Assembly: GCA_964504535.1 (NCBI GenBank) | Contig: CAZDED010000009.1 | Location: 1-63,289, forward strand | DNA length: 63,289 bases | DNA from: an uncultured Gammaproteobacteria bacterium | GTDB lineage: Bacteria > Patescibacteriota > Microgenomatia > Levybacterales > GWA1-39-11 | Direction: 5' to 3' | Shown here: one piece after another, positions 1 to 63,289 of the stretch | Layout of the letters: the number at the start of each line of letters is the position of its first letter | Position numbering within the stretch: position 1 is the first letter of the stretch | Made by a program: the position numbers and the translations under genes | Notes under the pieces: generated by a model | The model's database searches: none | What the model saw: the letters and a program-made list of their open reading frames with translations, nothing else | Told to the model about the DNA's origin: nothing

Positions 1-52
1 TCCAGGAATTTATAGAAAGAAGTTTTGTGGTAAATTGAATTTTTGACATATG

Positions 53-125
53 GGTGGAAGACGGGTGCCGCCCCCGCGACCTCCGGTTCCACAAACCGGC
101 GTTCTACTGTTGAACTACATCCACC
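53..125 (-). tRNA. tRNA-His (anticodon GTG) with encoded G-1; non-canonical T-loop
   Basis: The reverse complement folds as acceptor GTGGATG/CTTCCAC (one T:T mismatch), D arm GTTC..GAAC, and anticodon arm CCGGT-TTGTGGA-ACCGG. The T stem is GCGGG/CCCGT, but the T-loop reads GGCGGCA rather than a TTCRAxx-type loop. An extra 5' G lies opposite discriminator C. Confidence 0.55.
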
Positions 126-216
126 ATGTTTGCTTCGCAAATGTGGTGGATGCAAGCAAGCGTAGCGCGCGCCACATCCATCAAACGAAGCTTAATTATT
201 GCCTTTTCTTTCTCTG

Positions 217-289
217 CGCCCTCGGCGGGACTCGAACCCACAACCTAATCGTTAGAACCGATGTGCTCTATCCATTGAGCTACGAAGGC
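217..289 (-). tRNA. tRNA-Arg (anticodon TCT)
   Basis: Reverse complement: GCCTTCG-TA-GCTC-AATGGATA-GAGC-A-CATCG-GTTCTAA-CGATT-AGGTT-GTGGG-TTCGAGT-CCCGC-CGAGGGC-G. This is a canonical cloverleaf with no encoded CCA. Confidence 0.85.
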
Positions 290-342
290 GTACTTTCAGC
301 CTATATTTTACTATACCATGGGTTACTAACACAACTGAGGGT

Positions 343-1590
343 TTAGAAAGAGAATTTAATGAATGTACAGTTATTTGCGTCTTGTCCTGTTTCTACATTT
401 TTGGCAGGCGTGAATGTCTGAAGTTGAAGATTTTTCTTTTGTTGTGCTGTCAGAGTTGGGGTTGGCGTCGACACTGCTACTTGATTTGTTCCACCACCAA
501 ATAGTCCTACGAAAAATGATGCCATCCTATCCCACAAACTCGGTGTTTTTGTACTAGTCCCCAAAACAACACTATGTGAAGCAAAATAAGCCGCAGCTGT
601 TTTTCTTGAACAATCTGGATGCGCCTGAATCCGGTAGGTTTGTGACTTATCAAGACCAGAATCGAGATTCAGAGTCCAAACAGCTTGGTATCTTGTCTTT
701 TCAGCACTGTCTTCGACAACTGTCGTATTAACTTTTTCAGGGGCTTTTACTTGCGTTACAATAGTTCCATTTCCTTTGTAAAATGTGAATGTAAAGGTAG
801 GTATTTTTGCATAATTTTTATTGGTTCCCATGACTTTCCCATAAGCAGTTACATGAAAGGGATTACCCAACACAATAGGTTCCAATGGTTGCTTTATATT
901 GTCACACTGACACATCGAATTATTGAAAGGAAAAGGAGTTGGTGTTGGTGTGGGGGTAGCCGTGGGAGATGGTGAAGGAGTTGGAGTAGCGGTTGGAATA
1001 GGTGTAGGAGTAGCACTTGGTGTTGGAGTTGCGGTTGGAATAGGTGTAGGAGTAGGCGTATTTGAAGGTGTTGGTGACACTGTAGGAGTCGGAGTTGCTG
1101 TAGGGGTTGGCGGGGGTGGTGAACATTTTTTATTAATACAGACAGTACAACCATCTTTCGCTCCCTGACAAGCATAATTTCCAGAACACGAAGACCCACA
1201 AGAGGGGGGTATTGTAGGAGTTGGTGTTGGAGCTGAACCACAAACATTTCTTCCTGCCCCATTTGGGTTACAAACAGGACATTCTAATGGACAAGTTGAT
1301 TCTGCAGGTGAACATGGTCCACCACAGGACACAATCGGTGGAGTAACCGGCGGCAAGCAGGACGACTCGTCTATCTCGTAGGCTGTGCAGTAAAGAGCAC
1401 CGTTTGTGCATCCGGTCGGCTCAACATTTTTGCAGATATTGTGGCACAACTGTCCACTAGAATTTGTCGTATAGGTATTGTATGCCTCGGTCCCTGAGGG
1501 TGGAGTAGCTGCCAATAGTCGCCTGGTTAATACTACGCAACCAATAAAAACAAGAAAGATAAATAAAATTATATTGATTTTTTTTGTCAT
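343..1590 (-). CDS. Secreted or membrane-anchored Cys-rich protein with a long Pro/Thr linker; function unknown
   Basis: 415-aa ORF. It has an N-terminal hydrophobic signal/anchor (KKINIILFIFLVFIGCVVL), a Cys-rich N-terminal half (CPLECPVCNP, CTVCINKKC) and a (T/S)P(T/S)P low-complexity linker. The start ATG abuts the stop of the upstream gene. Confidence 0.7.
   Translation of the reverse strand: MTKKINIILFIFLVFIGCVVLTRRLLAATPPSGTEAYNTYTTNSSGQLCHNICKNVEPTGCTNGALYCTAYEIDESSCLPPVTPPIVSCGGPCSPAESTCPLECPVCNPNGAGRNVCGSAPTPTPTIPPSCGSSCSGNYACQGAKDGCTVCINKKCSPPPPTPTATPTPTVSPTPSNTPTPTPIPTATPTPSATPTPIPTATPTPSPSPTATPTPTPTPFPFNNSMCQCDNIKQPLEPIVLGNPFHVTAYGKVMGTNKNYAKIPTFTFTFYKGNGTIVTQVKAPEKVNTTVVEDSAEKTRYQAVWTLNLDSGLDKSQTYRIQAHPDCSRKTAAAYFASHSVVLGTSTKTPSLWDRMASFFVGLFGGGTNQVAVSTPTPTLTAQQKKNLQLQTFTPAKNVETGQDANNCTFIKFSF
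981..1064 (-). repeat. 42-nt coding tandem repeat (2 copies) inside the PT-rich linker
   Basis: The first 33 nt of copy 1 (981-1013) and copy 2 (1023-1055) differ at one position (ttggagtWgcggttggaataggtgtaggagtag). They encode the repeated TPTPIPTATPTPS segment. Confidence 0.8.
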
Positions 1591-2756
1591 AACGTGCTAT
1601 TCAAATAAATCAGATAATTCGTGTAAGCAGTGTCTGATATTAATATCATATTAGTGGAAGGATTTGTAGACTTAGATTTAGAATAAAATGTTGTTCCACC
1701 TTCGCCAAATAGGATTTTGTTATCAGCAGTATCGTAAAAATGAATCAAAAAATCCGTAAGCAACTTTCGTGCAGTATCCTTGTAACCTGCATTTTCCAAA
1801 TACTTTCCTCCCAACATAAACGTTTCGATACATGGATGAATATGAACAGGATTATCAAATTCGACAATCGCATTCATTCGATTATTGATCCTTAAATATT
1901 CCAAAGCATTAATAACAGAGATCTCATCGTTCTCGGCGATTGCAATTTCCACCTGAGCCAAAGTGACCCAGCAGGCATATTTGGGCAAAACTACTTTGGG
2001 ACCGAATGGATTCAGATACTGTTTTTGCACTTCATCCTGAGCCAAAGCAAGTCTAGATTTTGCTTTTACTAGGAGAGATGAATCAGCAAAAAATTTCGAA
2101 AGCAAAGCTAATTCTCTGGCTTCTATTGAGAGAAGCATAAGGTCTGTCGAAGGCTTCTGAGCAACTAGTGCTACAGATTCCTTCTTGAGAAATGTCACCA
2201 TATTTTCATCCTTAAGGTCAGAGCTCATGATAATAGGTTGAGCAATCAGATAGGTACAGTCTTCTATTCTTGGCTTGCACCAATCATAGAGTACAGCCAA
2301 ATCTCTCTTAGTCTTCCCCAGTGCACTCATGTCTCCAATAGCTTTATATGCAGAATAGTGCCCTAATGCGGTCCAAGAATTAACCGGCAGTGAATTATTT
2401 ATTTCATAGAAACACTTTTTTTTACCATTAATTTCAGGGCAAGTTACTTCCTCATGCGACTGATACTTATATGTGGTGTCATCATTTCTTTGTGTTTCTA
2501 GATATCTAGAAATCCTTGATGTATTCTCACCCGAATCGTCATCGGAAATAGCTTTATCTATAAAACTTTTCTCTGAAATAACCCTTTTAGTATTATCTAT
2601 AGATACTTTTCGGCTTAAAAAGAGAATCATAAAAACGAGGATTAGACCAAATACAAAAAAGGCAGCAATAAAAATCTTTACCCTGCTTTTTCTTGGAACA
2701 AGATCAGCTGGTGCTTTTTCAGTCTCGTTAGATATAACGTTACTTTCTTCATTCAT
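1587..2756 (-). CDS. N-terminally anchored hypothetical protein
   Basis: The ORF track gives 1587..2819. I place the start at ATG 2756 (MNEESNV...) because the upstream gene ends at 2764. A single TM helix (IFIAAFFVFGLILVFMILFL) is followed by a roughly 330-aa soluble domain. Confidence 0.6.
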   Translation of the reverse strand: MNEESNVISNETEKAPADLVPRKSRVKIFIAAFFVFGLILVFMILFLSRKVSIDNTKRVISEKSFIDKAISDDDSGENTSRISRYLETQRNDDTTYKYQSHEEVTCPEINGKKKCFYEINNSLPVNSWTALGHYSAYKAIGDMSALGKTKRDLAVLYDWCKPRIEDCTYLIAQPIIMSSDLKDENMVTFLKKESVALVAQKPSTDLMLLSIEARELALLSKFFADSSLLVKAKSRLALAQDEVQKQYLNPFGPKVVLPKYACWVTLAQVEIAIAENDEISVINALEYLRINNRMNAIVEFDNPVHIHPCIETFMLGGKYLENAGYKDTARKLLTDFLIHFYDTADNKILFGEGGTTFYSKSKSTNPSTNMILISDTAYTNYLIYLNSTL

Positions 2757-2763
2757 AATAAAT

Positions 2764-3381
2764 TTATAGCGCGAGAAGAACGATGCCGCCAACAATAGCC
2801 AATAATATTCCTCCTGCAAGAATTACTGTCTGCCCTATTCCACCCGGAGGTTCAATTGTTGGAGTAGCCGTTGGGGGAATAGGAGTTGCAGTTGGTGCAA
2901 CAGAAGGTGTAATTAAAGCATCGACTTGACAGAGCAATTGATCGGAAGTAGCAGCTGCCAAGCCTCCGCAAGCACTCACCGCAACTACATCACATTTGTA
3001 TGTCTTGCCCTGCGTAATTGCAAAAAGAATTTTGGTTGTTGAAGCTGATTGTGACTCGTTATTCTTAAGTATTGTTCCTGATTCTACTTCTGTTACTGTG
3101 ACGTTAAATGACGCAGCATCCGCCTGAGAACTCCAAGAACAGCTTGCTTGTGTAAGATCGCATGAGGTTCCTGTACAGCCAGGGAACTCAACAACAACTC
3201 CACTAGCTGGAGCTGGAGCTGCGCATGCCTGAGCATGAGCCTTAGGTGCGTTAAACAAACCGAAAACTGACAAACTGAAAATAGCAAAAAGGAGAATGAA
3301 ATTTTGTAATGCAAGCCATGCAAAATGCTCTTTTTGCCTGAAAACTTTTTGAGAGGCAAAAATAAATACTTTTTTTATCAT
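2764..3381 (-). CDS. Secreted protein with a C-terminal hydrophobic anchor
   Basis: 205-aa ORF. It has a signal-like N-terminus ending AHAQA, a PT-rich stretch (APTATPIPPTATPTIEPPGG), and a terminal TM segment (ILAGGILLAIVGGIVLLAL) with no charged tail. Confidence 0.6.
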   Translation of the reverse strand: MIKKVFIFASQKVFRQKEHFAWLALQNFILLFAIFSLSVFGLFNAPKAHAQACAAPAPASGVVVEFPGCTGTSCDLTQASCSWSSQADAASFNVTVTEVESGTILKNNESQSASTTKILFAITQGKTYKCDVVAVSACGGLAAATSDQLLCQVDALITPSVAPTATPIPPTATPTIEPPGGIGQTVILAGGILLAIVGGIVLLAL

Positions 3382-3504
3382 AACTACAGAATCACCAGCA
3401 CGTGTGGTTCTTCTAATATACGCATAGAATTACCCGCAGGTCAAGAGGGGGAGGAGGATGGGTTTAGCTTGGTAGGGTTAAGGGTTTAGAAAACGTAAGT
3501 ATTG

Positions 3505-3576
3505 TGAGCGGCCAGGGACTCGAACCCTGAACCGATTCCTTAAGAGGGAATTGCTCTACCATTGAGCTAGCCGCCC
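3505..3576 (-). tRNA. tRNA-Lys (anticodon CTT)
   Basis: Reverse complement: GGGCGGC-TA-GCTC-AATGGTA-GAGC-A-ATTCC-CTCTTAA-GGAAT-CGGTT-CAGGG-TTCGAGT-CCCTG-GCCGCTC-A. Confidence 0.85.
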
Positions 3577-3601
3577 GACTCACAATTTCTAAATCTTTCT
3601 G

Positions 3602-3674
3602 CGCGCTCGAAGGGACTCGAACCCCCAACCCCATGGTCCGAAGCCACGTACTCTATCCATTGAGCTACGAGCGC
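3602..3674 (-). tRNA. tRNA-Arg (anticodon TCG)
   Basis: Reverse complement: GCGCTCG-TA-GCTC-AATGGATA-GAGT-A-CGTGG-CTTCGGA-CCATG-GGGTT-GGGGG-TTCGAGT-CCCTT-CGAGCGC-G. Confidence 0.85.
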
Positions 3675-3775
3675 AAAGACAATTGATCAGATGATGTATT
3701 TTATCAGATAATGAGCTTGTTTCAAAACTCTTTGGGTTCTTTTCGGTTTGTTTCATGTATTTTTAAGCGTAACTT

Positions 3776-3784
3776 TGCTATAAT
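3776..3784 (+). promoter_or_regulatory. Extended -10 promoter element (TGcTATAAT) about 11 nt upstream of the GT2 ATG
   Basis: The sequence tttGcTATAAT ends at 3784 and the first in-frame ATG is at 3796. This implies a leaderless or very short-leader mRNA. Confidence 0.4.
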
Positions 3785-3795
3785 TGAACCACACA

Positions 3796-4734
3796 ATGAA
3801 CCCAAAATATTCTGTCGTTATCCCTATTCTCAACGAGGAAGAAAGCATTGACGAGCTTCTGTCACAAATAGATACTGCATTTTCCAAGCTGAAGGAAAAA
3901 TACGAAATCATATTCGTTGATGATGGTTCGACCGATTCCACGCTTGAAAAGCTCAAAAAATATGCACAAAAAAATTCCTCCATCCATATTTATTCCTTCA
4001 GAAGAAATTTAGGAAAATCTACTGCTTTAACTTTAGCTTTCCAAAAAGTTAAAGGAGAATTCGTGATCACAATGGACGCTGATCTTCAAGATGATCTTGC
4101 AAATCTACCTGCAATAATCAAAACCCAAAAAGAAGGCAACTATGATCTAGTATCCGGATGGAGAAAAAATAGGAAAGATTCTTTACTTAAGATTATCAAT
4201 TCACGCTTCTTTAACAGCTTTATTATCCCCATGCTGTTTCAGGTAAATTTTAAAGACATGAATTCAGGACTAAAACTGTACCGCTCAGAATTGGCAAAGG
4301 AAATAAAAATATATGGAGGAATGCACAGATTCATTCCTATTCTGGCAAAAGAGATGGGATTTAAAGTGAAAGAAGAAGTTATCACTCACAAAAAGCGGAA
4401 ATACGGGGTTTCTAAATATAAATCAACAAAAATATTTACCGATATTCCAGATCTTATGACAATGTATTTTTTAGTCAAATATACAAGGCGCCCTCTGCAC
4501 TTTTTCTCCAAATTAGGCGGTATGCTTTTGGCAGCCGGAACACTGATCCTCCTATACCTTATTGTCATAAAACTTTTAGGACATTCTATCGGTACCAGAC
4601 CCCTTTTAACTTTCGGCGTACTATTTGAAATTGCGGGCATCCAAACAATATTTACAGGACTTCTTGCTGATCTTATGGTTAATTTCAACCGAGTCAACAG
4701 AGAAGAAGATCTTCCCATTAAGTATAAGTCTTAA
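3796..4734 (+). CDS. Family 2 glycosyltransferase (polyprenyl-phosphate glycosyltransferase-like) with C-terminal TM helices
   Basis: The N-terminus YSVVIPILNEEESI, FVDDGSTDST and TMDADLQDD are typical GT2/DPM1-like motifs, and there are two C-terminal TM helices. The track start at 3784 is a TTG inside the -10 box, so ATG 3796 is preferred. Confidence 0.85.
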   Translation: MNPKYSVVIPILNEEESIDELLSQIDTAFSKLKEKYEIIFVDDGSTDSTLEKLKKYAQKNSSIHIYSFRRNLGKSTALTLAFQKVKGEFVITMDADLQDDLANLPAIIKTQKEGNYDLVSGWRKNRKDSLLKIINSRFFNSFIIPMLFQVNFKDMNSGLKLYRSELAKEIKIYGGMHRFIPILAKEMGFKVKEEVITHKKRKYGVSKYKSTKIFTDIPDLMTMYFLVKYTRRPLHFFSKLGGMLLAAGTLILLYLIVIKLLGHSIGTRPLLTFGVLFEIAGIQTIFTGLLADLMVNFNRVNREEDLPIKYKS

Positions 4735-4739
4735 TTTCC

Positions 4740-7034
4740 ATGAAAAGCTTCAAAAAATTCGTAAGATTTTTTCTTGGAATTCCAGTAACGATATTAGCCT
4801 TTGTATTTATAGGTAAAGTCTTTTTCGATAACAGAAATGTCATCGTCAACTCCCTTCTGACACTAAATCCTCTTCTTTTTCTTTTGGGGTTATTATTCTT
4901 CGCGATATTCTTTATGATCAAGTCCTTTGTGTGGATCGAGATTCTCAAAAAAAGAGGCTATGTCCCACCAAAACGGTCTACCATATATCTTTACTCAATT
5001 TCAGAAGTAAAAAGATATATACCGGGAAGTATTTTTGCATTTATCGGACGCGCAAACTCTTTGTCTGAACATATTCCTGGAAAAGAGACACTGAAGAGTA
5101 TTGGAATTGAAGCGATACTATTAGTGCTGTCTGCCCTTGTTCTTTGCATTCCAGCTGCCTTTTTCCCCTTTCATAAAGCACAACAACAGGGATTTTCAGT
5201 TCCTGGTTATTTAGCGGCCGCTTTAATAGTACTTGGTATTGTTGCAGTTACTTTCGTTTATTTGAAATTCAAGCGCATAGTTCTTTCTTATCTTGACAGT
5301 TTTCTTCTTTTTGTTCTCGCTTGGTTTTTCTATGCACTCGGTTGTTTTTTCATAGCAATTTCCATAACGTACATTTATCCCTTCAATATTACTTTTATCC
5401 TTTCTTTTTTTGTTCTTTCATGGCTTAGCGGGTATCTTCTTTTTATTACGCCAATGGGACTTGGTATACGGGAAGTTATTGCAACAGCAAGTCTTTCTTT
5501 TTTCTTACCGGTACCTATCGCGTCAACCATAGCTATCCTTACAAGAGTTGGTATGGTTTTGGGTGAGATACTGTATCTTGCAGTCACGTATATATTTCAC
5601 AAACTAAAAATTAATTCGAGAATTTTACGACTCAATCCATGTCTTCTTATTGTTTGTTTTTGTGCCATTGTTTATTTTGCGTTCTTTTCAACTTACACAA
5701 CAACAAGGCATGACATATACATCTCCGGCAGATTTGATCTCGGAAACATGACGCAAACAGTATGGAACACTTCACATGGAAACTTTTTTTCTTTGACTAA
5801 TCCTGATGGCGTTGAGCAGATTTCCAGGTTGGCAGACCATTCGGATATCATTTTGGTCTTATTTGCTCCACTCTACCTTATCTGGTCTGACCCAAAAGTA
5901 CTACTTATCATCCAATCGCTTATTATTGCACTTGGAGGAATTGTGGTCTTTCTCCTTGCGAAAGAGGTTTTGAAAAATCAACGCATAAGCCTCGCTCTGG
6001 CACTATCATTTTATTTGAATTTCTGGGTACATGAACAAAATATATTTGATTTCCATGCAGTCTCAATCGGCACAACATTACTTCTTACGACATTCTACTT
6101 CCTGATCAAAAAAAGATATGTTCTGTTCTCCCTCTTTTTATTACTATCTGTTATGACAAAGGAAAATGTTTTTCTCGTAGCAAGTTTTTTCGGCTTGTAT
6201 CTTTTTTTCAAAGAAAAAAAATGGATTATAGGAACTTTACTTACAATAATTCCGACTATAATTTTTTTCTATCTTGTATCAAAAGCAATTCCCGATGCTC
6301 GCGGAAATGCACATTTTGCACTGTCATATTATTCCTATCTTGGAGGAACCACGCAAGAAATAGTCCAGAATCTTATCTTCAAGCCACAGATCGCTTTTGG
6401 TCACCTTTTTAGCCTTTCGACATTTGACTATCTTCATCAATTGCTTATACCAACCGGATATTTGGCGCTCCTTTCGCCTTTTTATCTGATATTCACACTA
6501 CCCGAACTTGCAATCTACCTATTGTCTGCTAACCCTGGGTTGAGATCGTATCAATACCATTATGGCGCTATAATCCTCCCTTTCATTTATATTTCAACAA
6601 TTTATGGAGTTAAAAGGTTTTTTGCAAAATTTGGGAATCAAAATTCTGAAAAAATTGTTTTTTATTACATACTTTTTTCAGCATTAGTTTCTCTCTATAT
6701 CTATTCACCTCTACCGGGCATGAGGAATGCTGACTATTCGCCTTATACTACTACCAGTAGCAAAACTATAGATACTTACTTGTCTATAATACCCGAAGAT
6801 GCTTCAGTAAGTGCATCAAATAACATAGGGGCACATTTGTCACACAGGCGTGAAATATTTGTCGTACCTTTTGCGATTGATACGGCTGACTATGTAGTTC
6901 TTTACATGGAGAGTAAGATCATGAAGGGGAATATTAATCTTCACAAATATCAAACAGTTATAGCAGACAGTAAAAATAATTTTTATCTCTATAGAATAAA
7001 ACCTATTGTCCCCTGTCCATCATGCAAACCCTAA
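4740..7034 (+). CDS. Polytopic membrane fusion protein: flippase-like (LPG-synthase-TM/UPF0104-type) N-terminal domain plus a DUF2079-like domain
   Basis: 764 aa with more than 15 predicted TM helices. The N-terminal third (about 300 aa) resembles the lysyl-PG-synthase TM family (...ITPMGLGIREV...). The remainder carries the DUF2079-like signature RHDIYISGRFDLGNMTQTVWNTSHG. It starts 6 nt after the GT2 stop. Confidence 0.7.
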   Translation: MKSFKKFVRFFLGIPVTILAFVFIGKVFFDNRNVIVNSLLTLNPLLFLLGLLFFAIFFMIKSFVWIEILKKRGYVPPKRSTIYLYSISEVKRYIPGSIFAFIGRANSLSEHIPGKETLKSIGIEAILLVLSALVLCIPAAFFPFHKAQQQGFSVPGYLAAALIVLGIVAVTFVYLKFKRIVLSYLDSFLLFVLAWFFYALGCFFIAISITYIYPFNITFILSFFVLSWLSGYLLFITPMGLGIREVIATASLSFFLPVPIASTIAILTRVGMVLGEILYLAVTYIFHKLKINSRILRLNPCLLIVCFCAIVYFAFFSTYTTTRHDIYISGRFDLGNMTQTVWNTSHGNFFSLTNPDGVEQISRLADHSDIILVLFAPLYLIWSDPKVLLIIQSLIIALGGIVVFLLAKEVLKNQRISLALALSFYLNFWVHEQNIFDFHAVSIGTTLLLTTFYFLIKKRYVLFSLFLLLSVMTKENVFLVASFFGLYLFFKEKKWIIGTLLTIIPTIIFFYLVSKAIPDARGNAHFALSYYSYLGGTTQEIVQNLIFKPQIAFGHLFSLSTFDYLHQLLIPTGYLALLSPFYLIFTLPELAIYLLSANPGLRSYQYHYGAIILPFIYISTIYGVKRFFAKFGNQNSEKIVFYYILFSALVSLYIYSPLPGMRNADYSPYTTTSSKTIDTYLSIIPEDASVSASNNIGAHLSHRREIFVVPFAIDTADYVVLYMESKIMKGNINLHKYQTVIADSKNNFYLYRIKPIVPCPSCKP

Positions 7035-8383
7035 GACTTACTTTTGGATAAATTGTATTCTTTAGGGAAGTAATAGAACGAAGCAGGCGCATCATCAGTC
7101 AGATATTTCTGGAAATCAGCATATATCTTTTTTCTCTTTTCCAAATCAGAAATAGACCTTCCATCTTCCAAAAGTTTGTCTATCCTGAGGTTTTTATAGT
7201 GAGTAATGTTATTCCTTTGATCTGAATGCCAAAGGACATATTGGTCTGGATCTTGCGGTAGCTTTACACGGTATATAAAAATCTGAAAATCAGAAGGCAC
7301 ATCCTGGACAATTTTAATCTTGGTTTTTATCCCTATTTGCTCCCAAGCTTTTTGGACATTTTGTGCAACTCTTTGATATTCATCAGTTGTCGAAATTTCA
7401 ATTGGATCTTTTATCGGTTCTTTTACCGAAAATAGTAATGTTTTTGCAAGTTCTATGTCAGTGATCTTATAAGTAGGAGGTTGGCTAAAGAAAATTGAAT
7501 TCGGTGGTATTGGCCCAAATGCCCGCTCACCGACTGACACTTTTTCAGGTAGAGAATAATTGAGAGCTTGGCGTATCTTCTTGTTGTTAAGAACCGAATC
7601 GTTATTGTTATAAAATATCGCAACAAGACCAGTATAGTTTGTGTAATTTTCTGTACGCACTTTTTTCCATTGTGATAGGTCTATCTTTTCAACTGTAGGC
7701 GTTATCGCACCATAAATTTTTGATACTTCACCAAGCATGAAAGCAACCTTTAACGCCCGCTGAGTTGGGTAGAAATATATTTTTTTCTTTTGATTTTTTA
7801 ATTTTTTGTTGGACAAAGTTATTGATCTGACAAATCCTCCATTTATATCTACGTTCTCAACCTTGTACCTTCCAATCCCTGCCAATTTCTTTCCAAAAAT
7901 AGGACGCGCAACCGTTGAAAGAAAAGGAGAGTAAGGATTGGCAAGAATGTATTGGATAGTATATTTGTCGATTACTTTTTCAGTCACATTCTCGAAATTG
8001 AAATTCACATTTTTACTGGTAAGCTCCTGACCGTTATGAAACTTAATGCCATGCTTTAACTTGAAAGTATAGATTTTCTCATTCTGAACTGTCCAGCTTT
8101 CTGCAGCACCAGATGTTATTTGGCCATCCGAGGCCACTTTCGTCAAACCATAACTTACCTCATCTAAAATTTCCGGAGGCAGCGTTGCAAGAGTATAAGA
8201 ACCTGCGTATCCAACATTCTCTGTTGTTTTAAAAATTAACGGACGGAAATAATAGTTAAGAAGCCCTACAATCGCAAAAAATACCAGTATTCCCAATACG
8301 AGTGAACTTATAATCGTTCTACTCATTTTCTTGAAATACGCTTTGATAAGCCAAACGTAATATCGTCTCTTGAGACTGGCCAT
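7031..8383 (-). CDS. ABC-transporter substrate-binding protein, family 5 (peptide/nickel type), N-terminally anchored
   Basis: 450 aa. An N-terminal TM helix is followed by an SBP_bac_5-like sequence (GLTKVASDGQITSGAAESWTV..., KFHNGQELTSKNV). Confidence 0.7.
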   Translation of the reverse strand: MASLKRRYYVWLIKAYFKKMSRTIISSLVLGILVFFAIVGLLNYYFRPLIFKTTENVGYAGSYTLATLPPEILDEVSYGLTKVASDGQITSGAAESWTVQNEKIYTFKLKHGIKFHNGQELTSKNVNFNFENVTEKVIDKYTIQYILANPYSPFLSTVARPIFGKKLAGIGRYKVENVDINGGFVRSITLSNKKLKNQKKKIYFYPTQRALKVAFMLGEVSKIYGAITPTVEKIDLSQWKKVRTENYTNYTGLVAIFYNNNDSVLNNKKIRQALNYSLPEKVSVGERAFGPIPPNSIFFSQPPTYKITDIELAKTLLFSVKEPIKDPIEISTTDEYQRVAQNVQKAWEQIGIKTKIKIVQDVPSDFQIFIYRVKLPQDPDQYVLWHSDQRNNITHYKNLRIDKLLEDGRSISDLEKRKKIYADFQKYLTDDAPASFYYFPKEYNLSKSKS

Positions 8384-8389
8384 ACAGAT

Positions 8390-8605
8390 CTATTGTAATA
8401 CGAGAGTTAAGATGGAGTTTGCAGCGAAAAGAACAGCCAAAATAATCGTAGCGTAGAAAAGGAACCTTTCAAGACCACGCTTACTCCGAAAACTTTCAGT
8501 ACCTCCACCAAAAGCTATTCCTGCCTCACTACCTCTTTGCTGCAAAATAATAACAACTACTAAAAGGAGAGACAAAACAACTTGTATGACTGCGAAAATA
8601 TTCAT
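8390..8605 (-). CDS. secG: Preprotein translocase subunit SecG
   Basis: 71 aa with two TM helices and the characteristic LLQQRGSEAGIAFGGG segment. Confidence 0.8.
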   Translation of the reverse strand: MNIFAVIQVVLSLLLVVVIILQQRGSEAGIAFGGGTESFRSKRGLERFLFYATIILAVLFAANSILTLVLQ

Positions 8606-8607
8606 TT

Positions 8608-9012
8608 TTACTTACCAAAAAGCCAGTTAATTGCCTTCGTGATGAGGTATATTGTAACAGAAATCAGGCAATAAGACAAAAGAAGTGACACATAAAACTT
8701 GTGTATTTCGATTCCCCAAAACGACAGACCATAAAAAGTAAAAGCTTTGACATCAATAGAAGGATAGATCAGTGTAATGAGAAACAAAATGAATGCTGTT
8801 ATAAATATGCTAAATAAACCCAGACTTAACATATTAAATGGAAGAGATATAACTGACAAAATTGGTTTTATCACCTTAAATCCAATTGCCAAGAGGATTC
8901 CGCCGATAACAAGGGTTCTAATTCCTCCATGTAGCACCAGCCCTGAAAAGAGCATTTGAGTTATGTACAAAGCGAATGCGTACAGTAATACGTTTCGTAA
9001 AATCCCACGCAT
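8608..9012 (-). CDS. Four-TM membrane protein, DUF360 / holin-family-4-like
   Basis: 134 aa with four hydrophobic helices. Size and topology fit the DUF360 family; the assignment is tentative. Confidence 0.5.
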   Translation of the reverse strand: MRGILRNVLLYAFALYITQMLFSGLVLHGGIRTLVIGGILLAIGFKVIKPILSVISLPFNMLSLGLFSIFITAFILFLITLIYPSIDVKAFTFYGLSFWGIEIHKFYVSLLLSYCLISVTIYLITKAINWLFGK

Positions 9013-9032
9013 ATCTTTAAGAATACCACAAG

Positions 9033-9053
9033 TTAGAAGCTAGAAGCTAGACA
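9033..9053. repeat. Three in-phase heptamers TTAGAAG-CTAGAAG-CTAGACA
   Basis: Direct reading. The repeat overlaps the uvrC stop codon (9047-9049) and lies 20-40 nt upstream of the 9012 start. The CTAG cores put stop codons in all three frames on both strands. Confidence 0.8.
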
Positions 9054-10342
9054 AGCATTGCTTTCTTTCTGAGGAGACGGTGATACGTTATTGCAAAGCG
9101 GTGAGCCTCATCTCTAATCCTTCGTAATAAATTAATACCGGGAGTTGAGTGAGAGAGCTTGATCTCTTCAAAAGAGATGCCGGATTGTTGTTTTACCGGT
9201 ACAACAATAATCTCCTCGCGTTTTGCAAGACCAATGATTGGAATTCTTTTACCTAAATTTGCGAGCGCTTTTAAGGAAGCTCCAACTTGTCCCTTGCCAC
9301 CGTCAATGACAAGAAGATCTGGCGAAGGCCATGAAGTGTTATCAAGTCTTCTCGAGAGCATCTCTTTCATCATCGCAAAATCATCTGGAGTATCTTTTAT
9401 CCGTATCCTAAATCTTCTATACTCTTTACCTGCCTTGTCTCCATTCTCAAAAACTACCATGGATCCTGTCGCGTTTTTTCCGGAAATATTTGAGATATCA
9501 TAGCACTCGATTCTTTTAAGACTTGATAGCTGGTAGTATGGTTTTAAAATCTCAGCCAGTGATGCTACTTCTTTCTCAATTCTCTCAAAATAGAAGTCGG
9601 GCTTATCAATATAATGAAACGGGTCATATGTATCTGAGGTTATTAGATTGATTCTGTTAATCCGCTCCTGAATCATTGCGGAATTCTCATAATTCTCAGC
9701 TTTGGTGTATTCGTCCCTTTGCTTGATCAACTCTTTTATTACTACTTCTTTTTTTCCATCGAGAAAATTTCCTATATTTTTTAGATTTTTACTATATTCA
9801 TTTTTATTGTCAGTATTTACAAGTACGCAGGGGCACAAACCAAGATGGTAATAGAGGCATTTCCTTTTTGGGTGATTTTTTACCGATTGATACGGAAAAA
9901 TTTTCCTTAAGAGTTTGAGTACGGCTTTAAGAGCCGTTACGTCTGAATATGGTCCGTAATATGTAGAACCTAAGTCAATTTTTTTTCTAGTTATTGTGAC
10001 AGAAGGATTTAACCCGGAGGTTATTTCAATCATAGGATAAGACTTATCATCGATAAGCTTGATATTGTAGAAAGGCTTGTGTCTTTTTATGAGAGAAGAC
10101 TCCAGAAGAAAAGCTTCAATCTCTGACCCAACTCGGATGTGCTCAATTGTTGAAACTAACGAGACTAATTTTAGCGTCTTGGCATCAAGTGCCTTGTGGG
10201 AGAAGTAAGAGGAAACGCGCTTTTTCAAATCTTTTGCCTTTCCCACGTAAAGAAGTTTACCGTTTGCGTCTTTGAAGAAGTACACTCCCGGTGTGGAAGG
10301 TAATTGCTGCAATAATAGTTGATCCACCGATAATTCCTCCAA
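9047..10342 (-). CDS. uvrC: Excinuclease ABC subunit C, short form lacking a C-terminal (HhH)2 domain
   Basis: It has a GIY-YIG N-terminus (PGVYFFKDANGKLLYVGKAKDLKKRVSSYF), a UVR-like helix and a C-terminal endonuclease region ending ...DEAHRFAITYHR. At 431 aa it is well short of the roughly 600 aa typical for UvrC. The track start is TTG at 10342, overlapping the upstream gene by 86 nt; GTG at 10327 is an alternative. Confidence 0.9.
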   Translation of the reverse strand: MEELSVDQLLLQQLPSTPGVYFFKDANGKLLYVGKAKDLKKRVSSYFSHKALDAKTLKLVSLVSTIEHIRVGSEIEAFLLESSLIKRHKPFYNIKLIDDKSYPMIEITSGLNPSVTITRKKIDLGSTYYGPYSDVTALKAVLKLLRKIFPYQSVKNHPKRKCLYYHLGLCPCVLVNTDNKNEYSKNLKNIGNFLDGKKEVVIKELIKQRDEYTKAENYENSAMIQERINRINLITSDTYDPFHYIDKPDFYFERIEKEVASLAEILKPYYQLSSLKRIECYDISNISGKNATGSMVVFENGDKAGKEYRRFRIRIKDTPDDFAMMKEMLSRRLDNTSWPSPDLLVIDGGKGQVGASLKALANLGKRIPIIGLAKREEIIVVPVKQQSGISFEEIKLSHSTPGINLLRRIRDEAHRFAITYHRLLRKKAMLV

Positions 10343-12104
10343 TAAGAAGCAACAACTGTAAGTCAGGGATAAATGAAATCCTTATTTTCTTTGAGTATGT
10401 AGCATCCTTTACCTGAATTGTAAGCAGATATTTCCCGTTTGTCAAAAAAGGGGCATCATCAAATGAGGTTGTAATTTTTTCAAGACCACCAGGTGGAATA
10501 TAGTCTATCAAGAACTGTTTTGTCGTACCCCTGCTCGTTTTGACATATGCAGTAGCATTTTCAAGCGCTGCGTTTCCGGAATTTTTAACTATAAAACTAC
10601 CCTGTATCTTAAATTTGGGAAAGGAAAATGTGGGGAATGTGTCTGTAATCACAATCTTTGAATTAGGTTTGAATGAACTACTCTCTGCAAATTTTACCTC
10701 GACGTCTTTGGATTCATTGTCGAATTTATAGCCACCGGCAGGTATAGGATATTGGCTGTCTACCCCTTTGATGGCAAATGCTATGTGGGCAAAGTCAAGA
10801 GTATTGAAATAATCCATACCCTTGGTTGTATTACCCCATGTCGGATCTACCATGATCCATTTTTTAGAAGAAGCATCATAATACTCAGGCCATGCATGCA
10901 AAATATCATTAACCAATGACAGCGGTCTTAATTTTGAATTTTGTGTGTATGCATATCCCTCAACAGAACGTGCCGGAATCCCTTTGGCCCGCGCCAGTGT
11001 TACGAAAAGATCGGTAAATTCAAGGCACACACTGTTTTTTGGATCAGAGAGAGCACCACTACCTCCAAGACGTAGATTGTCAGTAGCTACTTTTGAGTAA
11101 TTGTAGGAGAGATTTTTAACAACATAATCATAAATTTCTTGAGGCGTTTTAATATCTTTCGTTGCTTTTTGTATGGAGGGTGAATTAATATCCCAATGTT
11201 TCTCCGACGAGATATATTCTTTGTAAAGAGCGCTTGGGAGTTCTTCCTTGTTGGGTGAGGGCACGAGTTGCACCACTCCCTTTACCACTACTTGCTGCTT
11301 TTGTTGTGGTAAAAGCCTGTATTCAGCAATCCAATTCCCATCCTTATCCCGCGTTACATTTAGGGGGTCTATCGAAAATGAGTTGATGAGAACATCTTGA
11401 TAATTAGTTTTTGGAGGCAAGGCTATCTCAGTCCTTACAGGAAAAAGATTTGGGTTTGAAATATTGTATTTTACTGAAAAATTATAGTATTGCCGGTCTC
11501 CATACAAAATGTACACGCCTGATTTACCAACATCCTCCTTAGACAAGGTTAATGATTTGTCTTTTTGAGGATCTTTCTGTGGCTTTACAATTGTTGGTAA
11601 TCCGAAAGATGGAGGAACAATGATGTTAGAAGTATAAGAGCTAAAATCACCAGGAGAGGCAATTCCCGGTATGCTGACTTCCCACACACTCCCTTGTTTT
11701 TTTGCTATGTCTTTAGTATCAAATTTTAAAGTAAAGGTATTAACGTCAGACACCCCCGTGTACCGTTTTGGGAATGTTAATTTTATACTTTTATTTGAAG
11801 GTTTTTTGTCGTTAAGAGTCGTTGCTATTGTTCCATCTGCATTGTAAGCTTCAATATTTTGAATATCTGAAAATCCCACAGACACCGTATATGTCGGTGT
11901 GTAGTAAAATTCCGTTTTATTTTTTATATGAATAGTTTGAGAAATTGTCGTAAGGCCATTCTCTGAAATTTTGTACTTAGAGTCTACTGAAATGTCAAAA
12001 TTGGAGTCAGCGGCATTGGCCTGTGGCAAAGTAAAACCTAAAACTTCAAACGTTAAACTTAAAACTATGACAAGGAAAAGGGGAAGGAAAACTTTTTTAA
12101 ACAT
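10257..12104 (-). CDS. Transglutaminase-like (Cys-His-Asp core) envelope protein with signal peptide and C-terminal TM anchor
   Basis: 615 aa. Signal peptide ...PQANAAD. Transglutaminase core: NSVCLEFTDLFVTLARAKGIPARSVEGYAY...HAWPEYYD...WIMVDPTW. The C-terminal TM helix is followed by LLQRRKR. Confidence 0.8.
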   Translation of the reverse strand: MFKKVFLPLFLVIVLSLTFEVLGFTLPQANAADSNFDISVDSKYKISENGLTTISQTIHIKNKTEFYYTPTYTVSVGFSDIQNIEAYNADGTIATTLNDKKPSNKSIKLTFPKRYTGVSDVNTFTLKFDTKDIAKKQGSVWEVSIPGIASPGDFSSYTSNIIVPPSFGLPTIVKPQKDPQKDKSLTLSKEDVGKSGVYILYGDRQYYNFSVKYNISNPNLFPVRTEIALPPKTNYQDVLINSFSIDPLNVTRDKDGNWIAEYRLLPQQKQQVVVKGVVQLVPSPNKEELPSALYKEYISSEKHWDINSPSIQKATKDIKTPQEIYDYVVKNLSYNYSKVATDNLRLGGSGALSDPKNSVCLEFTDLFVTLARAKGIPARSVEGYAYTQNSKLRPLSLVNDILHAWPEYYDASSKKWIMVDPTWGNTTKGMDYFNTLDFAHIAFAIKGVDSQYPIPAGGYKFDNESKDVEVKFAESSSFKPNSKIVITDTFPTFSFPKFKIQGSFIVKNSGNAALENATAYVKTSRGTTKQFLIDYIPPGGLEKITTSFDDAPFLTNGKYLLTIQVKDATYSKKIRISFIPDLQLLLLIGGIIGGSTIIAAITFHTGSVLLQRRKR

Positions 12105-12105
12105 A

Positions 12106-14994
12106 CTAAGACGCCATTTCGCGCTTCAAATACTGTCCGGTGTAGGAGCCGGGAACCTTTGCAATATCCATAGGTTTCCCTGTAGCAACGACAGTGCCAC
12201 CAAGACCTCCCCCTTCCGGTCCAAGATCAATGATATAGTCTGCATTTTTAATTAGATCCAAATTGTGCTCTATAACAACAACCGTGTTACCTTTATCAAC
12301 AAGGCGTCTTAAAACGAGAATCAATTTTTCAAGGTCTGCGAAATGTAGCCCTGTTGTAGGTTCGTCCAAAACGTACAGTGATCCCCCTCCACCTTTTTTA
12401 CTCAACTCTGATGCGAGTTTGATTCTTTGTGCTTCTCCACCTGACAATGTTGTTGCAGGTTGGCCTAGTCTGATATAAGAAAGGCCCACTTCTTTAAGCG
12501 TTGTCAGTCTGGACGAAAGTGGCTCATGGAATGAGAAAAACGGTATAGCCTCTTCGACAGACATGCTGAGGACTTCGGCAATATTTTTCCCGTCAAACTG
12601 AATCTCAAGTGTATCCTGCGTATATCGTGTACCGTTGCAAGACTCGCACTTGACATAAACGTCAGGCAAAAATTGCATCTCTATTTTTATTTGTCCTTCC
12701 CCTTCGCACGTTTCACATCTTCCTCCCTTTACATTAAAAGAAAATCTACCCGGAGCATATCCTCTCATTTTTGCATCTCTGGAATTTGCAAAGATGTCCC
12801 TGATATATGTGAAAGCTCCTGTGTATGTTGCGGGATTGCTTCTCGGGGTTCTTCCAATCGGAGACTGGTCTATCATAAATATTCTTTTTATTTCATCATA
12901 GCCACTTATTTCTGAAAATTTTCCAGCCTTTTCTTTATGGAATGGGTTTTTATAGTGCGCAATTGCATGATAGAAGACATCATTGATAAGTGTTGATTTT
13001 CCACTACCAGAAACTCCGGTAACACATATAAATTTTCCAAGGGGGAATTGGACATCTATATTTTTCAAGTTGTGCTCACTAACCCCTTTAAGTGAAATAT
13101 TTCTTGGATTGTCTTCAACTCCTATTTGTTTTTCTTTCTTAATCTTAATGACTGCCTTACCAGACAAGTACTTTCCTGTTATAGAATTTTCATCAACTAA
13201 AATTTGTTTTGGAGTTCCATGTGCAATTATTTTACCTCCATGCTCCCCAGCTCCGGGCCCAAAATCAAAAATATAATCAGATTCCATCATCATTTCCTTA
13301 TCATGCTCTACAACTATCACACTGTTGCCTATATCCCTCAAGTGCTTCAAAGTCCCTATAAGCTTTGTGTTGTCTCTTGGATGAAGTCCGATTGAGGGTT
13401 CGTCAAGAACATACAAGACACCGGAAAGACCACTTCCTATTTGCGAGGCAAGCCGTATTCTTTGTGCTTCTCCCCCAGCGAGGCTATCGGCGGTGCGGGA
13501 TAGCGTCAGATAGGAAAGCCCGACATCAAACAAAAATTTAAGACGGGCATTTATCTCTTTGAGAATAATGGTGGCAATAGCTGTTTCTTTGGGGCTCAAT
13601 TTCTCAAGAAGTTTTAACGAGAAATCATAACAATCCTCTATAGACATGTCAGAGACATCAACAATTGATTTATCTACAATCGTAATCGCTAGTGCTTCCG
13701 GCTTGAGACGTGCTCCAAGACAGCTGTCACACACTTTTGAAGTCATGAATTTCTGGATTTCCTTTTTGATAAGTTCGCTGTCTGTCTCAAGAAAACGGGC
13801 TTGTAAATAACCTACAACTCCATGATATGGCTCAAAAATCGAAGTGGATTCACCAAAGCGGTTTTTTCCCTTGACTTTGTATACTCTTTCACCGGTACCA
13901 TAGAGCACTATTTTCTTTTGCTCAGGTGTCAAAGTCATGATAAGTTCTGTCATGGGGATGTCATTCTCATCAAATGCAGTTTTTAATGTTCTAGTAAGCC
14001 ATGTCTCTCTGTCATACAAATTGGCAAAGGCCAAAATCCCACCCTCAGCAATTGTAAGATGAGGATTTAAAACAAGATCCTCGTCAACAGTCATGATATT
14101 CCCAAGCCCATTACATTCGGGACAGGCCCCAAACGGTGAATTAAAGGAAAAAAGACGGGGCTCAATCTTTGGCATAGGTGTCCCGTCATATGGGCACGCA
14201 AATTTTTCAGAGTAGAAAGTGTCTTCCATTTCCTCTGGAATTTCTGGAAAAGTAAAACTTTTGTCAGTGACAAGAGAAAGTATCAACTCCCCACTACCCA
14301 ATGATAAAGCTTGCTCTACGCTATCCAAAACCCTTTGTCTCTCGAAATTTTTATCCAGTATTAGTTTGTCTACAACTGCCTCAATGGTATGCTTGTTAGT
14401 CTTGATGAGGGTGATGTCTGAATTAAGATTGATAACCTTGCCATCAATTCTTACTTGTTGAAAGGATCTTTTTCTCAAATCTTTAAAAAGATCTAAATAT
14501 TCTCCTTTGCGTCCACTCACTATTGGAGCCAAAATCATTACTTTCTTAGGAATGGACCCAACAAATTTCGAAATGATCTCTTCAACTATCTTTTCTTTTG
14601 TTGTGCGAGTAATTTCTCGTCCGCATTTTGGACAATGGGGATGACCTATTCGGGCAAATAGAAGCCTCATATAATCGTATATCTCGGTAACAGTACCTAC
14701 AGTCGAACGGGGATTATGAGAGGTTGTCTTTTGATCAATGGAGATAGCAGGAGACAGACCTTCAATAAAATCCACGTTAGGCTTTTTCATAATACCCAAG
14801 AACTGGCGAGCATACGAGGAAAGAGACTCGACATACCGTCTTTGTCCCTCAGCATAAATAGTGTCAAAGGCAAGGGATGACTTTCCACTACCTGACAGTC
14901 CCGTAAAAACGACGAGTTGATCTTTTGGGATTTCAACATCTACATTTTTGAGATTGTGCTCCCGTGCACCTTTAACTACTATTTTTCTATCCAT
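12106..14994 (-). CDS. uvrA: Excinuclease ABC subunit A
   Basis: 962 aa with two ABC ATPase modules (GLSGSGKSS; GVSGSGKST; LSGGEAQRI twice) and zinc-finger Cys clusters (CPKCGR, CPECNG, CETCEGEG, CESCNG). Confidence 0.97.
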   Translation of the reverse strand: MDRKIVVKGAREHNLKNVDVEIPKDQLVVFTGLSGSGKSSLAFDTIYAEGQRRYVESLSSYARQFLGIMKKPNVDFIEGLSPAISIDQKTTSHNPRSTVGTVTEIYDYMRLLFARIGHPHCPKCGREITRTTKEKIVEEIISKFVGSIPKKVMILAPIVSGRKGEYLDLFKDLRKRSFQQVRIDGKVINLNSDITLIKTNKHTIEAVVDKLILDKNFERQRVLDSVEQALSLGSGELILSLVTDKSFTFPEIPEEMEDTFYSEKFACPYDGTPMPKIEPRLFSFNSPFGACPECNGLGNIMTVDEDLVLNPHLTIAEGGILAFANLYDRETWLTRTLKTAFDENDIPMTELIMTLTPEQKKIVLYGTGERVYKVKGKNRFGESTSIFEPYHGVVGYLQARFLETDSELIKKEIQKFMTSKVCDSCLGARLKPEALAITIVDKSIVDVSDMSIEDCYDFSLKLLEKLSPKETAIATIILKEINARLKFLFDVGLSYLTLSRTADSLAGGEAQRIRLASQIGSGLSGVLYVLDEPSIGLHPRDNTKLIGTLKHLRDIGNSVIVVEHDKEMMMESDYIFDFGPGAGEHGGKIIAHGTPKQILVDENSITGKYLSGKAVIKIKKEKQIGVEDNPRNISLKGVSEHNLKNIDVQFPLGKFICVTGVSGSGKSTLINDVFYHAIAHYKNPFHKEKAGKFSEISGYDEIKRIFMIDQSPIGRTPRSNPATYTGAFTYIRDIFANSRDAKMRGYAPGRFSFNVKGGRCETCEGEGQIKIEMQFLPDVYVKCESCNGTRYTQDTLEIQFDGKNIAEVLSMSVEEAIPFFSFHEPLSSRLTTLKEVGLSYIRLGQPATTLSGGEAQRIKLASELSKKGGGGSLYVLDEPTTGLHFADLEKLILVLRRLVDKGNTVVVIEHNLDLIKNADYIIDLGPEGGGLGGTVVATGKPMDIAKVPGSYTGQYLKREMAS

Positions 14995-15020
14995 AAAATT
15001 TCAATTTTGCATACAAACTC

Positions 15021-15041
15021 TGTGAATAATACGAATTCACA
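15021..15041. promoter_or_regulatory. Perfect inverted repeat TGTGAAT-N7-ATTCACA between the small ORF and uvrA
   Basis: Direct reading: tgtgaat aatacga attcaca. It lies 27-47 nt upstream of the uvrA ATG (14994). The same TGTGAAT word recurs at 15390-15396. Confidence 0.45.
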
Positions 15042-15044
15042 ATA

Positions 15045-15380
15045 CTATGTTTGCCTATACTTATCGATACTTATAACCTTTCTGGCATCTGCCGTGGGTA
15101 GTCTCACAGGCTCATTTGCAGTATCAAACATTTCACTTACCAGAGGCATAACCATTTCGCCATATAAGATTTCCTCCTGTGATATTTCCTGACCATCAGA
15201 GTTTCTCCCAAAGATTTCGTATCCTTTTTCGCTTGCTTGTTCAAATAAACCATGCCTATGTGCGGCAAATACTAAATATGAAGGCACATCCATTTCAAGC
15301 TTCTCAGCTTCAAAAGAGACTACTGCCATTTGCTCGGGAGTAAAACTTACTACCACATTGATTTTACTTTCTTTTGTCAT
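15045..15380 (-). CDS. Hypothetical acidic protein (111 aa)
   Basis: The ORF is co-directional with and immediately upstream of uvrA. I recognise no motif. Confidence 0.5.
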   Translation of the reverse strand: MTKESKINVVVSFTPEQMAVVSFEAEKLEMDVPSYLVFAAHRHGLFEQASEKGYEIFGRNSDGQEISQEEILYGEMVMPLVSEMFDTANEPVRLPTADARKVISIDKYRQT

Positions 15381-15427
15381 ATGCTAGTTGTGAATTGTGA
15401 ACCCTCAACCTACTGAGTGGCTACAAA

Positions 15428-15441
15428 GTTAACCATTGTAC
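15428..15441. promoter_or_regulatory. GTTAACCATTGTAC, the second copy of a GTTA-N4-TTGTAC motif (candidate LexA/SOS operator)
   Basis: It matches GTTACAAATTGTAC (19041-19054) at 11 of 14 positions in the same orientation. It lies upstream of the small-ORF/uvrA unit. Confidence 0.3.
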
Positions 15442-15479
15442 ACCTAAAAGGGGATATTATTCAAGCAATTAAGCAGGTA

Positions 15480-16457
15480 TTACTTCCAAACATTGTGACT
15501 GAAATCCAATCCTTTTTTCCCTAAGTTTAACCAATGCTCATTCTCCTCTGAGTTGTTTTTCTTGGCATTCTTCTCAAGAACTGCACCAAGGTAATTCATA
15601 CTGTGGGCAAGTTTGATAAATAGAGGGAGAGCCTCAAGGTCTTCTTTAGTAAGCTTTATATATTTTTGGTATTCAGAAGTTAGTAAGTCAAAATACTTCT
15701 GAACAGTTACTTTGCCGGCGGGGTCAAACATAATATCAGACATAATAACAGCAAGCTCTACGATACGCGGATAATAATTTGCGGAGGAAAAATCCACAAA
15801 ATACATTTTCTCTTTTCCTTTTATTATGTTTGTTCCTATCAAATCTCCGTGAACCAACGAATGGGATAGGGATTTAATATTTACTTTCTCGAATTGGGCG
15901 AGAAGATTGTCAAAAACCTTTTTTTCATTATCTGATACATATTTTCTGGCTTTTTTGTACTCTGTAGGGAAATTGACCGTTGCCCATGGGTCATACAGAT
16001 CTGCGGTTTTGTAGTCGATTCCATTAATAGTCGCGGCCATTTTGATAATTTCCTTGAGTTCTGAAGTCGTTGGATTTCTTTTTAGCTCGTAAAAGGTTTT
16101 GCCTTCAATAAACTCAAACACTGCAAGGCGGATATTGAATTGCTCATATTGATTTCTAAAAATATATCCAACATCCCTTTTCAAAAATTCAGGATGGGAA
16201 ACTCCGTTGTCGGTACACATCTTTACGATGTTGATCAGACGTAAGCACTCTGCATTGTCTCTTTTTTCATTGAAAATCTTAACGAAATACTTGCCTTTTG
16301 TTGTTATGAGTTTTAGATTTAGATCCTCGATCCCCAGAAGCATCGGTTCAAATGAAACATATGAACCAAGTTCGTAAGAATTCGTAACATCAGTCAGTAG
16401 TTCTTCAAACTCACCCTGATAATTGATGCGTTTGCGGAGCGTTTGGGGTATATTCAC
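15480..16457 (-). CDS. Aminoglycoside/choline/homoserine-kinase-type phosphotransferase (APH family fold)
   Basis: 325 aa with the Brenner-type catalytic loop LVHGDLIGTNII and the metal-binding FVDFSSANY motif. Confidence 0.75.
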   Translation of the reverse strand: MNIPQTLRKRINYQGEFEELLTDVTNSYELGSYVSFEPMLLGIEDLNLKLITTKGKYFVKIFNEKRDNAECLRLINIVKMCTDNGVSHPEFLKRDVGYIFRNQYEQFNIRLAVFEFIEGKTFYELKRNPTTSELKEIIKMAATINGIDYKTADLYDPWATVNFPTEYKKARKYVSDNEKKVFDNLLAQFEKVNIKSLSHSLVHGDLIGTNIIKGKEKMYFVDFSSANYYPRIVELAVIMSDIMFDPAGKVTVQKYFDLLTSEYQKYIKLTKEDLEALPLFIKLAHSMNYLGAVLEKNAKKNNSEENEHWLNLGKKGLDFSHNVWK

Positions 16458-16480
16458 ACTCTATTCTAACAGATTTGAAT

Positions 16481-17014
16481 TTATTTTGCTTCAAAATACA
16501 TTTTTGCTTTAAAAAATGCGGCGATTGTCCCTGAAAGTGTTATCTCGTTTTTCCTTATAAGGTCCTCTACTTCATCAAGTGAATATTTCCGGACTTCAAT
16601 AGTGGGCTCTCCTTCTTTCACTTTTTTACAATTTAGTGCTAAAAATAGATAGAAAGGGGATTTTACTATCATAGTCAAGGGATTTACCACTCCAAGATCT
16701 ATCCAAGCATTTGATTCGTATCCTATTTCTTCCAACAATTCCCTTTTTGCGGCCTCAAGAGGGTTTTCGCCAGCGTCCACCCCTCCAGCAGGGAAAAGGA
16801 GGTCGTACCGCTCAATAGCATACATATACTCTCTGATGACAATCACTTTTCCGTCATTATCAATTGCCATAATGTGCGCTCCAGGCGCATAGTCGACAAC
16901 TCCAAAAATGCCATCCTTCCCGTCAGGTCTTTTAACACTATCCTCCCTGACTTTTATCCAAGGGTTTTCATAAATCACCTTACTGTCAATTACCTCAAAT
17001 GGTCCTTTTTTCAT
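16481..17014 (-). CDS. NUDIX hydrolase (ADP-ribose pyrophosphatase-like)
   Basis: Nudix box: GGVDAGENPLEAAKRELLEEIGY. Confidence 0.85.
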   Translation of the reverse strand: MKKGPFEVIDSKVIYENPWIKVREDSVKRPDGKDGIFGVVDYAPGAHIMAIDNDGKVIVIREYMYAIERYDLLFPAGGVDAGENPLEAAKRELLEEIGYESNAWIDLGVVNPLTMIVKSPFYLFLALNCKKVKEGEPTIEVRKYSLDEVEDLIRKNEITLSGTIAAFFKAKMYFEAK

Positions 17015-18987
17015 TAGTTTTGTTGAAGATATCTTACTTTGTCTCTTATCAGTGCTGCAGTTTCAAAGTCCAAATCTTTTGCTGCAGCCTGCATCTCGCG
17101 TCTTAGACTTTTTATCAACTTTTCTTTTTCATCTGGCAGGAGTACATCTTTTTCTATAAGAGGCTTTAGATCTTCCAATACCTTTTCCCGCTCGATGAGT
17201 TTTGCCCGTATCTCCTTTTCTACTGTCTTTGCAGTAATTCCATGATCCTTGTTATATTTCAATTGATACGCTCTTCTTCTGTTGACTTCAGATATTGCCT
17301 CTTCCATAGATCCAGTAGTGTTGTCAGCATACAAAATAACATGTGAATCAACACGTCGTGCTCCCCTACCCATAATTTGAATCAAAGAACTTCTCGATCT
17401 CAAAAAACCTTCCTTATCGGCGTCAAGGATGGCCACAAGCCCAACTTCCGGCAGATCAAGTCCTTCCCGAAGTAAATTTATTCCAACTAAAACATCGTAA
17501 ACACCCGAACGAAGGTCATCTAGAATATCTTGCCTCGATAATGTATCGACATCCGAGTGAAGGTAATTGACCTTTATTCCTTTTTCTTCAAGAAATGTAG
17601 TAAGGTCTTCCGACATTCTTTTTGTTAATGTGTTGACCAAAACCCTTTCACCTTTTTTGATTATCTTCTCAATTTCTCCTATTAGATTTTGAATTTGTCC
17701 TTCAGTTGGACGGATCTCAATTTCAGGGTCTACAACACCGGTAGGTCTTATCAACTGCTCGGCAATATTTTCTTTGCCTGATTTTTCTATTTCATAATCA
17801 CTTGGAGTTGCCGACATGTAGATAGTGCGCCGTATTTTCGTCAAAAACTCCTCAAATTTAAGAGGCCTATTATCATATGATGCCGGGAGACGAAAACCGT
17901 AATCGATAAGCGTTGATTTTCGTGATCTATCCCCGTTGTACATTCCCCGTATTTGAGGCAAGGTCATGTGAGACTCGTCAAGCACCAACAACCAATCTTT
18001 ACTGACATGATTGAAAAATTCCAATAGCGAATAAGGTGGATCCCCCGGATTTCTTCCATCAAAGTATCGCGAGTAATTTTCTATACCATTCACATATCCC
18101 AGTTCCTTTATCATCTTGAGGTCATATTCTGTCCGTTGCCGTATCCGTTGCGCCTCCACAAGCTTTCCTTCTTTTTCAAATTTTTCAACTTGAGCTGCCA
18201 GATCTGCACGAATCTGATCAAAAACTTTCTCGTACGTCGAAACATCCGTCATGTAATGTTTTGCCGGATATACAACCAGAAATTTACGCTCTTCAATTAC
18301 CTCTCCCGTAAGTGGATCTACTTGCTCAATATTTGATACATAATCTCCGTTAAATGATATTCTGTAAGACTTGTCTTCATATCCCGGGAGCACCTCGACA
18401 ACATCTCCCCTAACCCGGAACGTACTTCTTGTAAAGTTGTAGTCATTTCGCTGATACATAAGATCCAAAAGTCTATCCATGACAGACCCCCGCGAAACTT
18501 TTTCACCTTTTGCGATTTCTAGAACATATTTTCCGTATTCAGTCGGAGACCCAAGGTTGTATATGCAAGAAACCGATGAAACTACGATCGTATCCGGCCT
18601 TGTCAATAAATTTGTAGTTGCAGCTAGTCTTAGCCTGTCTATTTCATCATTTATCTCAGTCTCTTTTGCTATATACGTATCGGTTGTCGGGATATATGCT
18701 TCAGGTTGGTAGTAGTCGTAATAACTGACAAAGTAGCTCACTGCGTTGTTGGGAAAAAAATCACGAAGCTCCTGATATAACTGCGCTGCAAGGGTCTTGT
18801 TGTGGGAAAGAACAAGCGTAGGTCTTCCATAGTTCTTTATTACGTTTGCTATCGTATACGTTTTTCCACTACCGGTCACTCCAAGAAGCACTTGGTCAGG
18901 CTTGTTATTCTTCAGACCGTCAGTAAGCTTTTTTATTGCTGTGGGTTGGTCTCCGGTAGGTTGATATTTTGATACTAATTCAAACAT
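17014..18987 (-). CDS. uvrB: Excinuclease ABC subunit B
   Basis: 657 aa with GVTGSGKT Walker A, DESH box (VLDESHMT), helicase motifs and a C-terminal UVR domain (DFETAALIRDKV). Confidence 0.97.
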   Translation of the reverse strand: MFELVSKYQPTGDQPTAIKKLTDGLKNNKPDQVLLGVTGSGKTYTIANVIKNYGRPTLVLSHNKTLAAQLYQELRDFFPNNAVSYFVSYYDYYQPEAYIPTTDTYIAKETEINDEIDRLRLAATTNLLTRPDTIVVSSVSCIYNLGSPTEYGKYVLEIAKGEKVSRGSVMDRLLDLMYQRNDYNFTRSTFRVRGDVVEVLPGYEDKSYRISFNGDYVSNIEQVDPLTGEVIEERKFLVVYPAKHYMTDVSTYEKVFDQIRADLAAQVEKFEKEGKLVEAQRIRQRTEYDLKMIKELGYVNGIENYSRYFDGRNPGDPPYSLLEFFNHVSKDWLLVLDESHMTLPQIRGMYNGDRSRKSTLIDYGFRLPASYDNRPLKFEEFLTKIRRTIYMSATPSDYEIEKSGKENIAEQLIRPTGVVDPEIEIRPTEGQIQNLIGEIEKIIKKGERVLVNTLTKRMSEDLTTFLEEKGIKVNYLHSDVDTLSRQDILDDLRSGVYDVLVGINLLREGLDLPEVGLVAILDADKEGFLRSRSSLIQIMGRGARRVDSHVILYADNTTGSMEEAISEVNRRRAYQLKYNKDHGITAKTVEKEIRAKLIEREKVLEDLKPLIEKDVLLPDEKEKLIKSLRREMQAAAKDLDFETAALIRDKVRYLQQN

Positions 18988-19040
18988 GACTAACTAGTAT
19001 AACATATCTTTGAGGCCGAAACCCAAAATTGACGTAGTTT

Positions 19041-19054
19041 GTTACAAATTGTAC
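19041..19054. promoter_or_regulatory. GTTACAAATTGTAC (contains palindrome TACAA-A-TTGTA); candidate LexA operator in the uvrB/lexA divergent region
   Basis: Direct reading. It lies immediately upstream of the lexA -35 box, and a related copy occurs at 15428-15441. Confidence 0.35.
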
Positions 19055-19056
19055 TG

Positions 19057-19086
19057 TTGACATACTTCTACTTTTTTTCGTATATT
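19057..19086 (+). promoter_or_regulatory. Sigma-70-type promoter for lexA (TTGACA, 18-nt spacer, TATATT)
   Basis: TTGACA at 19057-19062 and TATATT at 19081-19086, about 74 nt upstream of the lexA ATG. Confidence 0.5.
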
Positions 19087-19120
19087 TTTAGTATAGTTTT
19101 ATAGAATAATTCTAGATACT

Positions 19121-19148
19121 TTCTAACTTCTAGCTATTAACTTCTAAC
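19121..19148 (+). repeat. Four in-phase heptamers TTCTAAC-TTCTAGC-TATTAAC-TTCTAAC in the lexA leader
   Basis: Direct reading. It shares the words CTTCTAGCT and CTTCTAAC with the coding-strand sequence of the 9033-9053 repeat. Confidence 0.8.
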
Positions 19149-19159
19149 TACTATTTTAT

Positions 19160-19813
19160 ATGACCGCAGTACTTTACCGACGAGAAAGAGAACTTTTAAC
19201 ATTTATCTGGCAGTTCCAGGAAAGAAATGGATATTCACCTACCCTTCGCGAGATGGCTGATGCAATGAACCGCAAAGCTCCATCAACTATTCATTCATTG
19301 ATACGGGGACTTGTAGAGAAAGGGTACGTCCAAAAAGTTGATGGTAACATGAGGACGCTAAAGATTCTCAAAAAGGAACAGCTAGGAGCACTCATTGGAG
19401 AAAAGATGAAGGGGATGGGAACAACCATCGCTTTGCCGCTCATGGGTTTTATTGCGGCCGGTGCTCCACTCGAGCCACATACTGATCCTGAGGCATCTCT
19501 TGATGTGGCTTCTTCCATGATATCGGGAAAAAGAACTTCTTATGCATTGCAAGTCAAAGGAAATTCAATGATTGAGGATGGAATTTTTGACGGTGATTTT
19601 GTTGTTGTCGAAAAAACCGATATCTGCAATGAAGGAGATATCGTTGTTGCTTTGGTTGATGATAGCCTGGCAACGCTGAAGCGTTTTTACAGGCAAAATG
19701 GACGCATAGTACTGATGCCATCAAATAGTGAAATGGATCCTATTTACCCTACTGAATGCAGGATACAAGGAGTTGTGACGGGGTTAGTTAGAAAATTTGG
19801 AGCGCTTAACTAA
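19160..19813 (+). CDS. lexA: LexA repressor (S24 peptidase)
   Basis: 217 aa with a winged-helix N-terminus (YSPTLREMADAM...SLIRGLVEKGYV), an Ala-Gly cleavage site (GFIAAGAPLE), catalytic Ser (GNSM) and Lys (ATLKRF). Confidence 0.92.
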   Translation: MTAVLYRRERELLTFIWQFQERNGYSPTLREMADAMNRKAPSTIHSLIRGLVEKGYVQKVDGNMRTLKILKKEQLGALIGEKMKGMGTTIALPLMGFIAAGAPLEPHTDPEASLDVASSMISGKRTSYALQVKGNSMIEDGIFDGDFVVVEKTDICNEGDIVVALVDDSLATLKRFYRQNGRIVLMPSNSEMDPIYPTECRIQGVVTGLVRKFGALN

Positions 19814-20499
19814 TCTTTTTTCATTACTGTCTTTATTTCTTTATATGAGACTGATTCTTCTTCCTTTCTCTTTCTTTTTTGCATGTTGTGCTTAATAAAT
19901 TCAAAGATCATTGGAGTAAGTGATAAGAGGATAATAATGTAAATCGCGTACTCAAAATTATCTTTGATAATTGGAAGATTTCCGAAGAAATATCCGGCAA
20001 GCACTAGACTTGTCACCCAGACAAAACCCCCAATTATGTTATAGAGAATAAATACACTGTATCGCATGCTCCCTATCCCTGCTACAAAAGGGGCAAAGGT
20101 TCTTATAATAGGTACAAATCTGGCTATGATGATTGTTTTGCCACCATATTTTTCATAAAATTCTTCAGTCTTTCGAAGGTATTTTTTGTTAAATATTTTT
20201 GAATTTTCTTTACTAAATACTTTTGCGCCCAGTTTGTGCCCAAGCCAGTAGTTGACTGTGTCTCCTAGTATTGCCGCTGCTAGAAGTACGATGTATACAA
20301 CTATGATATTGAGGTGTCCTATAGCTGCAAAAGCGCCAACAATAAAAATCAGAGAATCACCTGGCAAAAAAGGCGTGACTACAAATCCGGTTTCGGCAAA
20401 AATCACAAGAAACAGTATTGCATACGTCCAGTAGCCAAAGACTTCAATAATTTTTGCTAAATAATCTCCTAGATGCAGAAGGACGCTAACGATATCCAT
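19810..20499 (-). CDS. DedA-family membrane protein
   Basis: 229 aa with the DedA/SNARE-associated signature ...FLPGDSLIF...GHKLGAKVF...ARFVPIIRTFAPFVAGIG. Confidence 0.85.
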   Translation of the reverse strand: MDIVSVLLHLGDYLAKIIEVFGYWTYAILFLVIFAETGFVVTPFLPGDSLIFIVGAFAAIGHLNIIVVYIVLLAAAILGDTVNYWLGHKLGAKVFSKENSKIFNKKYLRKTEEFYEKYGGKTIIIARFVPIIRTFAPFVAGIGSMRYSVFILYNIIGGFVWVTSLVLAGYFFGNLPIIKDNFEYAIYIIILLSLTPMIFEFIKHNMQKRKRKEEESVSYKEIKTVMKKD

Positions 20500-20557
20500 C
20501 CCAAAATTTTATCAGTAATAACTGGCAAATAGCAATCACATAAACTACAATACAAAA

Positions 20558-21250
20558 ATGGATGGCAAAGGAACTTTGAGTGCTAAAGGTAATTTGTATG
20601 TGGTGGCTACACCAATTGGCAACTTGCAGGATATAACGCTTAGAGCTATTGAGACGCTTAAAAAAGTTGACGTAATTGTTTGCGAAGACACGCGGGTAAC
20701 TTCAACGCTTTTAAAGAAATATGAGCTAAAAAAGCCGATGATTGCTGTCAACGAATTTAATGAAGAACAAATCGTTTATCAGATCATACAACAACTTGAA
20801 TTAGGCAATGTAGCGCTTGTATCCGATGCCGGTACTCCCTTGATCTCAGATCCTGGATTTAGACTGGTTAATACAGCACGAAAGAAAGGTTTTCAGGTCA
20901 TACCTATTCCTGGACCGTCAGCTCTTGTTGCAGCGCTTTCTGCATCAGGACTTCCTACGGATAAATTCGTCTTCCTCGGATTCCTTTCAAAATCTGAAGC
21001 AAAAGCTGAAAAAAGCCTGGAAACAGTGAAAGAACTTCAAGCAACCGTTCTTCTGTACGAATCTCCTCATAGAATTATTCAAACTCTTGTTGTTATACAA
21101 AAAGTTTTTGGAGATATTGAAATTACTGTTGCTAGAGAACTGACCAAAATATATGAAGAGATTTACACTAAAAAAATTTCAGACCTGCTTGTGGATTTGG
21201 AAACAAAGCAGCCAAAAGGCGAATTCGTCCTTCTCTTCTCAACTAAGTGA
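20558..21250 (+). CDS. rsmI: 16S rRNA (cytidine1402-2'-O)-methyltransferase
   Basis: GNLYVVATPIGNLQDITLRAIETLKKVDVIVCEDTR... and ...LVSDAGTPLISDPG; tetrapyrrole-methylase fold, RsmI-type. Confidence 0.9.
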   Translation: MDGKGTLSAKGNLYVVATPIGNLQDITLRAIETLKKVDVIVCEDTRVTSTLLKKYELKKPMIAVNEFNEEQIVYQIIQQLELGNVALVSDAGTPLISDPGFRLVNTARKKGFQVIPIPGPSALVAALSASGLPTDKFVFLGFLSKSEAKAEKSLETVKELQATVLLYESPHRIIQTLVVIQKVFGDIEITVARELTKIYEEIYTKKISDLLVDLETKQPKGEFVLLFSTK

Positions 21251-21254
21251 CTGG

Positions 21255-21275
21255 ATCCCTGGTCAGGCCAGGGAT
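21255..21275. terminator. GC-rich hairpin between convergent rsmI and eno (ATCCCTGG-tcagg-CCAGGGAT)
   Basis: A perfect 8-bp stem with a 5-nt loop sits between the two stop codons. There is no clear U-tract on either side. Confidence 0.5.
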
Positions 21276-21286
21276 GATAATTGACG

Positions 21287-22552
21287 TCAACTCAGCTTGC
21301 TCTTACTTAATTCCTGCTCGATAGCCAGTAATCTGTTGTATTTTATTATCCTTTCGCGAGAGGGAGCTCCGAACTTCACGTAATCAGCATCAATAGCTAC
21401 CGCAAAATCAGCAATAAAATCGTCTTCAGTTTCGCCACTTCTACTACTTACAACAATCTTTAACTGCTTAAATTTGGCAATTTCAGCTACCGCTAATGCT
21501 TCAGTTACCGTGCCTATCTGGTTTGGTTTTAGAACTATTGCATTAAGAACGTTATTGTTGAGAGCTGATTGAAGCCGATACGGATTTGTACTGGTGATAT
21601 CATCCCCTGCAATAAGGGTTTTTGCGGCAAATGATGAAAACATTTTTTTCCAACCTTCCCAGTCGTCTTCTGCAAATGGGTCTTCAATGTATACCAATGA
21701 GAAATCATTGATCAGAGTTTGGTACAACTCAATAAGGTCATCCTGATCTAGCTGTCCATTTTTATCCTTGATAACATATTTTTTGTTTGAAAGAATAGCG
21801 TTTGCAGCAATATCAACTCCCATAAATACATCCCTCAGAAAAGCGTAGCGTGTTCCTTCAATTACAGCCTTTAATGTCCTGAAGGCATCAACATTTCCAG
21901 CATAAGAAGGCGCAAATCCTCCCTCTTCAGCGCTCAGAACAGACTGATTATTGTCTTTTAAGTACTCACGTAATTTTTTGTGAATTGTCACTCCAATTTC
22001 TAGAGATTCCGATAATGTATGCGAGGAGGCGGGAATGACAAGAAATTCCTGATAGTTCAGGGTGTTTTCAACATGCTTTCCTCCTTCGATAAGATTAAAC
22101 ATTGGACTTGGTATTCTGTGCTCTTGGCCGCTTTTTGAGGTAAACTGTCGTATATATAAAGCAAGGGGAAGTAAAGAACTTCTTGCAGCTGCTTTACAAA
22201 CTGCTTGACTGACTGAGAGAATGCTATTTGCCCCCAGTTTCATCTTATTTTGGGTGCCATCCATTTCAATCAGAAGTTTGTCTACAATCTGCTGCTCTGA
22301 TGCCTCCATACCAATGACTTTCGGAGCGATAATCGTATTTACAATATCGACCGCTTTTAATACCCCCATTCCAAAATATCTACTCGCATCCTCATCGCGC
22401 AGTTGTTGGGCTTCATAGGTTCCTCTGGATGACCCGGTAGGAACAGATGATCTCGCAACAGTACCATCTGACAATGAAACGGTAGTTTCTATAGTTGGAA
22501 ATCCCCTTGTATCCAAAATTTCCCGTGCTAATATTTGTTCAATTTTTGCCAT
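21287..22552 (-). CDS. eno: Enolase (phosphopyruvate hydratase)
   Basis: 421 aa; ILAREILDTRGFPTIET..., SRSGETED. Confidence 0.95.
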   Translation of the reverse strand: MAKIEQILAREILDTRGFPTIETTVSLSDGTVARSSVPTGSSRGTYEAQQLRDEDASRYFGMGVLKAVDIVNTIIAPKVIGMEASEQQIVDKLLIEMDGTQNKMKLGANSILSVSQAVCKAAARSSLLPLALYIRQFTSKSGQEHRIPSPMFNLIEGGKHVENTLNYQEFLVIPASSHTLSESLEIGVTIHKKLREYLKDNNQSVLSAEEGGFAPSYAGNVDAFRTLKAVIEGTRYAFLRDVFMGVDIAANAILSNKKYVIKDKNGQLDQDDLIELYQTLINDFSLVYIEDPFAEDDWEGWKKMFSSFAAKTLIAGDDITSTNPYRLQSALNNNVLNAIVLKPNQIGTVTEALAVAEIAKFKQLKIVVSSRSGETEDDFIADFAVAIDADYVKFGAPSRERIIKYNRLLAIEQELSKSKLS

Positions 22553-22573
22553 AATGCTTTTTCTGTGGAAAAA

Positions 22574-22685
22574 GAAATCCGAAATTCGAAATTCTAAATC
22601 CGGAATCTGTTTAATTCTTAATTTTCAATCTTTGAAGTTTGAAACATTTTGATTTGTTTCGAGCTTCGATATTAGTGCTTAGTGT
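22574..22685. repeat. Sixteen consecutive in-phase heptamers arranged as runs of near-identical neighbours
   Basis: In-frame reading: GAAATCC GAAATTC GAAATTC TAAATCC GGAATCT | GTTTAAT TCTTAAT TTTCAAT | CTTTGAA GTTTGAA | ACATTTT GATTTGT | TTCGAGC TTCGATA | TTAGTGC TTAGTGT. The run fills the whole intergenic space upstream of eno. Confidence 0.85.
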
Positions 22686-22691
22686 TTATTC

Positions 22692-23873
22692 TCATGATAC
22701 TAACATACTTCCTCTTTTTATCTCCCCTGTTGTTGCATTCAGACTAATCACATCCCCCGTAGAATAGAGCATCTGATTTTTTTTGCGAATGACGGTTGGT
22801 ATTCCAAAATTCTTCAATAAAAAAGCTACTTCAGGATGTGGTTCTTCTTCTATAATAAGCCCTTTTGCTTTTTTTAGTGCAGATAGCATTGATCTATCTA
22901 GTTTTTTTAGCATGATGATCTCGTCCTTTACCAGAAGCCCTGCTTTATCTTTTTCGTCAATTACTTTCAGTCTACCAATTGTGATCCCGGGATGCACTGA
23001 AAGATTTTTTGTGAGTGAAGAATATGTATCATGATAAGAAATCTGATCACTCAACGGGCCAACATGTGAAACCATAAACGCATCATCCTTTTTCCCCCAC
23101 AAAAGAATTTGAGGAAGATAGAGAGCTTTCTCAGTCAGTGTCGCATAATGGAGCAAGATTTTGATATCTTTTGGCGACAGTGCATCTTTTTTCCCACCGG
23201 GAAGAATATTACCTTCCAAAAGTTGTCGTGCGTGCTTGTTGTAGGTAAATTTCACCATAGAATGAGCTTCAATCTCGTACTCACTTTTCGTTTTTCCGAT
23301 AGTGGTAATTGATCCGGTAAGTTTGAATTCATATTCAGGTAGGATGGATAGGCATACTGAAAAAGTGTGATGATTGTTGTTGTGAATAGTGTGTTTTTTA
23401 AGATATTCCGGAGAATATAGATTTGCCCAGGCCAATCGTAGATTTTCTACCAAAACCGCTTCGCCTGAAATATTATTCCACGAATTTTTCCCTATCAATT
23501 TACTTCCTTGAAAATAGTATGCGTAAAGTGTTATAGATTTTGTATCTTGTTTTTTTAGCTTGTCAAACAAAGACTCTGCTAATTTTGCTGGAAAGACTCC
23601 TTTTTCAACAAGTTTTCTAATATAGGATGATGTCTGAGCAAGTGAATCGTGCCGTTCCGGATTAGTACTACCCAATAAATGTTTTATTTGCAAAGAAAGG
23701 TTATTGCCGGTAATAAATGCAGAGAAAGCATACGGAGTAACAATAATTGAGGGCATAATAGCTACACCCTGTCTTGAGATTTCTCCGAGTGAAGCAAGCT
23801 CAGCGCCTACCTCGCTCTTGTCTTCAAGTGTTAGATCTTTATTCCACACCACAAAATCTGTTTGGGCCAACAT
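22692..23873 (-). CDS. PEP-utilising-enzyme-like protein (PPDK/PpsA N-terminal nucleotide-binding plus swivel domain); no recognisable GGxTSH motif
   Basis: 393 aa. The N-terminus EVGAELASLGEISRQGVAIMPSIIV resembles the PPDK_N family. The C-terminus GLIIEEEPHPEVAFLLKNFGIPTVI aligns to the phosphohistidine swivel domain, but the canonical GG-x-TSH is replaced. Confidence 0.55.
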   Translation of the reverse strand: MLAQTDFVVWNKDLTLEDKSEVGAELASLGEISRQGVAIMPSIIVTPYAFSAFITGNNLSLQIKHLLGSTNPERHDSLAQTSSYIRKLVEKGVFPAKLAESLFDKLKKQDTKSITLYAYYFQGSKLIGKNSWNNISGEAVLVENLRLAWANLYSPEYLKKHTIHNNNHHTFSVCLSILPEYEFKLTGSITTIGKTKSEYEIEAHSMVKFTYNKHARQLLEGNILPGGKKDALSPKDIKILLHYATLTEKALYLPQILLWGKKDDAFMVSHVGPLSDQISYHDTYSSLTKNLSVHPGITIGRLKVIDEKDKAGLLVKDEIIMLKKLDRSMLSALKKAKGLIIEEEPHPEVAFLLKNFGIPTVIRKKNQMLYSTGDVISLNATTGEIKRGSMLVS

Positions 23874-23912
23874 ATACTTCCATTGTGGGGAATTGGTTAA
23901 AAAAATGCAAGA

Positions 23913-24956
23913 TTACTTCGCCAACTCTTCTTTGAACCAGTCTACCCAGGGATTAACGGCAGGATTCTGCTCATGGATAAGTCCCAAAAATAGTGTGAGA
24001 TATGAACCATATGATAAAGTAAGGATGAAATCCTCATATACATTTTCTCCCCCGAAATTTAGCTCGGCTACTTCAAACATGTTCTTCTCAACAACATCTG
24101 TCGTCAACTGTACTCTTTTCGTGATCTTCTCTGAAAAATTTGTTGAGTTGAGAATAATAAATTTGAGAACATGGTGCTTTGGGAATGCAAGACCTTCCAT
24201 GAGGTGATGGTTGAGATCCGGGATAAGAAAGCATGAGGAAAATGATTTACTTGTTTCATTGAATTGATTTCTCAAAATCTGCGCGTTGCCTGACAGATGT
24301 TCCGAGGCAAAAATGACTGGTATATACCCTTCGTATTCTACTGCATCAGCCATTGCCTGCTTTTTAATCTCTGGTGCATCATTTTTCAGTCTATTTATTG
24401 CCCCCATTAATTGCTCTTTATTTACTTCAAAAATACCAGCTTTATCCAGTAACCCTAAAAGCCCAATAATTGTATACCCATTACCAAGTCGTGGAACACC
24501 AGCCGGGTTGAGAGTACCATCGAAAATATAAGCAGGAATATTATTGGTTTTGGAAAATGCTGAAAGCGGCCCACCTTTGGTAAGTATAAGCATCTTTGCT
24601 CCCATATCTTTTGCTTCACGGGCACAAGAAAGTACCTCTTCAGTCGTTCCCGAATAGCTAGTCAGGACAACTAGGGTGTTGGCGTTCACAAATTTAGGAA
24701 GGTGATAATCCGAAACATATTCGGTAGGATAACGGTTATTTTCACCGGCAAGAGCTTTAAATACCAATGCTCCGTAAATAGAAGCACCCATCCCACAGAA
24801 AACGATGTTTCCCACATCTTTATAGTCCGGTGGTACCTGAACCTCTTGAACCTGAGCCCAGGCGGCCTCCATTTGATGCGCCAACATTTCTGTAGATCCT
24901 AAAGTATCCTGAGGATCAAGTCTTTTTATTTCTTCAATATTATTTAAATCAATCAT
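23913..24956 (-). CDS. Bifunctional phosphoglucose/phosphomannose isomerase (SIS domain)
   Basis: 347 aa; SIS motifs IVFCGMGASIYGA and VVLTSYSGTTEE; archaeal/CPR-type PGI/PMI architecture. Confidence 0.8.
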   Translation of the reverse strand: MIDLNNIEEIKRLDPQDTLGSTEMLAHQMEAAWAQVQEVQVPPDYKDVGNIVFCGMGASIYGALVFKALAGENNRYPTEYVSDYHLPKFVNANTLVVLTSYSGTTEEVLSCAREAKDMGAKMLILTKGGPLSAFSKTNNIPAYIFDGTLNPAGVPRLGNGYTIIGLLGLLDKAGIFEVNKEQLMGAINRLKNDAPEIKKQAMADAVEYEGYIPVIFASEHLSGNAQILRNQFNETSKSFSSCFLIPDLNHHLMEGLAFPKHHVLKFIILNSTNFSEKITKRVQLTTDVVEKNMFEVAELNFGGENVYEDFILTLSYGSYLTLFLGLIHEQNPAVNPWVDWFKEELAK

Positions 24957-24958
24957 GA

Positions 24959-25807
24959 TTACATCTGTCCGCGTTCCAATTTTCTCTGCGCATCTGTCTC
25001 GTCAGGCCTCTCATAATCATCTTGTATCCTCCACGTTTTGCCACGTTCCGGGGTTGATACTTCGAATACCTCACAGTCCGTTGCGCCTTGTTGCCTGTGT
25101 CTTTGTCCTACATTTGTAGTATATCCTTTATCATATTCCAATTGGAATGTTATCAACTCGCGGTTGGAATTTTCTATGATCATATTGCAGGTTCCTGAAA
25201 GCATCCAATAACTCTCTGTTTTTATTCTGTGAGCTTTTTCAGAAAGCCTGTCACCCTCATTAATGTGCAGTATTTTAGCCATAAGAGGATTACCCTCCTG
25301 ACCAAAATGTAGCTCATAACCCCATGGCTTTCCGATACGGGCAACGTACTCTTGAGACTGAAAATTTTCCCGAAGCACATCCCCTTCATCCGGACTTGCC
25401 ATAGCGGCTTCCAATATTCTAGAGACGTTATCTGCATGAATACTATACCGTTGACCCTTTTCTATGCAATATCCCAGATCAGTCTCCATCTGCTTTGTCA
25501 CCATATTCCCCGCCTCATCCTCTATCTGAATAGTTGCCCTGCCGTCTCTAAATACAAATATCCTAAATCTATCGCTTATCTGCTCGCCTGTTTCTTTTCC
25601 TTCTTCAAAACGGAGCTCTGCACCCATATAAGGAAGCCCTTGTGGCGTCCAGACTGCTCTTGTACCCCAACTGGTACTCGTAGTCTCAACAAATGGTTGC
25701 GTAATAAATGTTGCCGCTTCAAAATACTTAGCTGCATCAGCATATTTCAGATTGTCGATATTAATTTCTTCCGTGTTTGTATTTTGGGGATGTGAATTGT
25801 CGTCCAT
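24959..25807 (-). CDS. Cupin-fold protein (mannose-6-phosphate-isomerase-type cupin, tentative)
   Basis: 282 aa. KPWGYELHFG...AKILHINEGDRLSEKAHRIKTESYWMLSG is typical of a cupin_2/PMI type II barrel. It starts 3 nt after the stop of the upstream IMPase-cluster neighbour. Confidence 0.45.
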   Translation of the reverse strand: MDDNSHPQNTNTEEINIDNLKYADAAKYFEAATFITQPFVETTSTSWGTRAVWTPQGLPYMGAELRFEEGKETGEQISDRFRIFVFRDGRATIQIEDEAGNMVTKQMETDLGYCIEKGQRYSIHADNVSRILEAAMASPDEGDVLRENFQSQEYVARIGKPWGYELHFGQEGNPLMAKILHINEGDRLSEKAHRIKTESYWMLSGTCNMIIENSNRELITFQLEYDKGYTTNVGQRHRQQGATDCEVFEVSTPERGKTWRIQDDYERPDETDAQRKLERGQM

Positions 25808-25902
25808 TTTTTAGTATTTATATTTGTACCATCTATTAAAATCAATTACAAATTTAATAGATGTCGAGCGTCTTCTTGGCGCGTCTCATCTATTCAAACC
25901 CG

Positions 25903-26703
25903 TTACAACGGCGTGAATTCCGGATTGCCAAAAAGCACTCTTATTTCATCTTGAACAGAAGGCATTGCACAAACAATAAATTCTTTGCTCTGATCTTTGT
26001 ACTTACCTACACTAATACCGGCTTCGAGAAAAAGCCCGAGTCGCGGCATGGTATCCATAATCTTTGCCGATTGATTGAGAAGCAGGCATGCATCGACACC
26101 ACCGGTAAGTAAGCCTAGACTAAAAGTAGCTGCTGTAACTCTCATTCTGTATGCATTCCGAGCGATAATATTTAAAAAATTCAATTTCCATTCGATATCA
26201 TCACTTCTTCCTCCAAATTCAAAATCTACAATACAATCCTTTAACTCAGTACGGGGAGTTGGTGACAATTTTATATTATTGAGATAAACACCTGAACCCT
26301 TTGATGATGAAAAGAGCTGACGGGAAACAGGATTGTAGACAACTGAAACAACCGGAAGATTATTATGAACAAGGGCTACCTGAACAAAGTACAGAGGGAT
26401 ATTGCCAACATAATTTTTGGTTTGATCGATAGGATCTATGACCCAGTTGAATTCGTGCTTTTCAGTACTTTTACCCTCTTCCAGAAGAAATCCGACCCCC
26501 GGCAGGACATCAAAAAGGGCATCGGTCAGCATTTTTTCAGCTTCAATATCTACCGAAGTAACCATGTCACGGCCATCTTTGTAGTGAATCGTTCCTTGAT
26601 TCTCCCGGGACTTGTATACAAATTCACCAACAGTTCTGACAATTTCTTGCGCCTTTTCCCGAATCTCTGAAAGATCTTGTTGCGTTGGAGGATTAGAATA
26701 CAT
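25903..26703 (-). CDS. Inositol monophosphatase / FBPase-family phosphatase
   Basis: 266 aa with IMPase motifs (GFLLEEG..., WVIDPIDQTKNY). Confidence 0.8.
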   Translation of the reverse strand: MYSNPPTQQDLSEIREKAQEIVRTVGEFVYKSRENQGTIHYKDGRDMVTSVDIEAEKMLTDALFDVLPGVGFLLEEGKSTEKHEFNWVIDPIDQTKNYVGNIPLYFVQVALVHNNLPVVSVVYNPVSRQLFSSSKGSGVYLNNIKLSPTPRTELKDCIVDFEFGGRSDDIEWKLNFLNIIARNAYRMRVTAATFSLGLLTGGVDACLLLNQSAKIMDTMPRLGLFLEAGISVGKYKDQSKEFIVCAMPSVQDEIRVLFGNPEFTPL

Positions 26704-28510
26704 CGACTTTTATGGTTGATAATATCTCTTCAAATGTTGCAGCTATGGATTTTTCAAGAATTTCGGCTTCCTGCATAATCTCCGCTTTTGATTTTTCCTG
26801 AAGTCTTCCTTTTACATTCGTGTAGTATTTCATCTTCGGCTCTGTCCCTGATGGCCGTGCGTGTATCACGGTTCTTTCATCCTCTGTAAAGAAGAATGAG
26901 ATCATGTCCCCCTTGTCCCATGCTCGAGTTTCTAACAACTCCCCTGTTTGGGCATCACGGAGCTCTCCAGTTAGTCTGTCTAGTACCTTTAGGACTTTTC
27001 TTTCCCCAATTTCCTTTGGCAGATCTTGCCTCAGCTTTTTCATAGCCAAATTCATTTGATCAAATGCTCCAAAACCTTCAATGAGTTTGTAATACAACCG
27101 TTCTGCATAATAACCGAACTTTTCGTAGATAGACTCAAGCATTTCGCCAGGAGTTGTATTGTTATCTCTGCAATAAGCAGCCATCTCTGCAGCAATAACT
27201 GCTGGTGTTTCAGCTCCTTTATCCCTGTAAGCGGTACCGAAAAGATATCCTACGCTCTCCTCTGCAGCAAAAATGAAGTTCTTGTCGGAAGGCAAATGCT
27301 CTATCCTATCCCCGATGAATTTGAATCCAACCAAAAGATCCCCAATAACCTCAACACCATAACTTTCGCCAATATCTCGAAAAAGTTCAGTTGTAACAGA
27401 TGTCTTTACCATAACAGGATTTTGGGGGAGTTTGCCTGCTTTAGACATAGATTCTAAGATAAAGTATTCCATCAGAACCGCCCCCTGGTTACCGTCTAAA
27501 TTCTTCCAGTTACCATCCTTGTCAGGAACAGCCATCCCGAGTCTGTCAGCGTCAGGATCACTGACCAGAATAATGTTGGCATCTGTCTTTTTGGCAAGTT
27601 CTATTGCCATGTCATAGCATTCTGCAAATTCAGGGTTTGGGAAATGACCGGTCACATTTGGGAAATCGCCATTCAACTCCATCTGTTCCTCAACAACCTC
27701 GATATTGGTAAACCCCAGTGCTTTAAGAACTGGCAGAACTGACTGTGATCCTACTCCATGGAGAGGCGAAAACACAATTTTTACATCCCTACTGTCGTAA
27801 ATAGATGCTTTTTTAGCAGACTCTGCAAATGCTGTATCAACTTCCTTTGAGATATATTTGATAAGACCTTTCTCAACTGCCTCATCAAAATTCATTTTCG
27901 TAATTTCAGAAACCTTGTTAAATTCTTCTTCTATCTGAAGTCCGACATTTGGAAGAACCTGTATTCCATTTTCGTCATAGACTTTATATCCATTGAATTG
28001 TGGGGGATTGTGGCTTGCAGTAAGCACTATCCCACCCGCGCAGTGAAGATACCGGACGGTAAATGATAGTTGAGGGGTAGCTTTGTAATAATCGTATATG
28101 TGAACAGGTATACCATTTGCTGCTAGAACGCGCGCGGTCTCCTTCATAAACTGCTCAGAGTTATGCCTACTGTCATAAGCGATTGCAACACCCTTTTGTA
28201 CAATTTCTGATTTATGCTTGAGCAAATACTGCGCGTAAGCTTGAGAGGCCCATCGGACCATATAATTATTTATCCTATTGGTGCCAATATCCATTACCCC
28301 CCTGATTCCCCCAGTTCCAAAGATAAGTACTCTATAAAAAGAATCCATCAGGTCTTCCCATTTTTCATCCTTAATTCTTTGAGAAAGTGCAGGTACAAAT
28401 TCTGAAAATTCTTCATCGCTTAGCCATTTGGTTATTTCACCAAACGCCTTTTCGTTGAGTTTTTTTTCGTCGAGGGCTTTTTGAAGTAATGATTTTAATT
28501 CTTCCAGCAT
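26693..28510 (-). CDS. Phosphoglucomutase/phosphomannomutase (alpha-D-phosphohexomutase)
   Basis: 605 aa with the active-site loop TASHNPPQFNGYK and metal loop DPDADR. Confidence 0.9.
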   Translation of the reverse strand: MLEELKSLLQKALDEKKLNEKAFGEITKWLSDEEFSEFVPALSQRIKDEKWEDLMDSFYRVLIFGTGGIRGVMDIGTNRINNYMVRWASQAYAQYLLKHKSEIVQKGVAIAYDSRHNSEQFMKETARVLAANGIPVHIYDYYKATPQLSFTVRYLHCAGGIVLTASHNPPQFNGYKVYDENGIQVLPNVGLQIEEEFNKVSEITKMNFDEAVEKGLIKYISKEVDTAFAESAKKASIYDSRDVKIVFSPLHGVGSQSVLPVLKALGFTNIEVVEEQMELNGDFPNVTGHFPNPEFAECYDMAIELAKKTDANIILVSDPDADRLGMAVPDKDGNWKNLDGNQGAVLMEYFILESMSKAGKLPQNPVMVKTSVTTELFRDIGESYGVEVIGDLLVGFKFIGDRIEHLPSDKNFIFAAEESVGYLFGTAYRDKGAETPAVIAAEMAAYCRDNNTTPGEMLESIYEKFGYYAERLYYKLIEGFGAFDQMNLAMKKLRQDLPKEIGERKVLKVLDRLTGELRDAQTGELLETRAWDKGDMISFFFTEDERTVIHARPSGTEPKMKYYTNVKGRLQEKSKAEIMQEAEILEKSIAATFEEILSTIKVDVF

Positions 28511-28538
28511 GGATAGATACTTTTGTTGACTAACCTAC

Positions 28539-29219
28539 TCATATTAGTTGAGTAAGGATCAGTATGTCAAGATGTTTTGATAGACCTACGGGCAATTTTC
28601 CTGATTTCATTTTTATCTCTGTTTCTTGCAGTTTTTTATAGAAAAAAAGTAAAGTATCCTTCTTCCACAAACGCAACTGGCTCTGAAGCTTTCCAACTTG
28701 CCAGGGCGCCATCTTTGAAAGGTCTGAGACAGTACTTCCATTTGAAAGAACCACAAGTAGTCGAATGCGCTTTAGTAGTGAATAAAAAATCAGCTCTTCA
28801 CTGGTCGTTTTGAGTAGTTCATGATACATTGCAAAAAGTCTTTTTCCATTCCCGGGAGCGTATGAGTCGAGGAACAAGAAGTAATTTTGAGGCAATAAAA
28901 AGTCCCTTACCGTCCCATTTTTTAAATTGCCATATGAAGTTTTAGGAAGTTTTTTATCTTCCCACAATATTAACAAGACTTGACTGTTACTCGCATTGAG
29001 AAAGTTAACAAAATCTTTTTTCTTGGCATTTCTTGATAAAAGGTTTTCAACAATAACCGCTTTTTTTTCTTCAAAAAGAGACGTTGATGTTAATTTCTCT
29101 TCAAGGTCTTTTAGAGAAAGGGTTTTTCCATCTAACATGGTGACCTGAAACCCCTCAGTCAGATCTGAATAGAATTTTCTTGAGGCAGAGATATCATCTC
29201 CATGAAGAACGTATAACAT
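28539..29219 (-). CDS. holA: DNA polymerase III delta subunit-like protein (short)
   Basis: 226 aa. The N-terminus MLYVLHGDDISASRKF... and overall helical pattern resemble short CPR-type HolA. This is a weak motif-level call. Confidence 0.5.
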   Translation of the reverse strand: MLYVLHGDDISASRKFYSDLTEGFQVTMLDGKTLSLKDLEEKLTSTSLFEEKKAVIVENLLSRNAKKKDFVNFLNASNSQVLLILWEDKKLPKTSYGNLKNGTVRDFLLPQNYFLFLDSYAPGNGKRLFAMYHELLKTTSEELIFYSLLKRIRLLVVLSNGSTVSDLSKMAPWQVGKLQSQLRLWKKDTLLFFYKKLQETEIKMKSGKLPVGLSKHLDILILTQLI

Positions 29220-29239
29220 GTGTCAATTATTATCAAAAA

Positions 29240-30379
29240 TCAAAAGAAAAAGCGAACGTAATCTATCAAAAGTTCTTTTGCACTATATAGCTGTTGCTTC
29301 TCCGGGGTCACTACCAGCTGTTTAAATTTAGTTATTTGCTTTATCGCAATCCCTTTAACTGCCTGGATAAGCGGCTGTCCTTTTGTTTTTTCCATTTTTT
29401 CCGATGTTGCATAGTATTCTGTGAACTGTCCATTTTTGACAAACGAAAATATATCAAACGCTCCTCCTTGAGAGTTGAGAAGAAACGGGGTTATTGCAAC
29501 AATTTTGTCTTTATCCTTACCCCAAAAATCGTCATAGGCTATTTCGAAATACTTTGCAACGACACTACCTGGCAACTTACTGCTGTCCCATCCGGTTTCT
29601 GTAATAAATGCCGGAACTTTTTTACCACTGTGAGCGTTTATAAGCTCGTATTCGTATTGATATGTAGTTATTCCTTCCAATTTTTTAGGCAATGGAGGTG
29701 CTACAAACCCTGGATTGGGGTAAGAATGCGATGCAAATCCATCAATCTTAGTGAAAATCTCTGGGTCATGGGCTAGCATTTTATTGAGATAAACAAAATT
29801 ATCCATATATTTTTTACCGTCATTTGGCGCAGCATTATCAAGTCCACTCATGATGACATAGAAATTTTGACTTCTCTCTTTGAAAGTATCGTACGCATAT
29901 CTTAAAAGACCAGCGTACTCTATGGGGCTTGGTGCCTCTCCTCCCCATTCATCCGACCTATTAACTTCATTAAATACGATTATGTATCGGTTCTCGATAG
30001 GCCAATTTAGGCTATTTAAGAAATTTGCAAAATCCAAAATATCAGTGGCAGTCGGCTTGCTCCATGACGCGGTATTGAAAGGGTCACCCTGCGTTGCAAG
30101 TCTTAATATTGGAATCAATTTTAAATTTTTTGCCGAATCCATGAAGTTTTGCCATTTCTCAATATCTTTATCCCCTGCTTGTATTGGAATAGTTACATAT
30201 CCCCACTCACCTGTTTTTGAATTTACAAGATTTGCGGCATCGGGAAGTTCTGATGGGAATAAAATGTGAATACCATAGAAATTGTTGGGGCGGGACAAAG
30301 GATCAAAAAACGCAGATGTTTTGACTGGAAAGACGCATATTAAAAGACACAATATGACAACGGCAAGAATCTTTTTCAT
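29240..30379 (-). CDS. Secreted TIM-barrel glycoside-hydrolase-like protein (clan GH-A features)
   Basis: Signal peptide, an Asn-Glu acid/base-like motif (IIVFNEVNRSDEWGG) and a nucleophile-like motif (AFITETGW). Confidence 0.5.
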   Translation of the reverse strand: MKKILAVVILCLLICVFPVKTSAFFDPLSRPNNFYGIHILFPSELPDAANLVNSKTGEWGYVTIPIQAGDKDIEKWQNFMDSAKNLKLIPILRLATQGDPFNTASWSKPTATDILDFANFLNSLNWPIENRYIIVFNEVNRSDEWGGEAPSPIEYAGLLRYAYDTFKERSQNFYVIMSGLDNAAPNDGKKYMDNFVYLNKMLAHDPEIFTKIDGFASHSYPNPGFVAPPLPKKLEGITTYQYEYELINAHSGKKVPAFITETGWDSSKLPGSVVAKYFEIAYDDFWGKDKDKIVAITPFLLNSQGGAFDIFSFVKNGQFTEYYATSEKMEKTKGQPLIQAVKGIAIKQITKFKQLVVTPEKQQLYSAKELLIDYVRFFF

Positions 30380-30432
30380 GGTGTATACAATATTAAAGAG
30401 TTTAGCTCAAAAGTCAAATGAAATGAGTAAAA

Positions 30433-30609
30433 CTATTTCTTTTTTCGTGAAGAGGCTTTTGAAGGAAGATACCAAAGAATAACACCGCCGACTGCAAAAA
30501 GTGCACCTGTAATCTGACTACCATCTGACGCAAATTGGGAAAATTGTGGATAAAAGTAAATGATGACTCCTACTACTACTAGAACGAGGGCAAGATTTCT
30601 TTTGTTCAT
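30433..30609 (-). CDS. Unannotated small two-TM membrane protein (58 aa)
   Basis: Hand translation gives MNKRNLALVLVVVGVIIYFYPQFSQFASDGSQITGALFAVGGVILWYLPSKASSRKKK*. It falls below the 60-aa cutoff of the ORF track and fills an otherwise empty gap. Confidence 0.4.
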   Translation of the reverse strand: MNKRNLALVLVVVGVIIYFYPQFSQFASDGSQITGALFAVGGVILWYLPSKASSRKKK

Positions 30610-30661
30610 GAAACTAGCGTATCACCCTTAAAAATAACTTGTCAAGGGGCAAAAAAGGGGT

Positions 30662-30703
30662 TAAGGATAAAGAATCAAGAATTAAGGAATTATGGATTAT
30701 AAT
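30662..30703 (+). repeat. In-phase heptamers TAAGGAT-AAAGAAT-CAAGAAT-TAAGGAA-TTATGGA-TTATAAT upstream of dus
   Basis: Direct reading. The repeat runs across the track's ATG at 30692. Confidence 0.65.
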
Positions 30704-30709
30704 ATTAAG

Positions 30710-31735
30710 ATGAAATTTAGTTGGAAAACTTTGCCAAAGCCTTTTTTTGTACTCGCACCCATGGAGGGAGTAACTGATACTGTTTTTCGTCAAGTCGTAG
30801 GAAGTCTTGCCGCACCCGACGTATATTTTACCGAATTTACTAATTGTGAGGGAATGATGTCAAAGGGAAGGGAGAAAGTCGGCAGACGACTTATATATAG
30901 TGGACATGAAAAACCACTTATTGCACAGCTCTGGGGACTTGATCCTAATGCATTCTTTGAGGTTTCGAGAATGGTTGTTGAGATGGGATTTGAGGGTGTA
31001 GATCTTAACATGGGGTGCCCGGTCAGTGCTGTAGTTGCTAGGGGCTCATGCTCTGGCCTTATTGGCAACCCTACCCGTGCAAAAGAAATGATAGAAGCAA
31101 CAAAAAAAGGAGTCCAGTCCGCCGGCTGGGGGATTCCTGTGAGTGTCAAAACAAGAATTGGACTTAAAAGTATTACTACAGAGGAATGGATAGGATTTTT
31201 ATTAGAACAAAACCTGGATGCACTTACCATCCACCTTCGTACCCAAAAAGAAATGTCAAATGTTCCCGCTCATTTTGAAGAACTTGAAAAAATTGTAGCT
31301 TTAAGAAATAAGATTTCACCAAATACTGTACTTATTGCCAATGGCGATATCATGTCTAAATCACAGGGAAAAGAATTGGTTGAAAAATACGGCATTGATG
31401 GGGCAATGATAGGACGAGGAGTATTTCATAATCCATTTGTCTTTGATGAGTCCGTAAACTACGTACTACAAACTAAAGACCAGAGAATTGAACTTCTTAA
31501 ACTTCATATAGATATGTTTGAGAAAGTGTGGACTCATGACCACCCTCTCTCTGAAAAAGAGATAGCAAAACTTTTCCCACCTCTCAAAAGATTTTTTAAG
31601 ATTTATATCAGTGGATTTGAAGGAGCCGCAGAACTGAGAGAAAAATTGATGTCAACAAAAAGCATTGACGAGACAAAGAAAGTGCTTGGGGGATTATATA
31701 ACATTTCAATTCCTGAAGCTAATGCGACAAATTAA
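30710..31735 (+). CDS. dus: tRNA-dihydrouridine synthase
   Basis: FVLAPMEGVTDTVFR, LNMGCP and KTRIG motifs. The track start is 30692. ATG 30710 (MKFSWKTL...) is preferred because 30692 lies inside the heptamer repeat. Confidence 0.85.
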   Translation: MKFSWKTLPKPFFVLAPMEGVTDTVFRQVVGSLAAPDVYFTEFTNCEGMMSKGREKVGRRLIYSGHEKPLIAQLWGLDPNAFFEVSRMVVEMGFEGVDLNMGCPVSAVVARGSCSGLIGNPTRAKEMIEATKKGVQSAGWGIPVSVKTRIGLKSITTEEWIGFLLEQNLDALTIHLRTQKEMSNVPAHFEELEKIVALRNKISPNTVLIANGDIMSKSQGKELVEKYGIDGAMIGRGVFHNPFVFDESVNYVLQTKDQRIELLKLHIDMFEKVWTHDHPLSEKEIAKLFPPLKRFFKIYISGFEGAAELREKLMSTKSIDETKKVLGGLYNISIPEANATN

Positions 31736-32115
31736 GAAGAGAAAACTACTCCAACTTTTCCTTGACTACCTGTTATCAAATCATAAAATTCTACCGGAAC
31801 GACTGAGTTTTCTACCCTCCTCCACATACCGATGTGGCCATGGTCGTAGGCAATAGTCCTGTCCTCATTTAAACTAACAGCCACTCCCAGAACTAGCTCA
31901 TTCCTATAAAGAACCTGTTCCTCTCGTATCCCGGCCACCTCTTGCAGTGCCTCGCGAAGCTTCGTCGCTTCAGCATTCTGATAAAATTCGTACTTTGAAG
32001 TACCCTTCCTGTTATCAGCTACAATTCCTATCTCAACGGTAGTGCAGCTTGTTATCTTCCCCATTACGCGAGCGGTGGCAGGATCGATGGGATGAATGTA
32101 TTCTAATCTTTTCAT
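31732..32115 (-). CDS. Hypothetical protein (127 aa)
   Basis: The track ORF 31732..32160 is trimmed to ATG 32115 (MKRLEYIHP...) because the upstream part overlaps tRNA-Lys(TTT). The purine-rich GGTAGAGG precedes this ATG. Confidence 0.5.
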   Translation of the reverse strand: MKRLEYIHPIDPATARVMGKITSCTTVEIGIVADNRKGTSKYEFYQNAEATKLREALQEVAGIREEQVLYRNELVLGVAVSLNEDRTIAYDHGHIGMWRRVENSVVPVEFYDLITGSQGKVGVVFSS

Positions 32116-32128
32116 ACCTCTACCTAAG

Positions 32129-32200
32129 TGATCCGGCAGAGATTCGAACTCTGAACCCAAAGCTTAAAAGGCTTTTGCTCTACCATTGAGCTACCGGACC
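32129..32200 (-). tRNA. tRNA-Lys (anticodon TTT)
   Basis: Reverse complement: GGTCCGG-TA-GCTC-AATGGTA-GAGC-A-AAAGC-CTTTTAA-GCTTT-GGGTT-CAGAG-TTCGAAT-CTCTG-CCGGATC-A. Confidence 0.85.
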
Positions 32201-32286
32201 AACGGCTCAACATCAGCTTTGTTCCACATAACTTCAATTGAACCGACCCTAATTTTACCAAATTCACCCTCATATAAGCAAATGGA

Positions 32287-32323
32287 TTGTCAATTTGACA
32301 AAAACTGCAATATTTTTCATACT
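32287..32323 (+). promoter_or_regulatory. Promoter (TTGACA, 17-nt spacer, CATACT) whose -35 box is embedded in the 15-bp palindrome TTGTCAA-T-TTGACAA
   Basis: Palindrome at 32287-32301, -35 at 32295-32300, -10 at 32318-32323. A strong SD (GGGAGGGGAGGTGA) precedes the ATG at 32347. Confidence 0.5.
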
Positions 32324-32346
32324 GTGAAGGGAGGGGAGGTGAGAAA

Positions 32347-33003
32347 ATGGACAGTGTAAACAATGTTTTAATAAGTACATTGAATGGAAGTGTATCAACT
32401 ATCTTCTCTTTTATCCCACGCTTCTTGTCCGGTTTTATAATCCTTCTGATTGGAATAATAATCGCTACTTTTTTAAGGCAACTTGTACAAGAAGTTCTCA
32501 AATTCGTTAAATTTGAGGTATTTCTGAAAAAGTACGGCGTTCCTGAATCAAAAGAGAATGCACAGTGGAGTGTAATTATTGCTGAGATAGTCAGGTGGTT
32601 TGTTATCATTGTATTTTTAGTACCAACAGCTGATGTCTGGGGACTTGGTAAATTTGTAGATGTTCTCAACAATTTACTTCTTTTCCTTCCAAACGTTTTC
32701 ATAGCAGTACTGCTGCTTTTAGTCGGATTTGTCGTCTCAAAATTGGTCTATGATTTACTCTTGGCTTCGGTGAGAGGACTCTCAAAAGATAGCGCAAGGA
32801 CAATTGCTATGGTGGGAAGATGGTCAGTGCTCACCTTTGTGTTCTTGGTAGTTCTCAATCAACTAGGGATTGCAAGTGATCTCATACGGATTCTCTTTTC
32901 GGGCATAGTGGCAATGCTAGCTCTTGCTGGTGGACTGGCTTTTGGTCTTGGAGGAAAGGATGCGGCAAAGGATATCATAGACAAACTTCGTAAAAAGATC
33001 TAG
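32347..33003 (+). CDS. Membrane protein with repeated conserved TM helices (TM_helix / small mechanosensitive-like, tentative)
   Basis: 218 aa with four or five TM helices and internally repeated helix-loop units. Confidence 0.55.
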   Translation: MDSVNNVLISTLNGSVSTIFSFIPRFLSGFIILLIGIIIATFLRQLVQEVLKFVKFEVFLKKYGVPESKENAQWSVIIAEIVRWFVIIVFLVPTADVWGLGKFVDVLNNLLLFLPNVFIAVLLLLVGFVVSKLVYDLLLASVRGLSKDSARTIAMVGRWSVLTFVFLVVLNQLGIASDLIRILFSGIVAMLALAGGLAFGLGGKDAAKDIIDKLRKKI

Positions 33004-33121
33004 TTTGTTGCATTTTGCTATACTCGAGCTGTAATTAGATGACAGATGAAGCTCTCGCATAACCGAGCACTTTATTACTAGGCATGATTCGGTTATAATA
33101 TAAGGCTGGTAAATCACATAC

Positions 33122-33193
33122 GGCCCGTTCTTCTATCGGTTAGGAAACAGGGTTTTCATCCCTGTAGGGTGGGTTCGACTCCCACACGGGTCA
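33122..33193 (+). tRNA. tRNA-Glu (anticodon TTC)
   Basis: GGCCCGT-TC-TTCT-ATCGGTTA-GGAA-A-CAGGG-TTTTCAT-CCCTG-TAGG-GTGGG-TTCGACT-CCCAC-ACGGGTC-A. A TATAAT box lies at 33094-33099. Confidence 0.8.
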
Positions 33194-34707
33194 CTAAATG
33201 GGACGACACCGTCGTCAAATGAACGAATACATTGATATAGCGGGCTAATCTGGCGGTTCGAAATGCCCGGATAGCTCCACACCAGTTTTTTAGCAAATAT
33301 CGAACCAAGAAGGATGCGTTTTATAGTTAGGTTGGAATTGAGGTACGTTTGACCTAAATTTTCAAAATAGATTTTTACAGTTTCCACAATTTCTTCAAGA
33401 TTATATTGCTGAATTAGCATTCCGCTCCTATTCATCTGACAGGAGGCAATCTTATCTTCTATGACAGCATTTTGTTCTCTGAATATTTGGTCTGAATAAG
33501 TTCCGCTTAGATTTTTCTCAATTAACGCTTGTCGTAAAGCATAAAGTTTTGTGATTTCTACCTCTGCCATTTCTTTCCTCTTTTGAATATTAGAAAGCCT
33601 TTTCATATATTCCCTTCGAAGAACGGAGATAAATAGAGCTAAACACTTTTCGGTTGGTGTTATTTCTTGTAATGTACCAACTAAAGTTTGTTCCAATTTT
33701 TCAATCGGTACAGATGGAGCACCACACCTCTCTCGACAAAAATAATACCCATACCTACAACTTCTACCCTTACTCCATGCGCCTGTAAAAACTGCCCCGC
33801 ATTTGCCGCAGTTAATTATTCTTCGTAAGGGAAAGTCTGTATTATCTTTATTCTTTCTGGCTAGTGGGACAGCAATATTCGTGTTTCTTCCGTCAAGAAT
33901 AGATTGAACCTTATAAAATTGTTCTTCGGTAACCATCGGCGGATGTTGACCCTTAACTTCTTCCGGATGTGCACTAGAAGTTAGAATCCCCATGTAAAAC
34001 TTATTCTTAAAAATCCTTTGCACAACGCTTTTTCCAAGAGGATATCTCTTTCCCTTATAAGTTTGGTACAACCCCCAATAATTCATTATGTTAACAATTT
34101 CCCTTAAGGACTTGCTGCCAGTTGTCATCAAGTCCCATGCTTCTTTTACTTTGTTAAAGGCTTGAGGGTCTTTTATCACATATCCGTTCTGGTTTAGGTA
34201 TCCTAAAGGAACATAACCTGTATGAAGGCCTGATAAAAACCGCGCACGCATACCATTTCTTGTTCTTTCCGATCTTACGTCATTATCAAGCTGTGCAAAC
34301 CCGGCAAGCATAGTCTCAACAAGCTTTTCCGTAGGGCTGTTTCCGGTAGGCTCTGTAGCAGAAATTAACGTAATTTCACATTCTGCTAACTTTTTTCTTA
34401 TAGCTAGATAATCAGATGTTTGACGGGAAATTCTGTCTAATCGGTATATAAAAACAGCGCTTAAATTCCTTTTGTTTCTCCTGCAATACTCAAGCATTTC
34501 AATAAGTATTGGCCGTCCAAGAATAGTTTTTGCGGATTTTCCTTCTTCACGAAACACTTCTACAATCTCAAAACCCTTGCGCATCGCCTCTTTCCTACAT
34601 AGCTCTTCTTGAGTTCCAAGAGAGAAGTTGTCAACCTGTTCTTCGGTTGAGACACGAAGATAAATGACTGCTTTTTTTGGCTTTACGTTCTCTGTATATA
34701 TACCCAT
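33133..34707 (-). CDS. Large serine recombinase (resolvase catalytic domain plus recombinase domain plus zinc ribbon)
   Basis: 524 aa. KAVIYLRVSTEEQ carries the catalytic Ser, followed by ...VFIYRLDRISR, and the Cys cluster CGKCGAVF...CRERCG. The last 61 nt of the ORF are antisense to tRNA-Glu. Confidence 0.9.
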   Translation of the reverse strand: MGIYTENVKPKKAVIYLRVSTEEQVDNFSLGTQEELCRKEAMRKGFEIVEVFREEGKSAKTILGRPILIEMLEYCRRNKRNLSAVFIYRLDRISRQTSDYLAIRKKLAECEITLISATEPTGNSPTEKLVETMLAGFAQLDNDVRSERTRNGMRARFLSGLHTGYVPLGYLNQNGYVIKDPQAFNKVKEAWDLMTTGSKSLREIVNIMNYWGLYQTYKGKRYPLGKSVVQRIFKNKFYMGILTSSAHPEEVKGQHPPMVTEEQFYKVQSILDGRNTNIAVPLARKNKDNTDFPLRRIINCGKCGAVFTGAWSKGRSCRYGYYFCRERCGAPSVPIEKLEQTLVGTLQEITPTEKCLALFISVLRREYMKRLSNIQKRKEMAEVEITKLYALRQALIEKNLSGTYSDQIFREQNAVIEDKIASCQMNRSGMLIQQYNLEEIVETVKIYFENLGQTYLNSNLTIKRILLGSIFAKKLVWSYPGISNRQISPLYQCIRSFDDGVVPFSDPCGSRTHPTGMKTLFPNR

Positions 34708-34709
34708 AT

Positions 34710-35093
34710 TTATAATGTTTGTAATATTTCACCTAATGTTTTTCCTCCGTAAGTTTGTCGTTCGAAAATATCAAGCCAACTACAAGCCAAAAACTCAAAA
34801 TCCGATACTAGATTCGTAAGTTGTTCGTCTGTAAATTCCCTTGATGCTTCTCCAATAACTCCTCTTGCTCGCTCCGACTTTGTAAGTTCCTGTGATGTAG
34901 GGAAAATAGCACTTAAAGCTTTTTCTATGCTTGTCGTTTGTATTGGAGTAGGCAAGTAGTTTTCTTTTGCATAATCAGTAACATTCTGAGAATTCAATTC
35001 AGGACTATCAAGCTTAAATAGTGGTAATTCTGAGGTTTGCATACTATCAATATATGGATAGTATATATCCAAATAGGGATAGTTGTCAAGCAC
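34710..35093 (-). CDS. Hypothetical protein (127 aa) directly upstream of the recombinase
   Basis: The ORF ends 3 nt before the recombinase start. I recognise no motif. Confidence 0.45.
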   Translation of the reverse strand: MLDNYPYLDIYYPYIDSMQTSELPLFKLDSPELNSQNVTDYAKENYLPTPIQTTSIEKALSAIFPTSQELTKSERARGVIGEASREFTDEQLTNLVSDFEFLACSWLDIFERQTYGGKTLGEILQTL

Positions 35094-35154
35094 TAACTTG
35101 CTTCAAAATTATGTGATATACTACGCTTAATCTGCTCATCTGCCCATTAAGGGT

Positions 35155-37797
35155 ATGATGGATTATCAGTCATTAAGAGCTGACCATATAATCGGAGCAT
35201 TTATCTCCAATCTTCCCCATATAGTTGGGAATTTTAACAGGGGTTTTCAGGTAGTCATTTTCATCTTTCTTTCGGTGTTCTTAGTTTTTCTTCTTGGATT
35301 TTCCTTACTAATGCTTATAAGGCTCTATTTCTTCGTAAGATCTTTAAAGAAAGAAGAAGTATACTTGGAATTAACCCCTCCTTCAATAACCGAACAAAGC
35401 GCATATTCTACAGAACAGCTTTTCCTACTTATCCATACCTTAGGGAACCAAAAATCTTTTCTTGAAAGATTATTAAATTTAAAACCGAGATTTTCACTAG
35501 AAATTGTATCAACAAAGAGCGAAGGTATCCGTTATTTACTAAAGACTAATAAGAAAGAGGCGGGAGCACTTAAGAAAAGCATCCTTTCATATCTACCCCA
35601 GGTAAAGATACAAAAAGTTAATGATTATTTAATAATGGAACCGAGTTTTAGTAAGTTTAAAATTGTCGAGTTTAAATTATCAAATCATTTTGCCTACCCC
35701 CTAAAGAGCCAACAAACACTAGGGTTGCACGATCCGATTTCATATATAACGGGCATGATGACAAAGCTTGAAAAGGATGAGTTGGTAGCCCTTCAGATTG
35801 TTTTAACTTCAACCAAAAATAAAAAGATAAATGAAATTTCAAACTTAATCCTTCGAAATTACGATGTCCTAGATTTTCTTAAAAATGACAAGGACTTTGG
35901 TCTGCTAACTCCGATTATTGCTCTTGGTAAAATTCTTATTTCCTTTGTATTTATTGTTTTCTCAATTCCATTTTGGATTCTTTCAAATATAACAACGAAC
36001 GGAAAAGCACCTTTCCCAAAATTACCGTTTCAAAAACCCGGAACTCTTTATATACCCTCAATCCACGAGCAGGAAATTATAAGTTCCGTTAAATCAAAAA
36101 TAGAACAAGGTTTATTTGAAACCTCAATTAGGCTTTTACTCGCAATTAATGACAGAGATGATGCAAAAGAGCGTATAAGAGGCTTTAAATCATCATTCGC
36201 ATCCTTTAATAGTCCTGAACATCAAAGTGTAGTATCGGTTAAGGACTCAAGGTTTAAATTCTTAAAACAGTACCGACTTTTTATTTTTAAGAATAGATTA
36301 TTATCCTTTTTTAACAAATCCATCTTCTCGGTTTCCGAGATTTCAAGCATTTACCACTTCCCTTATACCTCAAACACAAAAACAGAAAATATTGTCAAAA
36401 CCTACAGCAAAGAGCTTCCGGCACCACTTTCTTTAAAAGGTGAACGGGAATTGGATGTTGTGTTTGCCAAAAACACTTACGGTGGAACATCTACTCTAAT
36501 CGGTTTGTCGGAAGAGGAAAGGGAAAAGCACATGTATATTATCGGAGCAACAGGATCGGGAAAAACAACCATGATTACGTCTATGGTTTCCCAAGACATT
36601 AAAAACGGAAAAGGGGTGGCTATAATTGATCCTCATGGAGATCTGGCAGAAACACTTTTAACTTGTATTCCGGACTCTAGAATTGACGATCTGATTTATG
36701 TTAATCCTGACGACTTAAAGTATCCTATCGGAATAAATCTACTTGAAATTACACCCGGACTTGATGAGGATGATTTGCTTAGGGAAAAGGAATTTATTAC
36801 AGAAAGTGTAATTTCTCTTTTTAGAAAAGTTTTCTCGGAATCAATGGCAGGTCATGCTCACAGAATTGAATACATTTTAAGAAACACTATCCAAACCGCA
36901 TTAACTCTTGAGAACCCAACCCTTTTTACAATTTATGAGCTATTAAATAACCCTCCTTTTCAAAAGCAGGCAACAAAGAATTTGGAGGATGAAAATTTAA
37001 AAAACTTTTGGAAGTATGAGTATGGGAAAGCCGGTGACTACCAGAAAGTTAAGATGATTTCACCGGTTGCAGCACGTATCGGAAGATTTTTATTCTCCCC
37101 TTCTGCAAAGCGAATGCTTGAGCAGAAAAAATCTACCATTAATTTCGATGAGATTCTAGAAAAACAGAAAATACTAATTTGCAATCTTGCAAAAGGAAAA
37201 TTAGGTGAGGACACATCGGAAGTTTTAGGAATTATGGTTATCGCAAAGCTACAGCTTGCCTCCCTCAGACGCGCCAGGATAAGCGAAAAGAAGAGAAAAC
37301 CGTTCTATCTATACGTTGATGAGTTTCAAAACTTTGCAACTGTATCGTTTATCCAAATGTTATCGGAAGCAAGAAAATACAAGACATATTTAGTCATGGC
37401 CGAACAGTCAACTTCCCAGCAAAAAGATAAAAATTTGGTAAATGTTATTTTGGCAAATGTGGGAACAGTTGTTTCTTTCAGAAGTGCAAACCCCGATGAT
37501 GAAAGACTTATGCTTCCGCAGTTTTCCCCTTTTATTGAGAAGGGGGACATTGCAAATTTACCCCGTTATAACTTTTATATAAAGATTTCTGCAGTTAATC
37601 CCGAAGAATCCTTCTCTGGAACAACAATGCCTGTTGAAATTACTTTTAGTAAAGACCGTATTGAGAAGTTGATTCAAGCCTCACGTTTACAAAACGCAAT
37701 AGTATATAAGAAGCCGATTGTTAAATCTTACCACAACGTAAAAACCGCGACTGATACGCAAAATAATATCAATCCCAAAGACGTTTCTGTACTTTAA
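35155..37797 (+). CDS. Type IV secretion coupling-protein-like ATPase (VirD4/TraD/TraG, DUF87-type P-loop) with an N-terminal TM region
   Basis: 880 aa with Walker A (IIGATGSGKTTMI), AIIDPHGDLAE, Walker B (FYLYVDEFQNF) and ARKYKTYLVMAEQS. Confidence 0.75.
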   Translation: MMDYQSLRADHIIGAFISNLPHIVGNFNRGFQVVIFIFLSVFLVFLLGFSLLMLIRLYFFVRSLKKEEVYLELTPPSITEQSAYSTEQLFLLIHTLGNQKSFLERLLNLKPRFSLEIVSTKSEGIRYLLKTNKKEAGALKKSILSYLPQVKIQKVNDYLIMEPSFSKFKIVEFKLSNHFAYPLKSQQTLGLHDPISYITGMMTKLEKDELVALQIVLTSTKNKKINEISNLILRNYDVLDFLKNDKDFGLLTPIIALGKILISFVFIVFSIPFWILSNITTNGKAPFPKLPFQKPGTLYIPSIHEQEIISSVKSKIEQGLFETSIRLLLAINDRDDAKERIRGFKSSFASFNSPEHQSVVSVKDSRFKFLKQYRLFIFKNRLLSFFNKSIFSVSEISSIYHFPYTSNTKTENIVKTYSKELPAPLSLKGERELDVVFAKNTYGGTSTLIGLSEEEREKHMYIIGATGSGKTTMITSMVSQDIKNGKGVAIIDPHGDLAETLLTCIPDSRIDDLIYVNPDDLKYPIGINLLEITPGLDEDDLLREKEFITESVISLFRKVFSESMAGHAHRIEYILRNTIQTALTLENPTLFTIYELLNNPPFQKQATKNLEDENLKNFWKYEYGKAGDYQKVKMISPVAARIGRFLFSPSAKRMLEQKKSTINFDEILEKQKILICNLAKGKLGEDTSEVLGIMVIAKLQLASLRRARISEKKRKPFYLYVDEFQNFATVSFIQMLSEARKYKTYLVMAEQSTSQQKDKNLVNVILANVGTVVSFRSANPDDERLMLPQFSPFIEKGDIANLPRYNFYIKISAVNPEESFSGTTMPVEITFSKDRIEKLIQASRLQNAIVYKKPIVKSYHNVKTATDTQNNINPKDVSVL

Positions 37798-37801
37798 AAC
37801 T

Positions 37802-37827
37802 GTGTAAGCTGATTTACACTGTTTTTT
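37802..37827 (+). terminator. Intrinsic terminator after the coupling-protein gene (GTGTAA-gctgat-TTACAC followed by TGTTTTTT)
   Basis: A 6-bp stem followed by a T-run, 5 nt after the stop codon. Confidence 0.5.
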
Positions 37828-37870
37828 CATTATTTTAAGGCTAAATAGATAACAAGTTCTATATCTATAC

Positions 37871-37890
37871 CCTTATATAAATATAAGGGG
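37871..37890. promoter_or_regulatory. Perfect hairpin CCCTTATA-taaa-TATAAGGG between the coupling-protein and relaxase-like genes (oriT candidate)
   Basis: Direct reading; an 8-bp inverted repeat about 35 nt upstream of the replication-relaxation gene. Confidence 0.35.
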
Positions 37891-37924
37891 AATAAAAATA
37901 ATTTTAAACCTAAAAATAAACTTT

Positions 37925-38695
37925 ATGATAACTCCTACAGAATTAAAACTAAAAGATAAACAAACAGAGATACTCCTTAACCTATATCGCTTTCGCTTCT
38001 TAAACAGAAACCAAATCCAACGACTACTTAACCACAAGAAACACAACAGAATAATTAAATGGCTAAACGAACTAACAAAAGAAAAATATGTTATTCAGGA
38101 ATTCGAAAGAAAAATAGGAGCCATACCTTCTGTGTATTGTCTTGGAACGAAAGCAAGAAAAGAACTTAAAAAGAGAAAGGAAATTAACGAAAAATTACTT
38201 GAACGGGTATACCAAGAAAAAAACTCTTCTCTGGAATTCAAAGCTCACAATATGGCAATAGCCGATATCTATCTATCGTTAATCGATTTAACAAAAAAAC
38301 ATGATGCAAAACTAACCTTCTATACAGCAGTTGATTTAACAGATATGAAATATCTTGTTCTGCCACATCCGGACGCTTACTTTTCTATTCAACAAAAAGA
38401 AATGACAAAGAGATATTTTCTTGATGTTTTTAATCTCAATGCATCTGAAAAATGGTTATTCAAAAGAGTAAAGCAATATTTTAATTACTACGAAGAAGAG
38501 TATTGGCAAGACCACAACAAAAACCCATTTCCTGAAATTATTCTTGTTTGCTTTGATGAAAAAACCAAAAAGAATCTTATAAAAAATATAAAGAAAGGTT
38601 TGGAGGATGAAGAAAACCTCAGCTTTTCCTTAACAACTATGAAGGATATTAAAAACAAGGGAATAAGTAAAGAAATTTTGCTTAAGGTTGATTAA
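37925..38695 (+). CDS. Replication-relaxation family protein
   Basis: 256 aa. The N-terminus LKDKQTEILLNLYRFRFLNRNQIQRLL and ...PHPDAYF are typical of this family. Confidence 0.65.
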   Translation: MITPTELKLKDKQTEILLNLYRFRFLNRNQIQRLLNHKKHNRIIKWLNELTKEKYVIQEFERKIGAIPSVYCLGTKARKELKKRKEINEKLLERVYQEKNSSLEFKAHNMAIADIYLSLIDLTKKHDAKLTFYTAVDLTDMKYLVLPHPDAYFSIQQKEMTKRYFLDVFNLNASEKWLFKRVKQYFNYYEEEYWQDHNKNPFPEIILVCFDEKTKKNLIKNIKKGLEDEENLSFSLTTMKDIKNKGISKEILLKVD

Positions 38696-38710
38696 AACTT
38701 TCAACATTTT

Positions 38711-38878
38711 CTATTCTTTCCCTTTTTGTTCATTAATTATTTTATACCCATCATTCATAATCTTATTAACAAGTACTGTCACTATCCCCTGTAAATCGCT
38801 TCTCGTGTACTTGTCTTGATTATCGATAAGTTCCAAAATCTCATTTTCGTACTCATTTGTAAGTAGCGGATTTATCAT
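38711..38878 (-). CDS. Unannotated small ORF (55 aa) with a strong SD
   Basis: Hand translation gives MINPLLTNEYENEILELIDNQDKYTRSDLQGIVTVLVNKIMNDGYKIINEQKGKE*. It is preceded by AAAGGAGGTTAAAAAAT. Confidence 0.45.
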   Translation of the reverse strand: MINPLLTNEYENEILELIDNQDKYTRSDLQGIVTVLVNKIMNDGYKIINEQKGKE

Positions 38879-38951
38879 ATTTTTTAACCTCCTTTCCCTA
38901 TTTTAGTTCTTGCTGCTTACCTCTACAATAAGTAAAGGCAAGCTGTAAAAA

Positions 38952-39257
38952 CTAAACTTGTTCGTGTAGTTTTTTAACTTCCGTTAATAAACAGGGAGTA
39001 AAATACAAATCTCTCTCAACCCCTGCACCATATGGTCCCTCTATCTCTTTTAGTTCTTTTAATGAAAAATAGCCGAGTTCCGGAAAATCACCCACAACGT
39101 AGCCGAAAAAAGTATCTTTTCCGTCGAACTCTAACGCATACCATGTCCATTTGGTGAACGGTAGAAAGAATTTACATAAAACTTTTGGGTCTTTCTTGTT
39201 TTCGACAGAGTAAAGAGGAGGTAGTTTCTTCTCCACATAAGAAGGCATAAGCATCAT
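38952..39257 (-). CDS. DUF2958-family protein
   Basis: KFFLPFTKWTWYALEFDGKDTFFGYVVGDFPELGYFSLKELKEI matches the DUF2958 core. The start is placed at ATG 39257 (MMLMPS...) behind AAAGGAGGTGAAAAGTAT; the track start is 39338. Confidence 0.65.
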   Translation of the reverse strand: MMLMPSYVEKKLPPLYSVENKKDPKVLCKFFLPFTKWTWYALEFDGKDTFFGYVVGDFPELGYFSLKELKEIEGPYGAGVERDLYFTPCLLTEVKKLHEQV

Positions 39258-39392
39258 ATACTTTTCACCTCCTTTCTTTTCACTTTTTAGAATTTGTTTT
39301 CCTGAAAGCATGCTCATGCTTTCAGATATGAAGAGCACTTAAGCGGGGTGAATTTTGCAAGGGCGAATGTAATGAGTGCACTTTACCCTTGT

Positions 39393-39413
39393 CAAAAGAG
39401 GGGTGCAACCCCT
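39393..39413 (-). terminator. Intrinsic terminator closing the R-M/LexA-like/MBL operon (AGGGGT-tgc-ACCCCT followed by CTTTTG)
   Basis: Read on the minus strand about 20 nt after the 39433 stop codon. Confidence 0.5.
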
Positions 39414-39432
39414 AAAGATATACTTTAACTTT

Positions 39433-39918
39433 TTATCTACTTGCCTTTATTCTTTTTGTTATATAGTCCGTTTGTTTTCTATAGGAACACAAGAACATAA
39501 CCAAAAGTAAACTAATTAATATATAAGGACTCCAGCTTTCAAGTAGTTGAAGTTTTAATTCAATAAATTCATAAAATTTTAACAAAAACAATAGTACCAA
39601 CATTGAACAAAATGTTCGATACATATTATTCGTCTCGGAAAGAAGATCAATCATTGAATCTTTTTTTGAAGCAAAAATAAATTCCTTGTAGTCTGTGAAC
39701 TTTAAGAACGAAACCTTTCTCAATAGTGGTTCAATGACTAACGACCCAAATCTACTAATCACTAATCCTATGAAATAGTATGTAAAAGCCGCAATAATAA
39801 GATTGTCCTGCACTAAGGAAAAGATTGTAAACTTATCGAGAACAATTATAAATATTGTGCCGGGTAACAAATAGTTAAAAAGATTGTATGATGATATCTT
39901 GTCTAAAATTTCCTTCAT
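39433..39918 (-). CDS. Four-TM membrane protein, hypothetical
   Basis: 161 aa. It starts 3 nt after the stop of the upstream MBL gene. Confidence 0.5.
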   Translation of the reverse strand: MKEILDKISSYNLFNYLLPGTIFIIVLDKFTIFSLVQDNLIIAAFTYYFIGLVISRFGSLVIEPLLRKVSFLKFTDYKEFIFASKKDSMIDLLSETNNMYRTFCSMLVLLFLLKFYEFIELKLQLLESWSPYILISLLLVMFLCSYRKQTDYITKRIKASR

Positions 39919-39921
39919 GAT

Positions 39922-40791
39922 TCAATCTATTAAAAAGCTTCGGTAGGTTCTACTTCCATCAAGGTCAAAACTTACCCATAAATGTCCATCGCTACGCGTA
40001 GTAAGGACTTTTCTTAGTGGTCCAATGCCATTAAGACTTACTCCCGTGGTTACATGTTGTGCATATCTACTTGCCATACCACCCTGTGTATCATACATAA
40101 TGTCTCTATCTGAAATGACTATACAATCTACATTAGAGCAATGCAAGAAAATATTTTCATGATAGCCGTTATCGTGACCATGATGTGATGCAACATAAAC
40201 ATTTGTGGAATTAAGATGACTCTGTATTTCTGGATTCTGTAAAAGTTTCTCCCAGGAAGGTGTTTTTTCAAGATCTCCACCAATACAGATTTTTGATCCG
40301 CCATATTCAACAAATACTAATTGACTCAAATGATTTGTGTTGATTTCGTATGAATTGAGATCGCTCCTATTTAGCGAGTATATATATTTATTATACGGTG
40401 GCATATGATAGGGAACCGGCGTGGTATAAGTGTCTTTAAGGTAACAAATATGCCTCAATGCCTCGGTAATTTCGGGCTTAATACTTTTTAATTCGCTTGA
40501 TGAAATATTTTGAGCCAATGAAACGGTTTGAATATGCATTTTTTGTCTAATACTGGGAAGCCCAAAAAAATGATCATGGTCATAATTTGTGATCGTAAGA
40601 TTTCCGAGCACATGCCTTGTTCCATCATGATGGATTAGATTTTGTTTTACTAAAAAATCAATTGGATCATAATTTTCTCCGGAAGCACAATCAACAAGCA
40701 TCCCGTATTCTGGATGACTTCGTGGATAAAAAAAGATGCATTGTGCTTGTCCAACATTGAATATCAAAATCTCTAAATTATTGCTGTTCAT
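39922..40791 (-). CDS. MBL-fold metallo-hydrolase (divergent)
   Basis: 289 aa; ITNYDHDHFFGL (HxHxDH-like) and VASHHGHDNGYH. Confidence 0.65.
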   Translation of the reverse strand: MNSNNLEILIFNVGQAQCIFFYPRSHPEYGMLVDCASGENYDPIDFLVKQNLIHHDGTRHVLGNLTITNYDHDHFFGLPSIRQKMHIQTVSLAQNISSSELKSIKPEITEALRHICYLKDTYTTPVPYHMPPYNKYIYSLNRSDLNSYEINTNHLSQLVFVEYGGSKICIGGDLEKTPSWEKLLQNPEIQSHLNSTNVYVASHHGHDNGYHENIFLHCSNVDCIVISDRDIMYDTQGGMASRYAQHVTTGVSLNGIGPLRKVLTTRSDGHLWVSFDLDGSRTYRSFLID

Positions 40792-40808
40792 ATAAATTCC
40801 ATTTCACG

Positions 40809-41867
40809 TTAATCTTCCACTTTGTCGTGAAATGGTTCTTCTTGTGCCACAGACCAATCCGGTCGTTCAGGAGCCTCGTGATGATGATGCAAAATATTTT
40901 TTCTATTAACATATACTCTTGTTCCTTGTTTCTTGAGCGCATTTGTAATTTTTTTTGCAGGATGCTTTGGATTGTCTCCAGAAGCAGAAATGAATGCGGT
41001 TTCAGCTTTAATTCTTGATAGCACCTTACTACTAAGATTTCTCTTACTTCCATGGTGGGGTACGTCTAAAAACCGAAGGTCGTTAAGTATTAGTCCTTGG
41101 CTGTCAGCATAATCCGATGCAAGTGTTAATCCAGTTTTTCCTGCATCTCCGGTAAATAAAAGCTTGTAACCATCGATGTTAAACAAAATAATTGTACTAG
41201 TATTATTTTCGGGCGAAGTTGTGTCTTCGTCGTTATTTATTAAGTCTATACCAGTATTATCCTCCAGCCAATTAATAGCCTCTTCAGCCATTTTTTGAAT
41301 CGGTGCAAATAATTGACTGAGTGTCTCAATCGGAGAAGGAGTTGACCGAAATAACGGTATTTGAGTTTCATAGTATTCCTTTGAGGGGCCTAAAATGTGC
41401 ATTTTCCCACTGTATCCAGTTGTCCCTTGAAAAGGTTCAATAATTGTAATTCCTTTGCTGGTTGCAAGTTCCTCTAGCTCGTTCGCATTTTGGATCGATT
41501 TCTCAAGTCTTTCCTTCAATCCAGAAAAGGTAATATTTTTATTTTTAAAAAAGTTTTTTATTTCTTGGGAATGTTCCCACGGTTTATGCATAAGTAAGGC
41601 ACCAACCCTTAACTTATCTAATACGATAAGGAGCCCAGAAATATGGTCGATATCTGGATGTGTTGAAATTACTAGGTCAACATAGTCAGTATTGTAATAT
41701 TGGCTAATATGTTGAACAATTAGTTCACCTGCCTCGCTAAAACCCCCATCGATTACAATGATAAATTGCTCGTCGCGCGTCCCGGTTAAATTACCAAAAC
41801 GCAATATAATAGCGTCACCACTTTTTTTACCATTACCAACCGGTATGTAATCTACTTCATATGCCAT
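40809..41867 (-). CDS. MBL-fold metallo-hydrolase, ComEC/Rec2 beta-lactamase-domain-like
   Basis: 352 aa; GDAIILRF...IVIDGG, VISTHPDIDHISGL, LLFTGDAG, LDVPHHGSKRN. Confidence 0.7.
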   Translation of the reverse strand: MAYEVDYIPVGNGKKSGDAIILRFGNLTGTRDEQFIIVIDGGFSEAGELIVQHISQYYNTDYVDLVISTHPDIDHISGLLIVLDKLRVGALLMHKPWEHSQEIKNFFKNKNITFSGLKERLEKSIQNANELEELATSKGITIIEPFQGTTGYSGKMHILGPSKEYYETQIPLFRSTPSPIETLSQLFAPIQKMAEEAINWLEDNTGIDLINNDEDTTSPENNTSTIILFNIDGYKLLFTGDAGKTGLTLASDYADSQGLILNDLRFLDVPHHGSKRNLSSKVLSRIKAETAFISASGDNPKHPAKKITNALKKQGTRVYVNRKNILHHHHEAPERPDWSVAQEEPFHDKVED

Positions 41868-41869
41868 AT

Positions 41870-42109
41870 TTAATGTTTTTTATCTTTGGGTGGATTAGGA
41901 TCGTGTCCGGGGGGAACAGTGTCACTGTCCCGAATTTTCCCGTCAATCCCATGAATTCTGACCTCTCCACCACCAGAGTTAGCTGAAAAGTGTTTTGCAT
42001 TTGCTTCAGCTTGTCTTTGAGTACTACTGTTTGAACTTGCTCGAGAAGCATTATCTCGCTTGGAATCCCATCCGCCATTTGGATTTTTTACTACATGATA
42101 ATTTGCCAT
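41870..42109 (-). CDS. DUF2188-family small protein
   Basis: YHVVKNPNGGWDSKRDNASRASS...TQRQAEANAKHF...GGEVRIHGIDGKIRDSDT fits the DUF2188 pattern. Confidence 0.65.
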   Translation of the reverse strand: MANYHVVKNPNGGWDSKRDNASRASSNSSTQRQAEANAKHFSANSGGGEVRIHGIDGKIRDSDTVPPGHDPNPPKDKKH

Positions 42110-42111
42110 TT

Positions 42112-42729
42112 TTATCGACCTCCTTTCTTGATTACGTCTGACACAACTCCTTGTATTGAAAAGTCTTCAAAAAGATAAATTGGTTTGTTTGCTGGATTTG
42201 TAGATTCGGGCTCTAATCGATAACCTTCTTCACCTTTTGTTAATTTTTTAATAGTTGCTTCCTCGCCAATTAAAGCCACAATTCTACTACCAAAATCTGC
42301 TGTAGACTGTTTTTTGATAAGTACATAATCCCCATCATCAATAGTTTTTCCTGCAACACTTGTATCATTCATACTGTCACCAACTGCACGCAAAAAGAAA
42401 TAATCTTGTTGGGTTCCACGAATTCTCGAAGCATCATATGGGATATATGCTTCTATATTCTCGGTTGCCAAGAGGGGCATACCGCAAGCCACATTTCCAA
42501 CTAAGGGGATTTGTATTTTTTCCGAAGAAACGGGAAGCGACAAGCCACGAGATTTATCAATATATCCTTTTTCTTTCAAAGCATCTGTGTGACGTTGTAC
42601 TGAACTTATTTGAGTGTAATTGAGGGCAATTCGTAATTCCTCAAGTTTAGGGGGAGAGCCCTTTTTATGAGTTAAATCATTAATAGTAGAAAGAACAATT
42701 TTTTGTTTTGACGTAAGAGGATTCCGCAT
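42112..42729 (-). CDS. LexA-like repressor / S24 peptidase paralogue carried by the element
   Basis: It has a LexA-type winged helix (LTSKQKIVLSTINDL...SVQRHTDALKEKGYI), a cleavage-site region GNVACGMPLL, Ser (GDSM) and Lys (ATIKKL). The start is placed at ATG 42729 (MRNPL...); the track start is 42765. Confidence 0.8.
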   Translation of the reverse strand: MRNPLTSKQKIVLSTINDLTHKKGSPPKLEELRIALNYTQISSVQRHTDALKEKGYIDKSRGLSLPVSSEKIQIPLVGNVACGMPLLATENIEAYIPYDASRIRGTQQDYFFLRAVGDSMNDTSVAGKTIDDGDYVLIKKQSTADFGSRIVALIGEEATIKKLTKGEEGYRLEPESTNPANKPIYLFEDFSIQGVVSDVIKKGGR

Positions 42730-42770
42730 GCGTACTATTATACGCGAAATAGCGTAATTATGCAAGGGGT

Positions 42771-43907
42771 TTACGAAGCAACGAATGATTTTTGCATCAA
42801 AGCCTGAAATTGTATATCTAAATCTCCTGATTGTTTGAGCATTTTTTGTTTAAGTGATTCTGTTTTCTGAACTACATCAGAAAATTTTTTTTGTAAAACG
42901 ATCGGAATGTTTGGTATTGTTAAGTCTCTTATTGCATCTTTTCTTATAGTTTTTGTAACTGCTCCCTTTACCTTCTTTTGAATTATATCTTCACCATATT
43001 TAGAACGAAGAAGATAATACATAAATTGAGTATCAGTATATTCGTTGAATCTTAATAAGAAAGCGTTCATACCAAGTGAAACCGGCCTATTAAGTTTTGG
43101 CATCAAATAAACTTTGCCTGCACTTCCAATTTTGTTAATAATCATTTCACCCCCGTATACTTTTGATTTGTCTAAAAAATTATATGCGTGCTGGTCGATA
43201 TATTTAACATCTTTAATAAAGTTATTGCTTTCTAGGTCTGAGGTTCTAACCATAAGTGCATAATCGGGTTCTGAAAGCAATGTCACGTTTTTCTTAAGAG
43301 TTTCGTAACTACCGTTTGCGTGGTAGTCAGTCAAATTTAGAATGAACTTTCCTAAGTTTGAATATGTCCAATTCTTGTCATTTTTATGTAAGTCTCCGAA
43401 CATATCTAAAAAAACAGATCTTAAGTAATCATCTAGTAGGTTAAGTGATTCTTTTCGTTTTTGACGAATATAATCAACCTTATCAAACACTTCTACAATT
43501 CGTTTTTGATCATCAAGAGTCAACTTCGGAATGTCAATATTGTCTATGAATCCTTTTGAAATATGTTTCAGTCCAGCTCCTTTGAATCCTTGTTCTAAAA
43601 TCCATATATTACCAGACAGATAATAATAAATAAATTTTATATCGAATTTTTGAAAAAAATCAGACCTTAATTGCGCTACCAAGCAATCTGTTGAGACTGA
43701 AAAAGGATTTTCGCATAGATGAATGCTTGCGTTACCACCAGTTCCAAAAATTAGACTCGGCATGTTGAATTGGAAGGAATTGGAATATTTTGAAAGAGTT
43801 GGACTTGACGTAAAGAATGGATATGACCCTTCAGTTAATCCGTCCCCTGCTTTTATGTGCGATTTTTCTTGAAATTTCAGTATCTGCGAGAATTTTATGG
43901 AATCCAT
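42771..43907 (-). CDS. hsdS: Type I restriction-modification specificity subunit
   Basis: 378 aa with two target-recognition domains separated by a conserved helical spacer (LTLDDQKRIVEVFDKVDYIRQKRKESLNLLDDYLRSVF). Confidence 0.85.
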   Translation of the reverse strand: MDSIKFSQILKFQEKSHIKAGDGLTEGSYPFFTSSPTLSKYSNSFQFNMPSLIFGTGGNASIHLCENPFSVSTDCLVAQLRSDFFQKFDIKFIYYYLSGNIWILEQGFKGAGLKHISKGFIDNIDIPKLTLDDQKRIVEVFDKVDYIRQKRKESLNLLDDYLRSVFLDMFGDLHKNDKNWTYSNLGKFILNLTDYHANGSYETLKKNVTLLSEPDYALMVRTSDLESNNFIKDVKYIDQHAYNFLDKSKVYGGEMIINKIGSAGKVYLMPKLNRPVSLGMNAFLLRFNEYTDTQFMYYLLRSKYGEDIIQKKVKGAVTKTIRKDAIRDLTIPNIPIVLQKKFSDVVQKTESLKQKMLKQSGDLDIQFQALMQKSFVAS

Positions 43908-43909
43908 AT

Positions 43910-45427
43910 CTATGATTTTTTTAAATCACTAAGACCTGCAACAATTTCTCGTTCCAAAAGTTCAATTTTTTCTAAAATTAATTTTGGATCTTCATATTCC
44001 TCTTCAGTATGATCAGTCACTTTATAATGATTAATACTCAAATCAAGATTATCATTTTCAATCTCCTTTTTTTCAACATAGAAAAACTTACCCGAACGAT
44101 CATTATTCTTCTGTTCTTTTCTATGTTTCCATTTCTCAACAATATCTGGAATGTCATTTTCTTTTATTCTGCTTCGTTTGTCATCCAAACTATATCCATC
44201 TGCCTTCATGTCATAAAACCAAACTTTTTCTGTTTCTCCACCTTTAACAAAAATAAGAATCGCTGTGCTGACGCCCGCATAAGGCTTAAATACTCCACTA
44301 GGTAAGGATATAACTCCTTGAAGTTCACAATCATCTAACAACATTTTCCTTGCATGTCTATGAGCGTTACTTGAACCAAAAAGAACACCATCAGGGACAA
44401 TTACGCCTGCGCGCCCTCCGATTTTAAGTGATTTGATAATTCTATTTATAAAAAGAAGCTCGGTTTTGGTTGTCGCAAGTGAAAGTGACTCATTGATATC
44501 TCCCTTATCAATACTTCCTTTAAAAGGCGGGTTTGCCATAATGACATCAAAATGATTATCATCTTCATGCTTTTTAGAGAGAGTGTCCTTTTGTTCGATG
44601 TTTGGGCTGGATATTCCGTGCATCATTAAATTCATGAGTCCAATTCGCACCATGCTGTCATCCATATCGTACCCGTAAAATGTTTTTTCTTTTAGTTGTT
44701 TCCATTGTCTTTCATCGGTAAGTTTATCTCCTACCAACCCTCGAGTAAGTCCGTTTTCATCAATTTGTTGGTGCTCTTTACTTGTATGTTGAGTAAGAAT
44801 GTGTTGGTAGGCTCCAAGCAAGAATCCTCCCGTTCCACACGCTGGATCACAAATCGTATCACCAAGTTTTGGATCAACTAATTCGCAAATGAGCTGAATT
44901 ATGTGTCTGGGAGTACGAAATTGACCAAGTTTTCCGGCACTCGTTATCTCTGAAAGTAGATACTCGTATAAATCTCCTTGTGTATCTTGAAAGCCTTGAC
45001 CTGCAGATTCTTGCTTTGATATTTCTTCAAAAATTTCATCAATGATGTTTACTGCTTCAACTAATAGGGAAGGCTTTGAAATAATAAAAACAGCGTTACC
45101 CATATGCTTTGCAAAATGGCTTTCCTCATCTCCCAATGTTTTTAAGAAAGGGAAAACTTTGGTTTGAATATGTGTCAACATCTCTCCACCTTCCATATGG
45201 CGGAAATGACTCCATCTCAAAGCATCATTTTCTCCATTAAATATTGACTTATAAGCCTCTCCTGTAAATTTGGCATCTTGTCTTTTTTTAATATCAAATT
45301 GATCAAGCCTTTTCATAAAAAGAAGATATGATATTTGCTCAATTGCTGTTAGAGGGTTTGATATGCCACCGCTCCAGAATTTATCCCAAAGACGGTCGAT
45401 TGATGATTTAATTTTTGTATTAAGCAT
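43910..45427 (-). CDS. hsdM: Type I restriction-modification N6-adenine DNA methyltransferase subunit
   Basis: HsdM_N (SIDRLWDKFWSGGISNPLTAIEQISYLLFMKRL), motif I (DPACGTGGFL) and motif IV (NPPF). The start at ATG 45427 overlaps the hsdR stop by 8 nt; the track start is 45481. Confidence 0.92.
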   Translation of the reverse strand: MLNTKIKSSIDRLWDKFWSGGISNPLTAIEQISYLLFMKRLDQFDIKKRQDAKFTGEAYKSIFNGENDALRWSHFRHMEGGEMLTHIQTKVFPFLKTLGDEESHFAKHMGNAVFIISKPSLLVEAVNIIDEIFEEISKQESAGQGFQDTQGDLYEYLLSEITSAGKLGQFRTPRHIIQLICELVDPKLGDTICDPACGTGGFLLGAYQHILTQHTSKEHQQIDENGLTRGLVGDKLTDERQWKQLKEKTFYGYDMDDSMVRIGLMNLMMHGISSPNIEQKDTLSKKHEDDNHFDVIMANPPFKGSIDKGDINESLSLATTKTELLFINRIIKSLKIGGRAGVIVPDGVLFGSSNAHRHARKMLLDDCELQGVISLPSGVFKPYAGVSTAILIFVKGGETEKVWFYDMKADGYSLDDKRSRIKENDIPDIVEKWKHRKEQKNNDRSGKFFYVEKKEIENDNLDLSINHYKVTDHTEEEYEDPKLILEKIELLEREIVAGLSDLKKS

Positions 45428-48230
45428 ATTGGAATATATGGTCTGTAAATTGAAGTATTTCTTTTTGCATAGGCGAATCAAATAAACCTAAGAAACCGTT
45501 TGCATGAAGCTTTGTAAATGGTTCTTGAACCAAGTCCTTTTTCGTAAGCTCACCGTTTTCAACAATAAAGGTTTGTAGGGTATGCAAAAACTGTATTTGC
45601 TTTGCTGAAAGAGTGTTGTGTGTTGCAATAAACTCAGCAAAAGCCTCAGACACTTTCTCAGGAAAAGTGATCAAACCCCCAATTCCCATTATGTGCCTAA
45701 TAAGATCTAGAAAACTTACCTTACGCGCATCATAAGCCTTTTGAAGATTTTCTTCAGTTGGGTAGGGCTCATATTCCTGTAAAGTAGTTGCAAGTTCCTC
45801 AACCTCTTCGCTTGTTATGCTTTCCCCTTGCTTTATCTTCTGTAAAATTTCATTTTCATCTTCAAGCTTTTTTATGAGAGCTTCAACTTTTTCTCTGTAT
45901 TTTTGAATTGTTATACGCTCATTTGCAGGACCGAACTTAATATATTCTTTTTCTAAGGTTAAATCTCTCAAGTTGAGTGAGTCCTGGTCAGGCTTGATAC
46001 CTTCCTCACGGTATTTCATTAAAGGCGCAATCCTTTCTATCAAAATGTCTAAATCTTTCTCATCGGCAATTGTTAAATAGCCACTATGTAATACTGCTTC
46101 GATAAGATCCTTTTCTTTAGCAACTACATTAACCGTTAATGGAAGATCTGAAACCATTTCAATAATAACCTCTTCGAGAGTCTGAACTTTCTTATCCTGT
46201 TTTTCAGTATCTGAAAGTTTTGCGATAGAATACTGAAGAACCTTTAGTTCAAAACTCATCGCTTTATAATCCTCACCAGTTCTAGTTCTCATTAGTGGTG
46301 CAATCTCTTTTTGAAGATATTGCTTTTTTTCATCATTTAGTTTTTGCCAGAAGGTATCGTTTACAACTTCTAATTTAGTCTTTGCATCTAAAATTACCAC
46401 GTTATTTTGTGGAAGCTTTTCTATATCACTTTTAAGTTTTTTAATTGTATTTTGAACAACAAATTCATTGCCAACAGTTTCTGCAGAGTTCAGTTTTTCT
46501 AACTTTACTTCAAAAAGTCTTACCGGTATTGGTTTTGTAGGTCTTTCTGTTTTTCCCGTAGGATTCATTTCGAAATACTCAAAATTATCCCAACAATCCA
46601 TGATTAAAAACTTATCTTTTTCTTTACACCAGGGTTTCATTTTCTTAGGTTCCAGAAGTCTTGTTCCTCGACCAATCATTTGCCAGAATTTTGTATACGA
46701 AAATACGGGCTTCGCAAAAACTAGATTTACAACCTCACGCACATCAATACCTGTATCAAGCATGTCAACGCTTATGGCAACTCTTGGAAAATCATTATTA
46801 ATAAACTGATCTAACAACCCTCCTTTTCCATAAACACGAGGGTCATCCGAAACAATAACTTTAGCAAGATTACCTTTGTGTTCTGGATACAGATCATCAA
46901 ATACTTCCTGCAAGCGTCTTGCATGTTTCATTGTCATTGCAAAAAATATGGTTTTTCCGGGCAAAGTTCCGCTCTCATCCTTAATGCATTCTTCCATAAA
47001 TTCTTGGACAATTAATGCGTTTGTCCCTTTATTGGTAACCTTCTTTTCAAGATCAGTTCCTTCGTAATTTATCTCTTCGGGCTCTTTCCCGTCGGCTAAA
47101 AGCTTTTGTTGCTCAGCAAGAGAAATATTTTGCTTATGAATTCCTTCTTTTTGGAATTTAGTTTTAATTCTTAAGACTTCATAATCACAAAGATAGGGTG
47201 GTTTGTGATTTATTGCTTCCTCATAAGAATAGGCATACGTTGGAAGACCATCTTCGCATTCAAACAAGCTAAATGTATTATGCTCAACAACATCTTTTGG
47301 AGTTGCAGTAAGACCTAATTGAACACAATCAAAATAATCAAAAATGTTTTTATAAACGTTATAAATTGATCTATGACTTTCATCTGCAACGATCATGTCA
47401 AAGAAGTGAGGGCTTATAGGACAATCTTTATTCTCAATAATATTTAGCATCGTTGGGTAAGTAGTTACATAAACACGTCTGTCTGTAGCTATTTCTGTTT
47501 CTCCAATTTTTGGCCACACAGGGGCGTTTGGTAAAAATTCTTTAAACGCATCTAGGGCTTGGTTTCTTAGGGCTATTCTATCTACTAAAAATAACACTCT
47601 TTGCACTCTGTTGGTTCTCATAAGCACATCAAGCATCGATACGCAGGTTCTTGTTTTTCCAGTACCCGTAGCCATTACAACCAACGCTTTTCTGTGTCCT
47701 TTTTCAAGACTTTCTAGAACTGATCTGATTGCCTCAATTTGGTAAGGTCTGCCGGAAATATCACGATCAATAAGTTCTTGTGAAATTGGTTTTGCATTTT
47801 TTCTAAGGAAAAGGAGTCTTTCTAAATCTTTTCTTGTTGGGAATCCATAAACTTTTCGTGGAGGAGTTTTCTCGGTGTCCCAAAAATAAATATCGTGTCC
47901 ATTTGTATAGAATACAAACGGCATGTCTTTACCTGAGTTTTTTTGAATGTTTTCTGCGTATTGTCTTGCTTGTTCTTGACCTATGCGAGCGTCTTTGGAT
48001 GTCTTTTTAGCTTCAACAACCGCTAACGGATAACCATCTTCACCCAAAAGTGCATAATCAGCATATTGAAAACCTTGATGTTCATGTTCTGGTTCCTTAA
48101 CTCCTTCCGGTAATCCAATCCATATATCTAACTCTGAAGTAACCTGAGAGGGATCGTTTACATTCCAGCCAGCTTTTAATAGGCGAAGGTCTATTATTTC
48201 CTGACGTGTTGATGCTTCGCTTTGACTCAT
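45420..48230 (-). CDS. hsdR: Type I restriction enzyme R subunit (EcoEI-like C-terminal domain)
   Basis: 936 aa with an N-terminal nuclease region, helicase motifs (MATGTGKT, DESH) and the C-terminal LSAKQIQFLHTLQTFIVENGELTKKDL. Confidence 0.92.
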   Translation of the reverse strand: MSQSEASTRQEIIDLRLLKAGWNVNDPSQVTSELDIWIGLPEGVKEPEHEHQGFQYADYALLGEDGYPLAVVEAKKTSKDARIGQEQARQYAENIQKNSGKDMPFVFYTNGHDIYFWDTEKTPPRKVYGFPTRKDLERLLFLRKNAKPISQELIDRDISGRPYQIEAIRSVLESLEKGHRKALVVMATGTGKTRTCVSMLDVLMRTNRVQRVLFLVDRIALRNQALDAFKEFLPNAPVWPKIGETEIATDRRVYVTTYPTMLNIIENKDCPISPHFFDMIVADESHRSIYNVYKNIFDYFDCVQLGLTATPKDVVEHNTFSLFECEDGLPTYAYSYEEAINHKPPYLCDYEVLRIKTKFQKEGIHKQNISLAEQQKLLADGKEPEEINYEGTDLEKKVTNKGTNALIVQEFMEECIKDESGTLPGKTIFFAMTMKHARRLQEVFDDLYPEHKGNLAKVIVSDDPRVYGKGGLLDQFINNDFPRVAISVDMLDTGIDVREVVNLVFAKPVFSYTKFWQMIGRGTRLLEPKKMKPWCKEKDKFLIMDCWDNFEYFEMNPTGKTERPTKPIPVRLFEVKLEKLNSAETVGNEFVVQNTIKKLKSDIEKLPQNNVVILDAKTKLEVVNDTFWQKLNDEKKQYLQKEIAPLMRTRTGEDYKAMSFELKVLQYSIAKLSDTEKQDKKVQTLEEVIIEMVSDLPLTVNVVAKEKDLIEAVLHSGYLTIADEKDLDILIERIAPLMKYREEGIKPDQDSLNLRDLTLEKEYIKFGPANERITIQKYREKVEALIKKLEDENEILQKIKQGESITSEEVEELATTLQEYEPYPTEENLQKAYDARKVSFLDLIRHIMGIGGLITFPEKVSEAFAEFIATHNTLSAKQIQFLHTLQTFIVENGELTKKDLVQEPFTKLHANGFLGLFDSPMQKEILQFTDHIFQYA

Positions 48231-48239
48231 AATTTAACT

Positions 48240-48248
48240 ATTTTAGCA
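48240..48248 (-). promoter_or_regulatory. Extended -10 element TGCTAAAAT about 9 nt upstream of the hsdR ATG
   Basis: The minus strand reads ...TTTGTGCTAAAATAGTTAAATTATG, which implies a leaderless or near-leaderless mRNA. Confidence 0.35.
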
Positions 48249-48279
48249 CAAAGCCAGCAATATTGATAATAGTTTGAGG

Positions 48280-48663
48280 CTAGTTCGATTTTTTCGTTTT
48301 TTCCTTCTGTTCCTTATCTTCAAGTTTTTTTGAGAGTTCTTCTAGTTGGTCTCTGGTTATAAGTACTTTGCTTGGCACAGACCCGACATAAGGCTCTATT
48401 ATTCCATTTTCAGAGAGAGCTTCCATAAGTCTCATTGCTCTATTAAAACCGATCTGCATTCTTCGTTGAAGTAATGACGCTGATACACGATCATGTTGCA
48501 AGGTAATCGTTACTGCTTTGTCATACAATTCGTCTTGGCTACCATCAATATTTGCTTCTTCAAATGCTTCTTCGAAAGACTGTTGATTGGTTAAAAAATT
48601 TTCAATAATTTTAATACGCTTTTCAAGCTCTTTTATTTTTTTTAATAACTCATCATTACTCAT
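48280..48663 (-). CDS. Stand-alone FtsK-gamma (winged-helix, KOPS-binding type) domain protein
   Basis: ELYDKAVTITLQHDRVSASLLQRRMQIGFNRAMRLMEALSENGIIEP is a clear FtsK_gamma signature, preceded by a coiled-coil. The start is placed at ATG 48663 (MSNDELL...); the track start is 48873. Confidence 0.65.
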   Translation of the reverse strand: MSNDELLKKIKELEKRIKIIENFLTNQQSFEEAFEEANIDGSQDELYDKAVTITLQHDRVSASLLQRRMQIGFNRAMRLMEALSENGIIEPYVGSVPSKVLITRDQLEELSKKLEDKEQKEKTKKSN

Positions 48664-48709
48664 ATTGAAATTGTACCACCAAAAAAATAAATAAGGGTAT
48701 AATTTATCT

Positions 48710-49432
48710 GTGATACGAAAACTTAAGAATTTATTTACTGATATTATTAGCGACTTTACCTCCTGTAAAAACAGGGCTGTATATCTTCTATCATTTTCTC
48801 CAATCAACAAGAAGTTTCTTTTTGCTACATTAATTGCCATATTCTTATTTACCATCTTCCGGTCTTCAAGCAAATATGAATTTTATCTTTATTTTTTAGA
48901 AATTATGTTTGTTAGTCTTATTACATTCATTATTTTTGTACAGTCTGATACTTACTGGTTTTTAAGAAAGAAGGCGTGGAGTTTTAAGCTTGTCGTTAAA
49001 AACAGGAAGAGCATACAAACCACAATCAAAAAAATTAAAGAACTTAAACTTGAGAAAGAGAAAAATCCAAGCGGTGCAATATATGTTACTGCATATAACG
49101 ATTTGGTAGGATATAAACCTCATGCACGAAGACTTGAAATAGAAATTATAATTTTACTTGCAATTCTTTTTTTCACTTTCCCACCATTCTTTATTTTCAA
49201 TCTTGCCCTTTTCTGCATGATGTTTTTTTATGTAACGTTTTATGAAAGCCAAGCCCCAACCTATGTATGGCAAGATATAATGACTCTGACAAATAGCGTT
49301 AAGTCTTTATATGAAGATGATCCAGAAAACTGCAGAAAATTTATCCTTGAAAATGATTCACTATATGTTCGCGAGCTTGGCAATATTTATAGAACTGTAA
49401 GAAATTATAAAAGCAATATCTTTAATCATTAA
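48710..49432 (+). CDS. Hypothetical multi-TM membrane protein
   Basis: 240-aa ORF divergent from the FtsK-gamma gene. The start is uncertain. Confidence 0.4.
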   Translation: MIRKLKNLFTDIISDFTSCKNRAVYLLSFSPINKKFLFATLIAIFLFTIFRSSSKYEFYLYFLEIMFVSLITFIIFVQSDTYWFLRKKAWSFKLVVKNRKSIQTTIKKIKELKLEKEKNPSGAIYVTAYNDLVGYKPHARRLEIEIIILLAILFFTFPPFFIFNLALFCMMFFYVTFYESQAPTYVWQDIMTLTNSVKSLYEDDPENCRKFILENDSLYVRELGNIYRTVRNYKSNIFNH

Positions 49433-49433
49433 T

Positions 49434-49907
49434 TTACGTTTCTAGCATTGTTAATATTGCTTCTTTTCTGTCTTTAAGCATGAATCCCATTTTTTTATGT
49501 AATTTCATCGAGTTCGGATTATCGGTATTAATAAGTGCCTCTATTTTTTCAACTTTTTTTTGTTTAGCAATTGAAATTAATTTCTCATAGAGCAATTGCC
49601 CTATGCCTTGGCCCTGAAATTCCGGATCAATTGCAATATGGTTTACATAAATAGAATCTTTAAAGGGAGAGTTTTCATAAGCAAAAAGAAATCCAACAAT
49701 ATTATTCTCAACATAGGCAACCAACGAGAATCCAGAATCCACGTACGCTTTAAAATCTTCTTTTCTCGAAACCAAACATTCCGTTTTTTTCTTGGATGAA
49801 AGATTCTTCCATTTTTTACCTAAATATTGTATTTGAGTCAATTCATCCACTTCATGTACACCCTTATAATCCTCTTGTTGAACGGGCTTGACCTTAATTT
49901 GTTGCAT
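49434..49907 (-). CDS. GNAT-family N-acetyltransferase
   Basis: HIAIDPEFQGQGIGQLLYEKLI is the acetyl-CoA binding motif A. The start is placed at ATG 49907 (MQQIKV...); the track start is 50045. Confidence 0.75.
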   Translation of the reverse strand: MQQIKVKPVQQEDYKGVHEVDELTQIQYLGKKWKNLSSKKKTECLVSRKEDFKAYVDSGFSLVAYVENNIVGFLFAYENSPFKDSIYVNHIAIDPEFQGQGIGQLLYEKLISIAKQKKVEKIEALINTDNPNSMKLHKKMGFMLKDRKEAILTMLET

Positions 49908-49963
49908 AAAGCGATTATACATCAACTCGTTCCGAAACAAGAAATAATTGTTATAATGACTGG

Positions 49964-50713
49964 ATGAACGGAAAGTTTTACGACAAAGTAGCAAGAAAAT
50001 TTGGAAGCTATTCAAGGTCAATTGCAACCCTTGATGAATATTCAACTCAAGATCCTGAGAAAGTGTTTAAGGAAATGTTAATTAAAATAGGCGGAAAAAA
50101 TAAAAATGCTCTTGATATAGGGTGTGCTGACGGTAATTTTACAATAAAGGTATCAAAATATTTTAAAAACATTACGGGAATTGACATATCTAAAGAAATG
50201 TTGAAAGTTGCTCGTAAAAATCAAGAAACGGCAGGAAATCATAATGTAACATTCCTAAAACAGAGTGTTTTTAGGAACAATTTACAGCCTGAATCATTCG
50301 ATATAATTTATAACCGTCGAGGGCCCACAAATTATCCTTCATTTTATTCATTGCTTAAAACAGGTGGTTATTATCTTGAAATCGGAATTGGGGAAAACGA
50401 TTGCAGGAAAATAAAGGAAATTTTTGGAAGAGGCCAAGGTTATAAAAAATGGGGCAGAAGTACTTTACAAAAGGATATAAAAGAGTTAAAAAAAATTGGC
50501 TTTAAGATCGTTATGTCGGAGGACTATTTTTATAATGAATATTACCCTTCTTATAATGAGCTCGACGTTTTTTTACAGGGGGTACCAATTTTTGAAGATT
50601 TTGATTCTTCAAAAGATAAGAAATTTTTACAGCAATATCAAATAAAGTTCCAGGATAAAAAGGGGATTAAATTACCACGTCATAGAATCGTTATTCTTGC
50701 AAAAAAAGTATAA
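49964..50713 (+). CDS. Class I SAM-dependent methyltransferase
   Basis: Motif I: ALDIGCADGNFT. Confidence 0.75.
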   Translation: MNGKFYDKVARKFGSYSRSIATLDEYSTQDPEKVFKEMLIKIGGKNKNALDIGCADGNFTIKVSKYFKNITGIDISKEMLKVARKNQETAGNHNVTFLKQSVFRNNLQPESFDIIYNRRGPTNYPSFYSLLKTGGYYLEIGIGENDCRKIKEIFGRGQGYKKWGRSTLQKDIKELKKIGFKIVMSEDYFYNEYYPSYNELDVFLQGVPIFEDFDSSKDKKFLQQYQIKFQDKKGIKLPRHRIVILAKKV

Positions 50714-50715
50714 AT

Positions 50716-51759
50716 TTATCTATCTTTTCCTCTTAATACAAGCGAAAGAGTTCTTAGCTCTGAATTATTTAACTTATCAAACGGTTTTCCAAGTATATCG
50801 GAGGGGATTCCAAACCCGTCAACAATAGCTCTTTCCCCAACTCTCAAAAGGCGCGCCCTACTGTTTGAACGATCGTCATTTACCTCAATTCTACCAAATT
50901 CGTTGTATTCTCTTGCAGCCTGTTTTAAATCGAAATTTGCGCTTCTTCTTATTACCTTGCGCCTTTCTTTTTTAGTGCGTGTACCTAAATTTTGCTGTTC
51001 AGTAAATTCTGTTAAACCTTCTTTCATACAATTTCTAACAAGCGGGCTTTTATTTGAAGTTAAAAAAAGTTTTCTCAATAAGAAGTCTCTCATATTGGGA
51101 GGCCCTTCCTTAGGGGAAAGACGAATTATAGATGATTCTGTTCTTGGAGGAGGAAGAAAACTGTCTCTTCCTAATTCCATTAGAACATCTATATCAAAGA
51201 ATGATTGAGCAAGGAGTGTTAATTTTCCAAAGCCAAGACTGTCTTCGTTTTGTGCTTGAATTGATTCGGCTAATTTTCTTCCTACAACCATTGTTGCACT
51301 TTCAATATCAAGTTCCGCTATGCGACGCATAAACGGTTCGGTTATGTGATAAGGGATACTGGCAATAATCTGTGTATCATTTTCGTCTTCTTTTGCAACA
51401 AAATCTTGCAATCTAAGTGCAAGAGCATCCCCATAAACCACATGTAAATTTGAATATCGATTTGAAATTTCAGATAAAATAGGTTCATATCTTCTGTCTA
51501 TTTCTATTGCAACAACTTTAGTTGCGTTTTTAGCTAATGCTTCCGTTAATTGTCCGATTCCGGCACCGACTTCAAGAACTTTATTTCCGGGACTTATTGA
51601 ATGGGTTAGCAAATTTATGGCTTTGTCATCAATTAAAAAATGCTGTCCTAGATTTTCATTTGGTACAATGTCTAACGATTCAATACGACCCAGAACTACT
51701 TGTTTCAGCAGCATTGAATTATCCGGCGTCTGTTGGTTTAAGCTTTCTATTCTATTCAT
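50716..51759 (-). CDS. rRNA adenine N6-dimethyltransferase family protein (KsgA/Erm fold) with a C-terminal extension of roughly 90 aa
   Basis: LGQHFLID (QNFL-like), LEVGAGIGQLTE and IIASIPYHITEPF (NIPY-like). At 347 aa it is longer than my recalled 260-290 aa for KsgA/Erm. Confidence 0.75.
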   Translation of the reverse strand: MNRIESLNQQTPDNSMLLKQVVLGRIESLDIVPNENLGQHFLIDDKAINLLTHSISPGNKVLEVGAGIGQLTEALAKNATKVVAIEIDRRYEPILSEISNRYSNLHVVYGDALALRLQDFVAKEDENDTQIIASIPYHITEPFMRRIAELDIESATMVVGRKLAESIQAQNEDSLGFGKLTLLAQSFFDIDVLMELGRDSFLPPPRTESSIIRLSPKEGPPNMRDFLLRKLFLTSNKSPLVRNCMKEGLTEFTEQQNLGTRTKKERRKVIRRSANFDLKQAAREYNEFGRIEVNDDRSNSRARLLRVGERAIVDGFGIPSDILGKPFDKLNNSELRTLSLVLRGKDR

Positions 51760-51904
51760 GGTAAAATTTATTTTCTAAAAATAAATAGGCCTATATTATA
51801 CTATTCGTGAGTAAATAACGCAATTATAAAAGAGGGGTATCAAATATAGTTTTTTCTATATGGTTGTTACGGTTTAATTAAATTAAAACAAACAGATTAA
51901 TCGG

Positions 51905-52678
51905 TTAAATTGGTTGAAGATTAATTATGGAATCAGACGCTTCTTCGAGTGCCTTTATCTCATCACTCCATTTTTCATTCATAGCCATCCGATTAAAAAG
52001 TAGATCAAATACCATGTCTAAAATTGGATTATTTTGATGTGTTTTTGAAAAATCCATTATTGATGTTTTATTAAAAGTAAACATTTTGTTTAGAAGATCC
52101 AATTTAATTAAATTACCGTTTTTTAGATAAACAAAAATTTCTCGTCTTGGTTTTCCGTACTCAACATTAACTTGCCATGGAATTTTTCTTTCAAACAGAT
52201 AAAACCATAAGTCTATATCGTGTATCCCCAAATCAAATTTCGGATTGATCGAATAATCTCTTTGTGGTTTCAAACCAAACCGATAGCTTTTAATCTTTTT
52301 AATTTCGTGCGTTTTGATGTTTCTTTTTAAAAACTGGACTATTGGATTATATCTTTCGAGGGTAGATTGATATAAGATTAATTTTCTTTTCTGTGCTAAG
52401 TTTTCAAGTATCTTTGCTTCATTCGATGAAAAACAAAGAGGTTTTTCGCATAGAACATTATAATCATTCATTAACAATTTCTTTACAATTTCATAATGAT
52501 TCTGGATTGGAGTAGAAACAATAACCAAATCAACGGGTTGTCGGTAATCTATAAATTCATCAACATTGCTAAAATATATTCTGTTCATGACCGGATTAAC
52601 GTCCACAATATATTTCCCATTTAATAAACTGTCATAAATTTTCCCCATCTTTCCGAATCCGATAATTGCAATATCCAT
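51905..52678 (-). CDS. Gfo/Idh/MocA-family NAD(P)-dependent oxidoreductase
   Basis: MDIAIIGFGKMGKIY Rossmann N-terminus and the LCEKPL motif. Confidence 0.7.
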   Translation of the reverse strand: MDIAIIGFGKMGKIYDSLLNGKYIVDVNPVMNRIYFSNVDEFIDYRQPVDLVIVSTPIQNHYEIVKKLLMNDYNVLCEKPLCFSSNEAKILENLAQKRKLILYQSTLERYNPIVQFLKRNIKTHEIKKIKSYRFGLKPQRDYSINPKFDLGIHDIDLWFYLFERKIPWQVNVEYGKPRREIFVYLKNGNLIKLDLLNKMFTFNKTSIMDFSKTHQNNPILDMVFDLLFNRMAMNEKWSDEIKALEEASDSIINLQPI

Positions 52679-52679
52679 A

Positions 52680-53735
52680 TCATTTCTCTACAAAATACAA
52701 AAGCTTTTTTGATAATTCTTGCCAAGATAAGTCTTTTGCCAACTTTATATTGCTTTTTTTTGCAATATATTTGAGCTTTAATGCGCTTTTTATTCCCTCC
52801 TTCCAGGAAAATACATTACCGTCAACCATTCGGCCTGTCTTTCCATCCTTTAGGAGCCATTCCATTCTTCCTTTACCCATTACAATTGGTGATCCAATTG
52901 CTAAATATTCACTTATAACTATCGGGCTACAGTCAACTTCAACCGGAAAAACAAATACGTCCGCTATATTCATATAGTCAGGGACTTTTTCTATAGGAAT
53001 CATGCCGCATTTAATGATGTTTTTTCTATTTGGAATTTCCTTTAAAAGAGGGCCATCTCCAACTACGAAAAACACTTGCCTATCGTCTATTGCTTCGCTA
53101 ATTACTTTTAAATTATCGTACCATTTTCCAACTTTCCCACAATACATTATTATCTCTTTTCCCATTAAGTCAACGTTGTATTTTTTCTCAAAATACTTTT
53201 TTAACAATGCTATTTTCGCAGATGAATAAGGATAGAAAAGAGATCTGTCATATCCATTCGGAATAATTATAGTATCTTTCGTTTTTAGACCCCAATTTTT
53301 CATTGCTTCGAGAATTACCGGTGACTGTGCAATAACCTTAGATGCTCTTTGCAAAATATCCAAATAGCTATATCGTAGAAGGTAATACTGTTGATTTACG
53401 CCAAATTCCTTTAAATACATTTCATCATACCAGTCTATACAATCAAATATAATTGGAGTTTTAATTTCCTTGCCGATAATTAGGTTGCTAAGCGGATTGT
53501 CAATCATCAAATAATCAAAACTGCGATTAGAAAGAAACTTTTTTAATCTTTCTCGCTCCTTCGTAACAACATCAATATCTTTCAAAATTTTATGTTTAAA
53601 GAAATCAAATTCGATTTCTTTTGAATACTTTAATAAATATTGCTCCCTTTGCGGGAATCCTACTAGATATGATTTAGCGAAGTGTTGAAGGCTTTGGGTG
53701 TATGTTTTATCTCCAATTTTTAAAACTTTTTTCAT
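52680..53735 (-). CDS. GT-B glycosyltransferase (family 4 / group 1)
   Basis: 351 aa; C-terminal domain ...FFVVGDGPLLKEI...VFVFPVEVDCSPIVISEYLAIGSPIVM (E-x7-E-type region). Confidence 0.7.
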   Translation of the reverse strand: MKKVLKIGDKTYTQSLQHFAKSYLVGFPQREQYLLKYSKEIEFDFFKHKILKDIDVVTKERERLKKFLSNRSFDYLMIDNPLSNLIIGKEIKTPIIFDCIDWYDEMYLKEFGVNQQYYLLRYSYLDILQRASKVIAQSPVILEAMKNWGLKTKDTIIIPNGYDRSLFYPYSSAKIALLKKYFEKKYNVDLMGKEIIMYCGKVGKWYDNLKVISEAIDDRQVFFVVGDGPLLKEIPNRKNIIKCGMIPIEKVPDYMNIADVFVFPVEVDCSPIVISEYLAIGSPIVMGKGRMEWLLKDGKTGRMVDGNVFSWKEGIKSALKLKYIAKKSNIKLAKDLSWQELSKKLLYFVEK

Positions 53736-54727
53736 ATAAAAAATTCTTCAAGAGCCTTTCTTATTGTTGAAATTTCATTCATGGTTAAATTCCATCTGCA
53801 TGGAATTGAAACAATTGAAGAAGTGATATCTTCATACTCATCCCTTACCGAAACGGGAAGCACATCATTATCGTAATAAACTTTAGTTTCAATTCCTTTA
53901 TTTTTCATATGTTTTATAAATTTGTCTCTATTATTCAAAATAATATTAAAAGTTGAAAATATGTGCCTGCTTCCTTCCTGTTCTTCCAAAAAAGGTTGAC
54001 TACCGGGAATTAGGGGAATAAGTTCTTTTGCAATATCTCTTTGAATATCCGTTCTCTTGTCATAATCTTTAAGCTCGTCTAAAAGAAACTCTGCCTTAAC
54101 TTCATCAAATCGAAGATTTAGCGCTACATTTTCGGTTAGTTTTCCGCCGTTTCTACCTGATTCAATAAATACTTTTAATTTTTCGTAATAATCTTTATTA
54201 TCGGTAACAACGGCTCCTCCGTGGCCACAAGTGTGGAGCGTTTTGGTCGGATAAAAACTATAACAACCCAATAATCCAAATGTTCCCACTTTTTTCCTGT
54301 TTAATTCCGCACCAAACGATTGGCATGCATCTTCGATAAGAACACTTTTATTAATTGTTTTAACTAATTCATTTGGTTGACCGTATAGATGTGTTATTGT
54401 ATAAAGTTCATTTTTCGTTGTTGCAAGATGCTTTAAGAAAAGCATGCGTTTGAAATTTATTTCATAATTTAACAAACGAGCGGGTTGGTAAGTTGCCGGA
54501 AAAGTATACGGATCAACGGAAAGCTTGCGATATTTATCCCTCAATACCCAATAGCATGCAAGAAGCGCTGAGGTTCCGCTGTTTGTTAATATCACATATT
54601 TTACACCAAGATATTCTTTTATCTTTTCCTCGAGCTCTTTTATTTTTATTCCATCAATCCAATCTCCGCTATTGTATCTCGTACTTTTATGTTGAGATGC
54701 AAGTTTATAAAGAGGGATTTTAATCAT
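53732..54727 (-). CDS. DegT/DnrJ/EryC1/StrS-family PLP-dependent sugar aminotransferase
   Basis: VILTNSGTSALL, EDACQSFGA and SFYPTKTLHTCGHGGAVVT (PLP lysine context). Confidence 0.8.
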   Translation of the reverse strand: MIKIPLYKLASQHKSTRYNSGDWIDGIKIKELEEKIKEYLGVKYVILTNSGTSALLACYWVLRDKYRKLSVDPYTFPATYQPARLLNYEINFKRMLFLKHLATTKNELYTITHLYGQPNELVKTINKSVLIEDACQSFGAELNRKKVGTFGLLGCYSFYPTKTLHTCGHGGAVVTDNKDYYEKLKVFIESGRNGGKLTENVALNLRFDEVKAEFLLDELKDYDKRTDIQRDIAKELIPLIPGSQPFLEEQEGSRHIFSTFNIILNNRDKFIKHMKNKGIETKVYYDNDVLPVSVRDEYEDITSSIVSIPCRWNLTMNEISTIRKALEEFFI

Positions 54728-54736
54728 ATAACGTAC

Positions 54737-55456
54737 CTACATTATTTCTGAAGCAATTTTTAATGCTTTAGGAGTCAATGGAGAATAATTGTTTATTATG
54801 AAAGCTTCTCCATATTCGCCATTGATGGAAGCGCCCCTAATACTTGCTACGGATCTTAATCTTCTTTCAATCCAATCTTGGTTCATACTATGCTCATCTT
54901 TTACTGATGTGTAAAAATTAAACGCTTCAATTTTTCGATTTATATTTTCTTTCGTAAGTAAGGATACAACCGAATAATCAAATGGTGTGGTCATCTCCAA
55001 ATCAACTTCTCCTTGCAAGAGTAGGGGAGCTCTTGATTTTGTAATGCCCCCCACAACGGCACAGCCGCTTTGAAAATTTGCTTCCGGTACTATCCTTCCC
55101 AGCGTTCTGTGGTCAATATGTTTATCTTGAGAATAGTGAGTGAAAATTACGTCTGGATTAATTTTTCTAATTTCTTTAATTGTTTGCTGTAAAAGAACGC
55201 CCTCATTTTTTCCGACCTCCATGTCATGAAAGGGAAGAAAATTAATTTTATATCCAAGGACATCGGAACTTTTATTTGCTTCTATTAGGGAACGCTTTTT
55301 TCTTTTTGCTTGTGTTTCTTTATAGAAGTAGCCTTGACAATTTTGTGTGTAAAATGTAACGAATACTTCATGCCCCTTTTTGATCAGCTTATCTATAGTT
55401 GCTCCACACATAATAATTTCATCGTCCGGATGCGCAACGAGTATTAATATTTTCAT
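54737..55456 (-). CDS. LmbE/PIG-L-family N-acetylglucosaminyl deacetylase
   Basis: MKILILVAHPDDEII and HIDH metal-binding motifs. Confidence 0.8.
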   Translation of the reverse strand: MKILILVAHPDDEIIMCGATIDKLIKKGHEVFVTFYTQNCQGYFYKETQAKRKKRSLIEANKSSDVLGYKINFLPFHDMEVGKNEGVLLQQTIKEIRKINPDVIFTHYSQDKHIDHRTLGRIVPEANFQSGCAVVGGITKSRAPLLLQGEVDLEMTTPFDYSVVSLLTKENINRKIEAFNFYTSVKDEHSMNQDWIERRLRSVASIRGASINGEYGEAFIINNYSPLTPKALKIASEIM

Positions 55457-56148
55457 ATATTTTCTTTAATCTCTGCGATGTTTTTCTCTCTTTCCTTACA
55501 ATTGGCACATTCATGGCATGAGGATATCTTCCCGTCGTTGTATTGGGCATTCCAACACGAAACCGTTAAATCAAGCATTCCTGCATCGGAAAGTCTTTTT
55601 AACAAGGCTTTTTTCGTGAGAGATCTTATTGGGAGGAACACCTCCATAGGCCGCAAGAAGGATTTTGATAGGATGTCTTCAACTCCTTTGTGGTGAAAAT
55701 AATCGTTATCTCCAAATACAAAATTGTCGTCTAACATATAACCTATTGCTATACCGTCCCCATCGATTTGCTCGGCATATATTCCTGCAATTACCATAAA
55801 AAGAGTATTTCTTCCCGGAACCCAAGCATCGGAATCGTCTTTGGACTCTTCACCAAGTAGTTTACTTCTGGTTAATTTCTTAAGAAGGTCTGTTTCGATA
55901 ACTTGCGTTGGTTGAAATCCAAGTTGGACCGGTACGTTTTCTACCAGTTGTCTTTCTGCCGTAGCAGAAGATTGTCCGTAATCAATAAAAAGAGGGTACA
56001 CATCTTTTCCTTGTTCTTGAAGAATTAATCCGGCTACCGTACTATCAACACCACCCGAATACATTAAAACGACTCTTCCGGTATTTTCCCTCTGAAGACC
56101 TCTCAGCAGATCTTCGTTCATTTTTGTTTTTATAGGTTCTAATTCCAT
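55453..56148 (-). CDS. queC: QueC-family PP-loop ATPase (7-cyano-7-deazaguanine synthase-like, divergent middle region)
   Basis: VLMYSGGVDST PP-loop, FIDYGQ, VPGRNTLF and the 4-Cys zinc motif SCWNAQ...SSCHECANCKER. Confidence 0.75.
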   Translation of the reverse strand: MELEPIKTKMNEDLLRGLQRENTGRVVLMYSGGVDSTVAGLILQEQGKDVYPLFIDYGQSSATAERQLVENVPVQLGFQPTQVIETDLLKKLTRSKLLGEESKDDSDAWVPGRNTLFMVIAGIYAEQIDGDGIAIGYMLDDNFVFGDNDYFHHKGVEDILSKSFLRPMEVFLPIRSLTKKALLKRLSDAGMLDLTVSCWNAQYNDGKISSCHECANCKEREKNIAEIKENI

Positions 56149-56151
56149 TTA

Positions 56152-57168
56152 TTAATTTAGTTGTATTAATGAAAAAAACTTTTCAAGATTTAATTTCTTT
56201 ATTCTCTCAGATGATAAATCATTATAAATACTATAACGTAAATGATGCATTTTAACATAACCTTGCATTTCATTCAAAGCTTTTAATACTATTGGTCTGT
56301 TTAGTCCTTCTAAAACATATTTAATACCAACAGAATCCATGAATGATTTTATTTCTATAATGTCCTGTCCCTGAATAAATGCTGTTAACAAAACGCTAAA
56401 AGCTATCATTTCTCCATGCAAAAATTTTTTTAATTTATTTTCCATAGCATATGTAAAGAAGTGTTCCCCTCCCTCTTCAGGCCTACTATTTCCATAAAAA
56501 TTACATAGCTGGACTTCCATAGCGAGAAACTGCACAAGGTAAATTAACCCCTTTTTTGAAACTTTTCTAATTTCACTTGATTCCGTGAGTAATCCTCTAA
56601 ATATTGATTCTGCCATTAAGGCTACGCTTTCGGAATATTTTTCATCTTCTGCTGCCTTTTTTCTATTGTTTGCATATTTCCAATCAAACAACCCGGTATA
56701 TATTGAAAGAACGTCACCGCAACCGCTTAGATGAAATCTTTTTGGACTTTTTTTAAGTAAATTATAATCTAGCAAAACCAAATCTGCTTTTTTTGATGGG
56801 AAATAGGTGACACACCCCTTATCTCTTAATCCGGTGCAATCAACTAGAAAAGCATCTGTTGAAATAATAGTTGGAACACATATTATTTCAAGGTTCCAAT
56901 TATAGGCGATAAAACGGCCCAAATCACATACTCTTCCACCACCCAATGCATAAATAACCTTTCCTACATGTTTTTCTTTTACTAATTTTTTAGCATATTC
57001 TTTTTCTGCGGATTTAATATAAATTGTTTGAACAATATTTAGATTTTTTATTATATTTTTGCTTTTCTTTAATGATGCAGGGCTTGTTATTAGAATTACG
57101 GGACGGGAATCAAATAGTGTATCTATACTTCCCCATTTTATTTTCGGTAGATTTGAAATATATCTCAT
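56152..57168 (-). CDS. Glycerol-1-phosphate dehydrogenase (AraM/EgsA)-like enzyme of the DHQS/Fe-ADH superfamily
   Basis: YALGGGRVCDLGRFIA (GGGxxxD), VPTIISTDAF and SGCGDVLSIYTGLFDWKYA (GxGDxxxxxxxxxDW). Confidence 0.6.
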   Translation of the reverse strand: MRYISNLPKIKWGSIDTLFDSRPVILITSPASLKKSKNIIKNLNIVQTIYIKSAEKEYAKKLVKEKHVGKVIYALGGGRVCDLGRFIAYNWNLEIICVPTIISTDAFLVDCTGLRDKGCVTYFPSKKADLVLLDYNLLKKSPKRFHLSGCGDVLSIYTGLFDWKYANNRKKAAEDEKYSESVALMAESIFRGLLTESSEIRKVSKKGLIYLVQFLAMEVQLCNFYGNSRPEEGGEHFFTYAMENKLKKFLHGEMIAFSVLLTAFIQGQDIIEIKSFMDSVGIKYVLEGLNRPIVLKALNEMQGYVKMHHLRYSIYNDLSSERIKKLNLEKFFSLIQLN

Positions 57169-57170
57169 GA

Positions 57171-58703
57171 TTAATTAGTAGATAGAATAAAAGGATGGAA
57201 TAGGTCCATGTTTCTGAAAGCCAAATGAAAATATAATTCGGATGCAAATTTATCTATAACTTTTGATGGGTCTGGATATCTTGAAGGGTCGAGTGAATGT
57301 TGAAAATTTGCAATCATTTGTTGCAAGGTTTCTCTTTTAGATTTTTCTCCTTCATTTGTGCGTTTTAAGAAAACCTGCAGGTTGGCATTCATAGTTTCAT
57401 TACCATCTGCAAGCTCAGCTTCTAATTCACCCAATAAAGGCAACATATCGTTAAAACCTGCAGCAAATTCAGGATGAGTAAATGCCTGATACCCATAAAA
57501 GCTAAGCAACTCAGGGGGAACGTCCAATAGCCTTCCTTTTCTCTTAAACTCATGATAAAGAGGAGTATTCGGTTGCATTTCAAGATTGGCAATAATGTAT
57601 CCACTTGAGCCCAGATCCTTAAGAAGCTTTACTTCTTCGCGAATGTTTTTTCTGTTCTGCCAGTCCAATCCGACTATGTATGTTGAAACAACATTAATTC
57701 CAGCATCTTGCAATCGTGCATTAACAGCTTTCAAGTCAACTCCTTCATTTTTTTTATATCCTTTAATTAAAGATTCGACTCCAATATTTACGGTACTGAG
57801 CCTTAACGCACCTTTTGTTAACTCATCTATATCATACTTATCAATTACCTTTGAAGATGTTGTGCTGACCAGTTCACATTGAAATGGCAGATCCCTACAA
57901 AGTCTAAGAACGTCTTTCCACAATTTCACATTGCCCATCCCTTGAGGTTCTGCAATACTTACGGTAAAGGTCTCACTTTCGGGAGCAATCGTGTCATGTG
58001 CAGAAATTATTGCATCTTTAATCTCGTCAGCGGCAAATGGCGCCCTATATTCCTGTCCGTACTGTGCTGTTGAAGGGCAGAAATCACACCCATACATACA
58101 TCCCAAACTACTGACCAAAAGACCATAACTTCCTCTCTTTGTAATTCCGTTAAAACGGGTTTCGGTGTCTGAACGAATTGTTGCGACTTTTAATGGATCA
58201 TTGGTAGGTTGGCCAATTATTTTTCTTAAATCGGTAACCTGATCTCCTCTTAATCTATAGTCAGATAAATTTACCGACTCTTCAAGAAGAGCGCCAACAG
58301 AAGAGGCAATTACCTTAACCTCCGGATGTTTATCTCTTACGAATTGTGCAATTTCTCTAAATGTACTGTATCCGCTTAAATATGTTGAAATAACAATATG
58401 TCCATACCTACCGGTATCAAGCTCTTCCCTTGCTCTTTCAAGAGTTATTGGTTCTGGAATTACCGTATTTGGAAGGTTTATATTTGCGCTCATCCATTCA
58501 CCGGGAGCATTTTGTGGATACCAATCAAATGAAAACGTGTCTTCTCTTCCTTGAGTTTTGGTTTGTTGAATATAATCGGCAAGAAATTGAGAATCATAAT
58601 ATTTATCAAATCCTTTTCTTTGTAATCCTTCTAATTTTTCAGTGGGATTTGTTGTGTTGTATGACGGATCTTGAGCTATAGTAAATAGTACTTCTTTACT
58701 CAT
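57171..58703 (-). CDS. Radical SAM enzyme with a roughly 190-aa N-terminal Rossmann-like (B12-binding-type) domain
   Basis: CxxxCxxC cluster (LGCMYGCDFCPS) after an N-terminal domain (HIVISTYLSGYSTFREIAQFVRDKHPEVKVIASS). The class-B assignment rests on architecture only. Confidence 0.75.
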   Translation of the reverse strand: MSKEVLFTIAQDPSYNTTNPTEKLEGLQRKGFDKYYDSQFLADYIQQTKTQGREDTFSFDWYPQNAPGEWMSANINLPNTVIPEPITLERAREELDTGRYGHIVISTYLSGYSTFREIAQFVRDKHPEVKVIASSVGALLEESVNLSDYRLRGDQVTDLRKIIGQPTNDPLKVATIRSDTETRFNGITKRGSYGLLVSSLGCMYGCDFCPSTAQYGQEYRAPFAADEIKDAIISAHDTIAPESETFTVSIAEPQGMGNVKLWKDVLRLCRDLPFQCELVSTTSSKVIDKYDIDELTKGALRLSTVNIGVESLIKGYKKNEGVDLKAVNARLQDAGINVVSTYIVGLDWQNRKNIREEVKLLKDLGSSGYIIANLEMQPNTPLYHEFKRKGRLLDVPPELLSFYGYQAFTHPEFAAGFNDMLPLLGELEAELADGNETMNANLQVFLKRTNEGEKSKRETLQQMIANFQHSLDPSRYPDPSKVIDKFASELYFHLAFRNMDLFHPFILSTN

Positions 58704-59697
58704 AATTAGTTTTAATACCTCGTACTAAGCTTTTATTTAAAGAGTTTATGAAATTATTAACGGAATCGGGTAGGTGTTCTAGATTATATCCACCCTCAAA
58801 AACCACACAACTTGGAATATTAAGTCCTCCAATTTTATAACCCAAATAGCCATAATCATCTGCGGTAAGTCCTGCTAACGGTGTTCTTCCAGGTGGATGA
58901 TCTTCCTCATGTCCATCGAATCCCGCGCTTACTACTAATACATCTGGATTATAACTATCTATAGTTTTAATTGCTCTTCCAAATTTTTCTTTATATCTAT
59001 CTGTAGAAACACCGATATCAACAGGGATATTAACAATTAAGCCTTTTCCCAGTCCCTCACCAATCTCTTCTGGAAAACCTGTGAATGGAAATGCTATGCT
59101 AGGGTCTGCATGGACAGAAACAAACAGCGCCTCTCCAGAATTAAAAAAAATATCCTGTGTCCCATCTCCATGGTGAATATCAAAATCTAATACTGCAACT
59201 TTAGCACCAGCATTTCGTAGGTTACGAGTAGCTAATGCTGCATTATTAATAAAACAAAAACCATGATAAAAATCATGCCCCGCGTGATGTCCAGGGGGAC
59301 GCGAGAGTGAAAAAACCAATTTAGTTTTCTTTTGAATTAGTAGCTCTGAAGAATGAATACTATTACTTGCAGCTAGAACTGCCTGATCATAGGTACCCTT
59401 TAATATTGGTGTTGAATACGCGGTGTCACTACAAAACTTAGTAAACGCTTCATCCCCCACTTTAAGTAACTCGCTGTATCTTTGAAGCAACTCAATCATT
59501 TCAGGTGAGTGGGTCTCTTTTATTAAGGGGTGTTCATATATATTCGGTGCTTCAACTTTTATGTTAAGCCCGCTCCCAAGAAGAGCATTTTTTACCAATT
59601 CTACCCTTTCAGCAATTTCACATGGATCATCTTTACGCGTTTTGTGTTGCGCATGTTTTTCATCGTAAACTAAAAATACATCATGCTCTATTTCCAT
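58696..59697 (-). CDS. Histone-deacetylase-family amidohydrolase (acetylpolyamine/acetoin-utilisation type)
   Basis: RPPGHHAG, DFDIHHGDGTQDIF and SAGFDGHEEDHP. Confidence 0.85.
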   Translation of the reverse strand: MEIEHDVFLVYDEKHAQHKTRKDDPCEIAERVELVKNALLGSGLNIKVEAPNIYEHPLIKETHSPEMIELLQRYSELLKVGDEAFTKFCSDTAYSTPILKGTYDQAVLAASNSIHSSELLIQKKTKLVFSLSRPPGHHAGHDFYHGFCFINNAALATRNLRNAGAKVAVLDFDIHHGDGTQDIFFNSGEALFVSVHADPSIAFPFTGFPEEIGEGLGKGLIVNIPVDIGVSTDRYKEKFGRAIKTIDSYNPDVLVVSAGFDGHEEDHPPGRTPLAGLTADDYGYLGYKIGGLNIPSCVVFEGGYNLEHLPDSVNNFINSLNKSLVRGIKTNYE

Positions 59698-60887
59698 AAA
59701 TCTGTATTAACTTGTCCTGTTTCAAATAACTTGCCCATTAATTCATTTGATGGAATTGCTCGAGAAGCATTTTCTAGAAAAGTCCTAATATCATCCAAAT
59801 ACATACTTGTTTGTAATCGGGAATCTCGTTGTCGAATTGTCACAGAATCATTTTTTACACCCTCTTCATCTGCTGTAAATACATATGGCACACCGATACC
59901 ATCTGCCTTTCTATATCTACTACCAATAGAGCCCGTTTCTAGAATTGGTGTTCGAATACCGTATTCTTTTAATAGTTCACTTACGAGTATGGACATATTG
60001 TGCAACTCAGGTGTTTTCTTAAGGGGAAAAACCATTCCCTGCACGGGAGCCAATCTTTCGGGTAAATGTAGAACGACTCTATCTCCAATTTTCTCCAATG
60101 CTTGTCCCAATGCTATATAGAAAGGTCTGTCGCTTGAAAAAGAAATCTCAAAAACCTCGGGATATTTACCGTTCACTTCCAGTTTTGTTCCTGTCGCAAG
60201 ACTATGTCTTTTAAAATCGTAGGATGAGCGGTATTGAATTCCGAGCAATTCCATTTCATTTCCGTCCTCGTCCGGTACATATAAACCAAATGCTTTGTTG
60301 GCATAAAATGGTTTATCAGATTCAATCTTTTCTCTAAAATTCATACTACCTTCTTTAATACCAACACTATTCATTAATACATAAGATAAATGCTGTAGGT
60401 AATCGACTGTAGCGGCAACATCTACATCTTTTGTCTGCATAAATATATGTCCTTCGTGTCCTGTATATTGTCTTGTTCTCGTTTGCCATTCAGTTTGTCT
60501 ATCATTAGGCAATACGATTCCCGACTGAAAAACTCTAAATGGTAAATTTCCCCTATAATATTCGAGCAGTCTTCTAAAAAGAGGGTATATGGTTGTAGCG
60601 AGTTCACCTCTACCCATCAGCGCTTGACCGTCTGAAGTTTGTGTTTGGAACATCTCGTCATTAAATTTCTGTAAATGTCCACTTGCTTCCCAGGCTTTTC
60701 GGGGATAAAGGACCGGTGTCTCAATCTCATCAAAGCCTTCATCGATAAAAACTTCCCTGAATTGTTGTTCCATATTGGTTTTAAGGGCTTTACCCATAGG
60801 ACCATATGTCATAAAACCAGCCACGCCGTATGGACTGTGCTCCGGCCCCCATAAAAATCCGTTTGAAACTAAATGTTCTTTTAACAT
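59688..60887 (-). CDS. Class II glycyl-tRNA-synthetase-like paralogue (catalytic core plus anticodon-binding-like domain), divergent motif 2
   Basis: GlyRS-type N-terminus (GFLWGPEHSPYGVAGFMTYGPMGKALKTNMEQQF), motif-3-like PEVFEISFSSDRPFY, and a class IIa C-terminal domain (APVQGMVFPL...GSIGSRYRKADGIGVPYVFTAD...VTIRQRDS). Confidence 0.75.
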   Translation of the reverse strand: MLKEHLVSNGFLWGPEHSPYGVAGFMTYGPMGKALKTNMEQQFREVFIDEGFDEIETPVLYPRKAWEASGHLQKFNDEMFQTQTSDGQALMGRGELATTIYPLFRRLLEYYRGNLPFRVFQSGIVLPNDRQTEWQTRTRQYTGHEGHIFMQTKDVDVAATVDYLQHLSYVLMNSVGIKEGSMNFREKIESDKPFYANKAFGLYVPDEDGNEMELLGIQYRSSYDFKRHSLATGTKLEVNGKYPEVFEISFSSDRPFYIALGQALEKIGDRVVLHLPERLAPVQGMVFPLKKTPELHNMSILVSELLKEYGIRTPILETGSIGSRYRKADGIGVPYVFTADEEGVKNDSVTIRQRDSRLQTSMYLDDIRTFLENASRAIPSNELMGKLFETGQVNTDLWK

Positions 60888-60890
60888 AAT

Positions 60891-61634
60891 CTATATTCCT
60901 CTTTTGTCTCCCCAAAGCAATACATGCAAACGAGGGGTCAATCGCCATCCTCGCTCCTTTACTCCTTCAACAACTTCTAGTGCATGTGTTTTAATATCAT
61001 CATCTGTTGTCCCTTCAGGCATGATAATAATTTTTGACGGATCAAGACTGCAATCTTCAACCAATTGAGAAATTTCATCCAGATCTCTTTCGCTTTTTAC
61101 AACAAATTTAAAAGTTGTATTGGGTAGCTCATTAAACTGAGATAGCACTTCCGGTTTATATCTCCTGTTAAGCGCATTACCTGAATTTTCCAGCTTAGGA
61201 GAAACATTAAATTGACATTTATCTGCCAGTGTTTGAGTAGGAGGAATAGTTCCGTTTGTTTCAATTTCAATATCCCAGCTCGGTATCAAATCGACAAATT
61301 TACTAATTCTTTCTTGTTGTATCAATGGTTCACCACCTGTTATGACTAATCTTTTTACAGGGTATCTCTCGATTTCTGAAAGTGTTTTTTGGTAATCCCA
61401 GTTCTCGGCATCTTGCCAAAATTCTTTGGACTTTCTATCCCAGGTATATTTCGTATCGCACCAACCACATTGTAAATTACAAAAATTAAGGCGAAGAAAA
61501 ACTGCCGGCTTTCCTATGCTTTGACCCTCGCCTTGGATTGTAAAAAACACACCATCTCCGGATACCTTAAACTCATCAGCATTCATTCTCATCGATTCAC
61601 GCTCTGATATTGTTGGTGTATATATTTCTGTCAT
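60891..61634 (-). CDS. queE: 7-carboxy-7-deazaguanine synthase (radical SAM)
   Basis: FTIQGEGQSIGKPAVFLRLNFCNLQCGWCDTKYTW. The start at ATG 61634 forms an ATGA overlap with the queD stop; the track start is 61691. Confidence 0.85.
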   Translation of the reverse strand: MTEIYTPTISERESMRMNADEFKVSGDGVFFTIQGEGQSIGKPAVFLRLNFCNLQCGWCDTKYTWDRKSKEFWQDAENWDYQKTLSEIERYPVKRLVITGGEPLIQQERISKFVDLIPSWDIEIETNGTIPPTQTLADKCQFNVSPKLENSGNALNRRYKPEVLSQFNELPNTTFKFVVKSERDLDEISQLVEDCSLDPSKIIIMPEGTTDDDIKTHALEVVEGVKERGWRLTPRLHVLLWGDKRGI

Positions 61635-61990
61635 TCTTTGCTTTCTTTGCCTGGTCCTTGAAAGGCAACAAAACTGCTTGGAGTTTCCCAAAGCTTAATT
61701 TCGTACAGTGGCATATCTCCTTCTAACTGCTCCCATATCCACATAGCTATATTTTCTGCTGTCGGTTGCTTAATAATTTTATTAATAAAAGCGTGGTCAA
61801 GTTTTTGGAGCACCTTTTTATTAACAGAATTTTTTATTTCGGTAAAATCCATGACCATTCCGTTTTTTTGGACAACGCCTTTTAAAATAACTTGTAGTTT
61901 ATAGGTATGCCCATGTAAATTAGCGCAAGGACCATTATAGTTACGTAACCTGTGGGCAGAATCGAAAGTAAACTGTTTAGCAATAAACAT
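61631..61990 (-). CDS. queD: 6-carboxy-5,6,7,8-tetrahydropterin synthase
   Basis: 119 aa; FTFDSAHRL...CANLHGHTYKLQV (PTPS/QueD signature). Confidence 0.88.
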   Translation of the reverse strand: MFIAKQFTFDSAHRLRNYNGPCANLHGHTYKLQVILKGVVQKNGMVMDFTEIKNSVNKKVLQKLDHAFINKIIKQPTAENIAMWIWEQLEGDMPLYEIKLWETPSSFVAFQGPGKESKE

Positions 61991-61992
61991 AA

Positions 61993-62778
61993 TTAATTGT
62001 GTTTAACATCGTCAATACTTGTATATCGAGCGTAGGCATTATGGTTATGTATTGATTCGAAACTTTCACACTCTACAGTGAACGAAAGAATGTTTTTGTT
62101 CTTTTTTATCGAAAGAGCAGTATCTCTAACCGCATCTTCAACAAATTTAGGATTTTCATAGGATTTTTCGGTTACATATTTTTCATCAGGCCTTTTTAGT
62201 ACAGGGTATATCTCACAACTACCGTTTTTTTCAATCGTTTTTATTAATTCATCTATCAATAAGTCCCCTTTTAGAAGTGCGTCTACCGTTATAATCGATC
62301 TTTGGTTGTGAGCATTAAATTTACTTATTGCTTTACTGCACGGGCACAAAAGCATAACAGGAACTTTCACTATTATCCTTTGTTCCGAATCTCCGGAATT
62401 AACCCTTGAATATATTTTGCATTCATAATCAACGAAACTACTTTTTCTGGAAACAGGAGCCTCTTTTTTCAGGAAATATATAAAAGAAATTTCAAGATAA
62501 GCATTGTCTGCCTGTAATTCCTTTTTTGCTTCACTCGCTATTGATTTCAATTTTTCAAACGTTAGAATATTTTCCCGATTCCTAAAAAGTATTTCTACAA
62601 ACCTACTCATATGATGTCCTTTTAATGAATGGCGTAAGTCTGCAAAGAAATTAACAGATGCCGTAACCTGTTGGGTATCTTTTTTGTGGGGGATTAACAA
62701 AGGAAGCGATATCTTGGTAATACCAACCCTATCTAGTCGAAGTCCTCTTTTATCTTTTAGTTTTTGTATGTCTTTCAT
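61993..62778 (-). CDS. folE2: GTP cyclohydrolase I type 2 (FolE2/MptA family)
   Basis: 261 aa; GHHMSRF, LLCPCSK and NHNAYA motifs. Confidence 0.85.
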   Translation of the reverse strand: MKDIQKLKDKRGLRLDRVGITKISLPLLIPHKKDTQQVTASVNFFADLRHSLKGHHMSRFVEILFRNRENILTFEKLKSIASEAKKELQADNAYLEISFIYFLKKEAPVSRKSSFVDYECKIYSRVNSGDSEQRIIVKVPVMLLCPCSKAISKFNAHNQRSIITVDALLKGDLLIDELIKTIEKNGSCEIYPVLKRPDEKYVTEKSYENPKFVEDAVRDTALSIKKNKNILSFTVECESFESIHNHNAYARYTSIDDVKHN

Positions 62779-62781
62779 GCT

Positions 62782-62808
62782 ATAAAAAAACGAGCGTACC
62801 CGCTCGTT
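62782..62808 (-). terminator. Intrinsic terminator/attenuator inside the folE2 leader (AACGAGCG-ggta-CGCTCGTT followed by TTTTT)
   Basis: The minus strand reads AGAACGAGCGGGTACGCTCGTTTTTTTATAGCATG. The 8-bp stem and U-tract end 6 nt before the folE2 ATG. Confidence 0.6.
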
Positions 62809-62899
62809 CTATATAACTATATATCAATATTGGTAGGTATAACCTAAATGCGGGTCGCCCTTTCCACTATTGTTTGCAACTTGAATCTAATTGAACTCG

Positions 62900-62927
62900 A
62901 TTATACCATAATAATTAGAAAAAGCAA
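62900..62927 (-). promoter_or_regulatory. Strong sigma-70-type promoter for the 12-gene operon (TTGCTT, 16-nt spacer, TGgTATAAT)
   Basis: The minus strand reads TTGCTTTTTCTAATTATTATGGTATAAT. The predicted leader is about 115 nt. Confidence 0.55.
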
Positions 62928-62965
62928 AAAATCAATTCTAAAAGAGATTTTACCTCAAATAGTGC

Positions 62966-62994
62966 TTGACTTCACTGAGACGGTCTGATATATA
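62966..62994 (+). promoter_or_regulatory. Sigma-70-type promoter (TTGACT, 17-nt spacer, TATATA) facing the pilin gene
   Basis: Direct reading; it is divergent from the operon promoter. Confidence 0.5.
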
Positions 62995-63027
62995 TTGATA
63001 CAATAATTTAATTGTTCGGTTTTATGG

Positions 63028-63053
63028 AAACTGCTCTCCGGGGCAGTTTTTTT
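63028..63053 (+). terminator. Intrinsic terminator (AAACTGC-tctccggg-GCAGTTT followed by TTTT) between that promoter and the pilin gene
   Basis: A perfect 7-bp stem followed by a T-run, about 30 nt downstream of the -10 box and 34 nt upstream of the pilin ATG. Confidence 0.55.
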
Positions 63054-63086
63054 GTATTTACCGCTTTTTAGAAAGGGGGTGAAGGC

Positions 63087-63289
63087 ATGAAAAAACTAAT
63101 AACATTACAATCAATTATTTTAACTTCATTAATAGTCGCTACTCCTGTGTTTGCACAAGCTGCAGATGTTACAAAAGTCCAAAGCTTTATAGAAAATATT
63201 ATCCAGATTCTAACGACCATGGCAGGATTACTAGCGTCCGGCTTTTTTGTATGGGGTGGAGTCAGATACATAACATCAAGTGGAAATCC
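63087..63289 (+). CDS. VirB2/TrbC-like type IV secretion pilin (partial; runs off the window)
   Basis: Hand translation gives MKKLITLQSIILTSLIVATPVFAQAADVTKVQSFIENIIQILTTMAGLLASGFFVWGGVRYITSSGN... It has a signal peptide ending AQA and a hydrophobic helix followed by GG-x-x-Y-I-T-S-x-GN, typical of TrbC/VirB2 pilins. The SD is AAAGGGGGTGAAGG. Confidence 0.55.
   Translation, partial: MKKLITLQSIILTSLIVATPVFAQAADVTKVQSFIENIIQILTTMAGLLASGFFVWGGVRYITSSGN

Follow-up and report, generated by a model that had tools for sequence, protein, structure and literature searches.

Tandem repeats of heptamers (STRR) have been noted since about 1990, and we know of no accepted mechanism for them. In Nostoc, small dispersed repeats embedded in heptamer arrays were reportedly described by Elhai and colleagues in 2008. 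Since the early 1990s, the rRNA intervening sequences (IVS) that carry an ORF have been described as selfish elements whose origin is unknown. In the survey of Mrazek et al. (2007), as summarised in PMC4679880, heptanucleotides were the commonest of the long SSRs in the majority of prokaryotic genomes, and polymerase slippage has been proposed as their cause. The TAACTGA repeats upstream of start codons are common to Beggiatoaceae, Cyanobacteria and Bacteroidetes; their phylogenetic distribution is patchy and points to horizontal spread, with no known mechanism behind the repeats (PMC4679880). In the 23S IVS of Coxiella, two or three GACAGAT heptamers, their number varying between strains, precede the S23p ORF, and the terminal stem is cut by RNase III (PMC4990558). 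ORFs of the 23S_rRNA_IVP type have been reported in rRNA insertions of CPR bacteria (bioRxiv 10.1101/2024.02.27.582315), and PF05635, the family of S23p, resembles the DGR accessory protein Avd (PMC10053308). In the literature that we searched, we found no published link between heptamer arrays in general and PF05635 cassettes, the description of the Coxiella IVS being the only related one retrieved.

Here we analysed a window of 63,289 nt, which is contig C9 of a source genome (G000) of 1.27 Mb in 28 contigs, with 38.7% G+C and an estimated completeness of 100%; the genomes listed from its phylum are all of 0.5–1.5 Mb. The G and L labels used below denote the genomes of relatives and their sequences, respectively. 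On the minus strand of the window, a gene of 393 aa (22692..23873) with the Pfam PPDK_N and PEP-utiliser mobile domains is followed by eno, which encodes an enolase of 421 aa (21287..22552; Pfam Enolase_N and Enolase_C); a phosphoglucose isomerase gene lies upstream. The 393-aa gene is unusually short, comprising only the ATP-grasp N-terminal part of a PEP synthase/PPDK and the swivelling phosphohistidine domain, and its synteny with eno is kept throughout the genus.

The first-pass annotation had read positions 22574–22685, between the stop of the PEP-utiliser gene (22692) and the start of eno (22552), as 16 in-phase heptamers. Re-reading from 22574 returned exactly these units, and both flanking genes were found again as claimed. 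The lag-7 identity of 22574–22685 is 0.59, as compared to 0.294 ± 0.044 in 20,000 dinucleotide-preserving shuffles (z 6.8); none of the 20,000 shuffles equalled this value at lag 7, and none of 5,000 did so at the best of lags 2–15. Tandem Repeats Finder recognised a classical repeat only in the first 3.7 units (GAAATTC, period 7). Within each group except ACATTTT/GATTTGT (three of seven), neighbouring units had been described as identical at five to seven of the seven positions, but TAAATCC and GGAATCT share only four. The successive groups had also been regarded as unrelated, which is not entirely accurate: the outer groups form opposite arms of an inverted repeat, albeit an imperfect one (CGAAATTCGAAA / TTTCGAGCTTCG), and both arms are variants of one TTCGAAA-type unit. 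The spacer is not an assembly artefact, because the identical 139 nt are present in the independent ENA assembly ERZ4216102 (NODE_3884).

Which described repeats does this spacer resemble? An Rfam search of the window gave no match to the spacer, in line with the earlier statement that no known family explains it; tRNAs were the only hits in the window and the PF05635 loci together. The cyanobacterial STRR heptamers, previously named as a loose precedent, are a fair one in our judgement, since these and the TAACTGA repeats of Beggiatoaceae and Bacteroidetes are likewise intergenic tandem heptamers, often located just before start codons. In contrast, the repeats in those reports are direct, with neither a paired inverted arm nor an associated gene, and their unit sequences differ. 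The eno-spacer units are of the GAAATTC and AAGCACG types, presumably distinct from those of STRR1–3. The SSR loci of phase variation are near-perfect tandem tracts, the copy number of which switches the expression of the adjacent gene, whereas the eno spacer has imperfect units and is, over its entire length, a copy of a dispersed element, as described below.

Is the 7-nt period confined to this spacer? Strict tandem arrays in G000 number 52 at period 7, 23 at period 14 and 11 at period 21, with 0–9 for each other period from 2 to 24, and sliding windows detect 50 loci at lag 7 versus 0–2 at lags 5, 8, 10, 11 and 13. A genome-wide comparison with composition-matched shuffles had been proposed as a check of the period. 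In the 496 spacers free of ORFs of at least 90 aa, the lag-7 identity lies above that of dinucleotide shuffles (z 8.9), as does the lag-14 identity (z 5.5); among the lags that are not multiples of three, no other is comparable to 7 and 14. The shuffle tests of the spacer and of the intergenic regions both indicate that the 7-nt periodicity is real, and that it is genome-wide. Short period-7 arrays also occur elsewhere in the window, at 9030-9051 (AAGCTAG), 12032-12066 (TAAAACT), 19121-19153 (TTCTAAC), 39749-39767 (AATCTACT) and 49727-49741 (AGAATCC), and the units of these five differ from those of the eno element. When an inverted partner was sought within 600 nt of every period-7 array, tests with a shared 10-mer and with the consensus showed little enrichment, and in the shared 7-mer test a random control was equally high. 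By these crude tests, the majority of the ~100–160 period-7 arrays in G000 have no inverted partner; therefore, we do not extend the element explanation given below for the eno spacer to every heptamer array.

How did the spacer arise? In 9 of 11 congeners, the distance from the stop of the upstream gene to the eno ATG is only −5 to +22 nt. The junction is TAA-N-ATG in L002, L005, L006, L007 and L009, the two genes overlap in L010 and L012, and a gap of 9–22 nt is present in L004 and L008. The tight junction is therefore the ancestral state, and the spacer is an insertion. In the nearest sampled relative, G009 (enolase 93% identical), the junction is empty and reads GGTATCATAATATGGC, i.e. TAA-T-ATG. 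Inserts are found at this junction only in G000 (139 nt) and in the sister species G002 (79 nt; enolase 89% identical). The G002 insert is built from other heptamers, AAAAGAC-type units and then inverted TGACTA-type units, and is unrelated to the G000 insert; arrays of this type occupy further sites in G000, G002 and G009. Thus, a copy has landed in the 1-nt gap before eno since the lineages of G000 and of its nearest sampled relative diverged.

A BLAST search of G000 with the 139 nt as query returned C10:16925-17049 as the best match, with 85% identity over 125 ungapped nt, together with more partial matches. A profile made from four copies detected at least 10 full copies of 95–142 nt in G000, plus several fragments. 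Many copies match the profile on both strands, indicating that the element is palindromic. In the direction of the downstream gene, the aligned copies have a common order of parts: a 5′ arm (AAGCACN, AAATTCG) leads to the inner box GAAACAAAT, and beyond a centre that varies follow the complementary box ATTTGTTTC and a 3′ arm with the units CGAATTT, CGATATT and CGGATTT.

The eno copy is organised in the following manner, with all features on the minus strand; the heptamer groups of the first-pass annotation correspond to its two arms, inner box and centre. The whole inserted element (22553..22691) fills the gap from the upstream stop to the eno ATG and matches the family profile with an nhmmer E-value of 4e-37. 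First, the A-rich 5′ arm (22658..22685) reads ACACTAA GCACTAA TATCGAA GCTCGAA, that is, AAGCACT/AATATCG/AAGCTCG units; it is alignable with the left arms of all family copies and with the upstream arm of a PF05635 cassette elsewhere in the genome (G000:C1:44693-44751). Second, the inner box, followed by AAAATGT (22644..22657), matches the leader that precedes the ORF ATG in full cassettes. Third, the variable centre, or loop (22609..22643), contains the inner palindrome TTCAAAGATTGAA (inverted repeats I1 and I5), and its TGTTTCAAAC portion is similar to the post-stop box of full cassettes. Fourth, the T-rich 3′ arm (22574..22608) reads AGATTCC GGATTTA GAATTTC GAATTTC GGATTTC, that is, CGGATTT/CGAATTT units; it can be aligned to the right arm of every copy, and also to the downstream arm in the same cassette. 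Finally, a terminal mini-hairpin, CTTTTTC-N4-GAAAAAG (22557..22574), appears in the DNA fold and ends 4 nt before the eno ATG. This hairpin and an enlarged centre characterise the subfamily of the eno copy; the hairpin is also carried by the copies at C10, C3:102867, C3:95859, G004 L022, G006 L027 and G001 L028. It ends 4–5 nt before an ATG in six of the seven carriers (eno copy counted) and 2 nt before it in L028.

The family is present in 17 of 31 relatives. When 301 genomes from across the phylum were sampled, 52 had arm-like matches, and these 52 are spread among many families. Individual sites are either filled or empty. A G004 copy that is 84% identical to the eno copy occupies a site at which the G000 genes simply adjoin, and for a G001 copy (L028:1501-1618) the orthologous G000 site, C16:2944-2962, retains only AAAAAGCATT-ATG. 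At this site, 14 nt, with the start codon and the next G counted, match the 3′ end of the eno copy exactly, suggestive of a remnant left by a deletion. Orthologous copies are found at three other sites; their arms are conserved, and their centres differ by 30–31-nt indels. No target-site duplication could be read from the filled/empty pairs.

These observations bear on the proposal that the array grew on the spot, by 7-nt duplications and point mutation during replication. Period 7 is the dominant tandem period of the genome, as slippage would have it, and the lag-7 identity, at 0.45–0.56 in all 20 copies examined, reaches into the variable centre of every copy (0.39–0.67 in the centre thirds, which differ in sequence and length). 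In the summary in PMC4679880, moreover, polymerase slippage is the process proposed for heptanucleotides as the most abundant long SSR class. However, in-situ growth does not produce 125 ungapped nt at 85% identity elsewhere in the genome, nor at least 10 copies with a common arm order; the nearest relative, with its TAA-T-ATG junction, shows no intermediate state, and the 30–31-nt indels between orthologous centres are not multiples of seven. Replication “stutter”, one of the origins suggested by the first-pass annotation, is therefore extremely improbable here, the whole 139 nt being a copy of a dispersed family. A 7-nt stutter may, on the other hand, be the mode by which the family as a whole evolves.

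As an inserted family copy, the eno element can be compared with MITEs such as Correia, ERIC, RUP and BOX. Like these, it is small, non-coding, intergenic and of the inverted-repeat type, it exists in multiple dispersed copies, and it is polymorphic for presence and absence; its arms are terminal inverted repeats that pair in most copies and weakly in the eno copy. It also has the look of a longer, gene-carrying element that has undergone internal deletion. The filled/empty pairs show no clear target-site duplication. In contrast to MITEs, the arms are arrays of 7-nt units and not unique terminal inverted repeats, and no transposase-encoding parent was found, the sole gene between the same arms belonging to PF05635.

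Could the element instead be a leader that serves its host? A structured 5′ UTR for eno had been suggested earlier, and, in a broader form, the element or its mini-hairpin could have been co-opted as a cis-acting signal for translation initiation or mRNA processing in highly expressed housekeeping genes, eno included. Copies indeed fill the stop-to-start gaps immediately ahead of eno, rpmI, rplL, ssb, dnaB, pgk and secF, as well as of an ATP-citrate-lyase-like gene, and the position of the mini-hairpin 4–5 nt before the ATG in six of the seven subfamily copies would suit such a role. Copy orientation is biased toward the direction of transcription, agreeing with the flanking genes in 8 of 9 scorable G000 copies and in 4 further independent copies in relatives, and the arms are ~87–90% conserved between species whose enolase proteins are only 80% identical. 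However, 9 of 11 congeners, the nearest among them, have no insert between the upstream gene and eno, and other sites are polymorphic as well; in spacers of 1–20 nt, any insert necessarily abuts the ATG. The genes downstream of the copies have no common function. A scan of the coding strand of the spacer gave no promoter or terminator consensus, and the same arms surround a selfish-looking ORF in unrelated phyla. A leader or operator specific to eno does not survive the recurrence of one element before so many other genes together with its absence from most congeners, and we consider the broader cis-regulatory role improbable.

Folding was analysed at the RNA level. Most family copies fold into a long bulged hairpin, while the eno copy folds poorly, with an MFE of −21.3 kcal/mol (z −1.9) and with its arms unpaired in the MFE structure. 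The comparison of sense and antisense RNA folding gave 12 of 20 copies (p 0.25), with the eno subfamily folding better in antisense, and this test of 20 copies gave no consistent sign of RNA-level (G-U-based) selection.

What, then, is the longer element from which the eno copy derives? G000 contains four PF05635 genes, all of which are bracketed by inverted heptamer arrays. The eno-derived profile matches both flanks of one of them, G000:C1:44363-44710; the cassette there, C1:44313-44751, has the following order: AAATTCG AAATTCT AAATTCG AAGCACG AAATAAAC - ATG...TAA - ATTTGTTT CGAATTT CGACATT CGGATTT. Its protein matches TIGR02436 (NCBIfam “four helix bundle protein”) and PDB 2RLD, which is labelled “Uncharacterized protein”. 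The arms of the other three genes have other sequences, namely ACAGGGN/NCCCTGT, AGTTATC... and TAGGGTT/AACCCTA. In the eno copy, the leader box is joined directly to the post-stop-like box, as expected for deletion of the ORF. Therefore, we consider it likely that the eno spacer, a MITE-like element, derives by internal deletion and loss of the gene from a heptamer-armed hairpin cassette whose full-length members carry a PF05635/TIGR02436 gene of ~115 aa.

Members of the genus share the C1 cassette by descent at a single site, and cassettes related to it occupy other sites. In the congener G012, a PF05635 cassette with TCAAATT/GGATTTT-type arms (L084:1440-1900) lies at the junction orthologous to window positions 29222-29285; this spacer of ~62 nt in G000 is without a cassette and has only a weak TTTTGAT doublet. 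In G005 (L082), a PF05635 cassette is located between genes with orthologues at two contig ends of G000, C7:78-500 and C24:4159-4428, and PF05635 cassettes may be the cause of assembly breaks at such ends.

We extended the comparison by a protein-homology scan with one genome per species, which yielded 37 loci from Planctomycetota, Nitrospirota, Ignavibacteria, Gamma- and Deltaproteobacteria, Omnitrophota, Bacteroidota, Verrucomicrobiota and Patescibacteria. Thirty-four loci were scored over 130 nt on each side of the ORF, with a lag-array score of at least 10 as the threshold. ORF-adjacent lag-7 arrays were present in 18 of the 34 upstream and 16 of the 34 downstream flanks, as compared to none at lags 4–6 or 8–11 in the upstream flanks and 0–1 at any lag in the distal flanks. 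In these cross-phylum cassettes, the units on one side of the ORF are the reverse complements of those on the other. Units of the eno spacer (CGAAATT/AAGCACG) flank proteins 60–66% identical to the C1 protein in Gemmataceae, Pirellulales, Nitrospiraceae, a deltaproteobacterium, Chthoniobacterales and Berkelbacteria, and the cgaaacaaat..ATG leader is likewise found in cassettes of Berkelbacteria, Pirellulales, Nitrospiraceae and others. Proteins from the order to which the host belongs reach the same level of identity, and horizontal spread is thus favoured. The family is thus dispersed, polymorphic for presence and absence between species, common to several phyla, and related to the cassette. 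A single architecture, in which inverted heptamer arrays either enclose a PF05635 gene or lack one, recurs with the same units from CPR bacteria to Planctomycetota.

The cross-phylum loci also speak to another use of the repeats, as binding sites for a host protein, for example iteron-like or for a nucleoid protein, independent of any mobile cassette. A protein-binding array had likewise been among the origins suggested by the first-pass annotation. The regular spacing of the units, three of which span two helical turns, and the conservation of arm sequences across species are what an array of such sites would show. However, the arms are tied to PF05635 genes across phyla and distributed patchily among relatives, and the only candidate binder that we found is the ORF of the cassette itself; a host binding array is accordingly very improbable. 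We retain the reading of the spacer as a gene-less cassette copy.

How does the parent cassette compare with the 23S rRNA IVS of Leptospira and Coxiella? Both place a gene of the same protein family (S23p is PF05635) between inverted terminal repeats, and the Coxiella IVS has tandem heptamers just upstream of the ORF, as the parent cassette does. A PF05635 ORF between inverted repeats is thus found in the G000 C1 cassette and at the cross-phylum loci, whereas the eno copy is without an ORF and lies between protein-coding genes. Moreover, the IVS are located at helix 25 or 45 of the 23S rRNA, whereas no rRNA was found around any of the four G000 PF05635 genes. The similarity to the PF05635-like Avd of DGRs is restricted to the protein family, as G000 has neither a reverse transcriptase nor a template/variable repeat pair.

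What could move these elements? A reverse transcriptase was considered as the engine and rejected, as the G000 genome has no RVT_1, and no transposase was found in association with the family. REP/REPIN elements, which depend on RAYTs (Y1 HUH), are likewise dispersed, intergenic, hairpin-forming palindromes. G000 contains two Y1 (HUH) transposase-like genes, at C3:65715-65957 and C8:66274-66522 (215–223 aa), each with a GC-rich palindrome of its own on either side (e.g. TTAGGGGTCCGACCCCTAA; GGGGTCCGACCCC-type) in the manner of a RAYT with its REPs. In the REP/REPIN-RAYT system, the palindromes flanking the RAYT match the dispersed copies, whereas these GC-rich palindromes are unrelated to the heptamer arms, and RAYT/Y1 transposases were rejected as mobilisers. 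With no clear target-site duplication and no transposase, RVT_1 or matching RAYT ends, the term “mobile” rests on distribution and not on mechanism.

On the basis of these comparisons, we propose the following course of events. Parent cassette: its inverted arms are heptamer arrays, of AAATTCG/AAGCACG in the 5′ arm and CGAATTT/CGGATTT in the 3′ arm, and enclose a gene for a four-helix-bundle protein of the rRNA-IVS/DGR-Avd family.

eno copy: Following its insertion, the gene-less copy would be co-transcribed with the operon, and would uncouple the translation of eno from that of the upstream gene. By analogy with the rRNA intervening sequences, RNase III may cleave the imperfect hairpin of this copy; a gene for the enzyme is present in G000. 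Otherwise, the insert would probably be a selfish or neutral passenger.

For annotation, the eno spacer should be read as an insertion splitting a tightly coupled gene pair, and not as an enolase riboswitch, operator or contingency repeat. This reading links previously unexplained heptamer repeats with a selfish cassette and not with the regulation of enolase, and the problems of the heptamer repeats and of the rRNA IVS gain a concrete experimental object in a 115-aa protein and its ~30-nt arms. More tentatively, heptamer-armed PF05635 cassettes and their gene-less relics might form a distinct cross-phylum class of mobile elements without a classical transposase, in which the Avd-like protein would recognise or maintain the arms. 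Such a class could explain a substantial share of the heptanucleotide excess (STRR- and TAACTGA-type), the ORF-bearing rRNA IVS and the inserts at operon junctions; we regard a generalisation of this breadth as rather unlikely.

Two further loci of G000 were noted. An inverted AAAGACA pair 1.8 kb apart (C5:77915 and C5:79747) was considered as a larger cassette and rejected, as both members lie inside long ORFs. The region C5:79718-79780 is a 63-nt AAAGACA-type array of 9 units, equal to 21 codons, inside an ORF of 364 aa, and may be an in-frame intragenic array; by eye, we take the N-terminus of this ORF to be MreB-like. At C20:11-1249, a second, divergent enolase-like gene, 42% identical to eno and with one in-frame TAA, shares its small contig with a PF05635 cassette (C20:2660-3034), and similar paralogues are present in most congeners.

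Follow-up and report, generated by a model that had tools for sequence, protein, structure and literature searches.

Monoderm integrative conjugative elements (ICEs) with an MPF-FATA-type T4SS and a serine integrase include the Tn5397/Tn1549-like group. Here, we describe a locus in a Candidatus Levybacteria genome that resembles these ICEs in its terminal integrase, VirD4 coupling protein (T4CP), relaxase, AAA_10/TraG-P-loop VirB4, PrgI/VirB3, VirB6 and wall hydrolase, and in carrying its cargo between modules. It differs from them in its CPR host, its MOBC relaxase and VirB2-like pilins, and in its large serine recombinase (LSR), which targets tRNA 3' ends instead of protein-coding genes and whose gene is predicted to span attP.

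Streptococcal IMEs of class 8 combine a serine integrase, VirD4 and a Rel_PF13814/MobC relaxase (Coluzzi et al. 2017, PMC5357655). The locus has in common with them the compact serine integrase, canonical VirD4 coupling protein and PF13814/MOBC relaxase (PMC5357655), but whereas the class 8 elements are small, mobilisable only and without a mating pore, it adds VirB4, VirB6, PrgI, pilin and hydrolase genes and 24 kb of cargo. Among Patescibacteria, a T4SS survey counted 58 MOBC relaxases, with 39 relaxases near a t4cp gene, and found most systems to be without relaxases and probably co-opted for other functions (Microb Genom 2025, PMC12102498). The chromosomal T4SS described there share with our locus a monoderm-type VirB4, PrgI, TrsD/TraC-like protein, VirB6 and VirB2-like pilin. 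However, the survey regards these systems as part of the chromosome and for the most part not conjugative, and it marks out no element, whereas here a second, patchily distributed VirB4 (~41% identical to the conserved one) resides in a bounded, tRNA-integrated unit together with an LSR, a T4CP and a relaxase.

Integrase genes that contain their own attachment site are known from tyrosine recombinases. In myxophage Mx8, attP lies inside int, and the gene acquires another 3' end when the phage integrates (PMC6070905), while the archaeal SSV1-type 'suicidal' integrase targets tRNA genes and has its gene split on integration, gene-disrupting recombinases being stated as known only from archaea (PMC8371274). 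The present locus is like both in that the attachment site is placed within the integrase coding sequence and integration would alter the protein, but its enzyme is a serine recombinase, so it is not a member of either group. Moreover, only the last ~29 LSR residues would be exchanged, which leaves every catalytic and DNA-binding domain untouched. No serine integrase gene spanning attP was found in the literature searched, and the arrangement appears undescribed. Taken together, we are confident that the locus is a 37,055-bp ICE at the 3' end of tRNA-Glu(UUC), integrated by its own LSR; conjugative transfer itself is inferred.

Extent and boundaries of the element

The analysed stretch of DNA (the window; 63,289 nt) is the complete contig C9 and holds the left 30 kb of the element, while the remaining 6,960 bp reside on contig C6. 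The last 55-mer of C9 overlaps the end of C6 reciprocally and uniquely, the pilin ORF runs unbroken through the join, and contiguous metagenome contigs span it at 98.5-99.99% identity (L028 at 99.9% over 20 kb; L027 and L037 likewise contiguous). On the resulting scaffold, the element starts at 33195, the first base after tRNA-Glu(TTC), and ends at 70249, and both junctions are observed to the base. Its order is attL, LSR, a 127-aa protein, VirD4, MOBC relaxase, cargo, mating-pore module, HTH, PLD nuclease and attR. The boundary features are as follows.

33122..33194, + strand: tRNA-Glu(TTC), integration target and B arm of attL (ARAGORN)
33188..33194, + strand: GGGTCAC, 7 bp in both attL and attR, probable crossover region (the 7-mer recurs at the element end)
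C6:73901: attR

The mature tRNA-Glu(TTC) is intact and identical in sequence to that of G009, the closest relative, which lacks the element. On the left, homology to G009 ends exactly at 33194, and six conspecific metagenome contigs match at 99.6-99.95% identity up to 33194 and then carry a different LSR element, i.e. the site is observed to be polymorphic among strains. In G009, the order is Dus, tRNA-Lys, MscS and tRNA-Glu, and ATP-grasp, SNase, GreA and TypA come next, no more than 1.5 kb away. This change of gene order after tRNA-Glu argues against a conserved core region, but G009 does not offer a clean empty site, as unrelated DNA fills those 1.5 kb. The tRNA-Arg site of G010 was also compared with that of G000, the genome studied here, as an empty site; the left flank was syntenic to the tRNA end and the right flank was not, so that this comparison yields no clean empty site either.

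On the right, the element closes with a second GGGTCAC (scaffold 70243-70249, C6:73907-73901), in a conserved terminus, ...GGGGTCAC, 6,960 bp past the window. In an alignment of the right ends of five elements, homology is lost after ...GGGTCAC, and the identical terminus, ...TTCACTGGGGTCAC, borders on three different flanks, in G000, in L037/L041/L042 and in L038/L045/L053, respectively. The boundary had first been put at scaffold 72547, where homology to G009 resumes, but the five-element alignment and the three flanks place it at 70249. The 2.3 kb between attR and the conserved flank in G000 are strain-specific, non-element DNA with 437-aa and 248-aa ORFs; the only homologue found, in G001, is partial. 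An 8-bp palindrome-like match between CCATTTAG (72502) and CTAAATGG (33194), considered as P/P' arms, was dropped as chance.

End repeats in related elements are 4-10 bp long (G010, GGGGTCACAT; G003, GGGTCACCTA). A copy of the tRNA 3' part 12 bp or longer was detected neither at the right end nor elsewhere, the only match being the genome's tRNA-Glu(CTC) on C2, and since the right end has no such repeat of the tRNA 3' half, the direct-repeat model of a tyrosine integrase was rejected in favour of a serine-recombinase junction. Joining the element ends predicts attP as TTCACTGGGGTCAC followed by TAAATGGGACG, with tRNA-Glu as the predicted attB; the central crossover dinucleotide is inferred, not mapped, to be AC.

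Near-identical copies were also observed elsewhere. Contig L025 matches the element at 98.6% identity across 1,722 bp up to GGGTCAC and continues into a different tRNA gene, tRNA-Glu(CTC), and an unrelated flank in another host. The element has moved recently, as near-identical copies lie behind other tRNA genes and beside other flanks in other samples. For conjugation from cell to cell, the L025 copy and the three right flanks are indirect evidence only.

Compositionally, the element stands apart from its genome to a modest degree (GC ~2 sd). Its GC content is 0.351 against 0.388 for the remaining genome, below all 134 same-size genome windows, and the tetranucleotide distance, 0.168 compared with 0.092 +/- 0.033, is matched by only 4 of the 134 windows. 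The core 5-mer of the Shine-Dalgarno sequence (SD) precedes 5 of 32 element genes and 1 of 30 flank genes.

These results bear on the original prediction, made from the window alone, of an ICE or integrated plasmid of at least 30 kb at tRNA-Glu. Every gene that it named was found where it had been placed (ARAGORN, Pfam), the size estimate was right given the further 6,960 bp on C6, and its interpretation is supported. The higher AT content judged by eye was confirmed by measurement, while the strong AGGAGG-type SDs were only weakly borne out. Four outcomes had been named as refuting (gene order conserved as core in relatives, no compositional shift, no further T4SS genes downstream, and a recombinase belonging to a much smaller element), and each came out in favour of the prediction. 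The right junction, to be sought beyond the contig, was located, and comparison of the tRNA-Glu site with relatives succeeded as far as absence in G009 but not as a clean empty site. To this we add that the element measures 37.06 kb, that it is bounded by the 7-bp GGGTCAC common to the tRNA end, and that its driver is a large serine recombinase rather than a tyrosine integrase.

Recombinase gene and predicted attP

Two genes adjoin attL.

33133..34707, - strand: large serine recombinase (integrase), 524 aa when integrated (Pfam Resolvase, Recombinase and Zn_ribbon_recom)
34710..35093, - strand: conserved 127-aa protein of no known family, just upstream of the recombinase gene (neighbourhood conservation)

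The LSR gene abuts attL, all three Pfam domains exceed their cut-offs and the catalytic motif YLRVSTEEQ is present in the translation. The gene closes with 20 codons that read tRNA-Glu in antisense, whereas the preceding residues are encoded by the element. When the element ends are joined, the predicted circle form is a 533-aa ORF with a conserved tail of ~29 aa (DPxxxYFEPLLAWLDxLRKL...). Circle-form LSR ORFs predicted for four elements stay open and have a common tail, with synonymous differences, and the tail of the 533-aa ORF is conserved in G010, G003, G039 and L024. In contig L024, an LSR with such a tail is followed by the ORF that sits far right in G003, G006 and G007; this contig is an observed attP form of a related element. 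Of the 120 closest LSR homologues, 96 end in T-arm-antisense 'xRT' tails. As far as can be read from sequence, the LSR gene spans attP, and integration exchanges the conserved C-terminal tail for tRNA-antisense codons. The LSR tail and the attR terminus are located past the T4SS module, which makes the two element ends parts of a single recombination unit; a tail coded 37 kb away at the far right end likewise rules against the recombinase being that of a smaller element.

The 127-aa protein matched nothing in Pfam or PHROG but adjoins the LSR in G039, G010, L023, L024 and L026 at 30-52% identity, and may, by inference only, be a directionality factor or regulator. For the G000-type circle tail, no database protein was found, and a search with the tail alone returned only P0001, via the shared part. 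A degenerate attB/attP/attL/attR pattern gave 0 matches in JGI metagenome contigs, and the LSR-PLD junction, sought in the contexts of a related PLD nuclease variant, was absent from the 10 contexts shown (of 24 contigs), these 10 being integrated forms. For this copy of the element, the JGI contigs, the protein search and the PLD contexts yielded neither an excised circle nor an empty attB.

In the cycle that we propose, the LSR and an unidentified directionality factor would recombine attL with attR within GGGTCAC and release a circle, in which the LSR frame would cross attP, gain the conserved ~29-aa tail and run straight into the PLD nuclease gene. The MOBC relaxase would then nick an unmapped oriT, VirD4 would pass the DNA to the VirB4-powered pore and, in the recipient, the LSR would insert the circle behind a tRNA with the 3' end GG(G/C)TCAC. 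For the G000 strain, excision, nicking, passage through the pore and a role for the tail swap are all inferred.

Predicted transfer genes and exchangeable cargo

The gene content was observed directly. The left backbone comprises the LSR, the VirD4 coupling protein and the relaxase; the right backbone comprises the VirB2 pilin, VirB6, PrgI, TraC-like protein, VirB4, M23 hydrolase and PLD nuclease; and ~24 kb of cargo sit between them.

35155..37797, + strand: VirD4-type coupling protein (T4CP), 880 aa (PF10412 45.5 bits, PF12696 22.7 bits)
37925..38695, + strand: MOBC-family relaxase (Replic_Relax, PF13814), 256 aa (E 8e-14, 52.5 bits, cut-off 25.3)
38952..39338, - strand: DUF2958 protein (PF11171), semi-conserved backbone or accessory
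39433..48230, - strand: cargo 1, eight-gene block (Pfam)
42771-48230: type I R-M hsdS/M/R, within cargo 1 (Pfam)
48280..51759, no strand assigned: cargo 2 (Pfam)
48280-48873: FtsK-gamma-only protein, within cargo 2 (Pfam)
51905..62778, - strand: cargo 3, 12-gene 7-deazapurine/amino-sugar operon (Pfam)
63087..63289, + strand: VirB2/TrbC pilin, 5' part, cut by the window end (109 aa complete; PF04956)
C6:80719-79430: VirB6/TrbL-pilin fusion (Pfam TrbL_4, just below cut-off)
C6:79433-78939: PrgI (Pfam, just below cut-off)
C6:78961-78344: TraC-like protein, 205 aa (PF26593)
C6:78387-76546: VirB4 (P-loop_TraG 78.7 bits, AAA_10 58 bits)
C6:76549-75920: M23 hydrolase (Pfam)
C6, between M23 hydrolase and PLD nuclease: 384-aa ORF, then HTH
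C6:74443-73976: PLD nuclease (Pfam)

Every backbone ORF is intact, and Walker motifs are present in the T4CP/VirB4 ATPase test. In VirD4, the TrwB_AAD_bind and TraG-D_C domains both score above their Pfam cut-offs, with a membrane region at the N-terminus and the Walker A motif GATGSGKT, and the protein is 51-76% identical in related elements, its position unchanged. PF13814 has been equated with the CONJScan MobC superfamily (PMC5357655); the MOBC assignment rests on this one Pfam domain, and nicking activity is only predicted. Neither an oriT nor a directionality factor was identified in the element.

The pore module meets MPF-FATA-type features, namely an AAA_10/TraG-P-loop VirB4 with PrgI-like and TrsD/TraC-like partners, without formal CONJScan typing. 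No VirB9/10-type gene was found within the 37 kb, nor any gene recognisable as VirB8-like or as an adhesin. Further T4SS genes do lie past the window edge, as foreseen, with VirB6, PrgI, VirB4 and M23 present on C6. An element-type VirB4 (74-95% identity) occurs in 10 of 40 relatives, whereas a second VirB4, ~40% identical to that of the element, occurs in nearly every genome of the order searched, the G000 copy being on contig C4. Elements with the same gene order and other cargo were found in G018, L022, L023, G010 and, in another family, G039, and related elements sit at tRNA-Glu-CTC, Arg-CCT and Lys-CTT.

Cargo 1 encodes a membrane protein, two MBL-fold proteins, DUF2188, a LexA-like S24 peptidase and type I R-M hsdS/hsdM/hsdR. 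Its slot varies between near-identical copies: L028 and L029 have type I R-M there, and L027 and L033 a trypsin-like protein together with either a PLD/helicase or a DrmE_C protein. The DUF2958 protein keeps its post-relaxase position in G010 (86% identical) and L022 (66%). Cargo 2, which consists of the FtsK-gamma winged-helix protein, a small ORF, a GNAT acetyltransferase, a SAM methyltransferase and an RrnaAD (KsgA/Erm-type) methyltransferase, is kept beside the deazapurine operon in all metagenome copies. Cargo 3 encodes FolE2, QueD, QueE, aaRS-like, HDAC-like, radical SAM, Fe-ADH-like, QueC, PIG-L, DegT, GT4 and Gfo/Idh/MocA proteins. Its radical-SAM gene is present in 0 of 40 relatives, and every contig that carried the operon, from at least 10 samples in all, had element T4SS genes beside it. 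The R-M/MBL block and the deazapurine operon are mobile passengers, as the original prediction had it, in an exchangeable cargo slot: both lie inside the boundaries, where related elements hold other cargo.

Alternative readings and significance

The island could be integrative and mobile and yet use its T4SS for host-cell interaction, such as protein or DNA delivery or attachment, spreading by natural transformation or through mobilisation by something else. The scarcity of relaxases among Patescibacteria T4SS and their probable co-option (PMC12102498), the pilin and pilin-fusion genes, which suggest surface interaction, and the lack of a recognised oriT all speak for it. We nevertheless consider it unlikely, because the conserved VirB4 of the lineage is already present in the genome, on C4, and the T4SS of the element, a second and patchily distributed one, is always accompanied by T4CP, MOBC relaxase and integrase in one bounded unit, a combination which is the signature of a conjugative system.

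The locus might instead be a composite of two chance neighbours, a small mobilisable element resembling IME class 8 (LSR, VirD4, MOBC) and a separate T4SS/cargo island. The left module by itself does fit known IME architecture (PMC5357655), the G010 version lacks the pilin, VirB6, PrgI and half of VirB4 and in this deleted form resembles the IME state, and LSR and T4SS identities differ between genomes (58% for LSR and 95% for VirB4 in G003), so the modules evidently recombine. Against chance adjacency, which we hold to be very improbable, stand the LSR tail and attR terminus past the T4SS, beside the PLD nuclease, in four elements, and an order of left module, cargo, T4SS and PLD nuclease that is kept across families. 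Finally, the reading as an immobile stretch, either a decayed remnant or ordinary core DNA, or as a prophage, has next to nothing to recommend it: intact backbone ORFs, copies of 98.6-99.99% identity in many samples, at another tRNA and by other flanks, absence from the nearest relative and a different element at the site in conspecific strains outweigh the missing circle for the G000 copy and the split VirB4 of an activated-sludge copy (L039). There are no capsid or portal genes either; a PHROG scan of the unknown ORFs gave no phage structural genes, its sole 'terminase' match being the TraC-like protein at a weak 28.6 bits.

Beyond the ICE itself, we raise a broader proposal that is possible but that we would not yet back. 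It holds that these enzymes form a large, undescribed CPR clade of serine integrases whose members all insert at tRNA 3' ends and have attP within the integrase gene itself, that integration replaces a conserved amphipathic C-terminal helix by residues coded in tRNA antisense and parts the LSR from the PLD nuclease, with the tail swap acting as a state sensor or directionality control, and that the elements are actively conjugating in Patescibacteria, moving biosynthetic and defence cargo.

Whether CPR/Patescibacteria conjugate is an open question; in the main survey, relaxases were scarce and roles other than conjugation were put forward (PMC12102498). The full complement of genes for integrase, relaxase, T4CP and pore, delimited to the base and distinct from the lineage's conserved T4SS, makes CPR conjugation testable on a concrete element, one that has recently reached different tRNAs and different hosts. 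A serine integrase with a predicted attP and an attB in conserved tRNA genes is, furthermore, a possible genetic tool for these hard-to-manipulate organisms. With these operons residing in an exchangeable cargo slot, the distribution of the deazapurine/amino-sugar operon and of the R-M/MBL block is to be read differently.

Gene content and the joining of two contigs

The genome under study (1.27 Mb in 28 contigs), a member of Levybacteria within the candidate phyla radiation (CPR), carries behind tRNA-Glu(TTC) an island that we propose to be an ICE. Its left part lies in the window, which is one complete contig (C9), and its right part on contig C6; the nearest named homologues of the TypA of this genome come from Candidatus Levybacteria (90% identity). 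All genes named in the original prediction were found again by Pfam, and they are listed below on the scaffold in which C9 is joined to C6, numbered as the window and continuing past 63289.

Features of the element and its surroundings
33122-33194, + strand: tRNA-Glu(TTC) (ARAGORN)
Left part of the element: large serine recombinase (LSR), VirD4-type coupling protein, PF13814 Replic_Relax protein (Pfam)
Cargo: DUF2958, DUF2188, LexA-like S24 peptidase, hsdS, hsdM and hsdR (Pfam)
Cargo: two MBL-fold proteins (Pfam match for the 352-aa protein only)
Cargo: FtsK-gamma-only protein, GNAT, SAM-methyltransferase, RrnaAD (Pfam)
51905-62778: 12-gene operon with FolE2, QueD, QueE, QueC and sugar-tailoring enzymes
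End of C9: TrbC/VirB2 pilin, truncated in the window by the contig end (Pfam)
Past the join, in order: VirB6/TrbL-pilin fusion, PrgI-like, TraC-like (205 aa), VirB4 (613 aa; P-loop_TraG, AAA_10)
After VirB4: M23 peptidase, 384-aa ORF, HTH gene, PLD-family nuclease
Downstream of the PLD nuclease: housekeeping ATP-grasp, SNase, GreA, TypA, CTP synthase

C9 and C6 end in 55 bases that are reverse complements of each other, neither end has any other partner, and the pilin ORF runs unbroken over the join (109 aa on the joined scaffold). Metagenome contigs L027, L028 and L029 span the join without a break at 98.5-99.99% identity, L037 and L038 span it at 96.4%, and the flanks of C9 and C6 adjoin each other in the closest relative (genome G009). 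At the sequence level, the join is thus independently confirmed by the spanning metagenome contigs and by the flank order of the closest relative. Further type IV secretion system (T4SS) genes had been anticipated beyond the window edge, and C6 supplies them: the VirB6/TrbL-pilin fusion, PrgI-like, TraC-like, VirB4 and M23 genes.

The AT-richness noted by eye was borne out, as the GC content of the element is 0.351 vs 0.388 elsewhere in the genome, beneath all 134 windows of the same size, with all modules of the element falling within 0.327-0.357. The tetranucleotide distance of the element was surpassed in 4 of the 134 windows.

Junctions and the tRNA-Glu site

A related genome without the element at this site, as would be looked for with an integrated element, was found in G009 (TypA 98% and Dus 83% identical), where the gene order is Dus, tRNA-Lys, MscS-like, tRNA-Glu, ATP-grasp, SNase, GreA and TypA, with only 1.5 kb of unrelated DNA between tRNA-Glu and ATP-grasp. 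Homology between the two genomes breaks at base 33194, the final base of the tRNA. Six contigs from other samples (L057-L061 and L064, matching window 30901-33194) have left flanks 99.6-99.95% identical and diverge at the same base into a different LSR gene directly behind tRNA-Glu(TTC), so the site is polymorphic within the species and, given different LSR genes after the same tRNA in conspecific strains, a hotspot common to unrelated LSR elements. The alternative LSR ORF stops at the tRNA end, with no read-in. Contig L025 matches the element at 98.6% from 34909 down to 33188 and then enters a different tRNA-Glu(CTC), the sequence and flank of which have no match in our genome; at the junction, the two copies have only GTGACCC in common.

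At the right end, alignment of G000 (the genome under study) with its relatives G039, G003, G006 and G007 revealed a conserved motif of ~30 nt past the PLD nuclease gene, ending in GGGTCAC (GAGTAC in G039), beyond which similarity among the five ends vanishes. Contigs from other samples have the identical terminus ...GCGGTTCGAAATAAGATTCACTGGGGTCAC, followed by two further flanks unrelated to each other, and their homology to our genome stops at scaffold 70250-70254. The left and right homology breaks together delimit the element as scaffold 33195-70249 (37,055 bp), with GGGTCAC at both junctions. Strain-specific DNA that does not belong to the element fills the 2.3 kb from the right junction (attR) to the conserved flank. 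Our copy has a 1.2-kb insertion with the 384-aa ORF, of unknown family, between the M23 and HTH/PLD nuclease genes (G000:C6:75905-74671; scaffold 68245-69479), which is absent in copies L037, L038 and L041.

The surrounding locus is itself variable. In some species of the genus (L007 of G005, L009 of G006), the tRNA-Lys/MscS-like/tRNA-Glu block (window 32128-33194) has the opposite orientation with respect to Dus, the right end of the element lies 1.3 kb from Dus in G007, and the Dus-TypA interval ranges from 4 to 14 kb among relatives with both genes on one contig. At the other end of the window, C9:1-55 and C8:6823-6877 are reverse complements, as are C8:1-55 and C9:51-105, with another LSR-like protein (25% identity) at C8:225-1607 and tRNA-Arg(TCT) at window 216-289; the left end of the window (1-300) and contig C8 (1-6877) may form a second recombinase-bounded, invertible or excisable segment of ~6.8 kb.

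The recombinase gene and the predicted circle form

The final 20 codons of the integrated LSR gene are antisense of the tRNA. When the two ends of the element are joined in silico, right to left, the ORF grows from 524 to 533 aa, with the tail SDPSESYFEPLLAWLDQLRKLEEEKNVLN, and its stop codon and the beginning of the PLD nuclease gene overlap. The predicted junction of the circle form (attP) is ...TTCACTGGGGTCAC followed by TAAATGGGACGACACC..., and that of the empty target (attB) ...CCCACACGGGTCAC followed by ATAAACGCAGGATTTT.... The same joining in G010, G003 (element ends on two contigs) and G039 leaves the frames open with homologous tails, and several of the differences among the four tails are synonymous.

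L024, from another sample, holds on contiguous DNA an LSR 75% identical to ours, with a tail (...ILASWERLRQVYQEPEEE) agreeing with that predicted for G003, and then an ORF whose place in G003, G006 and G007 is the far right end, beside the PLD nuclease. Because the LSR, predicted tail and right-end ORF are contiguous, we interpret L024 as an attP-form molecule, circular or tandem, of a related element. No circle or empty site of our own copy was seen using a degenerate att pattern in JGI metagenome contigs, a tail protein search and PLD nuclease contexts. Of the 120 LSR homologues nearest to ours (at least 56% identity), 96 have the T-arm-antisense 'xRT' C-terminal end, which marks the targeting of tRNA ends with read-through as characteristic of the clade.

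We found no description in the open-access literature of a serine integrase with a gene spanning attP. The closest parallels described are tyrosine recombinases, namely that of Mx8, where attP lies within int and integration creates a new 3' end (PMC6070905), and the archaeal SSV1-type integrases (PMC8371274).

Related elements, cargo and a proposed cycle

The arrangement of the element is repeated in G018, L022 and L023, in G039, which belongs to another family of the order, and, with a deletion, in G010: tRNA, then LSR, a 127-aa protein, VirD4 and MOBC relaxase, then cargo, then pilin, VirB6, PrgI, TraC-like, VirB4, M23 and, further on, the PLD nuclease. Targets in the family are tRNA-Glu(CTC), tRNA-Arg(CCT) and tRNA-Lys(CTT), the LSR ORF is in every case convergent with the target tRNA and overlaps its 3' end, and the G010, G003 and G039 elements are bounded by repeats of 4-10 bp. 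VirB4 proteins are of two kinds, one ~40% identical to the query and present in nearly all genomes searched of the order, including contig C4 of ours, and the kind of the element (74-95% identity), found in 10 of 40 relatives. The C4 copy (C4:112415-114121, 41% identical to the element VirB4) presumably represents the conserved T4SS of the lineage. In an activated-sludge copy (L039 10608-12416), VirB4 is broken into ORFs of 466 and 121 aa, and some copies are thus decaying.

Cargo is wholly different from element to element. Counterparts of our type I R-M proteins HsdM and HsdR, 83-84% identical, occupy another place in the G018 element, and the R-M cassette apparently travels from one element to another. 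That element, compact and from a different genus (L020, G018:C28, 818-6319), has its type I R-M genes directly behind the M23 gene, and its LSR is only 21% identical to ours. Near-identical copies also differ in the slot after the FtsK-gamma gene, which holds the type I R-M block in our genome, L028 and L029 and, in L027 and L033, a trypsin-like protein with a large PLD/helicase or DrmE_C-containing protein, a candidate DISARM-like defence system; the swap (L027 18028-20696 and L033 10059-12727 vs window 45420-48230) is in copies otherwise 98.5% identical. The deazapurine operon is linked to the T4SS module in every case (contigs from at least 10 samples), and its radical-SAM gene did not turn up in any of the 40 relatives.

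PF13814 belongs to the MOBC relaxase superfamily, and streptococcal IMEs of class 8 combine a serine integrase, VirD4 and MOBC, like the left part of the element (PMC5357655). The T4SS agrees with the monoderm-type systems catalogued in Patescibacteria, in a survey that came upon few relaxases, did not describe any bounded element and leaned towards functions other than conjugation (PMC12102498). In the open-access literature, we found no description of a delimited ICE in CPR bacteria.

The anatomy, the junctions, the polymorphism of the site, several insertion contexts and the attP form of a relative have been shown, and the cycle that follows is inferred. The LSR, perhaps with its conserved 127-aa neighbour, would excise the element at GGGTCAC, with AC as the putative crossover because no other dinucleotide is shared by all repeats. 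The circle would give the LSR its tail back and place it in one transcription unit with the PLD nuclease. The MOBC relaxase would nick an oriT that remains unlocated, and VirD4 and VirB4 would power transfer via a pore of the monoderm type, equipped with VirB2-like pilins and the M23 hydrolase. In the recipient, the LSR would insert the circle behind a tRNA ending in GG(G/C)TCAC, leaving the tRNA undamaged.

What the first reader, a model, noticed from the sequence alone, without database searches (positions are those of the whole stretch)
39433..48230. Eight-gene operon: type I R-M fused transcriptionally to a LexA-like autoprotease, DUF2188, two MBL-fold hydrolases and a membrane protein (candidate composite defence module)
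Seen in sequence: the order on the minus strand is hsdR, hsdM, hsdS, LexA-like, DUF2188, MBL-A, MBL-B, TM protein. Junctions range from an 8-nt overlap to a 17-nt gap; the hsdS/LexA-like gap is 5 nt with the track start at 42765, or 41 nt with the ATG 42729 I prefer. A promoter-like extended -10 lies only upstream of hsdR (48240-48248). The only good intrinsic terminator comes after the TM gene (39393-39413).

Established knowledge: type I R-M operons normally contain only hsdRMS. Defence genes cluster in islands. S24 LexA/CI-type proteins couple gene expression to RecA-ssDNA (DNA damage or phage infection). MBL-fold proteins of the ComEC/beta-CASP kind are nucleases.

Inference: the five downstream genes may be a damage- or infection-triggered nuclease/effector system co-opted to the R-M system, or an abortive-infection back-up. 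I do not recognise this combination among named defence systems.
Basis: partly seen in the sequence, partly recalled or inferred. Interest (0 to 1): 0.72.

Follow-up and report, generated by a model that had tools for sequence, protein, structure and literature searches.

The report
Restriction system plus LexA-controlled defence cassette
The eight genes are real but form two units on a mobile element: an ordinary type I restriction system, then a self-regulated LexA-type repressor heading a swappable slot that here holds an untested candidate anti-phage module and in relatives holds CBASS.

Summary
All eight minus-strand genes exist as described, with tight junctions. hsdRMS is a complete, ordinary type I (EcoAI-like) restriction system.

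The downstream genes are not unnamed. MBL-A, MBL-B and the membrane protein match PADLOC candidate PDC-M48. DUF2188 matches candidate PDC-S16. Both are published but untested.

The cluster is not simply one operon. The 41-nt hsdS/lexA gap holds a conserved promoter for a leaderless transcript (TTGCAT-17-TATAAT-7-ATG 42729). Its operator, TACGC-N6-GCGTA, recurs at a near-constant offset before LexA-like genes in many other loci, whatever lies upstream.

Loci anchored on the LexA-like protein show a swappable cargo slot. CBASS fills it in 27 loci; MBL/TM, AbiEii, helicases or unknown genes fill it in others. In the nearest relative (L106) homology stops at the DUF2188 stop codon and CBASS replaces the MBL/TM genes. 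The hsdRMS-to-LexA backbone recurs in three relatives, and one carries the same MBL-A/MBL-B/TM cargo.

Both MBL proteins are ComEC-type. MBL-A keeps all expected metal-binding motifs. The MBL-A/four-helix membrane pair also sits in defence islands and in the E. coli P2-like phage hotspot.

Verdict: a composite defence locus on a mobile element. It is a new variant of a known kind. Function and mechanism are inferred.

The parts
45420..48230 (-). hsdR, type I restriction subunit (936 aa), EcoAI/type IB-like
   Evidence: Pfam HSDR_N, ResIII, Helicase_C, EcoEI_R_C. PADLOC REase_I 2.6e-173. NCBIfam EcoAI-like hits, below the curated cut-offs. 80-84% aa identity to hsdR in L106, L125 and L132.
43910..45427 (-). 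hsdM, N6-adenine methyltransferase. The likely start is ATG 45427, an 8-nt overlap with hsdR.
   Evidence: N6_Mtase 6.4e-67 and HsdM_N. PADLOC MTase_I 7.3e-181, aligned from residue 19 of the listed ORF. The NPPF and DPACGTGGF motifs are visible in the translation.
42771..43907 (-). hsdS, specificity subunit (378 aa, two target-recognition domains)
   Evidence: Methylase_S, two stretches. PADLOC Specificity_I 4.4e-69. Only 27-34% aa identity to relatives whose hsdR and hsdM are 80-86% identical, which fits swapping of the recognition domains.
42730..42765 (-). Own promoter and operator of the LexA-like gene. -35 TTGCAT 42765-42760; palindrome TACGC-N6-GCGTA 42756-42741; -10 TATAAT 42742-42737; third half-site TACGC 42734-42730; ATG 42729 lies 7 nt after the -10 hexamer, implying a leaderless mRNA.
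   Evidence: Sequence read. It is the only exact palindrome in the 63-kb window. The same layout appears in front of LexA-like genes in dozens of loci, whatever lies upstream. The exact palindrome occurs in 15 of 185 loci, always once and always just upstream of the LexA-like gene; in the 11 loci re-measured it starts 27-29 nt before the ATG, plus L001 at 33 nt by coordinates.
42112..42729 (-). LexA/CI-type self-cleaving repressor (205 aa)
   Evidence: LexA_DNA_bind plus Peptidase_S24. TIGR00498 lexA 125.5 bits against a cut-off of 110.95. phrog_4 transcriptional repressor. C82-G83, S119 and K161 are invariant in 17 homologues.
41870..42109 (-). DUF2188 protein (79 aa), part of the regulatory head
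   Evidence: PF09954 4.6e-19. PADLOC PDC-S16 2.2e-22. It follows the LexA-like gene ahead of different cargos, for example CBASS, AbiEii, helicases and MBL (cargo types). Nucleotide homology with L106 ends exactly at its stop codon, 41870.
40809..41867 (-). MBL-A, free-standing ComEC-type metallo-beta-lactamase-fold hydrolase (352 aa)
   Evidence: PADLOC PDC-M48B 6.3e-84, full length. H70, D72, D74, H75, H94, H99, D241, H271, H272 and H302 are invariant. The model has pLDDT 79.7. Best PDB match is 9ic4, the ComEC MBL domain, E 4.9e-14. The sequence motifs STHPDxDH and VPHHGS align to ComEC.
39922..40791 (-). MBL-B, second and more divergent ComEC-type MBL-fold protein (289 aa). The first histidine of motif 2 is replaced by an invariant asparagine.
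   Evidence: PADLOC PDC-M48B 5.5e-23. N69, Y70, D71, D73, H74, D173, H203, H204 and D228 are invariant. The model has pLDDT 88.9. Best PDB match is 9ic4, E 4.3e-11. The GD and HHG motifs align to ComEC.
39433..39918 (-). Membrane protein with four helices in a 2+2 arrangement (161 aa), the conserved partner of MBL-A
   Evidence: PADLOC PDC-M48A 4.5e-65. phrog_11864 1.7e-35. Four hydrophobic helices are predicted, and a partner with the same kind of topology follows MBL-A in about 70 of 80 loci. 39% identical to the partner in the E. coli P2-like phage.
39393..39413 (-). Short hairpin plus U-run after the last gene; a possible weak terminator
   Evidence: Sequence. Fold -10.7 kcal/mol, z -0.43. 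Not reported by the terminator scan.
33122..39338 (.). Mobile-element context: tRNA-Glu, large serine recombinase, type IV coupling protein, Replic_Relax protein, a 55-aa ORF and DUF2958
   Evidence: The 55-aa ORF has a 63% identical homologue downstream of the cargo in L132.
48280..48873 (-). FtsK-gamma-domain protein just upstream of hsdR, probably part of the element backbone
   Evidence: PF09397 1.6e-22. An FtsK_gamma protein also lies near the cassette in L081.

Best explanation
The region is a composite defence locus carried by an integrative, mobilisable element of a Patescibacteria-like genome. It has two units that lie head to tail.

Unit 1 is a complete, conventional type I restriction-modification system (hsdR, hsdM, hsdS).

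Unit 2 starts 41 nt after hsdS. It begins with a LexA/CI-type repressor transcribed from its own promoter as a leaderless mRNA. A palindromic operator (TACGC-N6-GCGTA) overlaps the -10 region. I infer that the repressor dimer binds there, holds the unit at a low self-regulated level, and is removed by RecA-stimulated self-cleavage at Cys82-Gly83 when DNA damage or phage replication produces single-stranded DNA.

The repressor, usually with DUF2188, is a portable regulatory head in front of an exchangeable cargo slot. Here the cargo is the PDC-M48-type module: a ComEC-type MBL hydrolase (MBL-A), a second degenerate MBL paralogue (MBL-B) and a four-helix membrane protein. I infer that, once derepressed, the MBL enzyme acts as a metal-dependent nuclease or phosphodiesterase working with the membrane partner. 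It would either destroy invading DNA at the membrane or kill or arrest the infected cell as a second line behind restriction.

Shown: the gene content, the conserved promoter and operator, the intact catalytic residues, the cargo swapping, and the residence in defence hotspots.
Inferred: operator binding, RecA dependence, nuclease activity, and the anti-phage phenotype.
For: 1. Own promoter and operator.
- Window: TTGCAT-17-TATAAT-7-ATG with TACGC-N6-GCGTA.
- It is the only exact site in the window.
- The same architecture precedes nearly all LexA-like homologues, whatever lies upstream.
- The exact palindrome occurs in 15 of 185 loci, each once, always just upstream of the LexA-like gene; where re-measured it starts 27-29 nt before the ATG.

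2. The self-cleavage machinery is intact and invariant.

3. The head has variable cargo.
- Six of six LexA-anchored genome contexts carry different downstream genes, including SMODS/CBASS, AbiEii and helicases.
- Among roughly 60 metagenome loci with downstream sequence, 27 carry CBASS cyclases, with membrane effectors, E2 or Cap15 in the representatives annotated.

4. Exact swap point. L106 has hsdR 84%, hsdM 86%, LexA about 90% and DUF2188 78% identical. Nucleotide homology ends at the DUF2188 stop codon, and a CD-NTase plus a 4TM effector follow.

5. The same layout recurs. L125 has hsdRMS-LexA-MBLA-MBLB-TM. L081 has LexA divergent, then DUF2188-MBLA-MBLB-TM next to a different restriction-like system.

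6. The core pair is conserved. MBL-A is followed directly by a multi-helix (mostly 2+2) membrane protein in about 70 of 80 loci across many phyla.

7. Defence context.
- PADLOC PDC-M48 and PDC-S16 hits.
- Gammaproteobacterial loci continue with VWA/PP2C/kinase genes resembling TerY-P, HEPN proteins and SF1 helicases.
- The pair sits after gpA in E. coli P2-like phages. By my own recall, that is the position of the tin/old cargo hotspot.
- The supplement of PMC9122126 lists 'hypothetical + Lactamase_B' gene sets in a table I read as P2-like hotspot contents.

8. ComEC-type fold with complete motifs.

9. Precedent. CapH/CapP, a repressor cleaved after DNA damage, controls CBASS, DISARM and DUF2188-containing operons (bioRxiv 10.1101/2022.04.27.489752).
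Against: - No experiment exists for PDC-M48, for DUF2188 or for this LexA clade. Payne et al. list their 145 PDC candidates as untested.
- No terminator separates hsdS from lexA, so read-through from the hsd promoter is likely. The two units may be co-expressed.
- hsdRMS of the same family also sits next to MBL-A/4TM, without LexA, in 13 or more distant loci. This hints at a closer functional tie to restriction than 'two independent units' implies.
- In L001 and L105 the cassette is followed directly by type IV secretion genes. A role in the element's own biology is not excluded.
- MBL-fold enzymes act on many substrates. The second-best structural match is a phosphorylcholine esterase.
- MBL-B lacks the first histidine of motif 2.
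Confidence: 0.6

Rival explanations
1. All eight genes are one integrated system and one operon. The LexA-like protein, DUF2188, the MBL proteins and the membrane protein are accessory subunits or a dedicated back-up of this particular type I restriction enzyme, as PrrC is for EcoprrI.
For: - The genes are co-oriented with tight junctions and no terminator.
- hsdRMS-to-LexA recurs in L106, L125 and L132 with 80-86% identical HsdR and HsdM.
- MBL-A/4TM lies directly downstream of hsdRMS of the same family in 13 or more other loci. In L041 hsdS overlaps MBL-A by 4 nt.
- PDC candidates were defined from genes embedded in BREX, DISARM or type I R-M systems.
Against: - A conserved autonomous promoter and operator lies in the hsdS/lexA gap.
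- The LexA head occurs without hsdRMS in most loci.
- The cargo behind the same backbone is swapped for CBASS.
- The full five-gene cassette sits next to a different restriction-like system in L081.
- MBL/TM occurs in P2-like phages with no type I system adjacent in the 5.6-kb stretch viewed.
Confidence: 0.15
2. The LexA-like protein is the master repressor of the mobile element, comparable to SetR of SXT or CI of lambda. On this reading MBL-A, MBL-B and the membrane protein serve the element itself. They might process DNA at the membrane during transfer, provide entry exclusion, or kill the host on induction. They would not be a general anti-phage system.
For: - The window element carries a serine recombinase, a coupling protein and a relaxase-like protein.
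- In L105, and likewise in L001, LexA-DUF2188-MBLA-TM is followed on the same strand by TrbC, TrbL, TraC-like and VirB4-like type IV secretion genes.
- Other LexA loci are flanked by terminase-like and ParB-methylase genes plus a serine recombinase.
- The ComEC-type MBL domain belongs to a DNA-transport machine.
Against: - The same slot holds CBASS or AbiEii, which are not transfer functions.
- MBL-A/4TM also occurs in chromosomal defence islands with no transfer genes and in the P2-like phage hotspot.
- The operator was found only at the repressor's own promoter, not in front of recombinase or transfer genes.
Confidence: 0.13
3. The LexA-like protein is the ordinary cellular SOS repressor of this organism. 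The downstream genes would then be SOS-induced repair or cell-cycle genes that happen to lie beside a restriction system.
For: - It passes NCBI's lexA equivalog cut-off, 125.5 against 110.95 bits.
- It has hundreds of 60-93% identical homologues in Patescibacteria, several of which their sources name LexA.
- The catalytic residues are intact.
Against: - The genes downstream of this clade differ from locus to locus and are mostly defence systems.
- It sits inside mobile-element contexts.
- Two S24/LexA-like genes occur within 6 kb on one contig, L104.
- The operator is seen only at its own promoter in about 1.9 Mb of sampled sequence (my estimate of the total), although that sampling is biased to neighbourhoods.
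Confidence: 0.07
4. The architecture is as in the best explanation, but the MBL proteins are not nucleases. They would hydrolyse a small-molecule or envelope phosphodiester, such as a cyclic nucleotide or a phosphocholine-type decoration, and so change signalling or the phage receptor.
For: - The second-best structural matches are the Pce/CbpE phosphorylcholine esterase. Cyclic-nucleotide-related MBL proteins also appear in the match list for MBL-A.
- The MBL-A domain is embedded in a PHROG 'tail protein' family.
- The slot otherwise carries nucleotide-signalling systems.
Against: - The best matches by both fold and sequence are the ComEC MBL domain. By my own recall, not verified here, that domain is a DNA nuclease.
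- Neither MBL protein has a predicted hydrophobic segment that could act as a signal peptide or membrane anchor, so an envelope substrate is unlikely.
Confidence: 0.05

Closest known systems
PADLOC candidate systems PDC-M48 (M48A membrane protein plus M48B MBL hydrolase) and PDC-S16 (DUF2188); Payne et al., bioRxiv 10.1101/2024.01.29.577857
   Same: - Full-length HMM matches of the membrane protein, MBL-A, MBL-B and DUF2188.
- The candidates were defined from genes embedded in BREX, DISARM or type I R-M systems, which fits the context here.
- PDC-M48 is a two-gene cassette seen 63 times, assuming the first column of the supplementary table is the count.
   Different: - Here there are two MBL paralogues, not one.
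- The module is headed by a LexA-type repressor and DUF2188.
- It lies after hsdS rather than between hsd genes.
- The longer (205-260 aa) membrane partner found in most loci is missed by the PADLOC models.
- The candidates have no experimental support.
CapH/CapP-regulated (and CapW/BrxR-regulated) CBASS and other defence operons
   Same: - A repressor that is cleaved or released on DNA damage sits at the head of interchangeable defence cargos, including CBASS.
- DUF2188 proteins recur in those operons too.
   Different: - The regulator here is a single S24 self-cleaving LexA/CI-type protein, not an HTH protein plus a separate metallopeptidase, and not a WYL protein.
- It is co-directional with and first in the operon, whereas CapH/CapP are divergent from theirs.
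- None of the 20 best-ranked of 34 papers containing both 'CBASS' and 'LexA' appeared, from title and abstract, to describe such a regulator.
Phage lambda immunity and exclusion operon cI-rexA-rexB (comparison from my own knowledge)
   Same: - An S24 repressor is translated from a leaderless mRNA and co-transcribed with an exclusion module whose last component is a small four-helix membrane protein.
   Different: - There is no sequence relationship to RexA or RexB: Pfam gave no hit for the membrane protein and none for MBL-B.
- The cytoplasmic partner here is an MBL hydrolase.
- The repressor carries a LexA-type winged helix, not a lambda-type HTH.
ComEC/Rec2 DNA-uptake channel (C-terminal MBL domain)
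   Same: - It is the best match by both fold and sequence for MBL-A and MBL-B, with shared STHPDxDH, GD and PHHGS motifs.
- The MBL domain works together with a membrane component.
   Different: - There is no OB-fold or competence channel domain.
- TIGR00361 scores 51.5 bits against a cut-off of 190.
- The membrane partner is a separate four-helix protein.
- The genes sit in defence and mobile-element contexts, not competence loci.
MBL-fold components of known defence systems: LmuA-MBL (Lamassu), Avs1a, and the MBL associated with DRT systems
   Same: - The same MBL subfamily gives partial HMM matches: LmuA 4.5e-32, RTasMBL 1.4e-26, Avs1a 1e-15.
   Different: - None of the partner genes that define those systems (SMC-like LmuB, a STAND NTPase, a reverse transcriptase) is present in the cluster.
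Defence cargo hotspots of P2-like phages and P4-like satellites (Rousset et al. 2022, PMC9122126)
   Same: - A fixed backbone position holds interchangeable defence systems.
- An MBL plus 162-aa membrane-protein pair, 39% identical to the window's pair, sits after gpA in E. coli P2-like phages.
- The pair appears as 'hypothetical + Lactamase_B' in the paper's supplementary table.
   Different: - The slot here belongs to Patescibacteria elements and is headed by a dedicated repressor.
- The validated 'hydrolase plus transmembrane protein' system in that paper uses a HAD-like hydrolase, not an MBL one.

Membership tests
Type I restriction-modification system | HsdR with an N-terminal nuclease region and an SF2 helicase motor; HsdM N6-adenine methyltransferase; HsdS with two target-recognition domains; all adjacent | tested here: met
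   Pfam and PADLOC hits. The NPPF motif is visible. The genes are contiguous with an 8-nt overlap and a 2-nt gap.
PADLOC PDC-M48 (candidate) | Adjacent genes matching the PDC-M48A (membrane protein) and PDC-M48B (MBL hydrolase) models | tested here: met
   PDC-M48A 4.5e-65. PDC-M48B 6.3e-84 (MBL-A) and 5.5e-23 (MBL-B).
PADLOC PDC-M48 (candidate) | Demonstrated anti-phage activity | not testable with these tools
   The source paper lists the PDC systems as untested.
PADLOC PDC-S16 / Pfam DUF2188 | Match to the family model | tested here: met
   PDC-S16 2.2e-22. PF09954 4.6e-19.
LexA / peptidase S24 self-cleaving repressors | N-terminal LexA-type winged-helix DNA-binding domain plus a C-terminal S24 domain with a Ser/Lys dyad and an Ala/Cys-Gly cleavage site | tested here: met
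   Pfam hits. TIGR00498 score above its cut-off. C82-G83, S119 and K161 invariant.
LexA / peptidase S24 self-cleaving repressors | Palindromic operator at its own promoter (self-regulation) | tested here: met
   TACGC-N6-GCGTA overlaps the -10 hexamer and is conserved in position across loci. Binding itself was not tested.
Cellular SOS regulator LexA (global regulon) | Operators upstream of recA, uvr and other repair genes; a single housekeeping copy | tested here: inconclusive
   The exact operator was found only at its own promoter in the window and in 185 loci. Two S24 genes lie on one 10-kb contig. No whole genome could be scanned.
LexA / peptidase S24 self-cleaving repressors | RecA-ssDNA-stimulated self-cleavage | not testable with these tools
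   Needs biochemistry.
CapH/CapP regulator pair | HTH repressor plus a separate Zn-metallopeptidase encoded divergently from the regulated operon | tested here: not met
   No metallopeptidase is present in the cluster. The repressor is an S24 self-cleaving protein and is co-directional with its cargo.
ComEC/Rec2 | OB-fold (DUF4131), competence membrane channel and MBL domain in one protein; score above the TIGR00361 cut-off | tested here: not met
   Only the MBL domain matches. TIGR00361 gives 51.5 bits against 190. The Pfam hits to MBL-A are all MBL-superfamily models.
Rst_Hydrolase-3Tm (Rousset 2022) | HAD-like hydrolase plus a transmembrane protein | tested here: not met
   The paper describes a HAD-like hydrolase. 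The hydrolases here have the MBL fold.
Lamassu / Avs type 1 / DRT with MBL | Presence of LmuB (SMC-like), a STAND NTPase, or a reverse transcriptase next to the MBL protein | tested here: not met
   No such genes lie among the eight or their neighbours.
CBASS | CD-NTase cyclase plus an effector | tested here: not met
   The window has no cyclase. CBASS occupies the equivalent slot in L106, L132 and 25 other loci.
Lambda RexAB | Sequence homology to RexA and RexB | tested here: not met
   No Pfam family matched the membrane protein or MBL-B. The similarity is in organisation only.

The most novel reading that the evidence does not exclude
A LexA paralogue, with DUF2188, is a portable DNA-damage sensor head that Patescibacteria mobile elements place in front of interchangeable abortive-infection cargos. 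In one lineage it is wired directly behind a type I restriction system. Restriction failure or restriction-generated DNA ends would then, through RecA, switch on a second line of defence. The MBL-A/MBL-B/four-helix membrane cargo would be a new, mechanistically distinct defence system: a split ComEC-like nuclease working at the membrane.
Probability: 0.3. Interest if true: 0.78.

Novelty: new variant of a known kind. Interest (0 to 1): 0.58.

Why it matters
- **A third regulatory route.** It would add an S24/LexA-type self-cleaving repressor to the two known DNA-damage-linked regulators of defence systems, CapH/CapP and the WYL proteins CapW/BrxR. It would also place the SOS logic directly upstream of CBASS and other cargos in the little-studied Patescibacteria.
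- **Support for an untested candidate.** The natural swap between CBASS and MBL/TM at one nucleotide-defined junction is strong guilt-by-association evidence that PDC-M48 is a real defence system.
- **DUF2188 reassigned.** The swap point places DUF2188 with the sensing and regulatory part rather than with an effector.
- **A discovery resource.** The slot behind this head holds many unknown gene families that are candidates for new defence genes.
- **A practical test.** An E. coli version of the MBL/TM pair exists in P2-like prophages, so the function can be tested in a standard host.

Tried and rejected
- **Consensus scans.** Promoter and terminator hits across 38.5-49 kb were at chance level, so they were not used as evidence.
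- **RNA families.** Rfam found only tRNAs, and none in the region.
- **Attachment sites.** A search for direct repeats flanking the element found nothing convincing.
- **MBL-A versus MBL-B.** Profile-profile comparison aligned only the C-terminal motifs with low probability, so the paralogy rests on the fold and on the ComEC matches.
- **Recalled match to 'Hydrolase-3TM'.** I suspected the cassette equals Rousset's Hydrolase-3TM system. The paper shows a HAD-like hydrolase, so I rejected this.
- **Second small gene.** I tested whether the alternative 64-96 aa second gene (family C2) is a diverged DUF2188. hhalign says no; it looks like a Myb/SANT-type HTH protein.
- **PADLOC coverage of the long partner.** No PADLOC PDC-M48A model hits the 205-260 aa membrane partners; the only hit is one weak Csx27 match.
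- **Literature.** There were no hits for 'PDC-M48', for MBL plus LexA plus anti-phage, or for LexA/S24 plus CBASS. The Burroughs and Aravind 2020 paper on DUF2188 is not held.
- **HMM drift.** My LexA profile drifted onto ParB-methylase genes because of fused ORFs such as L011. Labels such as 'LexA427-' or 'LexA440-' are methylases and were ignored.
- **Paralogue count.** Counting LexA paralogues in assembly GCA_040960375.1 is unsafe, because its contig numbering suggests a multi-genome assembly. I use only the two S24 genes on the single contig L104.

Full report
**1. Observation**

- Pfam, PADLOC and NCBIfam confirm the identities:
  - hsdR (HSDR_N, ResIII, EcoEI_R_C; REase_I 2.6e-173);
  - hsdM (N6_Mtase; MTase_I 7.3e-181);
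  - hsdS (two Methylase_S stretches);
  - a LexA_DNA_bind plus Peptidase_S24 protein;
  - DUF2188;
  - a Lactamase_B protein (MBL-A);
  - a second protein with no Pfam hit (MBL-B);
  - a small hydrophobic protein.
- The junctions are an 8-nt overlap, then gaps of 2, 41, 2, 2, 17 and 3 nt.
- The regulatory-signal part of the observation does not hold.
  - Promoter-like and terminator-like matches in 38.5-49 kb are no more frequent than in shuffled sequence.
  - The hairpin after the last gene is short and not statistically distinctive.

**2. The downstream genes are already catalogued as candidates**

- PADLOC models match at full length: PDC-M48A to the membrane protein (4.5e-65), PDC-M48B to MBL-A (6.3e-84) and to MBL-B (5.5e-23), and PDC-S16 to DUF2188 (2.2e-22).
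- These PDC systems come from Payne et al. (bioRxiv 10.1101/2024.01.29.577857).
  - The authors collected genes embedded in BREX, DISARM and type I R-M systems.
  - They released 145 untested candidates.
  - PDC-M48 is a two-gene cassette seen 63 times, if the first column of their supplementary table is the count.
- So the combination is recognised, though only as an untested candidate.

**3. An autonomous, self-regulated promoter in front of the LexA-like gene**

- On the minus strand the 41-nt gap reads TTGCAT-17 nt-TATAAT-7 nt-ATG(42729).
- A perfect palindrome, TACGC-N6-GCGTA (42756-42741), overlaps the -10 hexamer. A third half-site lies just before the ATG.
- It is the only exact copy of the palindrome in the window.
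- The same layout precedes homologous LexA-like genes whatever lies upstream. Examples are hsdS, a divergent ParB-methylase gene, and other genes.
- Across 185 fetched loci the exact palindrome occurs in 15 loci.
  - It occurs once in each, and always just upstream of the LexA-like gene.
  - In the 11 of these loci re-measured it starts 27-29 nt before the ATG. In L001 it starts 33 nt before the ATG.
- A second promoter variant keeps both half-sites but 17 nt apart.
- The -10 hexamer ending 7-8 nt before the ATG implies a leaderless mRNA.
- Homologues are mostly about 205 aa, which confirms ATG 42729 as the start.
- The repressor keeps an invariant Cys82-Gly83 and an invariant Ser119/Lys161 dyad. 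By my own recall, UmuD has this type of cleavage site.
- The LexA unit can therefore be transcribed on its own.
- Nothing resembling a terminator separates it from hsdS, so read-through from the hsd promoter is also likely.

**4. What is conserved around MBL-A**

I fetched 80 genome loci anchored on MBL-A, spanning Patescibacteria, Proteobacteria, Planctomycetota, Actinomycetota, Bacteroidota and others.

- In about 70 loci the next gene, usually within -3 to +20 nt, encodes a membrane protein.
  - It mostly has two N-terminal and two C-terminal helices.
  - It is either the 160-aa form found in the window or a 205-260-aa form that PADLOC misses.
- A second MBL paralogue is present in about 14 loci, in varying order.
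- A LexA-like gene lies directly upstream in 25 loci: 14 co-directional and 11 divergent.
- DUF2188 lies between them in about 8 loci.
- hsdRMS of the window's family lies upstream on the same strand in 13 loci. Several more loci have other type I genes adjacent.
- The gammaproteobacterial examples continue with VWA/PP2C/kinase genes (resembling TerY-P), HEPN, SF1-helicase and DEAD/MZB genes. These are classic defence islands.
- The closest relative, L081, has LexA divergent, then DUF2188-MBLA-MBLB-TM. It sits next to a SNF2/PLD helicase, an Eco57I-type methylase and a PDDEXK nuclease rather than a type I system.

**5. What is conserved around the LexA-like gene**

- All six genome contexts of 69-86% identical LexA homologues show the repressor followed on the same strand by different genes:
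  - a small protein, a SMODS cyclase and further genes (four loci);
  - DUF2188-AbiEii;
  - DEAD-box helicases.
- In three of these six contexts the divergently transcribed neighbours include a ParB-methylase and a terminase-like or similarly sized gene, with a serine recombinase at the edge.
- A metagenome scan anchored on the repressor gave 80 more loci.
- Clustering the downstream genes and annotating representatives shows the following.
  - CBASS cyclases occur in 27 loci, accompanied by 1TM, 2TM/Cap15 or 4TM effectors and E2-like proteins.
  - MBL-A occurs in three further loci.
  - The rest are AbiEii, helicases and many unknown families.
  - The second gene is DUF2188 in 18 loci. In 17 loci it is an unrelated small HTH protein of Myb/SANT type.
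- The repressor, with or without DUF2188, is therefore a conserved head in front of an exchangeable defence cargo slot.

**6. Relation to the restriction system**

Three metagenome contigs share the window's backbone.

- **L106.** HsdR is 84%, HsdM 86%, LexA about 90% and DUF2188 78% identical.
  - Nucleotide homology runs from the 3' end of hsdS through the promoter, lexA and DUF2188.
  - It stops at the DUF2188 stop codon (window 41870).
  - A CD-NTase and a 4TM CBASS effector then replace the MBL/TM genes.
- **L125.** The order is hsdR-hsdM-hsdS-LexA-MBLA-MBLB-TM, with 54-83% identical proteins and no DUF2188.
- **L132.** The order is hsdRMS, one extra gene, LexA, then CBASS. A homologue of the window's 55-aa ORF lies beyond the cargo.

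The linkage of hsdRMS to the LexA head is thus a conserved backbone feature of one element lineage. It is not universal, and the cargo behind it is modular. HsdS differs strongly (27-34% identity) while HsdR and HsdM are conserved. This is the usual pattern of specificity swapping.

**7. The proteins**

- **MBL-A** keeps all the expected metal-binding motifs: H70-x-D72-x-D74-H75, H94/H99, D241, H271-H272 and H302 are invariant.
- **MBL-B** has an invariant N-Y-D-x-D-H in place of H-x-D-x-D-H. It keeps D173, H203-H204 and D228.
- Both were modelled with reasonable to good confidence: pLDDT 79.7 and 88.9.
- Both hit the ComEC beta-lactamase-like domain (PDB 9ic4) best, at E 4.9e-14 and 4.3e-11. 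Next come the Pce phosphorylcholine esterase and then beta-CASP RNases.
- Profile searches give the same answer at the sequence level.
- Neither protein has a predicted hydrophobic segment, so I take both to be cytoplasmic.
- They are not ComEC: the channel and OB-fold domains are absent and the TIGR00361 score is far below its cut-off.

**8. Independent defence-context evidence**

- The membrane protein, DUF2188 and MBL-A have PHROG families.
- IMG/VR prophage contigs carry the MBL/TM pair.
- E. coli P2-like phages (D8, 11W, 12W, P24E6b) carry an MBL protein and a 162-aa membrane protein right after the replication gene A.
  - Both are 39% identical to the window's proteins, and the two genes converge on each other.
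  - By my recall that position is the tin/old cargo hotspot.
- The pair is present in 22 of 5,426 complete E. coli genomes, where it is annotated 'ComEC/Rec2 family competence protein'.
- The supplement of Rousset et al. 2022 lists 'hypothetical + Lactamase_B' gene sets in a table I read as P2-like hotspot contents.
- The hydrolase-plus-membrane-protein system that paper validated is HAD-like and therefore different.

**9. Context in the window**

- Downstream of the cassette lie DUF2958, a 55-aa ORF, a Replic_Relax protein, a type IV coupling protein and a large serine recombinase abutting tRNA-Glu.
- Upstream of hsdR lies an FtsK-gamma protein.
- This is an integrative, mobilisable element. 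Related cassettes sit beside type IV secretion genes (L001, L105) or in prophage-like elements.

**10. Mechanism, with the status of each step**

- **Shown:**
  - two units;
  - an autonomous conserved promoter and operator;
  - an intact self-cleavage site;
  - cargo modularity with a defined swap point;
  - an MBL plus four-helix membrane protein core;
  - ComEC-type active-site motifs.
- **Inferred from family knowledge (LexA, CI, UmuD):** dimer binding to the palindrome, self-repression, and RecA-ssDNA-stimulated self-cleavage leading to induction.
- **Inferred by analogy and weakest:** MBL-A, possibly as a heteromer with the degenerate MBL-B, is a nuclease that works with the membrane partner. 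It would either destroy incoming DNA or trigger abortive infection.
  - Analogies are ComEC, the lambda cI-rexAB layout, and the membrane effectors of CBASS that occupy the same slot.
  - The published precedent for DNA-damage control of defence cargo, including DUF2188 operons, is CapH/CapP.
  - None of the listed papers combining CBASS and LexA appeared to describe an S24/LexA-type equivalent.

**11. Verdict**

- The finding is real, but it is better described as a composite locus than as a single novel eight-gene system.
  - The restriction system is ordinary.
  - The MBL/TM and DUF2188 genes are known untested candidates.
- What is new is the LexA-type head, with its conserved leaderless promoter and operator, and its swappable cargo (CBASS, MBL/TM and others).
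  - In one lineage this head is wired directly behind hsdRMS.
- I rate it a new variant of a known kind, with moderate interest (0.58).

Noticed in passing
L014, L017, L054, L058 (region just upstream of MBL-A; sequences): Where the LexA-like gene is divergent from MBL-A, a conserved element GATAACCTAAACAAG-N5-GGTTATCCACAAT lies just before the MBL-A start. It contains an inverted repeat and a DnaA-box-like TTATCCACA.
   Followed up: no
L083-L088 and L106-L185, genes downstream of the LexA-like gene: The cargo slot behind the LexA head holds many gene families with no annotation, for example C5, C12 and C13. An unknown 357-556 aa protein (C3) recurs in 12 loci, often as the last or near-last gene of otherwise different cassettes. 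These families are candidates for new defence genes or for a backbone marker.
   Followed up: partly
L109, L111, L144, L147, L152-L155 and others, second gene after LexA: In 17 loci the position of DUF2188 is taken by an unrelated 64-96 aa protein. It looks like a Myb/SANT-type HTH protein, with consensus W..eQE.qLkkLakGnTPt..ig.klGRtp.a...KA..L.vSL.
   Followed up: partly
window 40809-41867 (MBL-A) against PHROGs: MBL-A matches positions 619-885 of the 1077-position profile phrog_7043, annotated 'tail protein' (E 7.6e-61). Some phages therefore appear to carry this ComEC-type MBL domain inside a large tail-associated protein.
   Followed up: no
L186 (Escherichia phage D8, OM475426.1 29200-30788); E. 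coli genomes H27-H34: E. coli P2-like phages carry a convergent MBL plus 162-aa membrane-protein pair right after gpA. The pair is present in 22 of 5,426 complete E. coli genomes, where PGAP names it 'ComEC/Rec2 family competence protein'. That name is probably misleading.
   Followed up: partly
window 33122-33194 (+) and 33133-34707 (-): tRNA-Glu overlaps the 3' end of the large serine recombinase ORF by about 60 nt. This suggests the element is integrated at or into the tRNA gene. No flanking direct repeats were found.
   Followed up: partly
window 42771-43907 against L106, L125 and L132: HsdS is only 27-34% identical between elements whose HsdR and HsdM are 80-86% identical. Only the hsdS 3' end is conserved at the nucleotide level. 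This fits exchange of target-recognition domains within one backbone.
   Followed up: no
L041 (Akkermansiaceae MAG), hsdS/MBL-A junction: hsdS overlaps the MBL-A start by 4 nt, with no LexA gene. This is a possibly translationally coupled hsdS-MBLA-4TM arrangement in a distant phylum.
   Followed up: no
L104 (contig JBFOMN010012041.1): Two S24/LexA-like genes, each followed by its own small gene set, lie within 6 kb on one 10-kb contig. An IS110-family transposase gene lies between them.
   Followed up: no
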